A stretch of 42,715 nt of DNA from assembly GCA_023248025.1 (NCBI GenBank), contig JAHFFI010000001.1, forward strand, positions 1-42,715. Reading direction: 5' to 3'. Below, in pieces: positions 1-42,715 of the stretch. A program made the translations under genes and the position numbers. Source of the stretch: Candidatus Omnitrophota bacterium. Lineage in GTDB: Bacteria > Omnitrophota > Gorgyraeia > 2-02-FULL-51-18. The notes beneath the pieces were generated by a model. The model was not told the origin of the DNA. It saw nothing but the letters and a program-made list of their open reading frames with translations, and made no database searches. Every line of letters starts with the position of its first letter. Positions within the stretch are counted from its first letter, which is position 1.

Positions 1-1
1 C

Positions 2-178
2 AAGAAACGTCCCCGGATGCTCAACGTGGTCCTACGCGGCGCGTCGCACGAATATCTGGCGCCCCAGCTTAAAGCACTGGGTCTCGAAAACGAGGTTTTT
101 CGCGACGCCAAGATGACGGCTGTGCTGACGATCGCCGAGATCTACACCCAGTACACGCCGACGGATAAAGTTTATTAG
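2..178 (+). CDS. 3' end of a CDS that starts upstream of the window (product not recognised)
   Basis: Open frame from the window edge in phase with nt 2: ...PRMLNVVLRGASHEYLAPQLKALGLENEVFRDAKMTAVLTIAEIYTQYTPTDKVY, stop TAG 176-178. Absent from the ORF track because it has no in-window start. Confidence 0.4.
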   Translation, partial: KKRPRMLNVVLRGASHEYLAPQLKALGLENEVFRDAKMTAVLTIAEIYTQYTPTDKVY

Positions 179-214
179 AAGAAATATTTTTTAAATGGCC
201 TGGAACGACGCGCC

Positions 215-454
215 ATGACGCGCGCATTCCTCGAAAGATTGTGCTGGTATCATCTGATAGAGGCTAAAAAAATGGAGTTCAACTTCGAGTTTTCAAAAAA
301 ATTATGCACCGCGATCCGTTCCTTAAGTGACCTGAAGCTCCAGCAGTGGCTCGACATGATGAAACACCAACCGCCGGAGCTTCCCCTCGAAAAAGACGCG
401 TCCCTTTCGTGGAGCTGGTTTGCTAAGGCGGTGGATTTCAAAATAGATGTCTGA
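215..454 (+). CDS. hypothetical small protein (start uncertain; in-frame ATG also at 272)
   Basis: 79-aa ORF filling the gap upstream of dnaX. No recognisable motifs. Confidence 0.25.
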   Translation: MTRAFLERLCWYHLIEAKKMEFNFEFSKKLCTAIRSLSDLKLQQWLDMMKHQPPELPLEKDASLSWSWFAKAVDFKIDV

Positions 455-466
455 TATCATAAACCA

Positions 467-2092
467 ATGGAAATGAAGCCCTACATCGTTCTGGCCAGGA
501 AATACCGCCCGCAAACCTTTGATGAAGTGATTGGCCAGGACCCCGTTGCCACGACGCTGAAAAACGCGATCTCGCTGAAGCGTATCGGACACGCCTATCT
601 CTTCACGGGTCCACGCGGAGTGGGGAAGACCTCCATGGCCCGCATTTTTTCAAAGGCCCTGAACTGCAAGAATGGCCCCACCGTCGAGCCTTGCGGCAAA
701 TGCATCTCCTGTCAGGAGATTGAGAACACGCGCTCGCTCGACGTATTGGAAATCGACGGTGCCTCGAACCGCGGCATTGACGAGATCCGGACTTTACGCG
801 AGAACGTAAAATTTGCTCCCGCAGCCGGCAATTTTAAAATTTATATCATAGACGAAGTGCATCAAATCACTCAAGACGCTTTCAATGCGCTCTTAAAGAC
901 ACTGGAAGAGCCGCCCGCGCATGTAAAATTTATTTTTGCCACGACATCCGTGGCTAAGATCCCGGCCACTATTCTTTCGCGCTGCCAGCGTTTTGATTTC
1001 CGCCGTATCCCGACCGAGATCATCGCAAAATCCATCAAAGAGATCGCCAAAAAAGAAAAGATTAAGATAGACGATGACGCCATCGCCGCGATCGCCAAAG
1101 CCGCTGACGGCGGTTTGCGCGACAGCCAGTCGCTCCTGGATCAGATCGCGTCGTCTTCAAAAGAAGCGGTCACCGTGGGTGATGTTTTGCGCTCTCTGGG
1201 AACACTCGAAGAAGATGTTTTGATAGAGATTTTTGACGCACTCGCCGGACAAGACGCCAAAACAGTTGTGACGGTGCTGGACCGGGTGTTGGCCGAAGGG
1301 AAAGATTCCGCGGCCGTGGCCGAGCGGTTGCTGGAGCACACCCGCAATCTTCTTTTGGTGAAATTATCCACGGATCTAGAAGAGCTTGTCGACGCGTCCG
1401 AGTCCTACAAAAAAGCGCTCTTGAAGCAGAAGGAACGTTTTACGAAGGATGATCTTTTTTATTGCTTCACGGTTTTCACGCATACACTCCAGAGCATGAA
1501 ACGCCTTGAAGCTAAACGCATCGCGCTCGAAGTGGCTTTGGTGAAGCTCGCCCAGAAAAATCCTACTCAAAGTATTTCGGAACTGATCGCCGCACTCAGC
1601 TCCGGCAAGCCAACCCCCAGCCAGGCTCAGACGCCGACCCAGGCGCAGGCCACGGTCGCGGCGCCTGTTCAAAAAAAAACCTTAATTCTTGATGAGGAAG
1701 AGATCGCTTCGGGGTCGAAGCCCATTCTTTTGAAAGACGTATGGGATGCCGTGCTGAGAAACCTTAGGACGGAGAAGATCTCAGTGGCTTCGTGTCTCCA
1801 GGGCGGCGAGCCGGTCGGTATTCATCAAAATATCGTGAAGGTCGCATTTCCGCAGAAACTTTCTTTTAACCGCGAATATCTAGAAAGCATGGAGAATAAA
1901 AAACTCATCGAAAAGCATCTCGGGGTTCTTCTCGAATGCGAGATTGTTATTGAATTTGAGACCGCTAAGGATAAGGCCGACAATGCCGAAGAACTTCCGC
2001 GCAAAAAAGCGGAGCTTGCGCCCGACCCTGCGACCGATGAGTCCATCCAAAGCGCGATGAATATCTTCGGCGGCCGCATCACACGCCTTTAG
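467..2092 (+). CDS. dnaX: DNA polymerase III subunit gamma/tau
   Basis: Clamp-loader AAA+ motifs: ARKYRPQTFDEVIGQ, Walker A GPRGVGKTS, zinc module CGKCISC, Walker B IIDEVH, sensor LSRCQRF. Confidence 0.95.
   Translation: MEMKPYIVLARKYRPQTFDEVIGQDPVATTLKNAISLKRIGHAYLFTGPRGVGKTSMARIFSKALNCKNGPTVEPCGKCISCQEIENTRSLDVLEIDGASNRGIDEIRTLRENVKFAPAAGNFKIYIIDEVHQITQDAFNALLKTLEEPPAHVKFIFATTSVAKIPATILSRCQRFDFRRIPTEIIAKSIKEIAKKEKIKIDDDAIAAIAKAADGGLRDSQSLLDQIASSSKEAVTVGDVLRSLGTLEEDVLIEIFDALAGQDAKTVVTVLDRVLAEGKDSAAVAERLLEHTRNLLLVKLSTDLEELVDASESYKKALLKQKERFTKDDLFYCFTVFTHTLQSMKRLEAKRIALEVALVKLAQKNPTQSISELIAALSSGKPTPSQAQTPTQAQATVAAPVQKKTLILDEEEIASGSKPILLKDVWDAVLRNLRTEKISVASCLQGGEPVGIHQNIVKVAFPQKLSFNREYLESMENKKLIEKHLGVLLECEIVIEFETAKDKADNAEELPRKKAELAPDPATDESIQSAMNIFGGRITRL
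1671..1692 (+). other. candidate recoding site in dnaX (A9 run followed by stops in both alternative frames)
   Basis: The zero frame reads CAA AAA AAA ACC (A run 1671-1679). The -1 frame then reads AAC CTT AAT TCT TGA (stop 1690-1692). The +1 frame reads CCT TAA (stop 1683-1685). Confidence 0.45.
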
Positions 2093-2104
2093 AGTTAAGA
2101 TTTT

Positions 2105-2701
2105 ATGCATTATCCCGAATCGATGGTCTTATTAATAGAAGCGCTGGCCAAACTGCCCGGTGTGGGAGCCAGGACTGCCGAGCGTTTTGCATTTTATATT
2201 TTATCGAGCCCGCGCGAAGAGGTCGAGCGCCTCTCAGCGCTTCTCACAAAGGTCAATACCAGCATCCACGCGTGCGAACAGTGTTTTAATTTCAGCGAAT
2301 CAAATGTCTGTCATATCTGTTCCAATCCCTTGCGTGACCATTCGGTGGTATGCGTGGTTCAGGAACCGAAAGACATCATCTCCATCGAAAAGTCCGGCGG
2401 ATTTTCAGGCGTCTATCATGTTTTGATGGGTGCTTTGTCGCCGCTTGAGGGCATCGGTCCCAAGGATCTCAAGATTAAAGAACTCATGGATAGCCTGAAG
2501 AAAGGGCGAGTCGGGGAGGTGATCCTGGCTACGAGCTCCGACACAGAAGGCGACGCCACGGCGCTTTATCTCATGAAACATATCAAGCCATTAAAAATAA
2601 AAGTGAGTCGCATCGCTCACGGTGTCCCGGTCGGGAGCGCTCTCGAATTTGTCGATAAAGTCACTTTATCCCGAGCGCTCAAACACCGCCAGGAGTTCTA
2701 G
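2105..2701 (+). CDS. recR: recombination protein RecR
   Basis: HhH LPGVGARTAERFAFYIL, Cys4 finger CEQC...CHIC, Toprim region VVCVVQEPKD...ATSSDTEGDATA. Confidence 0.95.
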   Translation: MHYPESMVLLIEALAKLPGVGARTAERFAFYILSSPREEVERLSALLTKVNTSIHACEQCFNFSESNVCHICSNPLRDHSVVCVVQEPKDIISIEKSGGFSGVYHVLMGALSPLEGIGPKDLKIKELMDSLKKGRVGEVILATSSDTEGDATALYLMKHIKPLKIKVSRIAHGVPVGSALEFVDKVTLSRALKHRQEF

Positions 2702-2785
2702 GGCCTGGCTTGACACCCTAAAGGGCGTCTGATAGGCTACCCTTGCCGTCAGTAGCGGCCCTAACTTATAGAGGAGAGAAGACTT

Positions 2786-3544
2786 ATGGGCGTTATGGAA
2801 TCTATTAAGAAGGGTTTTTCGGTGACATTCCGAAATCTCCCGCTGGTGGCACTGCTATTTGTTTTCGGAGCCATTTGGAATTTGGCCCAGCTCAAGCTCG
2901 CTCCCGCCGCTCCAGTCGGAACCGCACCTGCACCGCCTTCACCGGTGGCGATTGCGGCCGGCCTTGCATTTGTGTTGATCAGCATTTTCGTGCAGGGTGG
3001 AACGCTCGGCTTTATCCGTGATGCCGTGAAGCAGGGGGGTGCTAATTTTTCAGTTTTCACGCAATCCGGCGGAAAATATTACCTCCGTCTTTTATTGGCC
3101 GGACTTTTTATCGGCGTCATTGTCGGCGTATTCGTGTTGGGCGCGGTGCTGGCGGTTTCTTATCTGACGCAGGCCCAAGCGGCGATTGGCGTCGTGATAG
3201 CGGCGATACTGGGGGCCATCGGTATTTATGTCGTTCTTTTAATGTTTCTTACGCCTTACATTATCGTGGCCGAAGACGCCGGTGTTATGGTTTCAATCAA
3301 GAAAAGTATCACGATGGTGAAACACAATATTCTGAAAGTCTTAGGCCTCACGTTGTTGCTTGTAGCGGTCGGATTTTTAGCGGGACTTTTAATCGGTGTT
3401 CTCATCGGAGTGGCCTCAGCGGCCGGACCGGCGTCCGTGGTTAAGCTAGTGACGGCATTGGCCGGCAGCGCCGTGAATGCAATCCTGGGCGTTCTCGTTA
3501 CAGCGAGTTTCATGACCCTGTATTTTGGCTTGCCGCAAGAGTAA
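2786..3544 (+). CDS. polytopic membrane protein, family not recognised
   Basis: 252-aa ORF with several long hydrophobic segments. GAGGAG-like RBS (agaggagag) upstream. Confidence 0.6.
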   Translation: MGVMESIKKGFSVTFRNLPLVALLFVFGAIWNLAQLKLAPAAPVGTAPAPPSPVAIAAGLAFVLISIFVQGGTLGFIRDAVKQGGANFSVFTQSGGKYYLRLLLAGLFIGVIVGVFVLGAVLAVSYLTQAQAAIGVVIAAILGAIGIYVVLLMFLTPYIIVAEDAGVMVSIKKSITMVKHNILKVLGLTLLLVAVGFLAGLLIGVLIGVASAAGPASVVKLVTALAGSAVNAILGVLVTASFMTLYFGLPQE

Positions 3545-3573
3545 AATTTTTTCATAGAAGAGTTTTCCCAAGT
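3543..3573 (+). repeat. direct repeat copy 1 of the tRNA-Asn 5' flank plus the first 8 nt of the tRNA
   Basis: aaaattttttcatagaagagTTTTCCCAAGT versus 3894-3924 gaaaatttttctataaaaaaTTTTCCCAAGT. The 11-nt core is perfect (3563-3573 = 3914-3924); about 75 percent identity over 31 nt. Confidence 0.55.
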
Positions 3574-3608
3574 CCGCCGTAGGCGGTGCGCCAACGTTTT
3601 AGTGGCGC
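3574..3608 (+). repeat. tandem GC hairpins (CCGCC-GTA-GGCGG and GCGCCA-N9-TGGCGC)
   Basis: Read directly. They begin immediately after direct repeat copy 1 and lie upstream of the GIY-YIG ORF. Confidence 0.6.
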
Positions 3609-3623
3609 AAGTGAAGCGAGATT

Positions 3624-3866
3624 ATGTATCATGTCTATGTTTTGAAAAGTTTGAAAACCGGCAAGCGATATGTCGGTGTCACTTCTCAAAGTGCAGAAGA
3701 AAGACTGGCGGAACACAACTCAGGCTCTACAGCCTGGACACGAGCCCATAAGCCCTTCGAGTTAGTGCGAAGCGAAGAATTTAAAAGTAAAACTTTAGCA
3801 CTAAAACGCGAGTGCTTTTTGAAGTCGGGTAATGGACGAAGAGTTTTAGATAACATTATCAGGTAG
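3624..3866 (+). CDS. stand-alone GIY-YIG nuclease-domain protein (80 aa)
   Basis: GIY-YIG hallmarks YHVYVLKS...KRYVGVT...ERLAEHN. Confidence 0.8.
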   Translation: MYHVYVLKSLKTGKRYVGVTSQSAEERLAEHNSGSTAWTRAHKPFELVRSEEFKSKTLALKRECFLKSGNGRRVLDNIIR

Positions 3867-3870
3867 TATT

Positions 3871-3893
3871 TCCGCCACCAAAGCGTTGGCGGA
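3871..3893 (+). terminator. hairpin TCCGCCA-N9-TGGCGGA after the GIY-YIG ORF
   Basis: 7-bp GC stem starting 5 nt after the stop codon. A T-rich tract follows at 3898-3902. Same TCCGCC/GGCGGA arm type as at 9309-9344 and 40946-40975. Confidence 0.45.
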
Positions 3894-3924
3894 GAAAATT
3901 TTTCTATAAAAAATTTTCCCAAGT
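3894..3924 (+). repeat. direct repeat copy 2 (authentic tRNA-Asn 5' flank and tRNA nt 1-8)
   Basis: See the feature at 3543-3573. Confidence 0.55.
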
Positions 3925-3989
3925 AGCTCAGCTGGTAGAGCGGATCGCTGTTAACGATCATGTCCCAGGTTCGAGTCCTGGCTTGGGAG
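3917..3989 (+). tRNA. tRNA-Asn (anticodon GTT)
   Basis: Cloverleaf read by eye. Acceptor TCCCAAG/CTTGGGA, D arm GCTC/GAGC, anticodon stem GATCG/CGATC with loop CTGTTAA, T arm CCAGG-TTCGAGT-CCTGG, discriminator G. No encoded CCA. Confidence 0.93.
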
Positions 3990-4046
3990 TTTTTTTCGGT
4001 TAGGAAAATTTTTGTCCTAACCATTGTAATTCCAAAGGGTTGTCCA
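3985..4046 (+). repeat. direct repeat DR1: tRNA-Asn 3' end, T7 run, hairpin GGTTAGGA/TCCTAACC and flank
   Basis: GGGAGTTTTTTTcGGTTAGG..CCTAACC..AATTCCaaAGGGTTGT aligns with 5857-5916 (GGGAGTTTTTTTgGGTTAGGG..CCCTAACC..AATTCC-AGGGTTGT). Confidence 0.65.
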
Positions 4047-4059
4047 GGTTCGAGTCCTG
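4041..4059 (+). repeat. orphan fragment of the tRNA-Asn T arm
   Basis: TGTCCAGGTTCGAGTCCTG versus tRNA 3961-3980 TGTCCCAGGTTCGAGTCCTG (one C missing). Confidence 0.65.
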
Positions 4060-4076
4060 AGCTAAAAAGTACCAGT

Positions 4077-4095
4077 CAGATATCCCAGGGAACCC
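4077..4095 (+). repeat. left copy of a perfect 19-bp inverted repeat
   Basis: CAGATATCCCAGGGAACCC. Its exact reverse complement GGGTTCCCTGGGATATCTG lies at 5834-5852. Confidence 0.85.
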
Positions 4096-4107
4096 AGGGG
4101 AAATGTA

Positions 4108-4548
4108 ATGAAGACACATGCTTCGAAAAAGAAAATGTCGAGGATCATTTCGAAATATTATTTGAACTGGCTCAATGGCCCGAAACTATTCGGAGATCTG
4201 TCAGACGAGCAGAGGTTCTATCGCTTTGTTAAATCATGTACTCGGTATTGTCGGTCAAGAGTTGATGGCCATTGGTTGCGGGGTTATCTCGAAAAAGATT
4301 TGCCGGATAAGTATCATGATGCGAAATATCGAGAGCAGATAATTCAAAAAGCAGTGTCTTTGTTTGATCATATCGTAGATTGTGAAAACACCCCATTCCC
4401 TGATCACCTAGTCGAGATGACCAATCCAGCTCTTGTTAAAATGCAATTGCGAAGCTTCGAAACATTTGATGGGAAGCGATATTATTCTGATGAACAGATA
4501 GACGAAATAGTAACCGAAAATTTAGGCGATAATAACATAAAGAGATAA
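4108..4548 (+). CDS. hypothetical protein (146 aa, soluble)
   Basis: Long ORF, first gene inside the inverted-repeat-bounded cassette. No recognised motifs. Confidence 0.5.
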   Translation: MKTHASKKKMSRIISKYYLNWLNGPKLFGDLSDEQRFYRFVKSCTRYCRSRVDGHWLRGYLEKDLPDKYHDAKYREQIIQKAVSLFDHIVDCENTPFPDHLVEMTNPALVKMQLRSFETFDGKRYYSDEQIDEIVTENLGDNNIKR

Positions 4549-4558
4549 AGCTAAGAAT

Positions 4559-4888
4559 TTGAAAATTAAAAACTTATTTTGGAAGATATTTGCTGTTTTA
4601 GTGCTTATCAGCTGTGTTGTTATGTTTAGGTATAGAATCCAGGTCACAGAAAACTACTCGCTAATAAGGATCGATAGAATAAAAGGTGCTGTCTCGGTGA
4701 CTACCCCGAGAATGTCTGAATGGGTCGAAGTCCCGAGAAAAATAAATAACCGAATATCCCCACGAACTAAATATAAGTCTTTGCCCCCTATTTCTGATCT
4801 TTTTGATGAAAAGAACGCTCCTACAGCAGAGATTCCGAAGGGTGTTGTTTCGGGTCTTTTTGATGATGATAAACCAAATAGATCATGA
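4559..4888 (+). CDS. hypothetical N-terminally membrane-anchored protein (TTG start)
   Basis: N-terminal hydrophobic helix FWKIFAVLVLISCVVMF. Starts 10 nt after the previous stop. Confidence 0.45.
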   Translation: MKIKNLFWKIFAVLVLISCVVMFRYRIQVTENYSLIRIDRIKGAVSVTTPRMSEWVEVPRKINNRISPRTKYKSLPPISDLFDEKNAPTAEIPKGVVSGLFDDDKPNRS

Positions 4889-4940
4889 GACACTCACTCT
4901 GACAGTGGGAATGAGCGTCCAGTAAAATCGGAGGTTTATT

Positions 4941-5624
4941 TTGAATGGACTGTATTTGGGGGCACTTATTAGGGCCGCTTATAATTCCCTAACAAAAAAT
5001 TGGTCACCGAAAAAAAAGAAGAAAGCCGAATACATCATAGCGTTAATTATCGGCATTCCTATAGCCATGCTGGTATGTGGTGTGAGCATTACTTTATATC
5101 GCGAACTATCACCCGTTAATACTGCTAATCAATCAAAAGTCTATTTCAAACATGCATTAGAAAAAAACAAAGGACGAAATTATGCAGGAGCTATCCAAGA
5201 CTATACAAAAGCAATAGAGTCGGATTCGAAAAACGTAATGGCTTACCTCGGTAGAGGCATTGCCAAAGGTGAACTGCTTGATTGGAAGGGGGCAATACAA
5301 GATTATGATAAAGTGATTTTGCTTAATCCTACCGGTAATAAAATTGGCGTAGCTTATCTTGCTCGAGGTGTAGCAAAGAATAAGTTAGATGACAAGAAAG
5401 GGTCTTTACAAGATTTAAAAAAAGCGGCGCAATTAGGTGAGAAAGACGCCCATCAAATAATACAGCAAATTGAACATTCTTTGGGGGATGGTTCTCCTGT
5501 GCCAGTTAAAGAAACGCTGGAATTTACTCCAGAGCAAGAAAAAGTCATAAAGTCAAATATGGAATATTGGAATAAATCAAAAGAGGAAGTTGTCGAAGCT
5601 CTCAAAAAGCGTGGGTTGATTTAA
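4941..5624 (+). CDS. membrane-anchored TPR-repeat protein (TTG start)
   Basis: GGAGG RBS at 4929-4933. TM helix IIALIIGIPIAMLVCGVSITL. TPR-like repeats AGAIQDYTKAIESDSKNVMAYLGRGIAK / WKGAIQDYDKVILLNP. Confidence 0.7.
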   Translation: MNGLYLGALIRAAYNSLTKNWSPKKKKKAEYIIALIIGIPIAMLVCGVSITLYRELSPVNTANQSKVYFKHALEKNKGRNYAGAIQDYTKAIESDSKNVMAYLGRGIAKGELLDWKGAIQDYDKVILLNPTGNKIGVAYLARGVAKNKLDDKKGSLQDLKKAAQLGEKDAHQIIQQIEHSLGDGSPVPVKETLEFTPEQEKVIKSNMEYWNKSKEEVVEALKKRGLI

Positions 5625-5833
5625 TAATGGCTAGTCTTGCAGGCACTTTTTTTAGGCAAGGGGCATGAGGCCCAAATCTCTCTTTGGCTACATCTTCACC
5701 CAAGTCAGCAGCTCCGGAGAATTGAACCAAAGCGCAGCCATCTCTTCGGCGTGAACGAATTGACCGATCCGGGCAAGGCGGGTGGCATTTTTGAGCGCTT
5801 TTTGAAATTTGACAGAGCTTTTTGAGCAGATTA

Positions 5834-5852
5834 GGGTTCCCTGGGATATCTG
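5834..5852 (+). repeat. right copy of the perfect 19-bp inverted repeat
   Basis: GGGTTCCCTGGGATATCTG is the reverse complement of 4077-4095. Confidence 0.85.
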
Positions 5853-5856
5853 CTCG

Positions 5857-5916
5857 GGGAGTTTTTTTGGGTTAGGGCAAAATCTCGCCCTAACCCTCAA
5901 AATTCCAGGGTTGTTC
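5857..5916 (+). repeat. direct repeat DR2 (second copy of the tRNA-Asn 3' end/flank with hairpin GGGTTAGGGC/GCCCTAACCC)
   Basis: See DR1 at 3985-4046. Preceded by CTCGGGGAG, which resembles the tRNA 3' end GCTTGGGAG. Confidence 0.65.
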
Positions 5917-5923
5917 AATTCTT

Positions 5924-5956
5924 AACGCCTCGCTTCCGATTTGGAGGCGAGGCGTT
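5924..5956 (+). other. strong stem-loop (14-nt arms with 13 paired, 5-nt loop), immediately followed by TATAAT at 5959-5964
   Basis: AACGCCTCGCTTCC-GATTT-GGAGGCGAGGCGTT. It lies between DR2 and the HNH-like/DUF4145/SIR2 operon. Confidence 0.5.
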
Positions 5957-6018
5957 GTTATAATAAGAGTTAACGTGTCCCTGCGGGACGGGGTGTCCGG
6001 TAAATCCGAGGATAAGTT

Positions 6019-6816
6019 ATGAAATTTTGTTACGCATCGGCCTTAGGAGACTGTGCCGGAGTTATCACTGGCGAACATTACATCTCTCGTGGCGTGCTCG
6101 ATCTTATTTCGTACAATGATAGTAATCCGGGAATTGCGGTTTTGAACGGCCCACGTTGGCAGAATAAAGCAATAGCCATTGATTCGTTAGTGGCAAATAT
6201 CTTATGTGAACATCATAATGGTCTCTTGTCTCCGTTGGACAGCACGGCGAAACAGATGTTTGAAGCGGTCCAACACGTTCGTTCGAGAGCAGTTTCTGGT
6301 CTACACATTGCCATATCAAAAGATGGTCATTATTTTGAGCGATGGCTTCTTAAGATGTTGTGCGGTGTTATGGCATCTGGTAACTCGTTTCGTGATGATC
6401 GGAGACTTACAAAACAGCCACCATCAATAACGTTCTTGAGAGTTTTGTTTGGTATGGAGCCATTCTCTGATGGATGTGGGTTTTACTTTACTAGCAATAG
6501 CATTCTGGGACCAGTTCCCGCAGGTCAGGATTTCGGGTTTGCTCCTTTGTCACGAAACGGAGAGCACATCGGTTTTGTCATGAGCATGACTAACCTCGGG
6601 TTCTATCTTGCAATGCGCAGTCAAGACACGTCCTGCGAAGGGCTTTTAAAGGGAGCGGTCTATCGACCATCATTTCTCCAATTCACCAATGCCTCAACTA
6701 ACAACCAGGCCAAGATAACTTTACTGTGGGATCAACATAGAGCGGAATCAGGCGTTACGATAAACTTTATACCCATTCCGGACGTTGTCCCGAATGTTGT
6801 TGTTAGGTTGGAGTAA
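6019..6816 (+). CDS. hypothetical protein with an HNH_5-like Cys/His motif (possible nuclease), gene 1 of a three-gene operon
   Basis: C4, C12, GEHYISRGVL (EH 19-20) and ILCEHHNGLLSPLD (C63, H65-H66, N67). This resembles the EH(V/I)IP...C..CN..L..D layout of HNH_5 nucleases. The rest of the protein is unrecognised. Confidence 0.55.
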   Translation: MKFCYASALGDCAGVITGEHYISRGVLDLISYNDSNPGIAVLNGPRWQNKAIAIDSLVANILCEHHNGLLSPLDSTAKQMFEAVQHVRSRAVSGLHIAISKDGHYFERWLLKMLCGVMASGNSFRDDRRLTKQPPSITFLRVLFGMEPFSDGCGFYFTSNSILGPVPAGQDFGFAPLSRNGEHIGFVMSMTNLGFYLAMRSQDTSCEGLLKGAVYRPSFLQFTNASTNNQAKITLLWDQHRAESGVTINFIPIPDVVPNVVVRLE

Positions 6817-6818
6817 AA

Positions 6819-7474
6819 ATGAATAGTTGGTGGAGCTTAGGCGATCATTCCGGTTACTATGGTGAGGGGCCAATCCATAGAATCGCGTGCCCGTTTTGCA
6901 TGGAAGAAGATAATTTTAAAACGGTTGCACATTTTGAGAAAAAGAAAGCTAATTCTGAAAAAAGGCTAAATTTTGACACATTGGAATGTGGTAATTGCAA
7001 AGGGTATGTGATGACTTTGTGGTCTAGAGGCGAATATGGAGAATTGTATGACTGTAGGGTTCTTCCATGGCCAATACGGCTAGAATCTCATCCAGAACAT
7101 TGGCCATCAGATGTAGGCAGATACTGGTTACAAGCTAAGAAAAATCTTAAGGATGAGAATTGGGATGCAGCCGTGCTGATGGCTCGCAGCGCGCTTCAAT
7201 TAGCATTAAGAGACAAAAAGGCAAAAGGTAAGACCTTAAAAGAAGAAATTGAAGATCTTGCAGCAAAAGGAATTTTGCCACCAATTGTGAAAGATTGGTC
7301 GCATGAAGTTCGTGAGCTTGGTAATGATTCTGCCACCCTACTCCGCGACAAGACTCCACCAGTTCTAATGATGCTAAGGATGTTGTTCAATTTTTAGATT
7401 ATTTATTGGAGTATCTTTACACATTGCCCCACCAAATAGAGCAATATCGGAAGCGGAAACTAGGTAAAAAATAA
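6819..7474 (+). pseudogene. zinc-ribbon + DUF4145 domain protein, interrupted by a 1-nt frameshift near 7333-7334
   Basis: The annotated frame (6819-7397) gives CPFC...CGNC and VRELGNDSA, then nonsense. The next frame continues HPTPRQDSTSSNDAKDVVQFLDYLLEYLYTLPHQIEQYRKRKLGKK, a typical DUF4145 C-terminus, to TAA 7472-7474. Confidence 0.7.
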
Positions 7475-8559
7475 TGCGTAAAGTGGTTATCCTCGGTGCA
7501 GGCGCAACACAGGCAGGTATTTCAAATTCCTTTGAAAGTCGTGTGCCTTTGGATAAGGATTTTTTCGAAGCTTTGCCATATATCAAGGAAAGGTGTACGC
7601 CTATTTTAACAGACCGAGTATTAAAACAAGTTTTTGCTTTGTATGGTAGGACTTATGGAGTTAGTTTAGAAAATTATTTTAGAGATTTAGAATCACGGCA
7701 AATTATAGGGTCTGTTTCCAAGGCAAAAGGCAAGCCTAAGGGTTGGCCAAAAAAGATATTAGATTTAAGAGAGCTTATTCGACGCGGGTTTATACAGACA
7801 ACGTGTTCATTTGATAAAAAATTGAATAGGTATACACCCCGGTCAAGTAATTTACATAAAAATGTTTTAGAAAATCTTACCCGAGGAGATGCGGTTGTAA
7901 CTTTTAATTATGATCTTGTTATAGAAGAATCATTTGATAAGGTTAATCATAAACAATGGAATCCGCGGTACGGATATGGCAAAAGTGTTACTATAGCAAA
8001 TTTCAAAAAAGATTGGGCTCGCAGATGGATAAAAGCCCTAACTCGCCTTAATAAAGGAGAGCGCAAGAGATACTCGTTTCCACAATGTAATGTTGTTCTG
8101 TTGAAGTTACATGGTAGTTTAAACTGGAGAGTGCATAAGCAATCAAAAAGAATCGATTTAATCGATAACCCTTTTTTGGTGGAAACACGTAAAGGGGAAC
8201 CCAGGCCTGAAAATGTGTCTATAATTCCACCTGGGATATTAAAAGATATTACTGATAAACCCTACTCTCAGTTATGGCAGGAAGCAAGAAGGTATCTCGA
8301 TAATTGCAGAGAACTTATTATAGTAGGATACTCTTTGCCAGAGACTGATTTTCTTGCTCATTCATTGTTTAATGAGGTAGTACGATTTAGATCCAAAGGA
8401 AAAAACGTGAAGAAATTATTGGCACTTCATCTAGCCGACAAAGACCCACTGGTAAGGAAAAAATATGTAGATATTTTTAGTCCGCTTATTGGAGCTAATG
8501 GCAGAATATATGAATATGAAGATTTTAATAAATACACGACATCAAATTCTCAAAATTAG
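7474..8559 (+). CDS. SIR2-like (SIR2_2 type) domain protein
   Basis: Motifs VVILGAGAT, VVTFNYDLVIE, LLKLHGSLNW, LIIVGYSLPETDF. The start ATG overlaps the restored DUF4145 stop (TAATG). Confidence 0.85.
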   Translation: MRKVVILGAGATQAGISNSFESRVPLDKDFFEALPYIKERCTPILTDRVLKQVFALYGRTYGVSLENYFRDLESRQIIGSVSKAKGKPKGWPKKILDLRELIRRGFIQTTCSFDKKLNRYTPRSSNLHKNVLENLTRGDAVVTFNYDLVIEESFDKVNHKQWNPRYGYGKSVTIANFKKDWARRWIKALTRLNKGERKRYSFPQCNVVLLKLHGSLNWRVHKQSKRIDLIDNPFLVETRKGEPRPENVSIIPPGILKDITDKPYSQLWQEARRYLDNCRELIIVGYSLPETDFLAHSLFNEVVRFRSKGKNVKKLLALHLADKDPLVRKKYVDIFSPLIGANGRIYEYEDFNKYTTSNSQN

Positions 8560-8771
8560 CAATACAAGCTAATTTTCCGGGCATTCCTCAACCCGCGCGT
8601 CTTGTTCATTTTCACAAGTAATTGAACCATCTTAGGTTGCAAAGTTCGTCTGGCGTATGTCTTGGCGATTTTTGTCACTCACTAAAAGTGTTGCTGTTAT
8701 CGAGCGTAAAAGTTCGAGGGCGGTAACGCTTTTCTTAGCCTTGCTGTTATTAATGGTCTATAATCAGCATC

Positions 8772-9956
8772 GTGGCTTCCTACTCACTTAAAGAGCTAAT
8801 TTTATATGCTTTAAAACTTGGGGCCACAGGTTTTGGTGGACCGGTTGCGCTGGTCGGCTACATGTTCCGCGATCTAGTTGAGAAAAGGAAATGGATCTCA
8901 GAGGCGGATTACAAGGAAGGTCTCACTCTTGCCCAGATTGCTCCGGGACCTTTAGCTGCGCAACTTGCTATTTATCTGGGGTATGTCGACTACCGGATTT
9001 TAGGGGCGACTCTTGTCGGACTTGCGTTTGTTTTGCCGTCTTTCATCATGGTGCTTATTCTGGGTTGGCTTTACCGGCTCTACGGTGGTCTAGATTGGAT
9101 GCGGGCGTTTTTTTACGGCATAGGGGCGTCGGTCATTGGAATTATCGCCTTAAGCGCTTACAAGCTCACCCTAAAGACGATTGGGAAAAAAAAGCTTTTG
9201 TGGGCGATCTATCTTGTTTCCGCCTCTTCTACGGCGATTGCCGAAACAGAGTTTGTTTGGATTATTCTTTTGGGTGGCTTCCTTGTGTGGTTTGTGGAGA
9301 ACCCACCTTTTTCCGCCAGAGGGGGATCCGCCCCCGGCGGAAAATTAAATACCCTAAACTCTCTAAGTTTTTTCGCTTTGCCGCTGCTTCTTACAAGCTT
9401 ACCAGCAATATCAAATAGCGATCTTCTTTGGAAAATGTTCAGCTTTTTCACTAAAGCGGGAGCCCTCGTTTTTGGAAGCGGTCTTGCGATTATCCCGGCC
9501 CTTCATGGGGGTGTGGTCAAAGAGTTTCACTGGCTGACCGAACGGCAGTTTTTGGATGCGGTCGCAGTGGCGATGATAACACCGGGGCCCGTTGTGATTA
9601 CAGTCGGGTTTATTGGATTTCTTGTAGCGGGGTTTCCCGGAACTTGTGTTGCTGCGGCAGGCACATTTTTGCCTTGTTATCTTTTTACAGTGATTCCCGC
9701 GCCTTATTTTAAAAAGCATGGCAAAAAACCCGCGGTCACTTCTTTTATAAACGGCGTGACAGCCGCCGCTATCGGAGCTATTACCGGTGCCGTGATTGTT
9801 CTTGGGAGAAGGTCCATCATCGACATCCCAACTGCTACCATTGCGATTGTGACTGGGTTTATTTTATGGAAAACAAAGAAAGTTCCTGAACCTATCCTCA
9901 TCCTCATTGCGGCTCTCATCGGTTTGGCGATTAAATTTGGAAGATTTGAAGTATGA
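8772..9956 (+). CDS. chrA: chromate transporter ChrA (GTG start, uncertain)
   Basis: Two CHR halves: LKLGATGFGGPVALVGYM...QIAPGPLAAQLA and FTKAGALVFGSGLAIIPAL...MITPGPVVI. Confidence 0.9.
   Translation: MASYSLKELILYALKLGATGFGGPVALVGYMFRDLVEKRKWISEADYKEGLTLAQIAPGPLAAQLAIYLGYVDYRILGATLVGLAFVLPSFIMVLILGWLYRLYGGLDWMRAFFYGIGASVIGIIALSAYKLTLKTIGKKKLLWAIYLVSASSTAIAETEFVWIILLGGFLVWFVENPPFSARGGSAPGGKLNTLNSLSFFALPLLLTSLPAISNSDLLWKMFSFFTKAGALVFGSGLAIIPALHGGVVKEFHWLTERQFLDAVAVAMITPGPVVITVGFIGFLVAGFPGTCVAAAGTFLPCYLFTVIPAPYFKKHGKKPAVTSFINGVTAAAIGAITGAVIVLGRRSIIDIPTATIAIVTGFILWKTKKVPEPILILIAALIGLAIKFGRFEV
9308..9344 (+). repeat. palindromic GC element inside the chrA inter-domain linker
   Basis: TTTTCCGCC-aga-GGGGG-atccg-CCCCC-GGCGGAAAA, with 9-bp outer arms and 5-bp inner arms. 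It encodes ...FSARGGSAPGGKL. Confidence 0.7.
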
Positions 9957-10048
9957 ACCCCAAAAACCTCTGCATCCAAAAATTTCTTTCTCTCATCTTT
10001 GCCGGCGTCGCATTTGCCGGTTCCGCATGGGCTTATTCCCATTCCTAT

Positions 10049-10083
10049 ATACCGATACCGGACACGGGGTCCGATATCGGTAT
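10049..10083 (+). terminator. long hairpin downstream of chrA (candidate terminator)
   Basis: ATACCGATA-c-CGGAC-acggg-GTCCG-a-TATCGGTAT, followed by a moderately T-rich tract. Confidence 0.45.
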
Positions 10084-10147
10084 CTGTTTCATCTTGCTTT
10101 GCATACACTTCCTTAGAAATTACATTATCTCTGCATCCCTCCAGGTA

Positions 10148-10209
10148 TTTCCCCTATAGAGAATCAAGCGCTTGCCCTGATTTTGCCATGACAGTTGTTG
10201 GCATAACAT
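10148..10209 (+). promoter_or_regulatory. stress-module promoter copy A
   Basis: TTTCCCCTATAGAGAATCAAGCGCTTGCCCTGATT, then exactly 22 nt from CCTGAT (10176-10181) to TAACAT (10204-10209). Confidence 0.6.
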
Positions 10210-10247
10210 GACTAGGAGTATCGACAATAAGGAGTCCCCAGAAATTT

Positions 10248-11189
10248 ATGAAGAAAACGGTTTTAATTTTTACAATCATTCTTCTCTCCCTGGTGGGTTT
10301 GACCATTTTTCAGAATCAAATCCTAAAATCCGCGGTAGCAGAGGTTACCTCGAGAATTATCGGCGCGCCCGTGAAAGTAAAAACGCTTTCATTCAGTTTA
10401 CTAAAGGCCACCATAAGTATAACCGGATTTGAAATCGGTAACCCCGCCGGGTTTCCGAAAGGGATTCTCGCATCCATTCCTACCATTAAAGTTACGGTTG
10501 ACCGCTCGGCTTTATTTAAGGGAAAGATCCACATCCTTATGGCAGAAATCGACTTAAAAGAGTTGGGGCTTATCAAAAATAAAGACGGACTTCTGAATGT
10601 CGATTTTTTAAAGATAGTGAAACAACAGCGGGATGAGTTAAGAAACTCATCTACGCTCCCGATACAGATCGATTTGCTGACTCTGGGAATCGGAAAGATA
10701 GTTCGCAAAGATTATACCCGCGAGGGAGAACCGGCGGTGCAAGTCCACGAAATGAATATTCATAAAAGTTATCAAAACATTACTAGTGCCGAACAGCTTG
10801 TGACGCTGGTATTGGCGGAGCCGATGAAAGCGGCCGGGATTCAAATCGCTGCGATTTACGGAGCCACCCTGTTGACGGGTGTCTCGATCCTACCGGTAGC
10901 GGCTGTATTTACATTTACAGGAAAAGATAATGCTGAGCAAAGTGTGAAAGGAAGTTTTGAGCATGTGTATGCGATAAGTGAAAAAGTAATCAAGCGTATT
11001 GGGACGATCACCGGGCGAGATTCGGCCAGCGGTGAAATTAGGGCGAATATCAACGGGGCGAACGTGGTCCTTAATCTTCAGAAGCAAAAAGACAATGAAA
11101 CGGGGATAACGATTTCCGCCCGTAAGTTTATGTTCCCACAGCCGGATGTCGCCGGCGGAGTGCTGTATCAAATAGTGGAGAAACTCTAA
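10248..11189 (+). CDS. membrane-anchored or secreted hypothetical protein (N-terminus AsmA-like, C-terminus possibly DUF3568-like; both tentative)
   Basis: AAGGAG RBS at 10229-10234. N-terminal helix VLIFTIILLSLVGLTIF. Confidence 0.65.
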   Translation: MKKTVLIFTIILLSLVGLTIFQNQILKSAVAEVTSRIIGAPVKVKTLSFSLLKATISITGFEIGNPAGFPKGILASIPTIKVTVDRSALFKGKIHILMAEIDLKELGLIKNKDGLLNVDFLKIVKQQRDELRNSSTLPIQIDLLTLGIGKIVRKDYTREGEPAVQVHEMNIHKSYQNITSAEQLVTLVLAEPMKAAGIQIAAIYGATLLTGVSILPVAAVFTFTGKDNAEQSVKGSFEHVYAISEKVIKRIGTITGRDSASGEIRANINGANVVLNLQKQKDNETGITISARKFMFPQPDVAGGVLYQIVEKL

Positions 11190-11191
11190 AA

Positions 11192-13018
11192 ATGCGTATT
11201 CACAGCACCGCAATGCACAAAGAAAACAAGGAGAAATATTGCATGGGGGCTATGCCCGGCGCAAGGGGCGTTACCTTTCGCGTATGGGCGCCTCATGCCG
11301 AAAAGGTTTACGTGACCGGAACCTTCAATGACTGGAACAAGACTTCGGCTCCTCTAGTTAGAGAGGAGAACGATTACTGGTCGATGGATGTGTCTCAAGC
11401 CAAAACAGGGGATGAATACAGATACCTGCTTGACAGCCCCAAGGGCCCACTCTCTCGCATTGACCCTTACGCCAGAAAGGTGACCAGTTCGATCGGCAAT
11501 GGAGTTATCTATGATCCCAAAGCTTTCGATTGGGGTAACCATAACTTTCATATAGCCACGGGGAATGAACTTGTTATTTACGAGATGCACGTTGGCACCT
11601 TTAATGTAAAAAAAGAAGGGCGGCCGGGCACGTTCGAAAGTGCGATGGAAAAATTGCCATATCTTCAAGAACTGGGTATCAATGCATTGGAAGTGATGCC
11701 GATCGCGGAGTTTTCTGGCGATTTTTCGTGGGGCTACAATCCGTCACACCTATTTGCCGTTGCGAGTATTTACGGGGGGCCGGATGCCCTTAAGCTTTTT
11801 GTCAAAGCGGCCCACGAGCATGGTATCGCTGTCATCATAGATGTCGTTTACAACCACTTGGGTCCAACCGATCTTGATTTGTGGCAGTTTGACGGTTGGA
11901 GCGAAAATGATAAGGGAGGAATTTACTTTTACAATGATCATCGATCGCAAACACCCTGGGGCGAGACGCGTCCCGATTATGGTCGGGGGGAGGTGCGGCA
12001 ATATCTGTGCGATAACGCCCTGATGTGGTTTGAGGAGTATCGCGTCGACGGCTTACGGTGGGACATGACAAGCTATATCAAAAGTATTGACGGTGATGTG
12101 GGAAATTCTGCGAATGATATTCCCGAAGGTTGGAGCTTGATGCAATGGATTAATGATGAGATCCGACAACTGTTTCCCGGCAAGATCAGCATCGGCGAAA
12201 GTATGAGAAATAACCCGTGGGTCACTAAAGATGTCGGAGCAGGTGGCGCAGGGTTCAATGCACAATGGGACGCCGAATTTGTTCACCCTGTTCGCCAGGC
12301 CGTCATCTTACTTGATGATAACCTCCGCGATTTGGGGGCAGTCAGTAAAGCGCTCGAGCATCGTTACGATTTAGACGTTTTCAAGCGGATTATTTATACC
12401 GAGTCGCATGACGAGGTCGCCAATGGTCGAGCCCGCGTGCCAGAGGAGATCTGGCCCGGCAAAGTGGACAGCTGGTTTTCCAAGAAACGCTCCACGTTGG
12501 GCGGCGCCCTTGTTCTTACTTCACCCGGCATCCCGATGATCTTTGAAGGGCAAGAGCTACTAGAAGATCGCTGGTTCCAGGATAAAGTCCCGATCGACTG
12601 GTCCCGAGTTAAGGGCGAACACGGTATTCTCGAAATGTACCGGGATCTGATCGCCCTACGGCGCAATCTATCGGGTGTGACGCGAGGGTTGTGCGGTCAA
12701 AATACCCAACTCTATCATTTTGACGATGGGGCCAAGGTTATCGCTTTCCACCGCTGGGACAAACAGGGCCCAGCCGATAGCGTTGTTGTAGTGGTGAATA
12801 TGATGAATCAAAACCGCGATGATTATGTTATCGGATTTCCGCGGGCCGGCATGTGGAAAACACGATTTAACAGCGACTCCTATAGCTATGCGCCAAATTT
12901 TGCAAATCATCTCACCCCTGATGTTGCGGTTCGTGAGGAAAAAATCGATGGGCTGCCTTGCTCGGGCAAGATCAGCATCGGCCCATACACGGTAGTGATT
13001 TTTTCGCAAGATGAATAG
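11192..13018 (+). CDS. GH13 alpha-glucan branching-enzyme-like protein (short GlgB type); likely true start at ATG 11243
   Basis: CBM48-like VTFRVWAPHAEKVYVTGTFNDWN. GH13 regions IIDVVYNHLGP, VDGLRWDMTSY, ISIGES, YTESHDEVANG. AAGGAG lies 9 nt before 11243. Confidence 0.85.
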   Translation: MRIHSTAMHKENKEKYCMGAMPGARGVTFRVWAPHAEKVYVTGTFNDWNKTSAPLVREENDYWSMDVSQAKTGDEYRYLLDSPKGPLSRIDPYARKVTSSIGNGVIYDPKAFDWGNHNFHIATGNELVIYEMHVGTFNVKKEGRPGTFESAMEKLPYLQELGINALEVMPIAEFSGDFSWGYNPSHLFAVASIYGGPDALKLFVKAAHEHGIAVIIDVVYNHLGPTDLDLWQFDGWSENDKGGIYFYNDHRSQTPWGETRPDYGRGEVRQYLCDNALMWFEEYRVDGLRWDMTSYIKSIDGDVGNSANDIPEGWSLMQWINDEIRQLFPGKISIGESMRNNPWVTKDVGAGGAGFNAQWDAEFVHPVRQAVILLDDNLRDLGAVSKALEHRYDLDVFKRIIYTESHDEVANGRARVPEEIWPGKVDSWFSKKRSTLGGALVLTSPGIPMIFEGQELLEDRWFQDKVPIDWSRVKGEHGILEMYRDLIALRRNLSGVTRGLCGQNTQLYHFDDGAKVIAFHRWDKQGPADSVVVVVNMMNQNRDDYVIGFPRAGMWKTRFNSDSYSYAPNFANHLTPDVAVREEKIDGLPCSGKISIGPYTVVIFSQDE

Positions 13019-13658
13019 GGCCTTATTCGAACAAATATTGAATAACGTTGCGTCTTTGGGTTCTATTGCGCCTTTAGCGTTTGTTCTGATTTATGCCATC
13101 GGGACGGTATTTTTTGTCCCAACGGCTATCTTTGCCCTCGCGGCGGGCGCCTTGTTTAGTTTACCTATGGGGTTTGTGGTTGCTTTAGTTTCTTCCCTGG
13201 CAGTTTCCTCCGGTGGTTTTTGGGCGGGGCGATATCTCTCGAGAGGATGGATAGTAATAAATGCTACTTCGAATAAAAAGATACAAGCTCTTGATAGCTT
13301 GGTTGCCGAAAAAGGCTGGAAGATCGTACTGCTTTTACGGCTCTCGGCTATTTTGCCGTTCACATTTCTGAACTACGGTCTTGGTCTCAGCAAGATCAGT
13401 TATAAGCATTTTATTTTAGCTTCCTCGATAGGTATGATTCCGGGGACGTTTGTCTATGTTTATTTGGGATCCTTGGCGGGCAAAATGGTCTTCGAAATAA
13501 ATTTCATGAAAAAATCCCACGTCGAATGGGCGATGATCGCTTTAGGTTTGGCGGCAACGCTCGTGATGGCCGTTTATTCGACATGGGTCGTAAAAAAAGC
13601 CTTTCAAACTCAAAAAATAAATTTTTCAGACGTAATAGAGGCGGAATTTCCCCGATAG
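13011..13658 (+). CDS. TVP38/TMEM64 (DedA-related) family membrane protein
   Basis: VPTAIFALAAGALFS...GRYLSRG and multiple TM segments. Overlaps the upstream gene by 8 nt. Confidence 0.8.
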   Translation: MNRALFEQILNNVASLGSIAPLAFVLIYAIGTVFFVPTAIFALAAGALFSLPMGFVVALVSSLAVSSGGFWAGRYLSRGWIVINATSNKKIQALDSLVAEKGWKIVLLLRLSAILPFTFLNYGLGLSKISYKHFILASSIGMIPGTFVYVYLGSLAGKMVFEINFMKKSHVEWAMIALGLAATLVMAVYSTWVVKKAFQTQKINFSDVIEAEFPR

Positions 13659-13708
13659 AAAATCAAGCGCTTGCCCTGATTACGTAATATTCACACTTGA
13701 TCTACGAT
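13647..13708 (+). promoter_or_regulatory. stress-module promoter copy B
   Basis: TTTCCCCGATAGAAAATCAAGCGCTTGCCCTGATT, then 22 nt from CCTGAT (13675-13680) to TACGAT (13703-13708). It overlaps the last codons of the TVP38 gene. Confidence 0.65.
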
Positions 13709-13763
13709 GTCCGTGTAGGGAAACAAAGAATATTGAAATCAGAATCTAAAAAAGGGAGCTATT

Positions 13764-13919
13764 ATGAGAAATATATTACTCGTTCTGTTGGTACTTTTAT
13801 TGATAGGAGCTTTTCCGGCTTGGCCTTATAGCATGCATTGGGGATATGCGCCGAGCGGTCTCCTCTCTGTGCTTTTTATTGTTTTAATTGTACTTGCCGT
13901 CACCGGCCGTCTGTCATAA
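13764..13919 (+). CDS. DUF3309-like small membrane protein (51 aa; below the ORF-track cutoff)
   Basis: MRNILLVLLVLLLIGAFPAWPYSMHWGYAPSGLLSVLFIVLIVLAVTGRLS carries the WPYS..WGY.PSG signature. GGGAG RBS upstream. Confidence 0.8.
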   Translation: MRNILLVLLVLLLIGAFPAWPYSMHWGYAPSGLLSVLFIVLIVLAVTGRLS

Positions 13920-13970
13920 AAAGGAAGACTTTGGATGGCGTTCTGTAATCGGTAATGGAGGAGGAATGAA

Positions 13971-14246
13971 ATGACGCGTATTAATCAATTGAGAATTTCT
14001 TGGGCCGTTGTTTTGGCCACCGCATTGATTGCGGGTACGGGCTGCCGCCAGCAAAAGGCGGATATCCGCGTTGTAGGCAAAGCCACCGACGGGATCAGAA
14101 CGCCAGGTGCTTCTTCGTCCGCCGGAGGTCCTGAGATGAGGGTAGTGACCGGCGAACCTGTGATGAAGTCCGATGGTGGAGGAGCAACAGACAATACTAC
14201 TGCGGAGGATAAACTCGGTGCCGTGGCCGTCAAGGTGCAATATTGA
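13971..14246 (+). CDS. putative lipoprotein
   Basis: GGAGGAGG RBS. Signal peptide with lipobox LIAGTGC. Low-complexity mature part. Confidence 0.55.
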   Translation: MTRINQLRISWAVVLATALIAGTGCRQQKADIRVVGKATDGIRTPGASSSAGGPEMRVVTGEPVMKSDGGGATDNTTAEDKLGAVAVKVQY

Positions 14247-14261
14247 CAGTATAATTTTCAC

Positions 14262-14787
14262 ATGAGCGAGCATCACAACAAGTCCCTGTGCGAACTCTAC
14301 CCAAGGCGATGGGATATCGTGCCTTTGATCCTGATGTCGCTGGGGCTATTATGTTACGGCGCTGTTTCTGCCGATTATTAAATTTAAAACACTTTTTTTA
14401 TGGACGGATACATTTTCTGTTATCACGGGTATTGAGAGTCTGAAGGAAAACGGTTATTTATTCCTAGCCGGCTTGTTATTCGTTTTTTCAGTCCTATTTC
14501 CATTCACAAAACTTCTTGCGTTGCTTTTAATTTGGTTCCTGAAAATGGATGAGAAGCAAAGACAAAGGCTTTTGTATTGGCTTGGAATTTTGGGAAAATG
14601 GTCGATGATGGATGTGTTCGTGGTGGCCATTACGGTTGTATTGGTTAAAGCGGGGGGTCTTGTGAATGCCGAGCCGCAAAGAGGCATCTACGTTTTTGGT
14701 GCTGCGGTGTTATCATCAATGATCGTAACTATGCTATTTGACAGCATCGCGGCCAAAAGCGGTCACACTTTCCAACCGACTTCTTAA
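14262..14787 (+). pseudogene. PqiA-family (paraquat-inducible protein A-like) membrane protein with a 1-nt frameshift at the T run 14365-14367
   Basis: Frame A gives MSEHHNKSLCELYPRRWDIVPLILMSLGLLCYGAV, then stop at 14379-14381. The +1 frame continues LPIIKFKTLFLWTDTFSVITGIESLKENGYLFLAGLLFVFSVLFPFTKLL... to 14787. Confidence 0.65.
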
Positions 14788-14829
14788 TCATCGTGATCAA
14801 TATTTCTCAAGCCCTCTCGGATATAGGCA

Positions 14830-14891
14830 TTTCCCCGATAGAAAATTAAGCGCTTACCCTGATTTCGCAATATTCATACTTAATCTAAGAT
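14830..14891 (+). promoter_or_regulatory. stress-module promoter copy C
   Basis: TTTCCCCGATAGAAAATTAAGCGCTTACCCTGATT, then 22 nt from CCTGAT (14858-14863) to TAAGAT (14886-14891). Confidence 0.65.
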
Positions 14892-14927
14892 GTCCCTGTG
14901 GGTAATAAAAATGAAGAAAAGGAGTTT

Positions 14928-15344
14928 ATGAAAAAATTTCTAATTATAATTTTAGCAACTCAAGCAATAGGGCTCGCCGGTTGCGCCAGTACGCCACGGT
15001 CTCGCACGGTTTATCAATATGGCGCCGCGCCTGGGAATAATTCTCAGGATGAATATAATAAGAAGATCATTAAGCAGGGCCTTCTGGGAGCTGCCACAGG
15101 CGCTATCGCCGCGGAAGCTTCCGGTGGCAAAGCCGGAACAGGGGCTTTAATCGGCGCGGGCACGAATATCATCGGAGGAGCTCTCTTCGACGTCCTCACG
15201 ACCCCACAACAACAACCTCAACAGGTGCAGTATGCGCCCTACGTGACCCAATGGAATCAGCAAAATCCGAACACAAACAGAATCGTTCGGAAGTTTGATT
15301 CCAATGGCAATGTGATCTCCGAAGAAGTGTTTACAAGAAACTGA
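14928..15344 (+). CDS. glycine-zipper lipoprotein (the ORF-track start at 14898 is probably too far upstream)
   Basis: AAGGAG RBS then ATG 14928. Lipobox LAGC. Gly-zipper GLLGAATGAIAAEASGGKAGTGALIGAGTNIIGGAL. Paralog at 25605-25925. Confidence 0.75.
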   Translation: MKKFLIIILATQAIGLAGCASTPRSRTVYQYGAAPGNNSQDEYNKKIIKQGLLGAATGAIAAEASGGKAGTGALIGAGTNIIGGALFDVLTTPQQQPQQVQYAPYVTQWNQQNPNTNRIVRKFDSNGNVISEEVFTRN

Positions 15345-15377
15345 ACATTATTTCAAAAAAATAAGGGGAACTAAGGA

Positions 15378-15647
15378 ATGAATAAATTACGAGTTTTGTT
15401 AATGAGTTTTGCTTTGGCCCTGGGACTTTCGATTCCTTGCTTCGCAGACCAAGTCCAAGGCTTGATAGAATCCATCGACCCGTCAAACAACTCAATCCTC
15501 ATCAAAGATCCCGTGAGCGGTCAGGGGAAAGTTGTCCATATTCACCCCAAGGTGATCGCGGAAGTAAAAAAAGGTTCCGTAGTCAAAGCGACTCTTAAAT
15601 CCGGGAGTGATGATGCGGACACCCTTGAAGTCCTGGTTGCCCGTTGA
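15378..15647 (+). CDS. small secreted protein, one copy of the repeat unit seen three times in 27001-27798
   Basis: Signal peptide MSFALALGLSIPCFA, then GLIESIDPSNNSILIKDPVSGQGKVVHIHPKVIAEVKKGSVVKA. Confidence 0.65.
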   Translation: MNKLRVLLMSFALALGLSIPCFADQVQGLIESIDPSNNSILIKDPVSGQGKVVHIHPKVIAEVKKGSVVKATLKSGSDDADTLEVLVAR

Positions 15648-15696
15648 CTCCTTAATTGGAAAATCTTTCTGAAGAGATGTTTAGCGCGGAGAAAAC

Positions 15697-17979
15697 GTGA
15701 TTTGGAAGAAGTGGCAATGGCGTTTATGGAGTTTTGTTGTCAGGTTCGGCGCGGTCGGTGAAGGTTTTCCTGACCCTGTCCTGCTGTTAACCAGTCTCAG
15801 ACGTTTTGCCCAGCCTTCCGAGCTGACCGCCCCCAAAGAACTTCTTCGTGCCGGCGCGATCATGCAGGCCAGAGGCCTGATCAACAGCCAAGCCATTCAG
15901 CATAATATGGATTGGGTGTGGCCGTATTGGGTCGAACGTCAGTTTGACCCCAGCGATGAATCATTTCTTCCCCGCGCGTTTAATTTATCACACTTAAATC
16001 TTACACACAGAAACTGGACAGCGGTCGGGGTTCCAGACTCTACCGAATTATCTCTAGTAGACCCGCGGGGACTCGTCACTCCTTATTTCGATGAATGGTC
16101 TCTTGCCCCGTGGGTGGTTACGCGGGAGGGTCTCCCTTTAATAGTCGCATCTCGACTTAAGGTGATTCGGCAGGAATTTATAATCCAGGGAAATCCTCAG
16201 GTTCAAACGACTGCAGAGCACGGGGGTGTCAGCCTCCGGTCACGTGTGGAATCTTATCTGGACGATGCCGTGACCGTTTGCCGAATAAAATTATCCGTAT
16301 TCTCGCCCGACGGCGGCTGGTTAGCCGTGTCGCTCAGGCCTTACAATCCCGAGGGGGTTAGCTTTATCCATAAGATAGCGCTCTTAAAGAGCCGCCGCGG
16401 ATGGAAAGTGGACGGACACGCTTTTATCCACTTTGACTCAAGACCGGATAGAACCAATTTTTCACGGTATTGGGAGGGTGATGTTTTTGCCAAGCTTCCT
16501 CTGGCGTCTAATGAGGAGGAGATTGAGTGCAGTGTCGGCATGGCGACAGCAGCCGCTCTTTTCGAGCTTAAGCCGAATGAAATGCGGGAAGTAACAGTTT
16601 CCGTACCGCTTAAAAAATGTTTTGATGTCGTTCCTGCCGCGCGCCCGGAATTTCTCCCAGCCGAAAAATGGAACGAAAATTTAAACCGTTTGTGTAAGTT
16701 GGATATTCCCGATAAGCAGTTTCAATTTCTTTATGATGCCGCGATTAGGTCCCTCATTCTACATTCCCCGCTGGATGTTTATCCAGGGCCTTATACCTAT
16801 AAGCGTTTTTGGTTCCGTGACGCCGCTTTTATACTTCACGCCATGCTGTGTGTAGGAATGAGTGAGAGAGCTGAAAAAGTTATCGACCGGTTCCCATCGC
16901 GCCAGACGGCCGGCGGATATTTTTTATCCCAAGAGGGGGAGTGGGATTCCAACGGAGAAGCGTTGTGGATCATGCGCCGCTTTTGCGAGCTCACAGGAAA
17001 AAAACCAAATCGAAAGTGGCGAAGCCCTGTTTATCGCGCGACGGCATGGTTGAAGGCCAAAAGGATCAGCAAAAAAGAAAGTCCTTATTTTGGACTGCTG
17101 CCTATTGGTTTTAGCGCCGAACATCTCGGGCCCAACGATTATTATTATTGGGATGATTTTTGGGGCGTTGCCGGATTCCAGGCAAGCGCCTATCTGGCCG
17201 GGCAATTCGGAGACAGTGAGCTCGTCGATGAGTTTTCAAATGAAGCTTCTGAGTTTTTGTCGTGTATTGAAAAAAGTCTCAAGCTGACGCACGGCCAGAC
17301 GGGCAATCAATGCATGCCGGCTTCACCTCATAGAAGAATGGATGCCGGGGCTATCGGATCGATCGCCGCGGGGTACCCGCTGCAGCTTTTTGCTTCCAAC
17401 GACGCAAGACTGGTGGATACGGCGGAGTTCCTTTTTAAGAAATGCTTTTTCGAGGGAGGATTTTATCAGGAGATCAGTCATTCGGGGATCAATCCTTATC
17501 TGACCCTGCATATCGCCCAAGTTTTTTTGAGAGCCGGAGATCCTCGTTTTTTTGACCTGATGAACGCCATCGCATCCTTAGCTTCACCCACAGGCCAATG
17601 GCCCGAGGCGATCCACCCGAGGACAAAAGGCGGGTGTATGGGCGATGGACAGCATATATGGGCCGCAGCCGAATGGATTTTAATGATCCGGAATTGTTTT
17701 GTGCGGGAAGAAGAAATGGATGGAATGCTCATTTTATGTTCAGGGGTTCCTGACTCATGGATCCCTGAGGGCTCATCCATATCCTTTGGACCGACGCTCA
17801 CAAGTTTTGGCCCAGTTAGCATTCGAATAAAATCCCAACACGAAAAAATCGAGATACAGTGGTCCGGCGATTGGTATGGCGATAAGAAACCATCAATCGA
17901 AATCCGTCTTCTGAATTTCGCTCACATCCAAGCAAAGCCGGGGGAAAATTCAATCGAGATCCTGCGAGGAGCTGCATGA
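15697..17979 (+). CDS. GH15-like (six-hairpin glucoamylase/trehalase-type) glycoside hydrolase; GTG start uncertain
   Basis: YKRFWFRDAAFILHAM, GEWDSNGEALWIM, YYYWDDFWGVAG. GGAG lies 5 nt before GTG 15697. Confidence 0.75.
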   Translation: MIWKKWQWRLWSFVVRFGAVGEGFPDPVLLLTSLRRFAQPSELTAPKELLRAGAIMQARGLINSQAIQHNMDWVWPYWVERQFDPSDESFLPRAFNLSHLNLTHRNWTAVGVPDSTELSLVDPRGLVTPYFDEWSLAPWVVTREGLPLIVASRLKVIRQEFIIQGNPQVQTTAEHGGVSLRSRVESYLDDAVTVCRIKLSVFSPDGGWLAVSLRPYNPEGVSFIHKIALLKSRRGWKVDGHAFIHFDSRPDRTNFSRYWEGDVFAKLPLASNEEEIECSVGMATAAALFELKPNEMREVTVSVPLKKCFDVVPAARPEFLPAEKWNENLNRLCKLDIPDKQFQFLYDAAIRSLILHSPLDVYPGPYTYKRFWFRDAAFILHAMLCVGMSERAEKVIDRFPSRQTAGGYFLSQEGEWDSNGEALWIMRRFCELTGKKPNRKWRSPVYRATAWLKAKRISKKESPYFGLLPIGFSAEHLGPNDYYYWDDFWGVAGFQASAYLAGQFGDSELVDEFSNEASEFLSCIEKSLKLTHGQTGNQCMPASPHRRMDAGAIGSIAAGYPLQLFASNDARLVDTAEFLFKKCFFEGGFYQEISHSGINPYLTLHIAQVFLRAGDPRFFDLMNAIASLASPTGQWPEAIHPRTKGGCMGDGQHIWAAAEWILMIRNCFVREEEMDGMLILCSGVPDSWIPEGSSISFGPTLTSFGPVSIRIKSQHEKIEIQWSGDWYGDKKPSIEIRLLNFAHIQAKPGENSIEILRGAA

Positions 17980-19259
17980 ATATATTGATGATGTCCAATA
18001 CTTATAAGCCGTTGGTGGGTGGAATTGAAAAATCTATAGAATCATTTACCCAGTGGTTCAGGAAAGAAGGGCATCGTGTTATTGTTGTTGCACCGGAATT
18101 CGTGAATATGAAGGTAGAGCAAGATGTGATTCGCATTCCAGCCATTCAAAATGCCGGCGGCTCTCAATTTTCCATACAACTGCCTATGCCGGGTGTTTTG
18201 GATGAGGCGCTCGGTGATTTTAAACCTGATATTGTGCATGCGCATCATCCTTTTCTTGTAGGCGACACGGCTCTTCGAATAGCCCGAAAACATCACGTGC
18301 CGCTTGTGTACACGCATCACACACTATTCGAGCAGAACACGCATTATCTGCCTGGAAATACAAAAGGCCTCAAGCGATTCGTGATAGAACTCTCCACAGG
18401 GTACGCCAATTTAGCGGACCTGGTTTTCGCGCCCAGCGAAAGTGTTCAAGCGCTTATTAAAGAGCGGGGTGTTACGACTCCGATCAAGGTCGTCCCGACG
18501 GGTGTGGATATCCAGCGTTTTAGCAAAGGAGCCAGGACAAAATTTAGAGATGCTTTAAAAATTCCTTTGGATAGTTTTGTCGTGGGCCATGTGGGGAGAC
18601 TTGCTCCTGAAAAAAACCTAGATTTTTTGGCAAGGGCCGTAGCCGCCTTCTTAAAACTGGAGCCTAACGCGAGATTTTTGGTCGGTGGAAACGGACCTTC
18701 GGAAGAAAATATTAAAGCAGCTTGTGAACGCCAGAACGTGGGGGATCGCCTTTATATGGCGGGTGTACTTAAGGGTAAAGATCTTGTAAGTGCATACCAC
18801 GCGATGGATGTTTTTGTTTTTGCTTCTCAAAGTGAAACACAAGGGTTGGTGATCACAGAGGCCATGTGTGCGGGGCTTCCTGTTGTGGCTGTCGATGCCC
18901 CCGGCGTAAGAGAGATTGTTGTGGATAAAATAAACGGACGTCTGCTATCTTCAGAAAATCTTGAGGGTTTTGTTTCGGCGCTTTCATGGATGGGCAAGAT
19001 CTCATCATCAAAAATTAAAAAAATGAAAGAAGCTAGCAGACGTACAGCCAAACACTTTTCCTTAAAAATAAGTGCCCAGAATGCCATGGATGCCTATAAG
19101 CAGCTTCTTTTAACAGACGGCGCACGGGATAAGATCCATGATGACAGTGCTTGGGAGAAGGCAGGACAGCTTATTCAAACTCAATGGGATCTTACAAAAA
19201 ATATCACGAAAGCAGCCGGAGCCTATCTCAATAATGAAACTCATGAAGTTAGCGTCTAA
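17976..19259 (+). CDS. GT4-family glycosyltransferase
   Basis: N-terminal MSNTYKPLVGGIEKS. C-terminal E-x7-E region VFVFASQSETQGLVITEAMCAGLPVVAV. ATGA overlap with the upstream gene. Confidence 0.88.
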   Translation: MNILMMSNTYKPLVGGIEKSIESFTQWFRKEGHRVIVVAPEFVNMKVEQDVIRIPAIQNAGGSQFSIQLPMPGVLDEALGDFKPDIVHAHHPFLVGDTALRIARKHHVPLVYTHHTLFEQNTHYLPGNTKGLKRFVIELSTGYANLADLVFAPSESVQALIKERGVTTPIKVVPTGVDIQRFSKGARTKFRDALKIPLDSFVVGHVGRLAPEKNLDFLARAVAAFLKLEPNARFLVGGNGPSEENIKAACERQNVGDRLYMAGVLKGKDLVSAYHAMDVFVFASQSETQGLVITEAMCAGLPVVAVDAPGVREIVVDKINGRLLSSENLEGFVSALSWMGKISSSKIKKMKEASRRTAKHFSLKISAQNAMDAYKQLLLTDGARDKIHDDSAWEKAGQLIQTQWDLTKNITKAAGAYLNNETHEVSV

Positions 19260-19334
19260 CAGGTATACACGATGATTGTCAGAATAGAAGCATTTATAAG
19301 AAAACTTTGGCACGTGTTTAGTCCTGAGGAGGTG

Positions 19335-21665
19335 ATGGCCCGTCTTTTAAATATTCCTAAAACAAAAGATATGGCCGCAAAGCCCGGCTTGGTCATGATC
19401 CAAATCGATGGATTAGGATTGACCCAGTTTGAGCGTGCGATTCAAAAAGGGAGCATGCCTTTTTTAGCGCGCTTATGGAAAAAAGAAGGTTATATAAACC
19501 GCCGTCATTACACAGGTCTTCCTTCCAATACGCCGGCGGTTCAAGCACAGCTTTTTTATGGCGTCAAAAATTGCGTTCCCGCATTTAGTTTCAAGGATAG
19601 CCAAAGCGGGGAGGTTTTTAATATGTTTAATCCGGAATCTGCCTCTATCATAGAAGCTCGATTGAAAGATAAGGGCGTCCCTCTTTTGAAAGGGGGTAGT
19701 GCCTATGGCAATATTTTTACGGGTGGAGCCAACGAAGCTCATTTCTGCGTTTCTTCGGTCGGATGGGGAAGTTTGCTGAGTTTGTTGAAAACAGCCAGTC
19801 CATTAGGGATGCCCCTCGTTATTTTTCTAAATCTTCACATTTTTATCCGTGCTTTGTTTTTGATCCTGGTGGAATTTATCTTAGCCGTGGTCGATTCTAT
19901 CCGTGGCATTATATACGGAAAAAAATTCATGAGCGAAATAGGATATATCCCTCTCCGAGTGGCAGTTTGTGTTTTGCTAAGGGAGATTATCGGCGCGGGG
20001 GCGAAGATCGATATTGCCCGGGGGCTGCCGGTGATCCACATTAATCTGGCAGGGTATGATGAGCAAGCTCATCATCGAGGTTCCAAGTCCGCTTTTGCTC
20101 ACTGGTCTTTGAGAGGGATCGATGGCGCGATAGCGAAAGTATGGAAAGCAGCGCAAAGATCCCAACAGCGCCACTATGATGTTTTTGTCTATTCGGACCA
20201 TGGGCAGGAAGATACGATCAGTTACTACGAAGAGAACGGGCGGACAATCGATGAAGCCGTCAATGAGATTTTTAAAAAGCAGACCAGTTCCGGCTTATGG
20301 CGATTGGAGTTTAGCCAAGGATATCCATACTGGCGCGCTCACACCTTAAGAAACAGGCCGGAGAAAAAGCGGGAAGCCGGATCTTCACGGCCCGAAGCCA
20401 AAGAGAGAGATGCTGCACCCCGCGTCGTGGTTGCCGCGATGGGCAATGTGGGACTTATTTACCCGCCGCACCCGCTTTCCCCGGAGGAAAAAGAGGCGCT
20501 TGCCGGGGACCTGGTCTTGTCCGCCAAGGTCCCGTTCGTGATGACGAAGGACAGGCCCGGTCGGGCAATTGCCTGGAACACGCAGGGAAAATATATTTTC
20601 CCTGAAGAGGCTGATAAGGTCATCGAAGCGAGCCATCCTTTCTTTAAAGATGTGACTCATGATCTGGTCGAGCTTTGTCATCATCCGGACGCGGGCGAAC
20701 TTCTGATCTTTGGCTGGAGAAAAGGGTCCAAATCTCTTACTTTCCATGCAGAGCAGGGAAGCCATGCGGGGCCAGGGCCTGAAGAGACGAGTGGTTTTGC
20801 TTTGTTGCCTATGGGAGCGTTGGCACGATCTCTAAAAACAATTTCTACAAAAGATCTTCGTGACGCCGCTTTTCGTGCCCAGGAGCGTGGGGACGAGAAT
20901 ACCAGCGCTATCCCGGAGAGCCCGGACCATATGACCGATCCCCCTATTCTACGAATTATGACTTATAACGTTCATGCCTGCATGGGCCGAGATGGAAAAA
21001 TTTCTCCCAATCGAATAGCCGGGATCATTGCCAGACATGATCCGGATATTGTTGCCTTGCAGGAGCTTGGGTCGAATGAACACGCTCATCAAGCAGAAGT
21101 TATCGCTAAGAAATTGGCTATGGCATGTCATTTTCATCCTTGTCTTTCGATGAAGAAAGGCCAGCGTGGGAACGCTATTTTCAGCAAGTTTCCTATGCGG
21201 CTTGTTCGGAATGGGAGTCTGCCTAAACTTTCTCGAATACCTTTTCTTGAACCACGCGGAGCTTTATGGGTGGAAATCGACGTGCGCGGACTCAAGATAC
21301 AAGTTCTTACCACCCACCTTAGCCTTTCTTCTCGAGAACGTCTTTTACAAATGAAGGCTCTTTTAGGGCCGGACTGGTTGGGAAACCCCACTTGCCAGGA
21401 TCCTGTCATTTTTTGTGGGGATTTCAATGCTTTGGCGCAGTCAAAGATCTTCAAAAATATCGGGCCTGTCCTTAAAAGTACTCATTTTGAATTAAATAGC
21501 CAACGCCCTCTAAAAACACTTCCAAGTTTTTATCCGCTCGGACTTGTCGATCATATTTTTGTGGGGCCTAGGTTTAAAACGATCAACAGAGAGGTTCCTA
21601 AAACGGAGTTGGAAAGAATGTCGTCCGATCATCTGCCCCTGATTGTCGACGTTCAAGTTGGATAG
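19335..21665 (+). CDS. fusion protein: alkaline-phosphatase-superfamily (nucleotide pyrophosphatase/phosphodiesterase-like) domain + endonuclease/exonuclease/phosphatase (EEP) domain
   Basis: GAGGAGG RBS before ATG 19335 (ORF track starts at 19272). IQIDGLG...LPSNTPAVQAQLFYG...VYSDHGQ. Internal hydrophobic stretch LVIFLNLHIFIRALFLILVEFILAVV. C-terminal MTYNVH...VALQEL...GDFN...SDHLPL. Confidence 0.8.
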   Translation: MARLLNIPKTKDMAAKPGLVMIQIDGLGLTQFERAIQKGSMPFLARLWKKEGYINRRHYTGLPSNTPAVQAQLFYGVKNCVPAFSFKDSQSGEVFNMFNPESASIIEARLKDKGVPLLKGGSAYGNIFTGGANEAHFCVSSVGWGSLLSLLKTASPLGMPLVIFLNLHIFIRALFLILVEFILAVVDSIRGIIYGKKFMSEIGYIPLRVAVCVLLREIIGAGAKIDIARGLPVIHINLAGYDEQAHHRGSKSAFAHWSLRGIDGAIAKVWKAAQRSQQRHYDVFVYSDHGQEDTISYYEENGRTIDEAVNEIFKKQTSSGLWRLEFSQGYPYWRAHTLRNRPEKKREAGSSRPEAKERDAAPRVVVAAMGNVGLIYPPHPLSPEEKEALAGDLVLSAKVPFVMTKDRPGRAIAWNTQGKYIFPEEADKVIEASHPFFKDVTHDLVELCHHPDAGELLIFGWRKGSKSLTFHAEQGSHAGPGPEETSGFALLPMGALARSLKTISTKDLRDAAFRAQERGDENTSAIPESPDHMTDPPILRIMTYNVHACMGRDGKISPNRIAGIIARHDPDIVALQELGSNEHAHQAEVIAKKLAMACHFHPCLSMKKGQRGNAIFSKFPMRLVRNGSLPKLSRIPFLEPRGALWVEIDVRGLKIQVLTTHLSLSSRERLLQMKALLGPDWLGNPTCQDPVIFCGDFNALAQSKIFKNIGPVLKSTHFELNSQRPLKTLPSFYPLGLVDHIFVGPRFKTINREVPKTELERMSSDHLPLIVDVQVG

Positions 21666-21667
21666 GT

Positions 21668-21729
21668 TATCCCCGATAGAAAGTTCAGGCGTTGCCCTGA
21701 TACCGAAAGAATCGAGTTTGTTCTATGAT
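21668..21729 (+). promoter_or_regulatory. stress-module promoter copy D
   Basis: TATCCCCGATAGAAAGTTCAGGCGTTGCCCTGATA, then 22 nt from CCTGAT (21696-21701) to TATGAT (21724-21729). Confidence 0.6.
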
Positions 21730-21762
21730 GAAGATAGAGGAAATTCAAAAAAGGAGCTAACC

Positions 21763-21960
21763 ATGAATAAAAGTCTTGGAATTGTTTTTTTGGTGTTGGG
21801 AGCGTGTTTATTGGTTTATGGATTCAACGCCGCGGATTCTGTCGCGTCGGATTTTTCCAGATTCTTTAATGGAACGCCCACCAATAGGTCACTCATGCTA
21901 CTCATCTTGGGGGGCGTTTTGGCGGTTTCCGGGGCTTCATTTTTAACTAAAAAAGACTAG
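21763..21960 (+). CDS. DUF3185-like small membrane protein (65 aa; the ORF-track start at 21643 is too far upstream)
   Basis: AAGGAG RBS. MNKSLGIVFLVLGACLLVYGFNAADSVASDFSRFFNGTPTNRSLMLLILGGVLAVSGASFL. Confidence 0.75.
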   Translation: MNKSLGIVFLVLGACLLVYGFNAADSVASDFSRFFNGTPTNRSLMLLILGGVLAVSGASFLTKKD

Positions 21961-22003
21961 GGTTAACCCTAGTCAACAAACAGTACTCAAAGGAGAAATA
22001 ATC

Positions 22004-22399
22004 ATGAGAAAGTTCTTGTTAAACCATAAACTTGTTACGATACTGGCGTTGTGGACGATCTTTATCAGCATTCCGCCTTCCAACGCTTTTGCTATGCCCA
22101 GCGCGTCCGTTACGGCATTTGACGTCGTTTCTTTAAGGCAGGCCCAGATGAGTAAGATCATGTCTGAGTTGTCCCGACCCGAAGCGAGAGCGCATTTGAT
22201 GCTGATGGGAATCAGTCAAAATGAACTAAAAGCTAAGCTGACTCAACTGGACGATGCGCAGCTGGCCAGCGTGGCGAAGAAGGCGGACGCGGTGAAAGTC
22301 GCCGGAGATGCGGGATTAGGTATTATTATCACACTTTTGGTGATTGCGATATTGGCTATCATTTTCATCAGATTGTCTAACCACCAGAGAATTAACTAA
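22004..22399 (+). CDS. small signal-peptide/C-terminal-TM protein resembling the PA2779 family
   Basis: AAGGAG RBS and signal peptide. RQAQMSKIMSELSRPEARAHLMLMGISQNELKAKLTQLDDAQLASVA, then TM GIIITLLVIAILAIIFI. Confidence 0.55.
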   Translation: MRKFLLNHKLVTILALWTIFISIPPSNAFAMPSASVTAFDVVSLRQAQMSKIMSELSRPEARAHLMLMGISQNELKAKLTQLDDAQLASVAKKADAVKVAGDAGLGIIITLLVIAILAIIFIRLSNHQRIN

Positions 22400-22406
22400 C
22401 GCAAGA

Positions 22407-23480
22407 ATGATGATCAAGGGCAGGATGATAAGATTGGTTCTTTTATCATCCTGCTCATTTTTTTTGGCCGGTTGTGCGACCTCATTCACTTATCGTGTAA
22501 ATCCCCCTGTGGCACTCGAAACCCACGAATCTTTTTATCTTGAGAACGTCCCCTCTGTAGCACAAAAGACTTATCAGTGCGGCCCCGCGGCACTGGAGTC
22601 TGTGAGCCGTTATTGGGGAAGAAGCGCCGATGCGGACTCCATAAGCAAGGCACTCTACAAATCAAAGACAGGCGGAGTTTTTAATTTTAGTCTCATGCAG
22701 TACGCGAAAACGATCGGTTTTTGGAGCGAGATTCATAAGGCGCAGAGCGAAGAGGATCTGAAGCAGTGGCTTCGCAAGGGAGTTCCTCCTATCGTGATGC
22801 TCGACTCGGGCACCCTATGGGCCCACACCTATCATTTTGTCGTGCTCAAAGGTTTTGATGACGCTTTGAAGATTTTTTACGCGAATACGGGTGTTCTTGA
22901 GACACAAGCCATCGATTACGGAGAGTTCGGGCGGCGATGGAAAAAAGCGGACACTTGGAGCTTGATCGTTTCACCGCCGGAAAAAGTGGATTGGGAATTA
23001 GACGAAACGCAGTCCATTGATATTGCCCTAATTTTTGAAAAAAATGGAAACCTAAACCAGGCTGAGCAATGGGTGGAGTCAGTTTTGAGAAAAAATCCTG
23101 AAAGTCTCGCGGCAAAATTTAACCTTGCCAATATCTATAGCAAATCCAATCGATCGGAGCAGGCTAAAACTATTTATCAAGAACTTTTGAATAAAAATCC
23201 AAGTCGATCGGAGATAAGCAACAATTTGGCCTGGATCTATTATGAAGAAGGCCGTTACGAAGACGCGTTAAACGTGATCTTGGCAGCTTTTAAAAATGGC
23301 GCTCAAAAAAATTATGACATTCTGGACACCATGGGAATGATTGACTGCAAATTGGGCCGGACTGAAGAAGCACAGCATGCTTTTTCGGAAGCCATGAGCA
23401 AGGTTCCGACCGAAGATGTGCAAACGCTTAAGCTCATACAGGATCATAGAGCTGCATGTAAACAGGAAATTGGGCAATAA
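22407..23480 (+). CDS. C39-like cysteine peptidase lipoprotein with C-terminal TPRs (PA2778-family-like)
   Basis: Lipobox FFLAGC. Catalytic-type QCGPAAL and HFVVLKG. TPR repeats AEQWVESVLRKNPES..., AKTIYQELLNKNPS... Confidence 0.75.
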   Translation: MMIKGRMIRLVLLSSCSFFLAGCATSFTYRVNPPVALETHESFYLENVPSVAQKTYQCGPAALESVSRYWGRSADADSISKALYKSKTGGVFNFSLMQYAKTIGFWSEIHKAQSEEDLKQWLRKGVPPIVMLDSGTLWAHTYHFVVLKGFDDALKIFYANTGVLETQAIDYGEFGRRWKKADTWSLIVSPPEKVDWELDETQSIDIALIFEKNGNLNQAEQWVESVLRKNPESLAAKFNLANIYSKSNRSEQAKTIYQELLNKNPSRSEISNNLAWIYYEEGRYEDALNVILAAFKNGAQKNYDILDTMGMIDCKLGRTEEAQHAFSEAMSKVPTEDVQTLKLIQDHRAACKQEIGQ

Positions 23481-23489
23481 AAAATGGCT

Positions 23490-23551
23490 TTTCCCTGATA
23501 GAAAGTTTAGTAGTTCTCCTGATATCGAAAGTACCGTTCTCAGTCTATGAT
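23490..23551 (+). promoter_or_regulatory. stress-module promoter copy E (degenerate centre), upstream of the kinase/regulator operon
   Basis: TTTCCCTGATAGAAAGTTTAGTAGTTCTCCTGATA, then 22 nt from CCTGAT (23518-23523) to TATGAT (23546-23551). Confidence 0.55.
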
Positions 23552-23629
23552 ATCTATAGCTTCGAGAAGGCGGCAACTTAATCAAAACTTCCGATAGGGA
23601 TACCCATCAATCAGGAGTAGAATAAGACC

Positions 23630-24745
23630 ATGAAACGTAGCAGGTTAAAGAAACCGGTATCGATTAAACTAAAGCGCTTATCCAAGCCGGCGCAGGTGCC
23701 CGACGTTTCACCCATCCGGTCATCTGAAATCCGGTACCGTCGGCTATTCGAATCCGCTCAAGACGGTATTTTGATCCTAGACGCTGGCACGGGCCGCATC
23801 ACCGATGTGAATCCGTTCCTAGTTAAGTTATTAGGCATTACTCAGAAAAAACTTTTGGGTAAGAGACTTTGGGAAATCGGCCTGTTTCACGATGTAGAAA
23901 AGTCGAAAGGCGCATTCAGAGAATTGCAGCGGAACGGCTATATCCGGTACGAAGATTTGCCCCTTGAGACGAAGGACGGACGTTACATTGATGTGGAGTT
24001 TGTGAGCAACGTCTACTTGGCCAATGGCATTAAAGTGATCCAATGCAACATCCGTGACATTACTGAGCGTAAACACTTAGAAGTGGAAAAAGCTATTTTG
24101 GAAACTATCGAAGAAGAGCAGCGGCGGATCGGACAGGATCTGCATGACGGTTTGTGCCAACAGTTGGCGGGTATCGCGCTCATCGCAAAGGCTTTGGCGG
24201 TTAAGCTGTCTGCCAAGGCGCCTGACGAATCGGCTGAGGCCTTCGAAATTGCCGAGTTGATCAGCCAGGCTATTGAACAAACACGTGATCTGGCCAGAGG
24301 ACTCTCACCGGTGGAAGTTGAGGTGCCCGGTCTTGCGGCTGCATTGGAAAAATTTTCCGTTACGACTGCGCGGCTTTATAAAATATCCTGTGTATTTGTT
24401 CATAATGAAAGCATAAAGCTTAAGCACGAGTATTCGCCGATACTGGCTACCCACCTTTACCGGATTGTCCAGGAAGCGGTGAACAATGCCATTCAGCACG
24501 GGAAGGCCAGACGGGTGATAATCACTCTTGCGGTTACTAAAAAAATTGGGTTGTTGACAATTCAGGATAATGGAATTGGATTTCAGGCTAAAGATGAAGA
24601 CGCGCCGGGCCTGGGTTTGCGCAGTATGCGCTATCGCGGCCGGATGATTGGCGCGCGGTTTATGGTCGGCCGAGACACGGGCGGGGGAACGATCGTTTCC
24701 TGCTCATTCCCCTATTCTGACGAACGGGAGTTTAGCAAAAAATGA
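23630..24745 (+). CDS. cytoplasmic PAS sensor histidine kinase (HisKA_3 / NarX-LiaS type)
   Basis: PAS RYRRLFESAQDGILILD, H-box RIGQDLHDGLCQQLAGI, N-box QEAVNNAIQHG, G-boxes DNGIGF and GLGLRSM. No TM segments. Confidence 0.9.
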   Translation: MKRSRLKKPVSIKLKRLSKPAQVPDVSPIRSSEIRYRRLFESAQDGILILDAGTGRITDVNPFLVKLLGITQKKLLGKRLWEIGLFHDVEKSKGAFRELQRNGYIRYEDLPLETKDGRYIDVEFVSNVYLANGIKVIQCNIRDITERKHLEVEKAILETIEEEQRRIGQDLHDGLCQQLAGIALIAKALAVKLSAKAPDESAEAFEIAELISQAIEQTRDLARGLSPVEVEVPGLAAALEKFSVTTARLYKISCVFVHNESIKLKHEYSPILATHLYRIVQEAVNNAIQHGKARRVIITLAVTKKIGLLTIQDNGIGFQAKDEDAPGLGLRSMRYRGRMIGARFMVGRDTGGGTIVSCSFPYSDEREFSKK

Positions 24746-25425
24746 AAAAAATTAAAAAAAATTCTCCGGTAAAAAGCAAGAAAGTGAGGATTTTGCTCGT
24801 CGATGACCATCCGATCATGCGTCGAGGACTGGCCGAACTGATCAATCTGGAGAAAGACCTTGTGGTTTGTGGAGAGGCCGATAGCATACACACGGCTTTG
24901 GAACTTATAAAGCGCCATGAGCCCGATGTGGCGCTGGTGGATCTTTCGCTGAAAAATGAAAGCGGCCTTGAACTTATCAAGGATATTCACGCGCGTTACC
25001 CAAAGGTTTTGGTGCTGGTGTTGTCCATGCACGATGAGTTATTCTATGCCGAACGCGTGCTTCGAGCCGGAGCCAAAGGTTATGTTATGAAGCAGCAAGC
25101 GACAGATCTGGTTTTAGTGGCGATCCGCCGCATTCTCGGCGGCGAAGTTTATTTAAGTGATTTCATGTCATCGAAGGTTTTGCGAAACTTCACGAGTAAA
25201 AAAACAGAGAAAGCGGGTTCTTCCGTTGACCAGCTGAGTGACCGGGAACTGGAAGTATTCCGGCTGATCGGAACGGGTCTGGGAACGCGCCAGATCGCTG
25301 AAAGGCTCTCTCGCAGCGTGAAGACTGTGGAAACCTACCGTGAGCATATCAAACTGAAACTGGATCTTAAGGATTCGTCCGAACTGGTTCAGAACGCCAT
25401 CCAATGGTCGCAAAGTAATTCCTAG
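24742..25425 (+). CDS. NarL/FixJ (LuxR-type HTH) response regulator
   Basis: REC ILLVDDHP...DVALVDLSL. HTH LSDRELEVFRLIGTGLGTRQIAERLSRSVKTVETYREHI. ATGA overlap with the kinase gene. Confidence 0.93.
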   Translation: MKKIKKNSPVKSKKVRILLVDDHPIMRRGLAELINLEKDLVVCGEADSIHTALELIKRHEPDVALVDLSLKNESGLELIKDIHARYPKVLVLVLSMHDELFYAERVLRAGAKGYVMKQQATDLVLVAIRRILGGEVYLSDFMSSKVLRNFTSKKTEKAGSSVDQLSDRELEVFRLIGTGLGTRQIAERLSRSVKTVETYREHIKLKLDLKDSSELVQNAIQWSQSNS

Positions 25426-25459
25426 TACTCACAAAACCCTCCCTATAACGCGGTAGGTA

Positions 25460-25522
25460 TTTCCCCCTATAAAAGGTCAAGCACTTGGCCTGATTTCGCT
25501 TCAAACGCCGTTGTCTTATCCT
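25460..25522 (+). promoter_or_regulatory. stress-module promoter copy F
   Basis: TTTCCCCCTATAAAAGGTCAAGCACTTGGCCTGATT, then 22 nt from CCTGAT (25489-25494) to TATCCT (25517-25522). An extra CCCTATAA half-site lies at about 25441. Confidence 0.55.
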
Positions 25523-25604
25523 AAGGGCATGGAACTTTTCTCGGTCCTCGAACCGGCAACGGCTTACGTGGCGGCGGAGGCGGTTTAAACATAAAAGGAA
25601 AAAT

Positions 25605-25925
25605 ATGAAAAACTTAAGAATTCTTTTTGCGGTGTTTATCATGATGGAACTTGCATTTTCCTGGACGCTGCCCAAGGTGAGCGGCCAAGAATATTATTCC
25701 CAGGAAGACCCGAATAAAGCAATTTTAAAAGACGCCGTCGTGGGCGCTGGCGTGGGTGCGGTTGCCGCGGGAACTTCCGGTGGCAGTGCTGGAAAAGGCG
25801 CATTGATAGGGGCGGGCACGAACGTGATTGGAAATGCTTTAGTCAACACGTTAACCAGTCCCTCGCAGCCACAAGTGCAGTATGTTGAACGGCCCGCTGG
25901 AAGAGGCGGATGTGCGAGAGCTTGA
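25605..25925 (+). CDS. glycine-zipper secreted or membrane protein (paralog of 14928-15344)
   Basis: AVVGAGVGAVAAGTSGGSAGKGALIGAGTNVIGNALVNTLTSPSQPQVQY parallels GAATGAIAAEASGGKAGTGALIGAGTNIIGGALFDVLTTPQQQPQQVQY. Confidence 0.7.
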   Translation: MKNLRILFAVFIMMELAFSWTLPKVSGQEYYSQEDPNKAILKDAVVGAGVGAVAAGTSGGSAGKGALIGAGTNVIGNALVNTLTSPSQPQVQYVERPAGRGGCARA

Positions 25926-26062
25926 TTAGCGTTTATCAAACCTGCAGGGTTTGCGGGGTTCGCGTCCGGGCAGGTTTTACAAACTGTGACGGCTGTTATT
26001 ACAAAATTGATAAGGCCGAAACAGAAGAGATTAATCATTTAGAAAAAAGGAGACATAACTCG

Positions 26063-26638
26063 ATGAAAAAACCAATCGCAGGAAAAAAGGTTGTCGGAAT
26101 TTTAGGATTATTAGCGATCGGTTTGACGCTTACGGGTGGAATGACAAAAGAGGTTTGGGCGGCTTCAGCCCGAGAGATTGATACGAGCGTGGATGTGACG
26201 CTCAATCGTTTCTATAAAGAAGTGGGTGATGGAAAGAAAATCGTTCAGGATGCGAAAGGCGTGCTGGTTTTTCCGAGAGTTTTCAAGGCAGGGTTCGGGA
26301 TTGGCGGCGAATACGGCGAGGGCGCACTTTTAATCAAGGGCAAGGCGGTTGATTATTACAGCACCGCAGCTGCTTCGATTGGTTTTCAGATCGGTGCCCA
26401 GAAAAAATCCATTATTATACTTTTTACACAGGACGAGGTGTTGAATCGTCTTCGAACGACTTCCAACTGGAAAGCCGGCGCGGATGCCTCTATCGCGGTT
26501 ATTAGTCTCGGTGCGGGTGGATCGGTAGATACCGCTAAGCTCAACGAGCCAATCATTGCGTTCATCATCGGGCAGAAGGGGCTTATGTACAACCTTACGC
26601 TTGAAGGCGCTAAGTTTACGAAATTGAACAAAAAATAA
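26063..26638 (+). CDS. SYLF (Ysc84-like) lipid-binding domain protein with signal peptide (the ORF-track start at 25910 is probably too far upstream)
   Basis: AAGGAG RBS before ATG 26063. Signal VVGILGLLAIGLTLTGG. AKGVLVFPRVFKAGFGIGGEYGEGALL...IGFQIGAQ...KAGADASIAV. Confidence 0.7.
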   Translation: MKKPIAGKKVVGILGLLAIGLTLTGGMTKEVWAASAREIDTSVDVTLNRFYKEVGDGKKIVQDAKGVLVFPRVFKAGFGIGGEYGEGALLIKGKAVDYYSTAAASIGFQIGAQKKSIIILFTQDEVLNRLRTTSNWKAGADASIAVISLGAGGSVDTAKLNEPIIAFIIGQKGLMYNLTLEGAKFTKLNKK

Positions 26639-26694
26639 GTATCCCCAGCATTTTTGACAGAAACGCAGTTCACACGTTAACAAAGGAGCGAGAC

Positions 26695-26967
26695 ATGAAT
26701 AACCTAGAAAGTCTGTTGGTGTTTTTGTTCATCGGTTTGATCGCCGGATGGCTGGCGGGAGTGCTGGTGAAAGGCCGTGGTTTTGGGATTTTCGGTGATA
26801 TTTTGATAGGTATCATCGGCGCTGAATTGGGTGGATGGATTTTCAGCGCGCTCGGATTGTCGGCATATGGATTTTTCGGGGCCGTTATCATGGCATCCGT
26901 AGGAGCCATAGCCTTGTTGGCGATTATTAAATTGGTCGTAAACGTCAGCTCCGCGAGATCAACTTGA
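26695..26967 (+). CDS. GlsB/YeaQ/YmgE family stress membrane protein
   Basis: LVFLFIGLIAGWLAGVLVKGRGFGIFGDILIGIIGAELGGWIF. Confidence 0.85.
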   Translation: MNNLESLLVFLFIGLIAGWLAGVLVKGRGFGIFGDILIGIIGAELGGWIFSALGLSAYGFFGAVIMASVGAIALLAIIKLVVNVSSARST

Positions 26968-27000
26968 GAAATTAATGTTGTCAAAACAAAAAGAGGTGGT

Positions 27001-27798
27001 GTGATGAAGCAATTCGACGGAAGTTTTATAAAGAAAATGTATGGCTCACTATTTATTGCTTCGCTTTTGCTGGTTTCATCAAATGCCCAAGCGGCGACGA
27101 CGGTGACGGTGGATGACAACAGCAATGTTATCGTGAATAGGCCAACGGTTGTGGTTCAGCCGGTCGTAACGGAGACGGTTGTTCTGCAACAAACACCGGT
27201 GATTATTACAAGGGAAGCGATCGCAGGAGCTTTTGAAGGAAGGATTGTGGAGGTGAATTACTCACAAAACCACATCACTATCCAAGACGTCAATGGCGCA
27301 AACAGACAAGTGCTGGTCAAATCAGAAATGATCAATAGTTACCGAGTGGGTGATTATGTCCAGATTCGTCCAACGGCAGATCTGACGATCATAACTATAG
27401 AAGAAAACCCGAAAGATTTTGAAGGCGAAATCATCAGGGTCGATATGTCAAAAAGCCAGATTGTTGTGCAAGACACCAATGGCAGAGAAAGAAGAGTGCA
27501 GCTGAAACAGGGAATGATCAGTACTTACAGAGTCGATGATTATGTGCGGATCCATCTGATGACGGACCTGAAAGAAGCCAAAACGATTGAAACCGTTAGA
27601 AACATGGGAAGGCACGATGGATACGTCGTAAGAGTCGATGCTCAGGGAAGCCGGATGGTCATTCGTGACACTCATGGCAATGAGAGAACCGTGCTCGTGA
27701 GACAGGGAATGATCACAAGCTACAGAGTCGGCAATCAAGTCCGGGTTTATCAATTGGCGGACCATGAAGATGTCCAGCTGGTTAGAATCATCCGATAA
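27001..27798 (+). CDS. secreted protein with three tandem ~60-aa repeats
   Basis: Signal peptide ...SSNAQA. Repeats FEGRIVEVNYSQNHITIQDVNGANRQVLVKSEMINSYRVGDYV / FEGEIIRVDMSKSQIVVQDTNGRERRVQLKQGMISTYRVDDYV / HDGYVVRVDAQGSRMVIRDTHGNERTVLVRQGMITSYRVGNQV. Confidence 0.7.
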   Translation: MMKQFDGSFIKKMYGSLFIASLLLVSSNAQAATTVTVDDNSNVIVNRPTVVVQPVVTETVVLQQTPVIITREAIAGAFEGRIVEVNYSQNHITIQDVNGANRQVLVKSEMINSYRVGDYVQIRPTADLTIITIEENPKDFEGEIIRVDMSKSQIVVQDTNGRERRVQLKQGMISTYRVDDYVRIHLMTDLKEAKTIETVRNMGRHDGYVVRVDAQGSRMVIRDTHGNERTVLVRQGMITSYRVGNQVRVYQLADHEDVQLVRIIR

Positions 27799-27846
27799 AT
27801 AGATAGTGATATATTAAATAACACACCGTAAAAAAAGGAAACTGCC

Positions 27847-28209
27847 ATGACTCAGGGAACAGAAACCAATGCAAAAGCAGTTTCGACGAGTAATGCCAAA
27901 CTGATTACCAAAGAAGAACTGAATAAGAAGATCCAAGGCAACGAGCCCATACAAATTGTCAACGTTCTCGATCCGAAAGATTACAGCCTCGGGTTCATCA
28001 AAGGGTCGAAAAGAATACCCTTGGATCAGTTGGATGCCCGGCTTGGTGAGCTGGATAAGTCAAAAGAGGTAGTCACTTATTGCGCAGGCAGTGCATGCAA
28101 CGCATCAAAACATGCGGCGGAGCTGCTTGTCGGTAAAGGATTCCATGTGAGCGCGTATGAAGGCGGCATCAAGGAATGGAAAGAAGCGGGATTACCGACG
28201 GAAGCGTAA
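27847..28209 (+). CDS. single-domain rhodanese-like sulfurtransferase
   Basis: Active-site loop YCAGSACNAS. IQIVNVLDPKDY...GSKRIPL. Confidence 0.85.
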   Translation: MTQGTETNAKAVSTSNAKLITKEELNKKIQGNEPIQIVNVLDPKDYSLGFIKGSKRIPLDQLDARLGELDKSKEVVTYCAGSACNASKHAAELLVGKGFHVSAYEGGIKEWKEAGLPTEA

Positions 28210-28229
28210 TAAAGGCAATTGTTAAAACA

Positions 28230-28262
28230 AGCGGCAGCCGGACTCTGTTTCCGGTTGTCGCT
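28230..28262 (+). terminator. 13-bp stem-loop (two G-U pairs) after the rhodanese gene; no clear T tract
   Basis: AGCGGCAGCCGGA-ctctgtt-TCCGGTTGTCGCT. Confidence 0.35.
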
Positions 28263-28292
28263 TGAGTTATTAGATAAACGAGGAGGCCGCTC

Positions 28293-28928
28293 ATGATCCA
28301 AACCAAAGCAAAATCATTTGTTCTGGCAAACCTTCCATATGAACAAAATGCGTTAGCGCCTTTTGTTTCCGCAGAAACGATCAATTATCACTACAACAAG
28401 CATCATCGAACTTACGTTGATAAACTCAATGAGCTTGTATCGGGAACTGAATTTGAGGAGCTTGAGCTTGAAGAACTAATCGTTAAAACCGCCGGGCATG
28501 CCGACAAAGCGGGTATTTTTAACAATGCGGCCCAAGTTTGGAATCACAACTTTTATTGGAACAGCCTGTCGCCTAAAGGAGGCGGTAAACCCACGGGGGA
28601 GTTAGGCCGGAAAATCGAAGCCGACTTTGGCAGTTATAAAAATTTTCTTAAGCAATTTGTTGAAGCGGGCATGACGGATTTCGGAAGCGGCTGGGCATGG
28701 CTCGTGGAGGACCAGGGTGTGCTCAAGATAACCAAAACATCCAATGCCGAGAATCCACTATCTCAAGGACAGGGAAAAGCGCTTTTGACTCTCGATGTGT
28801 GGGAACACGCTTATTATTTAGATTATCAGAACCGGCGAGGTGATTACTTGAAGACGATTCTGGACAAATTGGTCAATTGGAATTTCGCAGAGATGAACAT
28901 GAACATTTGTAAGTCCATAGACGCATAA
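28293..28928 (+). CDS. sodB: Fe-type superoxide dismutase
   Basis: LPYEQNALAPFVSAETINYHYNKHH, Fe-type FNNAAQVWNHNFYW, DVWEHAYYLDYQNRR. Confidence 0.95.
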   Translation: MIQTKAKSFVLANLPYEQNALAPFVSAETINYHYNKHHRTYVDKLNELVSGTEFEELELEELIVKTAGHADKAGIFNNAAQVWNHNFYWNSLSPKGGGKPTGELGRKIEADFGSYKNFLKQFVEAGMTDFGSGWAWLVEDQGVLKITKTSNAENPLSQGQGKALLTLDVWEHAYYLDYQNRRGDYLKTILDKLVNWNFAEMNMNICKSIDA

Positions 28929-28972
28929 ACGTAGACGGAACCTGGTATGATGTACAAATCAGAGACCGTGAT

Positions 28973-29728
28973 ATGAACAGAGTTCCCCACATTATTTTTT
29001 TATATTGGATTATCAAAATTGCGTCCACGACATTGGGTGAAACAGGCGCAGATATGTTTTCTATGACTTTTAATCTGGGTTACGGACAAACCATCCTGAT
29101 CTTCATGGGATTATTTTTTATACTACTTTTAGTAAAACTGCTGTTGAAAGGCTATCATCCGATTGTTTACTGGTCGACTTTTACTGCATCGGCGATAGCA
29201 GGGACCGCAATATCTGACTTCATCGACCGTACGTTAGGTCTTGGGTACGCGATAGGATCCGCCGTTTTGATAATAATGTTATTGATAATCCTTGTTGTTT
29301 GGCACACAAAGGAGAAATCAATCAATGTCGAATATATTTCCACATCTTCAGTCGAGGTATTTTATTGGGTGGCGTTTTTGATCGCCAATACACTGGGAAC
29401 GGCCGCCGGAGATTTTATGGCCGATAATTTGGGTCTTGGATTTGCTCACAGCGCGATCATAATATCAGTGGCGCTGGCTATCATAACTCTGATGCACTTT
29501 TATACAAAAATCTCTAAAGTGTGGCTGTTCTGGTTGGCATTTGTTTTGACTAGACCCTTTGGCGCTACCTTTGGAGATTTTCTCACCAAACCGATCGCGA
29601 AAGGAGGGATCAACTTTGGCACCGTGGGTTCCTCCATATTATTTTGTGTGGTCTTATTCTTTGCAGTCGCCAAAGAGAGTCAGTTGGAAAAAGTAAGAAA
29701 CACTGGCTTGCCCTTACACGGCAGGTAG
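28973..29728 (+). CDS. polytopic membrane protein with three TxG(E/A)xxxD-type repeats (COG4705-like, tentative)
   Basis: STTLGETGADMFS, NTLGTAAGDFMAD, RPFGATFGDFLTK, separated by TM helices. Confidence 0.55.
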   Translation: MNRVPHIIFLYWIIKIASTTLGETGADMFSMTFNLGYGQTILIFMGLFFILLLVKLLLKGYHPIVYWSTFTASAIAGTAISDFIDRTLGLGYAIGSAVLIIMLLIILVVWHTKEKSINVEYISTSSVEVFYWVAFLIANTLGTAAGDFMADNLGLGFAHSAIIISVALAIITLMHFYTKISKVWLFWLAFVLTRPFGATFGDFLTKPIAKGGINFGTVGSSILFCVVLFFAVAKESQLEKVRNTGLPLHGR

Positions 29729-29852
29729 GTCCAGTCGGGGGAGTATCCGGTAAATGAAAATGGCAAGTCCTGTTGACAGGCAAAGTATCAAGAGTTAACC
29801 TACTCTTGCCGGGTATTTGAAGCATCAAGCAAATTAAATTGAGAGGATTCGA

Positions 29853-30443
29853 ATGATAAAGAAATCAGGGTTATTTTTGGCGCTTTTTTTATTGGCGGCG
29901 CAATGTGCGTTTGCCGCATCCGATAGAGTCGGCAAGACGGACATCGGTTTTAATGCGTCCGGGGCGATACCTACGGACGGTAATATTGATAACGCGGTTT
30001 ACTTGGGCGGTTCAATATCGGAGGGCGTGACGGACTGGATCGCTTTGGGGTTTGAAGGCGGTTGGGCGGGATTCAGTGAAAGTGATTCCGGTATAGACGT
30101 TGATGAAAACGCTTTCCCAATGTTCGGGGATATCATAGTCAGGATCCCCAATCAAAATGACTGGAAGCCATACGGCGTCGTTGGTTTGGGTGCCATTTTT
30201 TGGGATGTCAAATCTAACGTTTCCAACGTTGACGTCAAGATAGACACGGGCTTCGCTGCAAAATTTGGAGGCGGTGTGGATTGGTTTGTGAATGAAAATT
30301 GGATGGTTAATTTTGAAGCGTCCTACGTCATTTCAAACTCGAACGTCTCGGCGACTAACACCACTACGGGAGCGTCTATCACGGTCGACAGCGACACTGA
30401 TTATTGGATGGTCGGCGGCGGGATTAAGTACTTGTTTAGCTAA
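29853..30443 (+). CDS. outer-membrane beta-barrel protein
   Basis: Signal peptide ...AQCAFA. Alternating amphipathic strands. C-terminal GGGIKYLFS. Confidence 0.7.
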   Translation: MIKKSGLFLALFLLAAQCAFAASDRVGKTDIGFNASGAIPTDGNIDNAVYLGGSISEGVTDWIALGFEGGWAGFSESDSGIDVDENAFPMFGDIIVRIPNQNDWKPYGVVGLGAIFWDVKSNVSNVDVKIDTGFAAKFGGGVDWFVNENWMVNFEASYVISNSNVSATNTTTGASITVDSDTDYWMVGGGIKYLFS

Positions 30444-30464
30444 TTCGGGGAGTTTTATAGGATG

Positions 30465-30502
30465 AAAAGCCCTTCGGCCGATAAGGCAGAAGGGCTTTTT
30501 TT
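30465..30502 (+). terminator. rho-independent terminator
   Basis: AAAAGCCCTTC-loop-GAAGGGC followed by TTTTTTT. Confidence 0.8.
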
Positions 30503-30639
30503 CTTAATATTTCTAATCAAAAAATAATATTGGACAAATCTATCCATAATGAGTACCTTGTACGATACAGCAAATCCAGTATGGCAATGGATTGTGTTTG
30601 TAGACTTACTAAATATTCAAAAAAAGGAGAAACGAACCA

Positions 30640-31896
30640 ATGAAACACCTATCAAAAATTGGATTATCAGCGATGGCGTTAGCCCTTTGCTTCTCGTCCA
30701 ATGCGATGGCGGAATCGGTCGAAAAACATTCCACCATAAAAGGCTACACAAATAAAAGCGTGCATGGAAAAGACGGCGAACATTACTACAAACATCCGGG
30801 CCGTGGATCATTTACAGGTCCTTTCGATTATGGAACAACGGGAGTTGTGGCACCCGTGGCTGAACCTAACGCTCCCATGGGCCGATGCAATTGTTATACT
30901 TTCGACGGAACGAAATCCTATTCGGGAAACGGACAGAAATTGACGTACTCGTGGGATTTTGGTGATGGCGCAACCAGTGAACAGACCGTGGTCAAACACT
31001 GCTTCGATAAAGCCGGTGATTTTAACGTATCTCTGACGGTTACGGATGAGTCCGGAAAGATCTGCGGCAATGGAACAGCGGTAACAAAAGTCAGCGCTAA
31101 TTTTCCTCCTACGGCCAATGCGGGTCCTGAAGCCAAAGCATGTCTTGGAGAGCCGGTCACGTTTGATGCCTCCGGTTCAGTTCTTTCAGGTGTGGGTAGC
31201 TATAAATGGGATTTCGGCGATGGAGAAACAGGGGAAGGTGTTAGAACCTCCCACACGTACCAGAAGCCGGGTAATTACCGCGTTCGTCTCATGGTCGATG
31301 ACGGTAAAGCGACGGAGTGCTCAACCGCCTCTGCTGCTACCACAGCCTCCATCATGGACCGCGTGGATGTGAAATTATCCACCGACGGAAAGAGCTCAAC
31401 TTGTGTCAATAGAGCGCTAAGATTTAGCGCCAACGGCACGGGTTCCGCGAAATATCATTGGGATTTTGGTGATGGTGCGACAGCTGAAGGTGGATCCAGC
31501 GCTAGCCACTCCTATTCCAAACCGGGCACTTACTCTGTCACCGTAACGGCCGACAACGGACAGGGTTCTTCCTGCTCAGTCGCTACCGACAGAACCACAG
31601 TGACGGTTACAGAATCTCCGATGGCGAATGCCGGTGAAAACCTGGTTTGCTGCATTGGAAAAGACAACGTGTTTGACGGTTCAGCATCCACCGGCACTGG
31701 TTTGACCTATCACTGGGATTTTGGTGATGGCGAATCAGCAGAAGGTGCGAGAACGAACCACGTTTACAACAAAGCGGGAAACTATCGTGTCGTCCTCAAC
31801 GTCAAAGATAGTTCAGGTAGCGAATGCGATATGTCAAGTGACTCGTTTGTCGCTGATGTGAATGCGAAGCCGGAAGCAGTTATCGAAGTTAGATAA
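30640..31896 (+). CDS. secreted protein with four PKD domains
   Basis: Signal peptide ...SSNAMA. WDFGDG occurs four times (YSWDFGDGATSEQ, YKWDFGDGETGEG, YHWDFGDGATAEG, YHWDFGDGESAEG). Confidence 0.88.
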   Translation: MKHLSKIGLSAMALALCFSSNAMAESVEKHSTIKGYTNKSVHGKDGEHYYKHPGRGSFTGPFDYGTTGVVAPVAEPNAPMGRCNCYTFDGTKSYSGNGQKLTYSWDFGDGATSEQTVVKHCFDKAGDFNVSLTVTDESGKICGNGTAVTKVSANFPPTANAGPEAKACLGEPVTFDASGSVLSGVGSYKWDFGDGETGEGVRTSHTYQKPGNYRVRLMVDDGKATECSTASAATTASIMDRVDVKLSTDGKSSTCVNRALRFSANGTGSAKYHWDFGDGATAEGGSSASHSYSKPGTYSVTVTADNGQGSSCSVATDRTTVTVTESPMANAGENLVCCIGKDNVFDGSASTGTGLTYHWDFGDGESAEGARTNHVYNKAGNYRVVLNVKDSSGSECDMSSDSFVADVNAKPEAVIEVR

Positions 31897-31909
31897 TTAA
31901 ATAAACAAC

Positions 31910-31944
31910 AGAGGGCAGCTCACATACCGTGTGGGCTGCCCTCT
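31910..31944 (+). terminator. GC-rich hairpin after the PKD gene (no T tract)
   Basis: AGAGGGCAGC...GCTGCCCTCT, 10-bp perfect arms. Confidence 0.5.
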
Positions 31945-31974
31945 AGTCTAAATCCAAAAGGTAAGGAACTTGCC

Positions 31975-32412
31975 ATGTTGAAAGATTTCAAAGATTTTAT
32001 TATGAAGGGCAATGTGTTGGACATGGCGGTCGGCGTGATCATCGGTGCCGCGTTCGGTAAGATCGTCAGCTCTCTTGTGGCCGATGTCCTGATGCCACCG
32101 ATCGGCCTCCTGATGGGCGGGGTTGACTTCTCGAATCTGTTCATTAATCTAAGTGCTACATCGTACGCGACGTTGAAAGAAGCCCAAGCGGTCGGAGTCC
32201 CGACAATCAATTACGGAATTTTTCTAAATAGCATCATTAATTTCCTCATCGTTGCCGTCGTGATTTTTATACTGATTCGTCAGGTCTCTAAGTTTACCCC
32301 AAAACCGGTAGAGGTTCCGAAAGCTCCGATGACAAAGCAATGTCGTTTTTGCTTATCGGAAGTGTCAATCAAGGCGATTCGCTGCGCGCATTGCACGTCA
32401 GAAAATATTTAG
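31975..32412 (+). CDS. mscL: large-conductance mechanosensitive channel with a C-terminal CxxC-x10-CxxC tail
   Basis: [44 protein letters not shown]. Tail is [22 protein letters not shown]. Confidence 0.92.
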
Positions 32413-32442
32413 TATTTAAGTTATCCAAAAAATAAAGGGCTC

Positions 32443-32841
32443 ATGCTCAGTAAAAAATTATTAGGGATACTGATAGCCGGGTCCTTATGCCTGAGAAGCT
32501 TAGGCCGGTAGAAGGGCTTCTGAGAAAAGTCGGCTTCGGGCCAAAACTAGATGAATTCATATTGAGCATGAACCGCTCAACTGACCCAAGTGTACAAGCC
32601 GATTGTGACAAAGACGATGTCGCAATACGGGGTGACCGGCCAGTATCAAGCGATCATGGGTAAAGTTCAGCCCATTCCTTTTGCCGGAAAGTTTCCCGCT
32701 CCCAGCATCGAAGATTATACCGTTCAGAAATCACTCGACGGTCTTTTTCTGACCCTCGGAGCGCAGAAAAAACAAATCCGCCAGAATCCGGCCGCGAGAA
32801 CAACGGATCTTTTAAAGCAAGTTTTTGGCCAAAAAGGCTGA
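32443..32841 (+). pseudogene. decayed DUF4197-family gene (signal peptide, middle and C-terminal pieces in different frames)
   Basis: MLSKKLLGILIAGSLCLRSLGR then stop at 32509-32511. Another frame gives ...KLDEFILSMNRS... The C-terminal ORF (32590-32841) ends DYTVQKSLDGLFLTLGAQKKQIRQNPAARTTDLLKQVFG, typical of DUF4197 C-termini. Confidence 0.5.
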
Positions 32842-33091
32842 CGATTCCTTTAAGGAGATTTAAATGAAGAAGGCTGTCATCGTAATACTGGAAAGAAGAT
32901 CTCGTTAGACCGCGTAGGCCTTGTTTGGCAAATCGGGCTCGCAGAAAATACGACACAAGGTATGCTGACTTCGTTTCTCGAAAAAATTAATAAATAATTT
33001 TCCGGGTTAGAAGGTTGAAATACGCTAGGGATAGCGATAGAATGATCGGACTGAAGATTAATCACAGATCCTACCCGATTAGGAGATTTAA

Positions 33092-33325
33092 ATGAGCCCA
33101 AAACAGAATGCTCCGTACGTGATAGACGAGACACCGGGACGCAAAGCGTGGTGTTCATGCGGCGAGTCAGCCAAACAACCTTATTGCGACGGAAGTCATA
33201 AATCCAAAAATACGGGGAAAACCCCGGTCATTGTAGAGATCACTGAAGCTAAGAAAGTGGCCTGGTGCGGCTGCAAACGTTCCAAGAACGGCGCTTTTTG
33301 CGACGGATCGCACTCGAATCTCTAG
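33092..33325 (+). CDS. CDGSH iron-sulfur domain protein (two CDGSH motifs)
   Basis: CSCGESAKQPYCDGSH and CGCKRSKNGAFCDGSH. Confidence 0.88.
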   Translation: MSPKQNAPYVIDETPGRKAWCSCGESAKQPYCDGSHKSKNTGKTPVIVEITEAKKVAWCGCKRSKNGAFCDGSHSNL

Positions 33326-33334
33326 ATAGAATTA

Positions 33335-34513
33335 ATGGAAAAAACGATAGCCGCTGACAGGTTCCAGATCTTATTCGACCATGCGTCGGATGCTCATTTT
33401 ATTTTCATGGATAATGGAATCACGGATTGCAATGACGCCGCGGTGACGCTTCTCAAGTGCCGTTCAAAGTCCGAGGTCCTGGCGCGGCACCCCCGCATTT
33501 TTTCGCCCGAATACCAACCGGATGGCCGCCTTTCGCTGGAAAAATCAATGGAAATGGACGCAATCGCGCGTAAAAGGGGATGGCATCGTTTTGAATGGGT
33601 GCATCAAAAAGTAGACGGCGAGACGTTTCCGGTAGAGGTGACGCTCAACGTGGTCGAGATAGACGGAAAACAGGCGATGATCGCCGTATGGCATGACTTA
33701 ACGGGGATCAAGCAGACGGAACGACAATTAAAAGATCTGAATATCCGGATGAGGAATGAACTTGAAAGCGCCTCCGAGTTTCAGAGATCGCTTTTCCCGG
33801 CCGAAAGTCCCCGGTCTGAAAAATTTAGTTCAGCCTGGTTTTACAAACCTTGTGACGAGTTGGGCGGGGATAGTCTCAATATTATACAGATCGATCCCAC
33901 GCACGTAGCGCTTTATGTCCTCGATGTCACCGGTCACGGGGTAACGTCGGCTCTTTTGTCCGTCACCGCGACACATTTTTTGTCGGGGTATATCAAAAAT
34001 CATGATTACTGTCCTAAACAGCTGGTCGAATATATGAACAGGCATTTTTCTCGGGAGCCCTACGTGAATCACGCCTTTACGCTGGTTTACGGGGTTCTGG
34101 ACTTAGAGACGCTTGCATTCACGTACACGTCAGCGGGGCACATCGGTCCCATACGCGTAACGGCCGGTGCGAAAACAGAAGTTTTTGATGGGCACGGACC
34201 TCCCGTCGGATTATTTGCAGAGGCGGAGTATGACAGAAGCAGCATTCAACTGAAACCGGGTGACCGGCTGTTCCTGATTTCTGACGGAGTCTATGAAGTT
34301 CGCAGCAACGCGCAGGAGGATTTTGGAATAGACCGGACATGCCGTCATCTGGATAATGAAAGTATCAATGATTACTCGTTGGGCTACACCGTTAACAGTT
34401 TGGCGCGGCAGGTGTTCCATTGGTGTCTGCCGGAAAAACCAAATGACGATATATCCATAGTTGGGGTCGAGATACTTGACAAAACAGCTGAAGATATACA
34501 GCAAATAAAATAA
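33335..34513 (+). CDS. PAS domain + PP2C/SpoIIE-type serine phosphatase (RsbU-like)
   Basis: PAS FQILFDHASDAHFIF...WHDLTGIK. PP2C ELGGDSLNI, LDVTGHGVTSALLS, ISDGVYE. Confidence 0.85.
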   Translation: MEKTIAADRFQILFDHASDAHFIFMDNGITDCNDAAVTLLKCRSKSEVLARHPRIFSPEYQPDGRLSLEKSMEMDAIARKRGWHRFEWVHQKVDGETFPVEVTLNVVEIDGKQAMIAVWHDLTGIKQTERQLKDLNIRMRNELESASEFQRSLFPAESPRSEKFSSAWFYKPCDELGGDSLNIIQIDPTHVALYVLDVTGHGVTSALLSVTATHFLSGYIKNHDYCPKQLVEYMNRHFSREPYVNHAFTLVYGVLDLETLAFTYTSAGHIGPIRVTAGAKTEVFDGHGPPVGLFAEAEYDRSSIQLKPGDRLFLISDGVYEVRSNAQEDFGIDRTCRHLDNESINDYSLGYTVNSLARQVFHWCLPEKPNDDISIVGVEILDKTAEDIQQIK

Positions 34514-34524
34514 TAAGGAGCTCT

Positions 34525-35115
34525 ATGAAATTTTTTAGTCGTGTGGCCGCGATGGTGCTTGTGATGTTCCTTGGCGTAATGGGCGCTTCTTATGCCGGAA
34601 CGAGTCCTAAAACGGCGATCTATAAAGCCAATAAAGCGCTGGGCGTAGATCCCAACGACGCGAAAGCTTATTACAACCGTGGTACTGCCGAGCTCGAACT
34701 GGGTGATCTGGAAGCGGCCGTAGCGGACCTGACTAAAACAGTCTCTTTAGAGCCCAAAGCATCGGATGCGTATTTTAATCGCGGCTTGGCCAACCGGCTT
34801 ATGAAAAAAAATGCAGAAGCTGAAGCGGATTTTTCAAAAGCCATAGAACTTTATGCGGACAAATGGTCTTATTATTTCGAGCGATGCAATGTCAGAATAG
34901 TCGAAGGCCATTTTGACGGCGCCGTGGCGGATGGGTCGCAGATGATACGCATTGCGTCTGACGATGCGGAGAGTTATTTTATGAGAGGACTGGCGTATCA
35001 TCTGAAAGGTGACCACGATGCGGGACTTGTGGACGCGGAAAACGCGCTCAAGTTTCAGTCTTGGAACGCCCACGCTCTTCGTCTCAAGACGGAGATACTC
35101 GCTCTCAAGAAATAA
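34525..35115 (+). CDS. secreted TPR-repeat protein
   Basis: Signal peptide ...GASYAG. Repeats AKAYYNRGTAELELGDLEAAVADLTKTVSLEP and SDAYFNRGLANRL. Confidence 0.75.
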   Translation: MKFFSRVAAMVLVMFLGVMGASYAGTSPKTAIYKANKALGVDPNDAKAYYNRGTAELELGDLEAAVADLTKTVSLEPKASDAYFNRGLANRLMKKNAEAEADFSKAIELYADKWSYYFERCNVRIVEGHFDGAVADGSQMIRIASDDAESYFMRGLAYHLKGDHDAGLVDAENALKFQSWNAHALRLKTEILALKK

Positions 35116-35150
35116 GCCAGCGGGGCCCATACAACTAAAAGGAGAAAATC

Positions 35151-35321
35151 ATGCAGGCAATCATTGGTTTAGTCATACTTGTTTTAGACATCCTCGCTAT
35201 TTTACAGGTTGTGAAAAGCGCTCTGACAGGCGGAAAGAAACTACTCTGGATACTCGTGATTGTATTCATTCCCGTGATAGGGCTGGTCTTATATTATCTG
35301 CTCGGAAGAAAAGCGAGCTAA
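35151..35321 (+). CDS. PLD-nuclease N-terminal-domain-like small membrane protein (56 aa; below the ORF-track cutoff)
   Basis: AAGGAG RBS. MQAIIGLVILVLDILAILQVVKSALTGGKKLLWILVIVFIPVIGLVLYYLLGRKAS. Confidence 0.7.
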   Translation: MQAIIGLVILVLDILAILQVVKSALTGGKKLLWILVIVFIPVIGLVLYYLLGRKAS

Positions 35322-35459
35322 AAGGGATCATGACGCTCATCCCGGTAACATGGGAAATCCAGAACTCTGTGGCGCTGCTATCGCTTGCGGAGTGATCGAA
35401 CAGGCTTAGCGGGATAGGCAGAACTCAAGCGGGCGCCGATCTATCCGTTGAGGGCGTTG

Positions 35460-36485
35460 CTATTCGTTTTTCTTGATGCTGACGACTTCGGAGCGGCTGA
35501 CGAATACTTTTGACCCACGGTCTATTTCCAGCCAAAAACCCTGAGGCGTCTCATCGCTCATGGCACCCGTCATCGAGTGCTGGTTTTTAAGCAGTACCGT
35601 GTAGGCAACGGCAGGATGAAAACTTTTTTCCAGAGAAGAAAGATGGATGCCCGGCTTAGCTGCGATCGTCGGAGCTTCTCCGGCCGCGTCGGTTGGTGCC
35701 ATGGCCGGTTTGGGAAAAATAACGGCTATGGGTTTAAGACCCGGATGACTTTCCCGCATTTGAATCAGATTATTTTTCACGACTTCATTTCGAGGTTCAT
35801 TTTTTGCAGCCTCTTCATAAGCCCACAGCGCTTCGCCAAAACGACCCAACGCCTCGTAAACAATCCCAAGATTATTTAAAGCCTGAAATTCACCGGGTTT
35901 GTAAGATAGAATTTTCATATAGACGTCCCGTGCGTCATATAAGCGCTCCTTCGACTGCAACACGGCGCCCATGCTGAAGTGGGCATTGAGATAGTCGGGC
36001 TTGATCTCGATTGTTTTACGATAATAATCAAGCGCATCATTTAGACGCCCTTGTTCATGGTAGACGGTCCCGAGCCGATAATAAGCGTCCGGATATCGGG
36101 GATTTAGCGATATAGCCTTAAGATAAATTTCGGCGGCCTCGTTCTTTTTACCCTTCATTTGGTAAAGCAAGCCCAGTCCTGTGTATGCCTCAGGAGAATT
36201 TGGACGCACTTTATCGACGGCGTTCTTAAACTGCGGCAGCATGGCGGTGTCTGCATTCAGAAGCGCTTCCTGGGACATCCCGACAATCTTGGGGGTGTTG
36301 CCGCGGGATTCCGGTGATGACAATGCATCCGTCCGCGTGTTATTACCCAGTCCCGGTTGTTGAGCCAATACCGGATGAGACAGGTAACGGTAAAGAGGAA
36401 TGCCGTATGACAGTGCCAAAAAGAACACAAGAGCGAGCAGGATGAAATAAACAAAGCGTAAATGTTTCCAGCCCAAAAATTTCAT
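35460..36485 (-). CDS. membrane-anchored TPR-repeat protein (the only convincing minus-strand gene)
   Basis: N-terminal TM FVYFILLALVFFLAL. Repeats AEIYLKAISLNPRYPDAYYRLGTVYHEQGRLNDALDYYRKTIEIKPDY. Confidence 0.8.
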   Translation of the reverse strand: MKFLGWKHLRFVYFILLALVFFLALSYGIPLYRYLSHPVLAQQPGLGNNTRTDALSSPESRGNTPKIVGMSQEALLNADTAMLPQFKNAVDKVRPNSPEAYTGLGLLYQMKGKKNEAAEIYLKAISLNPRYPDAYYRLGTVYHEQGRLNDALDYYRKTIEIKPDYLNAHFSMGAVLQSKERLYDARDVYMKILSYKPGEFQALNNLGIVYEALGRFGEALWAYEEAAKNEPRNEVVKNNLIQMRESHPGLKPIAVIFPKPAMAPTDAAGEAPTIAAKPGIHLSSLEKSFHPAVAYTVLLKNQHSMTGAMSDETPQGFWLEIDRGSKVFVSRSEVVSIKKNE

Positions 36486-36557
36486 GAACCTATTTTACAT
36501 TAAGATAATTCAATGTATGCTAGCTTTTTTTAGGAGCGTAGCGGTAAAATATTCCTT

Positions 36558-38054
36558 ATGATGAGAGCCGTTTTAATTTCTGCCATCCCGGTATTGCATT
36601 TCCTCAATAAAAATTCTTATCCCGTTTATTTACCGGAAGCGTTTTTACTATGGGTTCTTATTTTTGCAGGGTTTTGGGCGGTGCAGAGGGTTTGCAGACA
36701 GGCGGGGATGTCTTGGATTTTTTATGGGTTGACGCTGGCGTTTTATTTAGATTTTTTTGTCGGGTCGGGGCGTCTGGCCTTGGCTGTCTTTTTGGCGGTG
36801 TGTTTACTTCGCGAGCGTGTCGCGAGAATATTTTTAACGGTTTCTTGGGCTGCGTTCGCTTTTGTGCTTATTTTGGGCTTCTTAAACCCAACTTTCCTTT
36901 ATTCATCCCGAGCGTCTTCCGAAGGGCAGGGCTCACCCGCGAAAAAACCTCATATTTTTGTATTCATTTTGGATGAGCACGGCGGGCTTGTGGACTATCC
37001 GGATATTGCAAAGGACTACGTTAATAAAGGTTTTCAGGTGTTTCCCAGGGCCTATTCGAATTATAACGCCGCTTGGGCTTCGATTGGCTCGCTTTTAAAT
37101 GCGAGCACAGAGGGCCGGCAGGTGCTCATGGAGAAGGTGGCGCTGAAACAAAATAGGCTGCTTGAAGGACTGTCGCGCGAGGGATACCCTGTGTACATTT
37201 ACCAGAATCCGCATGTGGATTTTTCCCAAACGCTGGGGTTTGCAGCAAAAAAAGTCTTCAAATACCAAGAAGATTCAGTGGGTTATCTCGCGGGACTGCC
37301 TGTTTCGTTACACGGGAAGGTCTGGGTACTTTTCAATAATTTTATTGAAAGTTCCAGAAGTAAAACGGCTATTAAAATTTTAAGACGTTTTCATAGACCC
37401 GAGAATCGTGGGCTCTATATGACCGGAGCCCTTGCGATCAGACGTATCCTACAAGAGATGGAGGCCGATACGGTGAAAGAAAAAAACGGCGGAATTTTCT
37501 TTGCGCACATTCACAATCCGCATTCTCATTATGTTTATAAAGCCAGCGGTGCACTTTTGGACCCACTCGCATGGGAGCCCTGTCACAGCGTTGCGCTGGA
37601 CAATGAGGGGACGCTGAACACGACAGAAAGCCGAATTCGTAAACACGCCCTCGCGGCGGGACAGATCGGGTATTTGCATAAGGTCATTGGAGATTTCATG
37701 GATAGACTAAACGCCCGTGGTTTGTACGAAGACAGCACCTTTGTATTTATCAGCAATTACGGTTCCCATATCTACCGCATTCACGCCAACGCGCGTAATC
37801 GCGATCGCCTAACGCTGGCAGAATACAAGGATGGCTATTCCGTGCTCTTAGCAATTAAAAACGGCGGTTACAATAAAGAATGGCCTGTGAATCAAGGGGG
37901 GACAGTACAGTCGATGACGCCCGCGAGCCTTGTTTTGGCGGATTATTTCCATTTCCCGCCTAAACGGAACGCCGAAAAAGAAGCACTTCACTCCATTTAT
38001 CTACCGACAGAAGATCCTTTTGAATGGGTTAAAAACAGCCCTCCTGAGTTTTAG
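36558..38054 (+). CDS. membrane protein with a sulfatase/alkaline-phosphatase-superfamily-like extracytoplasmic domain (tentative)
   Basis: Four N-terminal TM helices, then HIFVFILDEHGG and FAHIHNPHSHYVY. Confidence 0.5.
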   Translation: MMRAVLISAIPVLHFLNKNSYPVYLPEAFLLWVLIFAGFWAVQRVCRQAGMSWIFYGLTLAFYLDFFVGSGRLALAVFLAVCLLRERVARIFLTVSWAAFAFVLILGFLNPTFLYSSRASSEGQGSPAKKPHIFVFILDEHGGLVDYPDIAKDYVNKGFQVFPRAYSNYNAAWASIGSLLNASTEGRQVLMEKVALKQNRLLEGLSREGYPVYIYQNPHVDFSQTLGFAAKKVFKYQEDSVGYLAGLPVSLHGKVWVLFNNFIESSRSKTAIKILRRFHRPENRGLYMTGALAIRRILQEMEADTVKEKNGGIFFAHIHNPHSHYVYKASGALLDPLAWEPCHSVALDNEGTLNTTESRIRKHALAAGQIGYLHKVIGDFMDRLNARGLYEDSTFVFISNYGSHIYRIHANARNRDRLTLAEYKDGYSVLLAIKNGGYNKEWPVNQGGTVQSMTPASLVLADYFHFPPKRNAEKEALHSIYLPTEDPFEWVKNSPPEF

Positions 38055-38114
38055 GCCAGATCCTCACGCCCCGCCCTGGACTCTGGACTGGGTCGGAGGT
38101 ATGATATACCGATT

Positions 38115-38909
38115 ATGGAAAATAAAAATGGTGCGCAACCGCTTGATTCTTTGATGTCTCAACTGGGCATCAGCAACGCGGATATTGTGAGAGCATCCAC
38201 CGAACAGCTTACTTTTAAGATGGTGCAAAGAGGGCGCAAAGGCCGCCGATTGACGCCGAATATTCAGGATAAAATTCTGAAGGCCCTTTTGACTGTGAAG
38301 CCCGAACTAAAACTGGGCCGAAGGCATTTATTTCGGTACGAGCTGGAAGCGACCGTTGTTGAAGCGATTCGGAGCGCGTTATCTCTGGCTCAAGAACACA
38401 AGATCAAATATCCTCAGTTTGTTGACCTTCTTGCGAAAGCCGGCGTGACCCGCTACCTGGTTGAGATTGCGGCAGGCCGTATCACATTTTTTGGTATAGG
38501 CGGAGAGGCTTATATTGAGCAGGGTCCCGCGCTCGGCCAAGCTTCCATTGGAAAATATGACGAAGCTGCACTTCAGGCTGCCATTTCTGATTCCCAAAAG
38601 CAGATCATTGACCACTCGGACTTTTTAAAAAGAATTTATGGGGCCGGTATTTTTGAATACGAAGCGAATATTCGAAGTCTGACTATCGCATACAAAAGCG
38701 CCGGAGGGTCTTATAAAGAAAAGATACCGCCATTTGTTCCCGGGTTTGAGAAGATGACTCCCAATACGGTTGAGGAAGAAAAAGTTGCGAAGAAGACCGT
38801 GAAGCGTAAGAGTATTCAGAAAAAAAATAATGTCAAAAGGATTAAGAAGACCGGGAAATTTGTGGTGAAGCACAGGGTCAAAAAGCGCCGATTCATGAGA
38901 CGTAAATAA
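38115..38909 (+). CDS. DUF1398-like protein with an extremely basic C-terminal tail
   Basis: YPQFVDLLAKAGVTRYLVEIAAGRITFFGIGGEAYIE and HSDFLKRIYGAGIFEYEANIRSLTIAYKSAGGSY. Tail is KKTVKRKSIQKKNNVKRIKKTGKFVVKHRVKKRRFMRRK. Confidence 0.55.
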   Translation: MENKNGAQPLDSLMSQLGISNADIVRASTEQLTFKMVQRGRKGRRLTPNIQDKILKALLTVKPELKLGRRHLFRYELEATVVEAIRSALSLAQEHKIKYPQFVDLLAKAGVTRYLVEIAAGRITFFGIGGEAYIEQGPALGQASIGKYDEAALQAAISDSQKQIIDHSDFLKRIYGAGIFEYEANIRSLTIAYKSAGGSYKEKIPPFVPGFEKMTPNTVEEEKVAKKTVKRKSIQKKNNVKRIKKTGKFVVKHRVKKRRFMRRK

Positions 38910-38922
38910 AAAAGGCCAAACT

Positions 38923-39270
38923 ATGTTCGAGCAGAAAAACGAGAAATTAGTTCCGATGAGCGCGTTTATCAGAAGAATGGTTGTTCATATCGGTATTGTC
39001 GGCGCGCTGGTCTCGGGCGCGCTGTCCATCGGCGTCGCAGGTTATCACTGGCTGGCAGGCCTGAATTGGGTCGATTCGCTTCTCAATGCTTCCATGATCC
39101 TGGGAGGCATGGGACCGGTCGATACACTGACCAACGTGGCTGCAAAACTCTTCGCGTCTTTCTACGCGCTTTTCAGCGGCCTGCTATTCATCGCCGGCAT
39201 GAGCATTATTCTTGTTCCGGTCATTCATAGAATCCTGCACAAATTTCACATGGATGAGAATGACGTTTAA
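38923..39270 (+). CDS. minimal 2-TM pore-loop channel-like protein with a non-canonical filter
   Basis: TM1 IGIVGALVSGALSIGVAGY. Pore-helix-like NWVDSLLNASMIL. GGMGP sits where K+ channels have TVGYG. TM2 KLFASFYALFSGLLFIAGMSIIL. Confidence 0.5.
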   Translation: MFEQKNEKLVPMSAFIRRMVVHIGIVGALVSGALSIGVAGYHWLAGLNWVDSLLNASMILGGMGPVDTLTNVAAKLFASFYALFSGLLFIAGMSIILVPVIHRILHKFHMDENDV

Positions 39271-40021
39271 GACGGCGGTTTTGCGGGACAATTTTTATAT
39301 TGATACGCAGTATCGCATTATTCACGAAGACGAAGATCTGCTCATCATCGATAAGCCCGCACCCCTCGCGGTGCATCCCGTCGGCGCTTATTCTGAGCTT
39401 AATTTGCACACGCTCTTGAAGAACGACGCGAGATGGAAGGATGTTCCGATGAAGCTCGTGCATCGGCTGGATGCGGAAACAAGCGGAGTATTGGTCATCG
39501 CCAAAAATTATGATGCGGCGCGTTCTTTGGGTAAACAATTTCTAGCCGGCCAAGTGCAGAAAACCTATGAAGCCGTTATTTTTGGGCGTCCGGCGAACCC
39601 CCAGGGTGAAATGACCTATCCTTTGGGATACGACGCGACCTCCGGTTTCCAAACCATTCGCGTGTGGGACGCCAAAAAAGGCGAGAGGGCTCATACCCAT
39701 TACGAAGTGCTCAGCTCTAGCGGGAACTATTCACGAGTGAAGCTTACGCCTCTGACGGGAAGAACACATCAATTGCGCGTGCACTTGGCGCTTTTGGGAC
39801 ACCCGATCGTGGGAGACAAAATTTATGTGGATCTCAATATATTCTCAAAATATGTCATGGACGGTTTGGACGAAGAGATGATTTCGCGTCTTAAACTGCC
39901 GAGACTGGCGCTTCACGCCTCGGAGATCGTTTTTACGCATCCAAGATCCCGCGAACGGTCGCGTTTTTCGGCGCCCTTGCCAGCGCTTTTAAATGATTTC
40001 GTAAAAACCGAAGGACTGTGA
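39254..40021 (+). CDS. RluA-family pseudouridine synthase (start at 39254 or 39260)
   Basis: HRLDAETSGVLVIAKN, GRTHQLRVHLALLGHPIVGD. Confidence 0.88.
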   Translation: MRMTFKTAVLRDNFYIDTQYRIIHEDEDLLIIDKPAPLAVHPVGAYSELNLHTLLKNDARWKDVPMKLVHRLDAETSGVLVIAKNYDAARSLGKQFLAGQVQKTYEAVIFGRPANPQGEMTYPLGYDATSGFQTIRVWDAKKGERAHTHYEVLSSSGNYSRVKLTPLTGRTHQLRVHLALLGHPIVGDKIYVDLNIFSKYVMDGLDEEMISRLKLPRLALHASEIVFTHPRSRERSRFSAPLPALLNDFVKTEGL

Positions 40022-40791
40022 TGAATCTTTGGCAGGCGGCGGTGTTCGGTATTGTGGAAGGCGTGACAGAATTCTTGCCGATCTCGTCCACAGGACATCT
40101 TATGCTCACAGCCAAAGCGTTTGGCCTCGCTCAGACTGAATTCATGAAAAGTTTTGAGATCGCGATCCAAGTCGGAGCCATATTCGCGGTCATGGGCATC
40201 ACCGGCAAGCGGTTTTTTTTGCGACCACAGGTTTGGGGGAAGGTTTTTGCGGCATTCGTGCCGACAGCGATCATCGGGCTTGTTTTCTATAAACTCATCA
40301 AAGGCTTTTTTTTATCCAACGAACAAGTGGTGCTTTGGGCACTTTTTCTGGGAGGCATCCTGATCATTCTTTTTGAGCGCTTCCACCGTGAAAAAGAGGG
40401 CGGACCCGATGATATCGCAATGATCCCTTGGAAGACCTGCGTCCTGATAGGATTTTTTCAGGCAGCCGCGGTGGTCCCGGGTGTTTCCCGCGCAGCCGCC
40501 ACTATTCTCGGAGGTCTTTTTTTGGGGTTGCGCCGCAAGACCATCGTAGAATTTTCATTTCTCCTGGCGGTGCCCACGCTTTTGGCGGCCTCTGCACTGG
40601 ATCTTATGAAAACCGCGCATGGGTATGATCACGGCGAATGGGCTCTCTTAGGAGCGGGTTTTATCACTTCTTTAATTGCCGCGATGTTTGTCATTAAACT
40701 TTTTCTTTTCTATATACAAAAAAATAATTTTACCCTTTTTGGTGTTTACCGTATCGTGCTCAGTCTTATTTTTTGGGGTATTTGTTTTTAG
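40018..40791 (+). CDS. uppP: undecaprenyl-diphosphate phosphatase
   Basis: IVEGVTEFLPISSTGHLML, PGVSRAAATILGG. ATGA overlap with the upstream gene. Confidence 0.93.
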   Translation: MMNLWQAAVFGIVEGVTEFLPISSTGHLMLTAKAFGLAQTEFMKSFEIAIQVGAIFAVMGITGKRFFLRPQVWGKVFAAFVPTAIIGLVFYKLIKGFFLSNEQVVLWALFLGGILIILFERFHREKEGGPDDIAMIPWKTCVLIGFFQAAAVVPGVSRAAATILGGLFLGLRRKTIVEFSFLLAVPTLLAASALDLMKTAHGYDHGEWALLGAGFITSLIAAMFVIKLFLFYIQKNNFTLFGVYRIVLSLIFWGICF

Positions 40792-40819
40792 GCGGTTACA
40801 GGAGTTTCCATCAAAAAAT

Positions 40820-40848
40820 TTGACTTTGGACGGAAAACAGCGTATGAT
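40820..40848 (+). promoter_or_regulatory. near-consensus sigma70-type promoter TTGACT-17-TATGAT
   Basis: -35 at 40820-40825, 17-nt spacer, -10 at 40843-40848. About 170 nt upstream of the csp start. Confidence 0.5.
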
Positions 40849-40904
40849 TGCGGCGTAGTTCAGTAAAAGGTTGTTTTTGAAGACTTGCAAGAATAAGTGT
40901 TTCG

Positions 40905-40939
40905 AAACCGCGATTTTTTACTTGAATCGTGGTTTTTTT
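40905..40939 (+). terminator. terminator/attenuator-like hairpin with T7 tract inside the csp leader
   Basis: AAACCGCGATT-ttttacttg-AATCGTGGTTT followed by TTTT (one G-U pair). Confidence 0.5.
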
Positions 40940-40945
40940 ATTTTT

Positions 40946-40975
40946 TCCGCCCAAAGCGGATCCGCCAATGGCGGA
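40946..40975 (+). repeat. tandem TCCGC(C)/G(G)CGGA hairpins
   Basis: TCCGC-ccaaa-GCGGA and TCCGCC-aat-GGCGGA. The layout TTTTTCCGCC..GGATCCGCC..GGCGGA matches the element at 9308-9344. Confidence 0.65.
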
Positions 40976-41026
40976 GTAAGTACAAAGACAGAATTCAACA
41001 AGTAATAAGACAGATAGGATATGAAA

Positions 41027-41233
41027 ATGGCCAAAGGTACAGTGAAGTGGTTTAGCGACCAAAAAGGTTATGGATTCATTACTCCGGAAGACGGAAAGCG
41101 CGACGTGTTTGTGCATTTCTCCGCTCTCGAAGGCGAAGGATTCAAGACTCTTGCCGAAGGGCAAGTGGTCGAGTTTGAGACATCCATGGGTCCCAAGGGC
41201 GAACAAGCCTCAAAGGTCAGGAAGATCTCCTAA
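41027..41233 (+). CDS. cold-shock protein (CspA family)
   Basis: [18 protein letters not shown] (RNP1), DVFVHFS (RNP2). AGGA lies 7 nt before ATG 41027 (ORF track starts at 41021). Confidence 0.93.
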
Positions 41234-41252
41234 ACCCGCCAGTCACAAAACT

Positions 41253-41287
41253 AAAGCCATAGCGGTTAATTCCGCTATGGCTTTTTT
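41253..41287 (+). terminator. rho-independent terminator
   Basis: AAAGCCATAGCGG-ttaatt-CCGCTATGGCTTT followed by TTTT. Confidence 0.85.
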
Positions 41288-41313
41288 GTTTTCATGCGGT
41301 ATACAATCAGAAT

Positions 41314-42498
41314 ATGAAAAAAGAGCTCAAAGGCGTTCCTTTCCAGGTATTCATCCTGGGCGTTGTTAGTTTTCTCACCGATGTTTCAAGCGATATGATC
41401 TATCCGCTGCTGCCGATTTTTCTTACTCAAACACTCGGCGCGGGGCAGAGTTTTGTCGGTCTCGTGGAAGGCTTCGCGGAATCTGCGGCGGCTTTTTTTA
41501 CGCTCATGTCGGGCCTGTGGGCGGACCGTGTGCGGGACCGTTCAAAACTAGTGTTGGGCGGCTACGCGTTTTCGTCATTTTCAAGGCCGCTTATGGCGCT
41601 GGCTTCGACTCCGTGGGTGGTATTTTTCGTGCGTTTCGCCGATCGCATCGGCAAGGGGATACGCACGTCTCCTCGCGACGCTTTGATCGCGGACTCGGTG
41701 GAGCCCCATCAGCGCGGAAAAGCCTTTGGTCTCCAGCGATCGATGGATCATGCGGGGGCGGTTATGGGGCCGCTCACCGCAACACTTCTGCTTTTGTGGT
41801 TTATTAAGGACTTGAGGCAACTTTTTTGGATAGCCGCCATTCCGGGTATTTTTGCCACACTCCTCGTTTTTTGGAAAGTGAAGGAAGTTTTACCAAAGGA
41901 TAGACCGCTGGCTGAAAAGAAGATCAAGCTCACACCCCCTAAGGATTTCCGTCTGCGCATTTATTTGGGGGTACTCTTTCTATTTATCTTAAGCTGCTCG
42001 TCAGACGCTTTTCTTCTTTTGAGGGCAAGCCAGTTAGGTGTCGCACCAGCATTCCTTCCGGTTATTTGGATGGTTTTTAATCTTGTGAAAGCTATCACAA
42101 CCCTACCGCTTGGCATGTTGTCGGATCGTTTCGGCCGCCGACGCGTCATTCTCGCAGGCTGGATTATTTATACGCTGGTGTACGTAGGTTTCGCGCTGGC
42201 CAGCCAGGCCTGGCACGTTTGGGCACTTTTTGTTTTTTACGGTTTTTTTTACGGATTCACTGAAGGAAGCGAAAGGGCGATTCTTGCCGATTATTCTGAA
42301 ATAAGCGAGAGAGGGCAGGTGTATGGCTGGTATTATTTGGTCGTAGGCCTGGGCGCGCTTCCGGCAAGCCTTCTTTTTGGTGCGCTCTGGCAATGGGGAG
42401 GCGCCAAAACAGCTTTTTTGGTGAGCGCGGGTATGTCATTTGCCGCGGCAGTTCTGCTGGCGCTTTTCCTATTTTTCCGGCCTTCCCTCAAGCCATAA
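41314..42498 (+). CDS. MFS transporter
   Basis: About 12 hydrophobic segments. MFS loop motif GLWADRVRDRSKL and second-half LSDRFGRRRV. Confidence 0.85.
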   Translation: MKKELKGVPFQVFILGVVSFLTDVSSDMIYPLLPIFLTQTLGAGQSFVGLVEGFAESAAAFFTLMSGLWADRVRDRSKLVLGGYAFSSFSRPLMALASTPWVVFFVRFADRIGKGIRTSPRDALIADSVEPHQRGKAFGLQRSMDHAGAVMGPLTATLLLLWFIKDLRQLFWIAAIPGIFATLLVFWKVKEVLPKDRPLAEKKIKLTPPKDFRLRIYLGVLFLFILSCSSDAFLLLRASQLGVAPAFLPVIWMVFNLVKAITTLPLGMLSDRFGRRRVILAGWIIYTLVYVGFALASQAWHVWALFVFYGFFYGFTEGSERAILADYSEISERGQVYGWYYLVVGLGALPASLLFGALWQWGGAKTAFLVSAGMSFAAAVLLALFLFFRPSLKP

Positions 42499-42637
42499 AT
42501 TAGGAACTACTGTTTCTTACGTATTAGCATGTAAAAATTAACTTGCCCTATCAAAGTAATTATGTTCTAATGTTAAACGTATTTATTTTAGCATTTTTAA
42601 TTTTCCTCTAAATTTTGATGAAAGGTCGTTGATACCG

Positions 42638-42715
42638 ATGAAAAAATGGCTGGTTCTGCTTTTGATCGCTGTAGTGGTCATGGGTGTTTTTGCAAGCAAT
42701 GGGCAGGCAGTTGAC
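42638..42715 (+). CDS. 5' end of a secreted protein (partial; runs off the window)
   Basis: MKKWLVLLLIAVVVMGVFASNGQAVD, signal-peptide-like. Confidence 0.4.
   Translation, partial: MKKWLVLLLIAVVVMGVFASNGQAVD

Follow-up and report, generated by a model that had tools for sequence, protein, structure and literature searches.

A recurrent 62-bp tandem-dyad module beside a NarL/FixJ-type two-component pair probably marks an undescribed stress regulon in Omnitrophota and related phyla

Introduction

Why does a single locus of an Omnitrophota bacterium carry the same 62-bp element six times, which protein would read it, and which genes would it serve? The locus lies in a 42,715-nt stretch of DNA from a Candidatus Omnitrophota bacterium (contig JAHFFI010000001.1), the whole of which was analysed and is referred to here as the window. 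An earlier, sequence-only reading had proposed that the element is a promoter module of invariant geometry that defines an undescribed regulon, and had not recognised its motif. Omnitrophota and many Planctomycetota are uncultured; our literature searches turned up neither a regulon nor a promoter architecture described for Omnitrophota, and nothing relevant on regulons or motifs in Omnitrophota or Planctomycetes. A module of this kind lets a stress regulon be predicted straight from metagenomic sequence, with predicted start sites at single-base resolution, and provides a concrete candidate regulator-operator pair that is testable in vitro without culturing.

Results

The six + strand copies proposed at 10148, 13647, 14830, 21668, 23490 and 25460 were all recovered; for copy F the place was borne out, but the aligned register begins at 25461, not 25460, because of one extra C. 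Chance is ruled out as the source of these copies. A degenerate 31-mer (CCCYGATAGARARTNNAGNNNTTNNCCTGAT, up to three mismatches) matched the window exactly six times and gave no match in 100 dinucleotide shuffles, and a weight matrix trained solely on instances from other contigs scored the six copies at 42–66 bits; elsewhere in the window no score reached 8 bits, and the highest among 20 shuffles was 4.6. Whole-module, distal-only and proximal-only matrices revealed no extra or weaker copies in the window above shuffle level. Each of the six copies is intergenic or overlaps the 3' end of a gene and lies ahead of a + strand gene, as had been noted: copies A, C, E and F are intergenic, copy B covers the last 12 nt of a DedA-type gene (stop at 13658) and copy D starts 3 nt past the stop at 21665.

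Module A (10148–10209, + strand) comprises a distal heptamer CCCCTAT (10151–10157), a proximal heptamer CCCTGAT (10175–10181), a −35-like TTTTGC (10181–10186) and a −10 TAACAT (10204–10209), with a predicted +1 G at 10216; its predicted targets encode an AsmA/DUF748-like protein (10248–11189), a GH13 protein (11192–13018) and a DedA/VTT protein (13011–13658). Module B (13647–13708, +; heptamers 13650–13656 and 13674–13680; −10 TACGAT 13703–13708; predicted +1 at 13715) would serve a 51-aa DUF3309 ORF (13764–13919). This small ORF is absent from the 80-aa ORF list. For module C (14830–14891, +; heptamers 14833–14839 and 14857–14863; −10 TAAGAT 14886–14891; predicted +1 at 14898), the predicted targets encode a glycine-zipper lipoprotein (14928–15344), an 89-aa secreted protein (15378–15647), a 760-aa protein (15697–17979), a GT4 protein (17976–19259) and a phosphodiesterase/EEP protein (19272–21665). 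Module D (21668–21729, +; heptamers 21671–21677 and 21695–21701; −10 TATGAT 21724–21729; predicted +1 at 21736) is predicted to drive DUF3185 (21763–21960), DUF6627 (22004–22399) and C39-peptidase/TPR (22410–23480) genes. Module E (23490–23551, +; heptamers 23493–23499 and 23517–23523; −10 TATGAT 23546–23551; predicted +1 at 23558) precedes a kinase-regulator operon, its predicted target, and is the proposed autoregulatory copy. Module F (25461–25522, +; heptamers 25464–25470 and 25488–25494; −10 TATCCT 25517–25522) sits 36 nt 3' of the regulator stop codon, and its predicted +1 is the A of an ATG at 25529; predicted targets are a 19-aa leaderless remnant ORF (25529–25588), a glycine-zipper gene (25605–25925), Ysc84/SYLF (25910–26638) and Transgly_assoc (26695–26967) genes, and probably genes after these.

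The module also occurs well beyond this locus. When public genomes and metagenomes were scanned with exact patterns, it turned up in metagenome-assembled genomes of Omnitrophota, Planctomycetota and Lindowbacteria, with 69 unique instances, 54 of which also had an upstream TT and a TAnnnT 21–23 nt downstream; rescanning with a weight matrix raised the number of unique instances to 84. Such a scan of related genomes, with attention to position relative to genes, had been put forward as a check on the module, which indeed recurs ahead of genes in uniform orientation. That the motif had gone unrecognised and its regulon undescribed also agrees with our searches, as neither the literature nor Rfam gave a description of it. 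At gathering thresholds, the sole Rfam match in the whole window was a tRNA at 3917–3989. A structured RNA or known RNA family was thus set aside as a candidate, Rfam matching nothing at the modules.

Pairwise identity among the six 62-mers ranges from 34 to 55 positions, and the most similar pair, copies B and C (55/62), is alike even in the spacer. This suggests duplication, and the copies might accordingly constitute a dispersed repeat (MITE- or REP-like) or recent promoter duplications that share no regulation. Such an origin is extremely unlikely, given that the modules keep a constant orientation to the downstream gene and a fixed distance to leaderless start codons, and that orthologous positions are retained across genomes while the flanks diverge (that of module D, for example, in loci L007, L036, L047, L067 and L069). 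In addition, the conserved information is not evenly spread but peaks in the heptamers and the −10, terminal repeats were not seen at the copies, and Rfam yielded no family match for them.

We then considered what the conserved heptamers represent. The GAT/TAT cores are 24 bp apart in all six copies, so that the spacing described before stands; the description of the elements as direct half-sites does not. Each of the two heptamers forms the right arm of an imperfect inverted repeat, which gives two predicted dimer sites 24 bp apart. The ideal dyad reads ATCAGGG-N4-CCCTGAT, with GGG and CCC 3–4 nt apart, and within the window just the right arms (CCCYKAT) are strongly conserved; the left arms of the six copies are poor, which leaves these copies with little dyad symmetry. 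Nonetheless, a symmetry score paired the proximal right arm with a left arm at centre 21–21.5 (3.9/7 versus a background of about 1.6) and the distal one at centre −2 to −3 (2.7 versus 1.7), with a single peak centre per unit. Elsewhere, the dyads can be perfect or nearly so: L050 carries four ATCAGGGnnnnCCCTGAT palindromes at an exact 24-bp period, three exact and one with one mismatch, L049 and L046 contain perfect dyads (TATAGGGGtttCCCCTATA in L046), and a diverged array in L076 has four half-sites 24 bp apart. The 24-bp period, which holds for all six copies as well as the arrays of four sites in L050 and L076, does not correspond to full helical turns, for which 21–22 bp would be expected; like the poor left arms in the window, this speaks against tandem dimer sites of the BvgA/DevR type. 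Relative to leaderless ATGs, the dyad centres fall at about −43.5/−44 and −67/−67.5, and the proximal right arm ends at −35.

The sequence-only reading had also singled out a 10-bp palindrome between the heptamers. It is perfect in copies A and B (CAAGCGCTTG) and C (TAAGCGCTTA) and degenerate in D–F, as described, but it does not hold up as an independent element: its centre is unconserved and it is missing in GC-rich orthologs. Its outer positions (14 and 23) showed a modest covariation that is confounded by relatedness. The CAAGCGCTTG palindrome is best described, on these comparisons, as a lineage-specific form of the left arm of the proximal site.

Downstream of the dyads, exactly 22 nt separate CCTGAT from a TAnnnT hexamer in all six copies, just as reported, with the hexamers listed before. 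Among the 84 unique instances, a TAnnnT hexamer (most commonly TATGAT) lies 21–23 nt past CCTGAT in 77 and exactly 22 nt past it in 67. An ATG follows exactly 6 nt past the hexamer in 29 of these 77 instances, while every other offset from 0 to 20 accounts for 0–3 each; for 18 of the 29, the ORF that begins there is at least 50 aa long and counts as a leaderless gene, and these genes belong to several unrelated families (hemerythrin-like, TPR, Ysc84, Transgly_assoc and PAP2). The fixed ATG position in leaderless genes sets the position of +1 and corroborates, in silico, the proposed −10 with a predicted start about 7 nt past the hexamer. All six window copies have a purine at the predicted +1.

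The −35 is poor (consensus TTTCGC), the window copies matching TTGACA at 2–4 of six positions. The modules therefore do not qualify as canonical sigma-70 promoters, with a TTGACA-like −35 placed 16–18 bp ahead of the −10. A generic sigma-70 scan called none of the six modules in the window, but its total fell below the shuffle mean and the scan is thus uninformative. A poor −35 is what one expects of an activator-dependent promoter, and the comparative evidence lends in silico support to the earlier suggestion that the modules are promoters of this sigma70-type class.

An alternative or ECF-type sigma factor might instead read the block directly and without an activator, taking for instance CCCTGAT for the −35 and cTAnGATg for the −10. 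The unusually conserved −10 region (cTAtGATg), an additional conserved TTG at −18 to −16 and the poor canonical −35 would all suit this possibility, which we nevertheless consider very unlikely. The hexamer matches the TAnnnT pattern of the housekeeping sigma, and the 22 nt from CCTGAT to the hexamer exceed the 15–19 nt of sigma-70-family spacers. Moreover, the element has a second copy 24 bp upstream, shows dyad symmetry and forms arrays of up to four palindromes, none of which a sigma element would show, and no sigma gene recurs in 50 loci retrieved by the motif. We therefore did not assign the modules to alternative or ECF sigma promoters. The activator model, for its part, does not explain why a TTG is conserved at −18 to −16, nor does it account for the class-specific conserved spacers.

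The proximal site borders on the −35 region or extends into it, where a bound protein could also occlude RNA polymerase; the tandem sites might thus be repressor operators whose release induces the genes. This arrangement seems quite improbable to us, since promoters with a −35 of just 2–4/6 relative to TTGACA normally need recruitment, and since dyad centres near −43.5 and −67.5 reproduce the activating geometry of BvgA and DevR (PMC7250471, PMC3177182). We infer activation rather than repression on these grounds.

To the question which protein would act as the activator, the genes next to modules E and F suggest an answer. They encode a cytoplasmic sensor histidine kinase of 371 aa (23630–24745, +), the proposed sensor, and a NarL/FixJ-family response regulator of 227 aa (24742–25425, +), the proposed dyad binder. 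Pfam identified PAS, HisKA_3 and HATPase_c domains and no GAF domain in the kinase, and Response_reg (REC) and GerE (LuxR-type helix-turn-helix) domains in the regulator. The closest solved relatives of the regulator are NarL, DevR, VraR and DesR (DevR structure 3c3w, E = 5e-25). A named ortholog could not be assigned, as every NCBIfam equivalog model scored far below its cut-off.

In 50 non-redundant motif-retrieved loci (244 kb), the commonest shared ORF family was the regulator (12 loci), followed by the kinase (10) and by the GT4 and glycine-zipper genes (9 each); no other regulator family and no recurrent sigma ORF family was found in these loci. Modules lie ahead of the kinase operon and/or past the regulator stop in the window, L036, L033, L034, L015, L012/L035 (Lindowbacteria) and L014. 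The module-flanked pair was also present in L072, L077, L078, L079 and L080 (68–77% identity, 57–63% GC), contigs that were fetched by homology to the regulator protein and not by the motif. At least 12 lineages have modules flanking the pair, even where other genes of the island have been reshuffled; they extend to 57% identity and over large shifts in GC. Against the link, the module in L002 is directed away from the kinase operon, and of the Planctomycetota loci with regulator homologs at about 60% identity, L073 and L074 showed no module and L076 just its diverged four-site array.

These data link regulator and module by co-location. The modules cluster in one island, so that co-retrieval of the pair is partly linkage; with six modules in 15 kb any island gene is co-retrieved, and the counts for GT4 and glycine-zipper genes come close to that of the regulator. 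The tandem operators might therefore be genuine and yet be bound by a transcription factor encoded elsewhere, the pair being just another regulated member of the stress island. We regard this as unlikely, because the regulator is the top neighbour and the sole DNA-binding family among the recurrent ORF families and scanned island genes, and because the modules directly flank the pair in these 12 or more lineages, even where island genes are reshuffled. GGG/CCC-rich dyads also suit NarL-family regulators, as a comparison with DevR and NreC indicates. Based on this genomic association, to which the assignment of the regulator as the binder is owed, the adjacent LuxR-type regulator probably runs the regulon.

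By their predicted products, the downstream genes are of general-stress, envelope and carbohydrate types, and include an Hsp20 gene among the predicted targets in L012. No module in the window or in the loci is followed by nar, nir or narT genes. The gene content overlaps strongly with that of RpoS, SigB and EcfG regulons, namely in entericidin, Transgly_assoc (YeaQ/YmgE type), glycine-zipper lipoproteins, Hsp20, superoxide dismutase and glycogen/trehalose-type carbohydrate enzymes.

Discussion

The in silico evidence shows the module, its geometry, its conservation across phyla, the position of the start site and its genomic association with the kinase-regulator pair. Based on these results, we suggest that the 62-bp module is probably an activator-dependent promoter of the housekeeping sigma factor, with tandem dyads bound by the adjacent NarL/FixJ regulator, and part of a self-regulated stress regulon. 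The housekeeping sigma would read the TAnnnT −10 together with a poor, TTTCGC-like −35 and start transcription 7 nt past the hexamer, while the two imperfect inverted repeats abutting the −35 from upstream would each be bound by a dimer of the regulator encoded at 24742–25425. The cytoplasmic PAS kinase (23630–24745) would phosphorylate the regulator in response to a signal, the sensing of which we infer, and the promoter-proximal dimer would recruit RNA polymerase, as with BvgA and DevR/DosR. The system would thereby activate its own operon via module E along with five operons nearby, whose genes are of general-stress, envelope and carbohydrate types. Related uncultured phyla show the same design beside one kinase/regulator pair, and we therefore regard the regulon as real and undescribed, and its mechanism overall as conventional.

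More tentatively, the pair might be a master general-stress regulator of Omnitrophota, Planctomycetota and Lindowbacteria, a sigma-independent counterpart of RpoS, SigB and EcfG that works through out-of-phase 24-bp arrays of up to four dimers and, in some lineages, includes a small RNA and many leaderless transcripts. If this possible extension were true, such arrays would imply oligomerisation of the regulator on DNA unlike that in the in-phase BvgA and DevR arrays. For a NarL-family activator, so strict a period of 24 bp is unusual and may be of interest to structural biology, and the leaderless ATGs are evidence for the use of leaderless mRNAs in these lineages.

Several known systems resemble the one proposed here. 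RpoS, SigB and EcfG are dedicated sigma factors, whereas control here appears to lie with a two-component activator acting on housekeeping-sigma promoters. The oxygen-sensing NreBC system of Staphylococcus also pairs a cytoplasmic PAS and HisKA_3 kinase with a NarL-type regulator. Its NreC box, as given by Fedtke et al. in 2002, is reportedly TAGGG-N4-CCCTA. If so, it is presumably very close to the ATAGGG/CCCTAT and ATCAGGG/CCCTGAT dyads, and we take TATAGGGGtttCCCCTATA of L046 and ATCAGGGnnnnCCCTGAT of L050 to resemble it. The Nre regulator recognises a GC-rich palindrome that precedes the operons it controls (PMC8139620, PMC5694512), and four cysteines in the NreB PAS domain hold an oxygen-labile [4Fe-4S] cluster (PMC8139620). 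The PAS domain of the window kinase has a single cysteine instead of four, and the regulon lacks nitrate/nitrite genes and an NreA partner; we therefore did not assign the pair to NreBC, with its four-cysteine PAS domain and nitrate/nitrite respiration regulon.

The DevR/DosR dormancy regulon of Mycobacterium tuberculosis likewise has a NarL-family regulator, a self-regulated operon and stress-protein targets. Dev boxes are 20-bp elements of the GGGACT-TT-AGTCCC type, with a GGG–CCC gap of about 8 nt compared to 3–4 nt here. The half-sites do not match, the 21-bp in-phase spacing differs from the 24 bp observed here, and the DevS/DosT kinases carry GAF domains where the present kinase has PAS; with both the 20-bp Dev box and a GAF kinase absent, membership in this regulon was rejected. 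DevR does share the tandem arrangement, which requires at least two palindromic boxes, centred at −42.5 and −63.5 (PMC3177182).

BvgA of the BvgAS system (NarL/FixJ family), acting at Bordetella Pfha and Pptx, differs in its half-site consensus and its 22-bp period (24 bp here), in its partner BvgS, a periplasmic Venus-flytrap hybrid kinase as opposed to a small cytoplasmic PAS kinase, and in its virulence regulon, compared to stress and envelope genes; nor does the regulator match at the NCBIfam equivalog level. Nevertheless, BvgA is also a REC and LuxR-type helix-turn-helix regulator that places several dimers on inverted heptads in a regular array, as predicted for the dimers here, and its heptad TTTCCTA resembles the TTTCCCC(T/G)AT of the module. 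At its promoters, BvgA dimers sit 22 bp apart, and the proximal site lies directly against the −35 of a core promoter that is itself weak (PMC7250471).

Six copies of one promoter module in the window

The six modules (A to F) that a sequence-only reading had reported on the + strand at 10148–25522 were confirmed. Read directly, all six sites share the block TTTCCCC(G/T)ATAGA..AG...TT..CCTGAT, and each has a TAnnnT hexamer placed exactly 22 nt beyond CCTGAT (from A to F: TAACAT, TACGAT, TAAGAT, TATGAT, TATGAT and TATCCT); module F carries one extra C, giving an aligned register of 25461–25522. The claim that such an arrangement would not arise by chance also held: a degenerate 31-mer, allowed up to three mismatches, matched only the six modules and nothing in 100 shuffles, and a weight matrix trained solely on instances from other contigs scored the modules at 42–66 bits, all the rest of the 42.7 kb staying below 8 bits and 20 shuffles peaking at 4.6. 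Separate matrices for each half found no isolated half-modules in the window. As had been described, some modules lie between genes and others overlap the 3' end of a gene (or adjoin one), with a + strand gene downstream of each.

Modules B and C are identical at 55 of 62 positions. The 22-nt spacers at 13681–13702, 14864–14885, 21702–21723, 23524–23545 and 25495–25516 fall into three classes, AATATTCAcAcTtgATC in B and C, AyCGAAAGwAyCG in D and E, and TTCGCTktGAAAGCCGTTGTC in F, each of which is kept among the orthologous promoters of other contigs. This class-specific conservation suggests either a second control layer or common ancestry.

The module recurs across phyla

The exact pattern CCCYKATARARNNNNNAGNNNTTNNCCTGAT was matched at 15 loci among one-genome-per-species contigs and at 56 among metagenome contigs. 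About a dozen matches, lying within genes, are due to chance; the others have in common features outside the query, namely GG at -7/-6, TTT immediately ahead of the first heptamer, a T following CCTGAT, a TTG at module positions 47–49 and the TAnnnT hexamer. The upstream TT together with TAnnnT at 21–23 nt was present in 54 of 69 unique exact-pattern instances. Rescanning with a matrix yielded 84 unique instances, 77 with the hexamer, which was located at exactly 22 nt in 67. Where hosts are named, they are MAGs of Omnitrophota, Planctomycetia, Phycisphaerae, Pirellulales and Lindowbacteria.

Orthologous promoter positions are repeated across contigs: downstream of the regulator and EEP genes, and upstream of glycine-zipper and DUF3309 genes. 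When kinase-upstream promoters of seven lineages were aligned, only the operator block and the -10 element were conserved. That the copies are a dispersed repeat is very improbable, since their orientation and their distance to start codons do not vary and orthologous positions are conserved. The module is a real, well-defined promoter architecture that spans phyla.

The TTG (-18 to -16; for example, window 14880–14882) lies three nt before the -10 hexamer, with counts of 42, 41 and 38 for its T, T and G among 54 instances. It was considered as the TG of a canonical extended -10 and rejected, being two nt too far upstream.

Leaderless genes place the predicted transcription start

In 29 of 77 instances an ATG lies exactly 6 nt past the hexamer, every other offset from 0 to 20 accounting for only 0–3. 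Eighteen of these 29 ATGs begin ORFs of at least 50 aa in unrelated families, among them hemerythrin-like proteins, TPR lipoproteins, Ysc84, Transgly_assoc and PAP2. Such genes appear to be leaderless, which would place +1 seven nt after the hexamer, a distance that matches the geometry of a housekeeping-sigma -10 element. All six window copies have a purine at the predicted +1. The -35 region is TTTCGC-like, and a generic sigma-70 scan of the window called none of the six modules; a weak -35 region fits activator dependence. The earlier assignment to activator-dependent sigma70-type promoters is supported in silico, the -10 being placed by the leaderless ATGs and the -35 being weak.

The first base of a leaderless 19-aa ORF (MELFSVLEPATAYVAAEAV; 25529–25588) coincides with the predicted +1 of module F. 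This ORF is the remnant of a 142–169-aa hemerythrin-like gene (MELxHLPVNR...), which is intact at the corresponding position in four other contigs (L028, L034, L037 and L075).

The operator is built of imperfect dyads

The two direct half-sites proposed previously are recovered as heptamers, CCCYKAT; they are not plain direct repeats, each having an imperfect inverted partner upstream. Complementarity of the proximal arm is maximal at centre 21–21.5 (3.9 of 7 positions versus a background of about 1.6) and that of the distal arm at centre -2 to -3 (2.7 versus 1.7). The proposed 10-bp palindrome is not a separate element and is better described as a variant of the proximal left arm that is specific to some lineages: the centre of the palindrome is unconserved, covariation at its outer positions is modest, and it is absent from GC-rich orthologs. 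The module dyad is close to TAGGG-N4-CCCTA, reportedly the NreC box.

Perfect dyads occur in L049 and L046, and L076 contains four half-sites, 24 bp apart. At L050:4029–4118, four tandem, near-perfect 18-bp palindromes (ATCAGGGnnnnCCCTGAT; three without a mismatch and a fourth with one) start at 4029, 4053, 4077 and 4101, exactly 24 bp from one to the next, and are followed by TATAAT and a thioredoxin-like gene. Nowhere else are the operator unit and its out-of-phase spacing seen so clearly.

Because the leaderless ATG fixes +1, the sites can be numbered: their centres fall at about -43.5/-44 and -67/-67.5, with the proximal arm ending at position -35. The weak -35 and the activator-like positions of the sites make it unlikely that they are repressor operators. 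It is also unlikely that an alternative sigma factor reads the conserved block: the gap measures 22 nt, dyads and arrays are present, and no sigma gene recurs in the loci.

A NarL-type regulator is the leading candidate for binding

Among 50 non-redundant motif-retrieved loci (244 kb), the commonest ORF family was the REC-GerE regulator (12 loci; window copy at 24742–25425, + strand), followed by the kinase (10 loci; 23630–24745, + strand), and no other regulator family recurred. A module precedes the kinase operon and/or directly follows the regulator stop codon in the window, L036, L033, L034, L015, L012/L035 (Lindowbacteria) and L014. This proximity was repeated in contigs fetched by regulator homology without use of the motif: two modules flank the operon in L072 (regulator identity 69%, GC 62%), and three modules are present in L078 (72%, GC 62%), three in L079 (69%, GC 63%) and four, one of them before the kinase, in L080 (68%, GC 57%). 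In L077 (77%, GC 60%) the copies have diverged, only the two heptamers and the 24-bp and 22-nt spacings being kept.

From these associations we infer that the regulator binds the module sites; binding by another transcription factor seems rather improbable. The regulator is a generic NarL/FixJ member, with NarL, DevR, VraR and DesR as its nearest solved relatives and no match to an NCBIfam equivalog. Its homologs are 68–75% identical in Omnitrophota/Omnitrophica, 67% in Lindowbacteria and 59–60% in Planctomycetota. The cytoplasmic kinase has one PAS domain, in which there is a single cysteine.

At L012:6340–6470 (Lindowbacteria), two back-to-back modules flank a ATCAGGGAATTCCTGAT palindrome, with an Hsp20 gene in one direction and the kinase-regulator operon in the other. 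In Planctomycetota-type contigs (L003:3780–3960, - strand; L042, L043 and L046), the same operator and a TAATAT hexamer precede a conserved predicted transcript of about 65 nt that ends in an intrinsic terminator (AAGCCCTTGCTTC...AAGCAAGGGCTTTTT; fold z-score -4.1). It contains no ORF and has no significant match in Rfam, which makes it a candidate for a small RNA controlled by the module regulator.

Genes downstream of the modules

In the window, a metagenome contig (ENA ERZ27296333), the modules head six consecutive co-directional units. Module A precedes AsmA/DUF748-like, GH13 and DedA genes; B, a 51-aa DUF3309 protein; C, a glycine-zipper lipoprotein, a small secreted protein, a 760-aa protein, GT4 and a phosphodiesterase/EEP; D, DUF3185, DUF6627 and C39-TPR; E, the PAS-HisKA_3 kinase and REC-GerE regulator; and F, glycine-zipper, Ysc84, Transgly_assoc and onward, then rhodanese and an Fe/Mn superoxide dismutase. 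Across loci, the genes downstream of modules include those for entericidin, DUF3309, DUF3185, glycine-zipper lipoproteins, Transgly_assoc, Ysc84, Hsp20, hemerythrin-like, TPR, EF-hand, PKD and GGDEF proteins; putative thioredoxin-like and glyoxalase-type proteins also lie downstream, and a superoxide dismutase gene is found nearby. Such a gene content resembles that of general-stress regulons known from other phyla.

A 104-aa ORF (14473–14787) located between modules B and C matches only positions 55–148 of the 156-position PqiA profile and is probably a truncated gene fragment. Eight kb downstream of the island, a PAS and PP2C/SpoIIE-type (RsbU-like) phosphatase (33335–34513) is followed by a TPR gene with no module upstream; homologs of this TPR gene (about 42–53% identity) are leaderless and module-driven in L033, L059, L017 and L067. 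At 3624–8559, a GIY-YIG ORF (3624–3866) and a tRNA (3917–3989) come before a run of sparsely annotated or unannotated ORFs, among them DUF4145 (6819–7397) and a SIR2_2-like protein (7474–8559); the stretch may be a small defence or integration islet beside the tRNA.

Relation to known systems

Most likely the module marks a regulon that, in uncultured PVC-group bacteria, is controlled by a NarL-type two-component system which also regulates itself; an activator of this type leaves three features unaccounted for, namely the period of 24 bp, the -18 to -16 TTG and the conservation of spacers within classes. We found neither a paper nor an Rfam family for the motif, in line with its initial designation as undescribed; mechanistically the regulon would be conventional. 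BvgA dimers bind head-to-head at a spacing of 22 bp, and the site closest to the promoter adjoins the -35 (PMC7250471); for DevR, tandem boxes that lie in helical phase at -42.5 and -63.5 are required (PMC3177182); DosR makes contact with both sigma region 4 and the alpha subunit (PMC13486717); and the NreC target is a GC-rich palindrome (PMC8139620, PMC5694512). By analogy, the module system would work like those of BvgA, DevR/DosR and NreC, but it belongs to none of them: its half-site and 24-bp period differ from those of BvgA and DevR, its kinase lacks the GAF domains of DevS and the cysteines of NreB, and its target genes are different.
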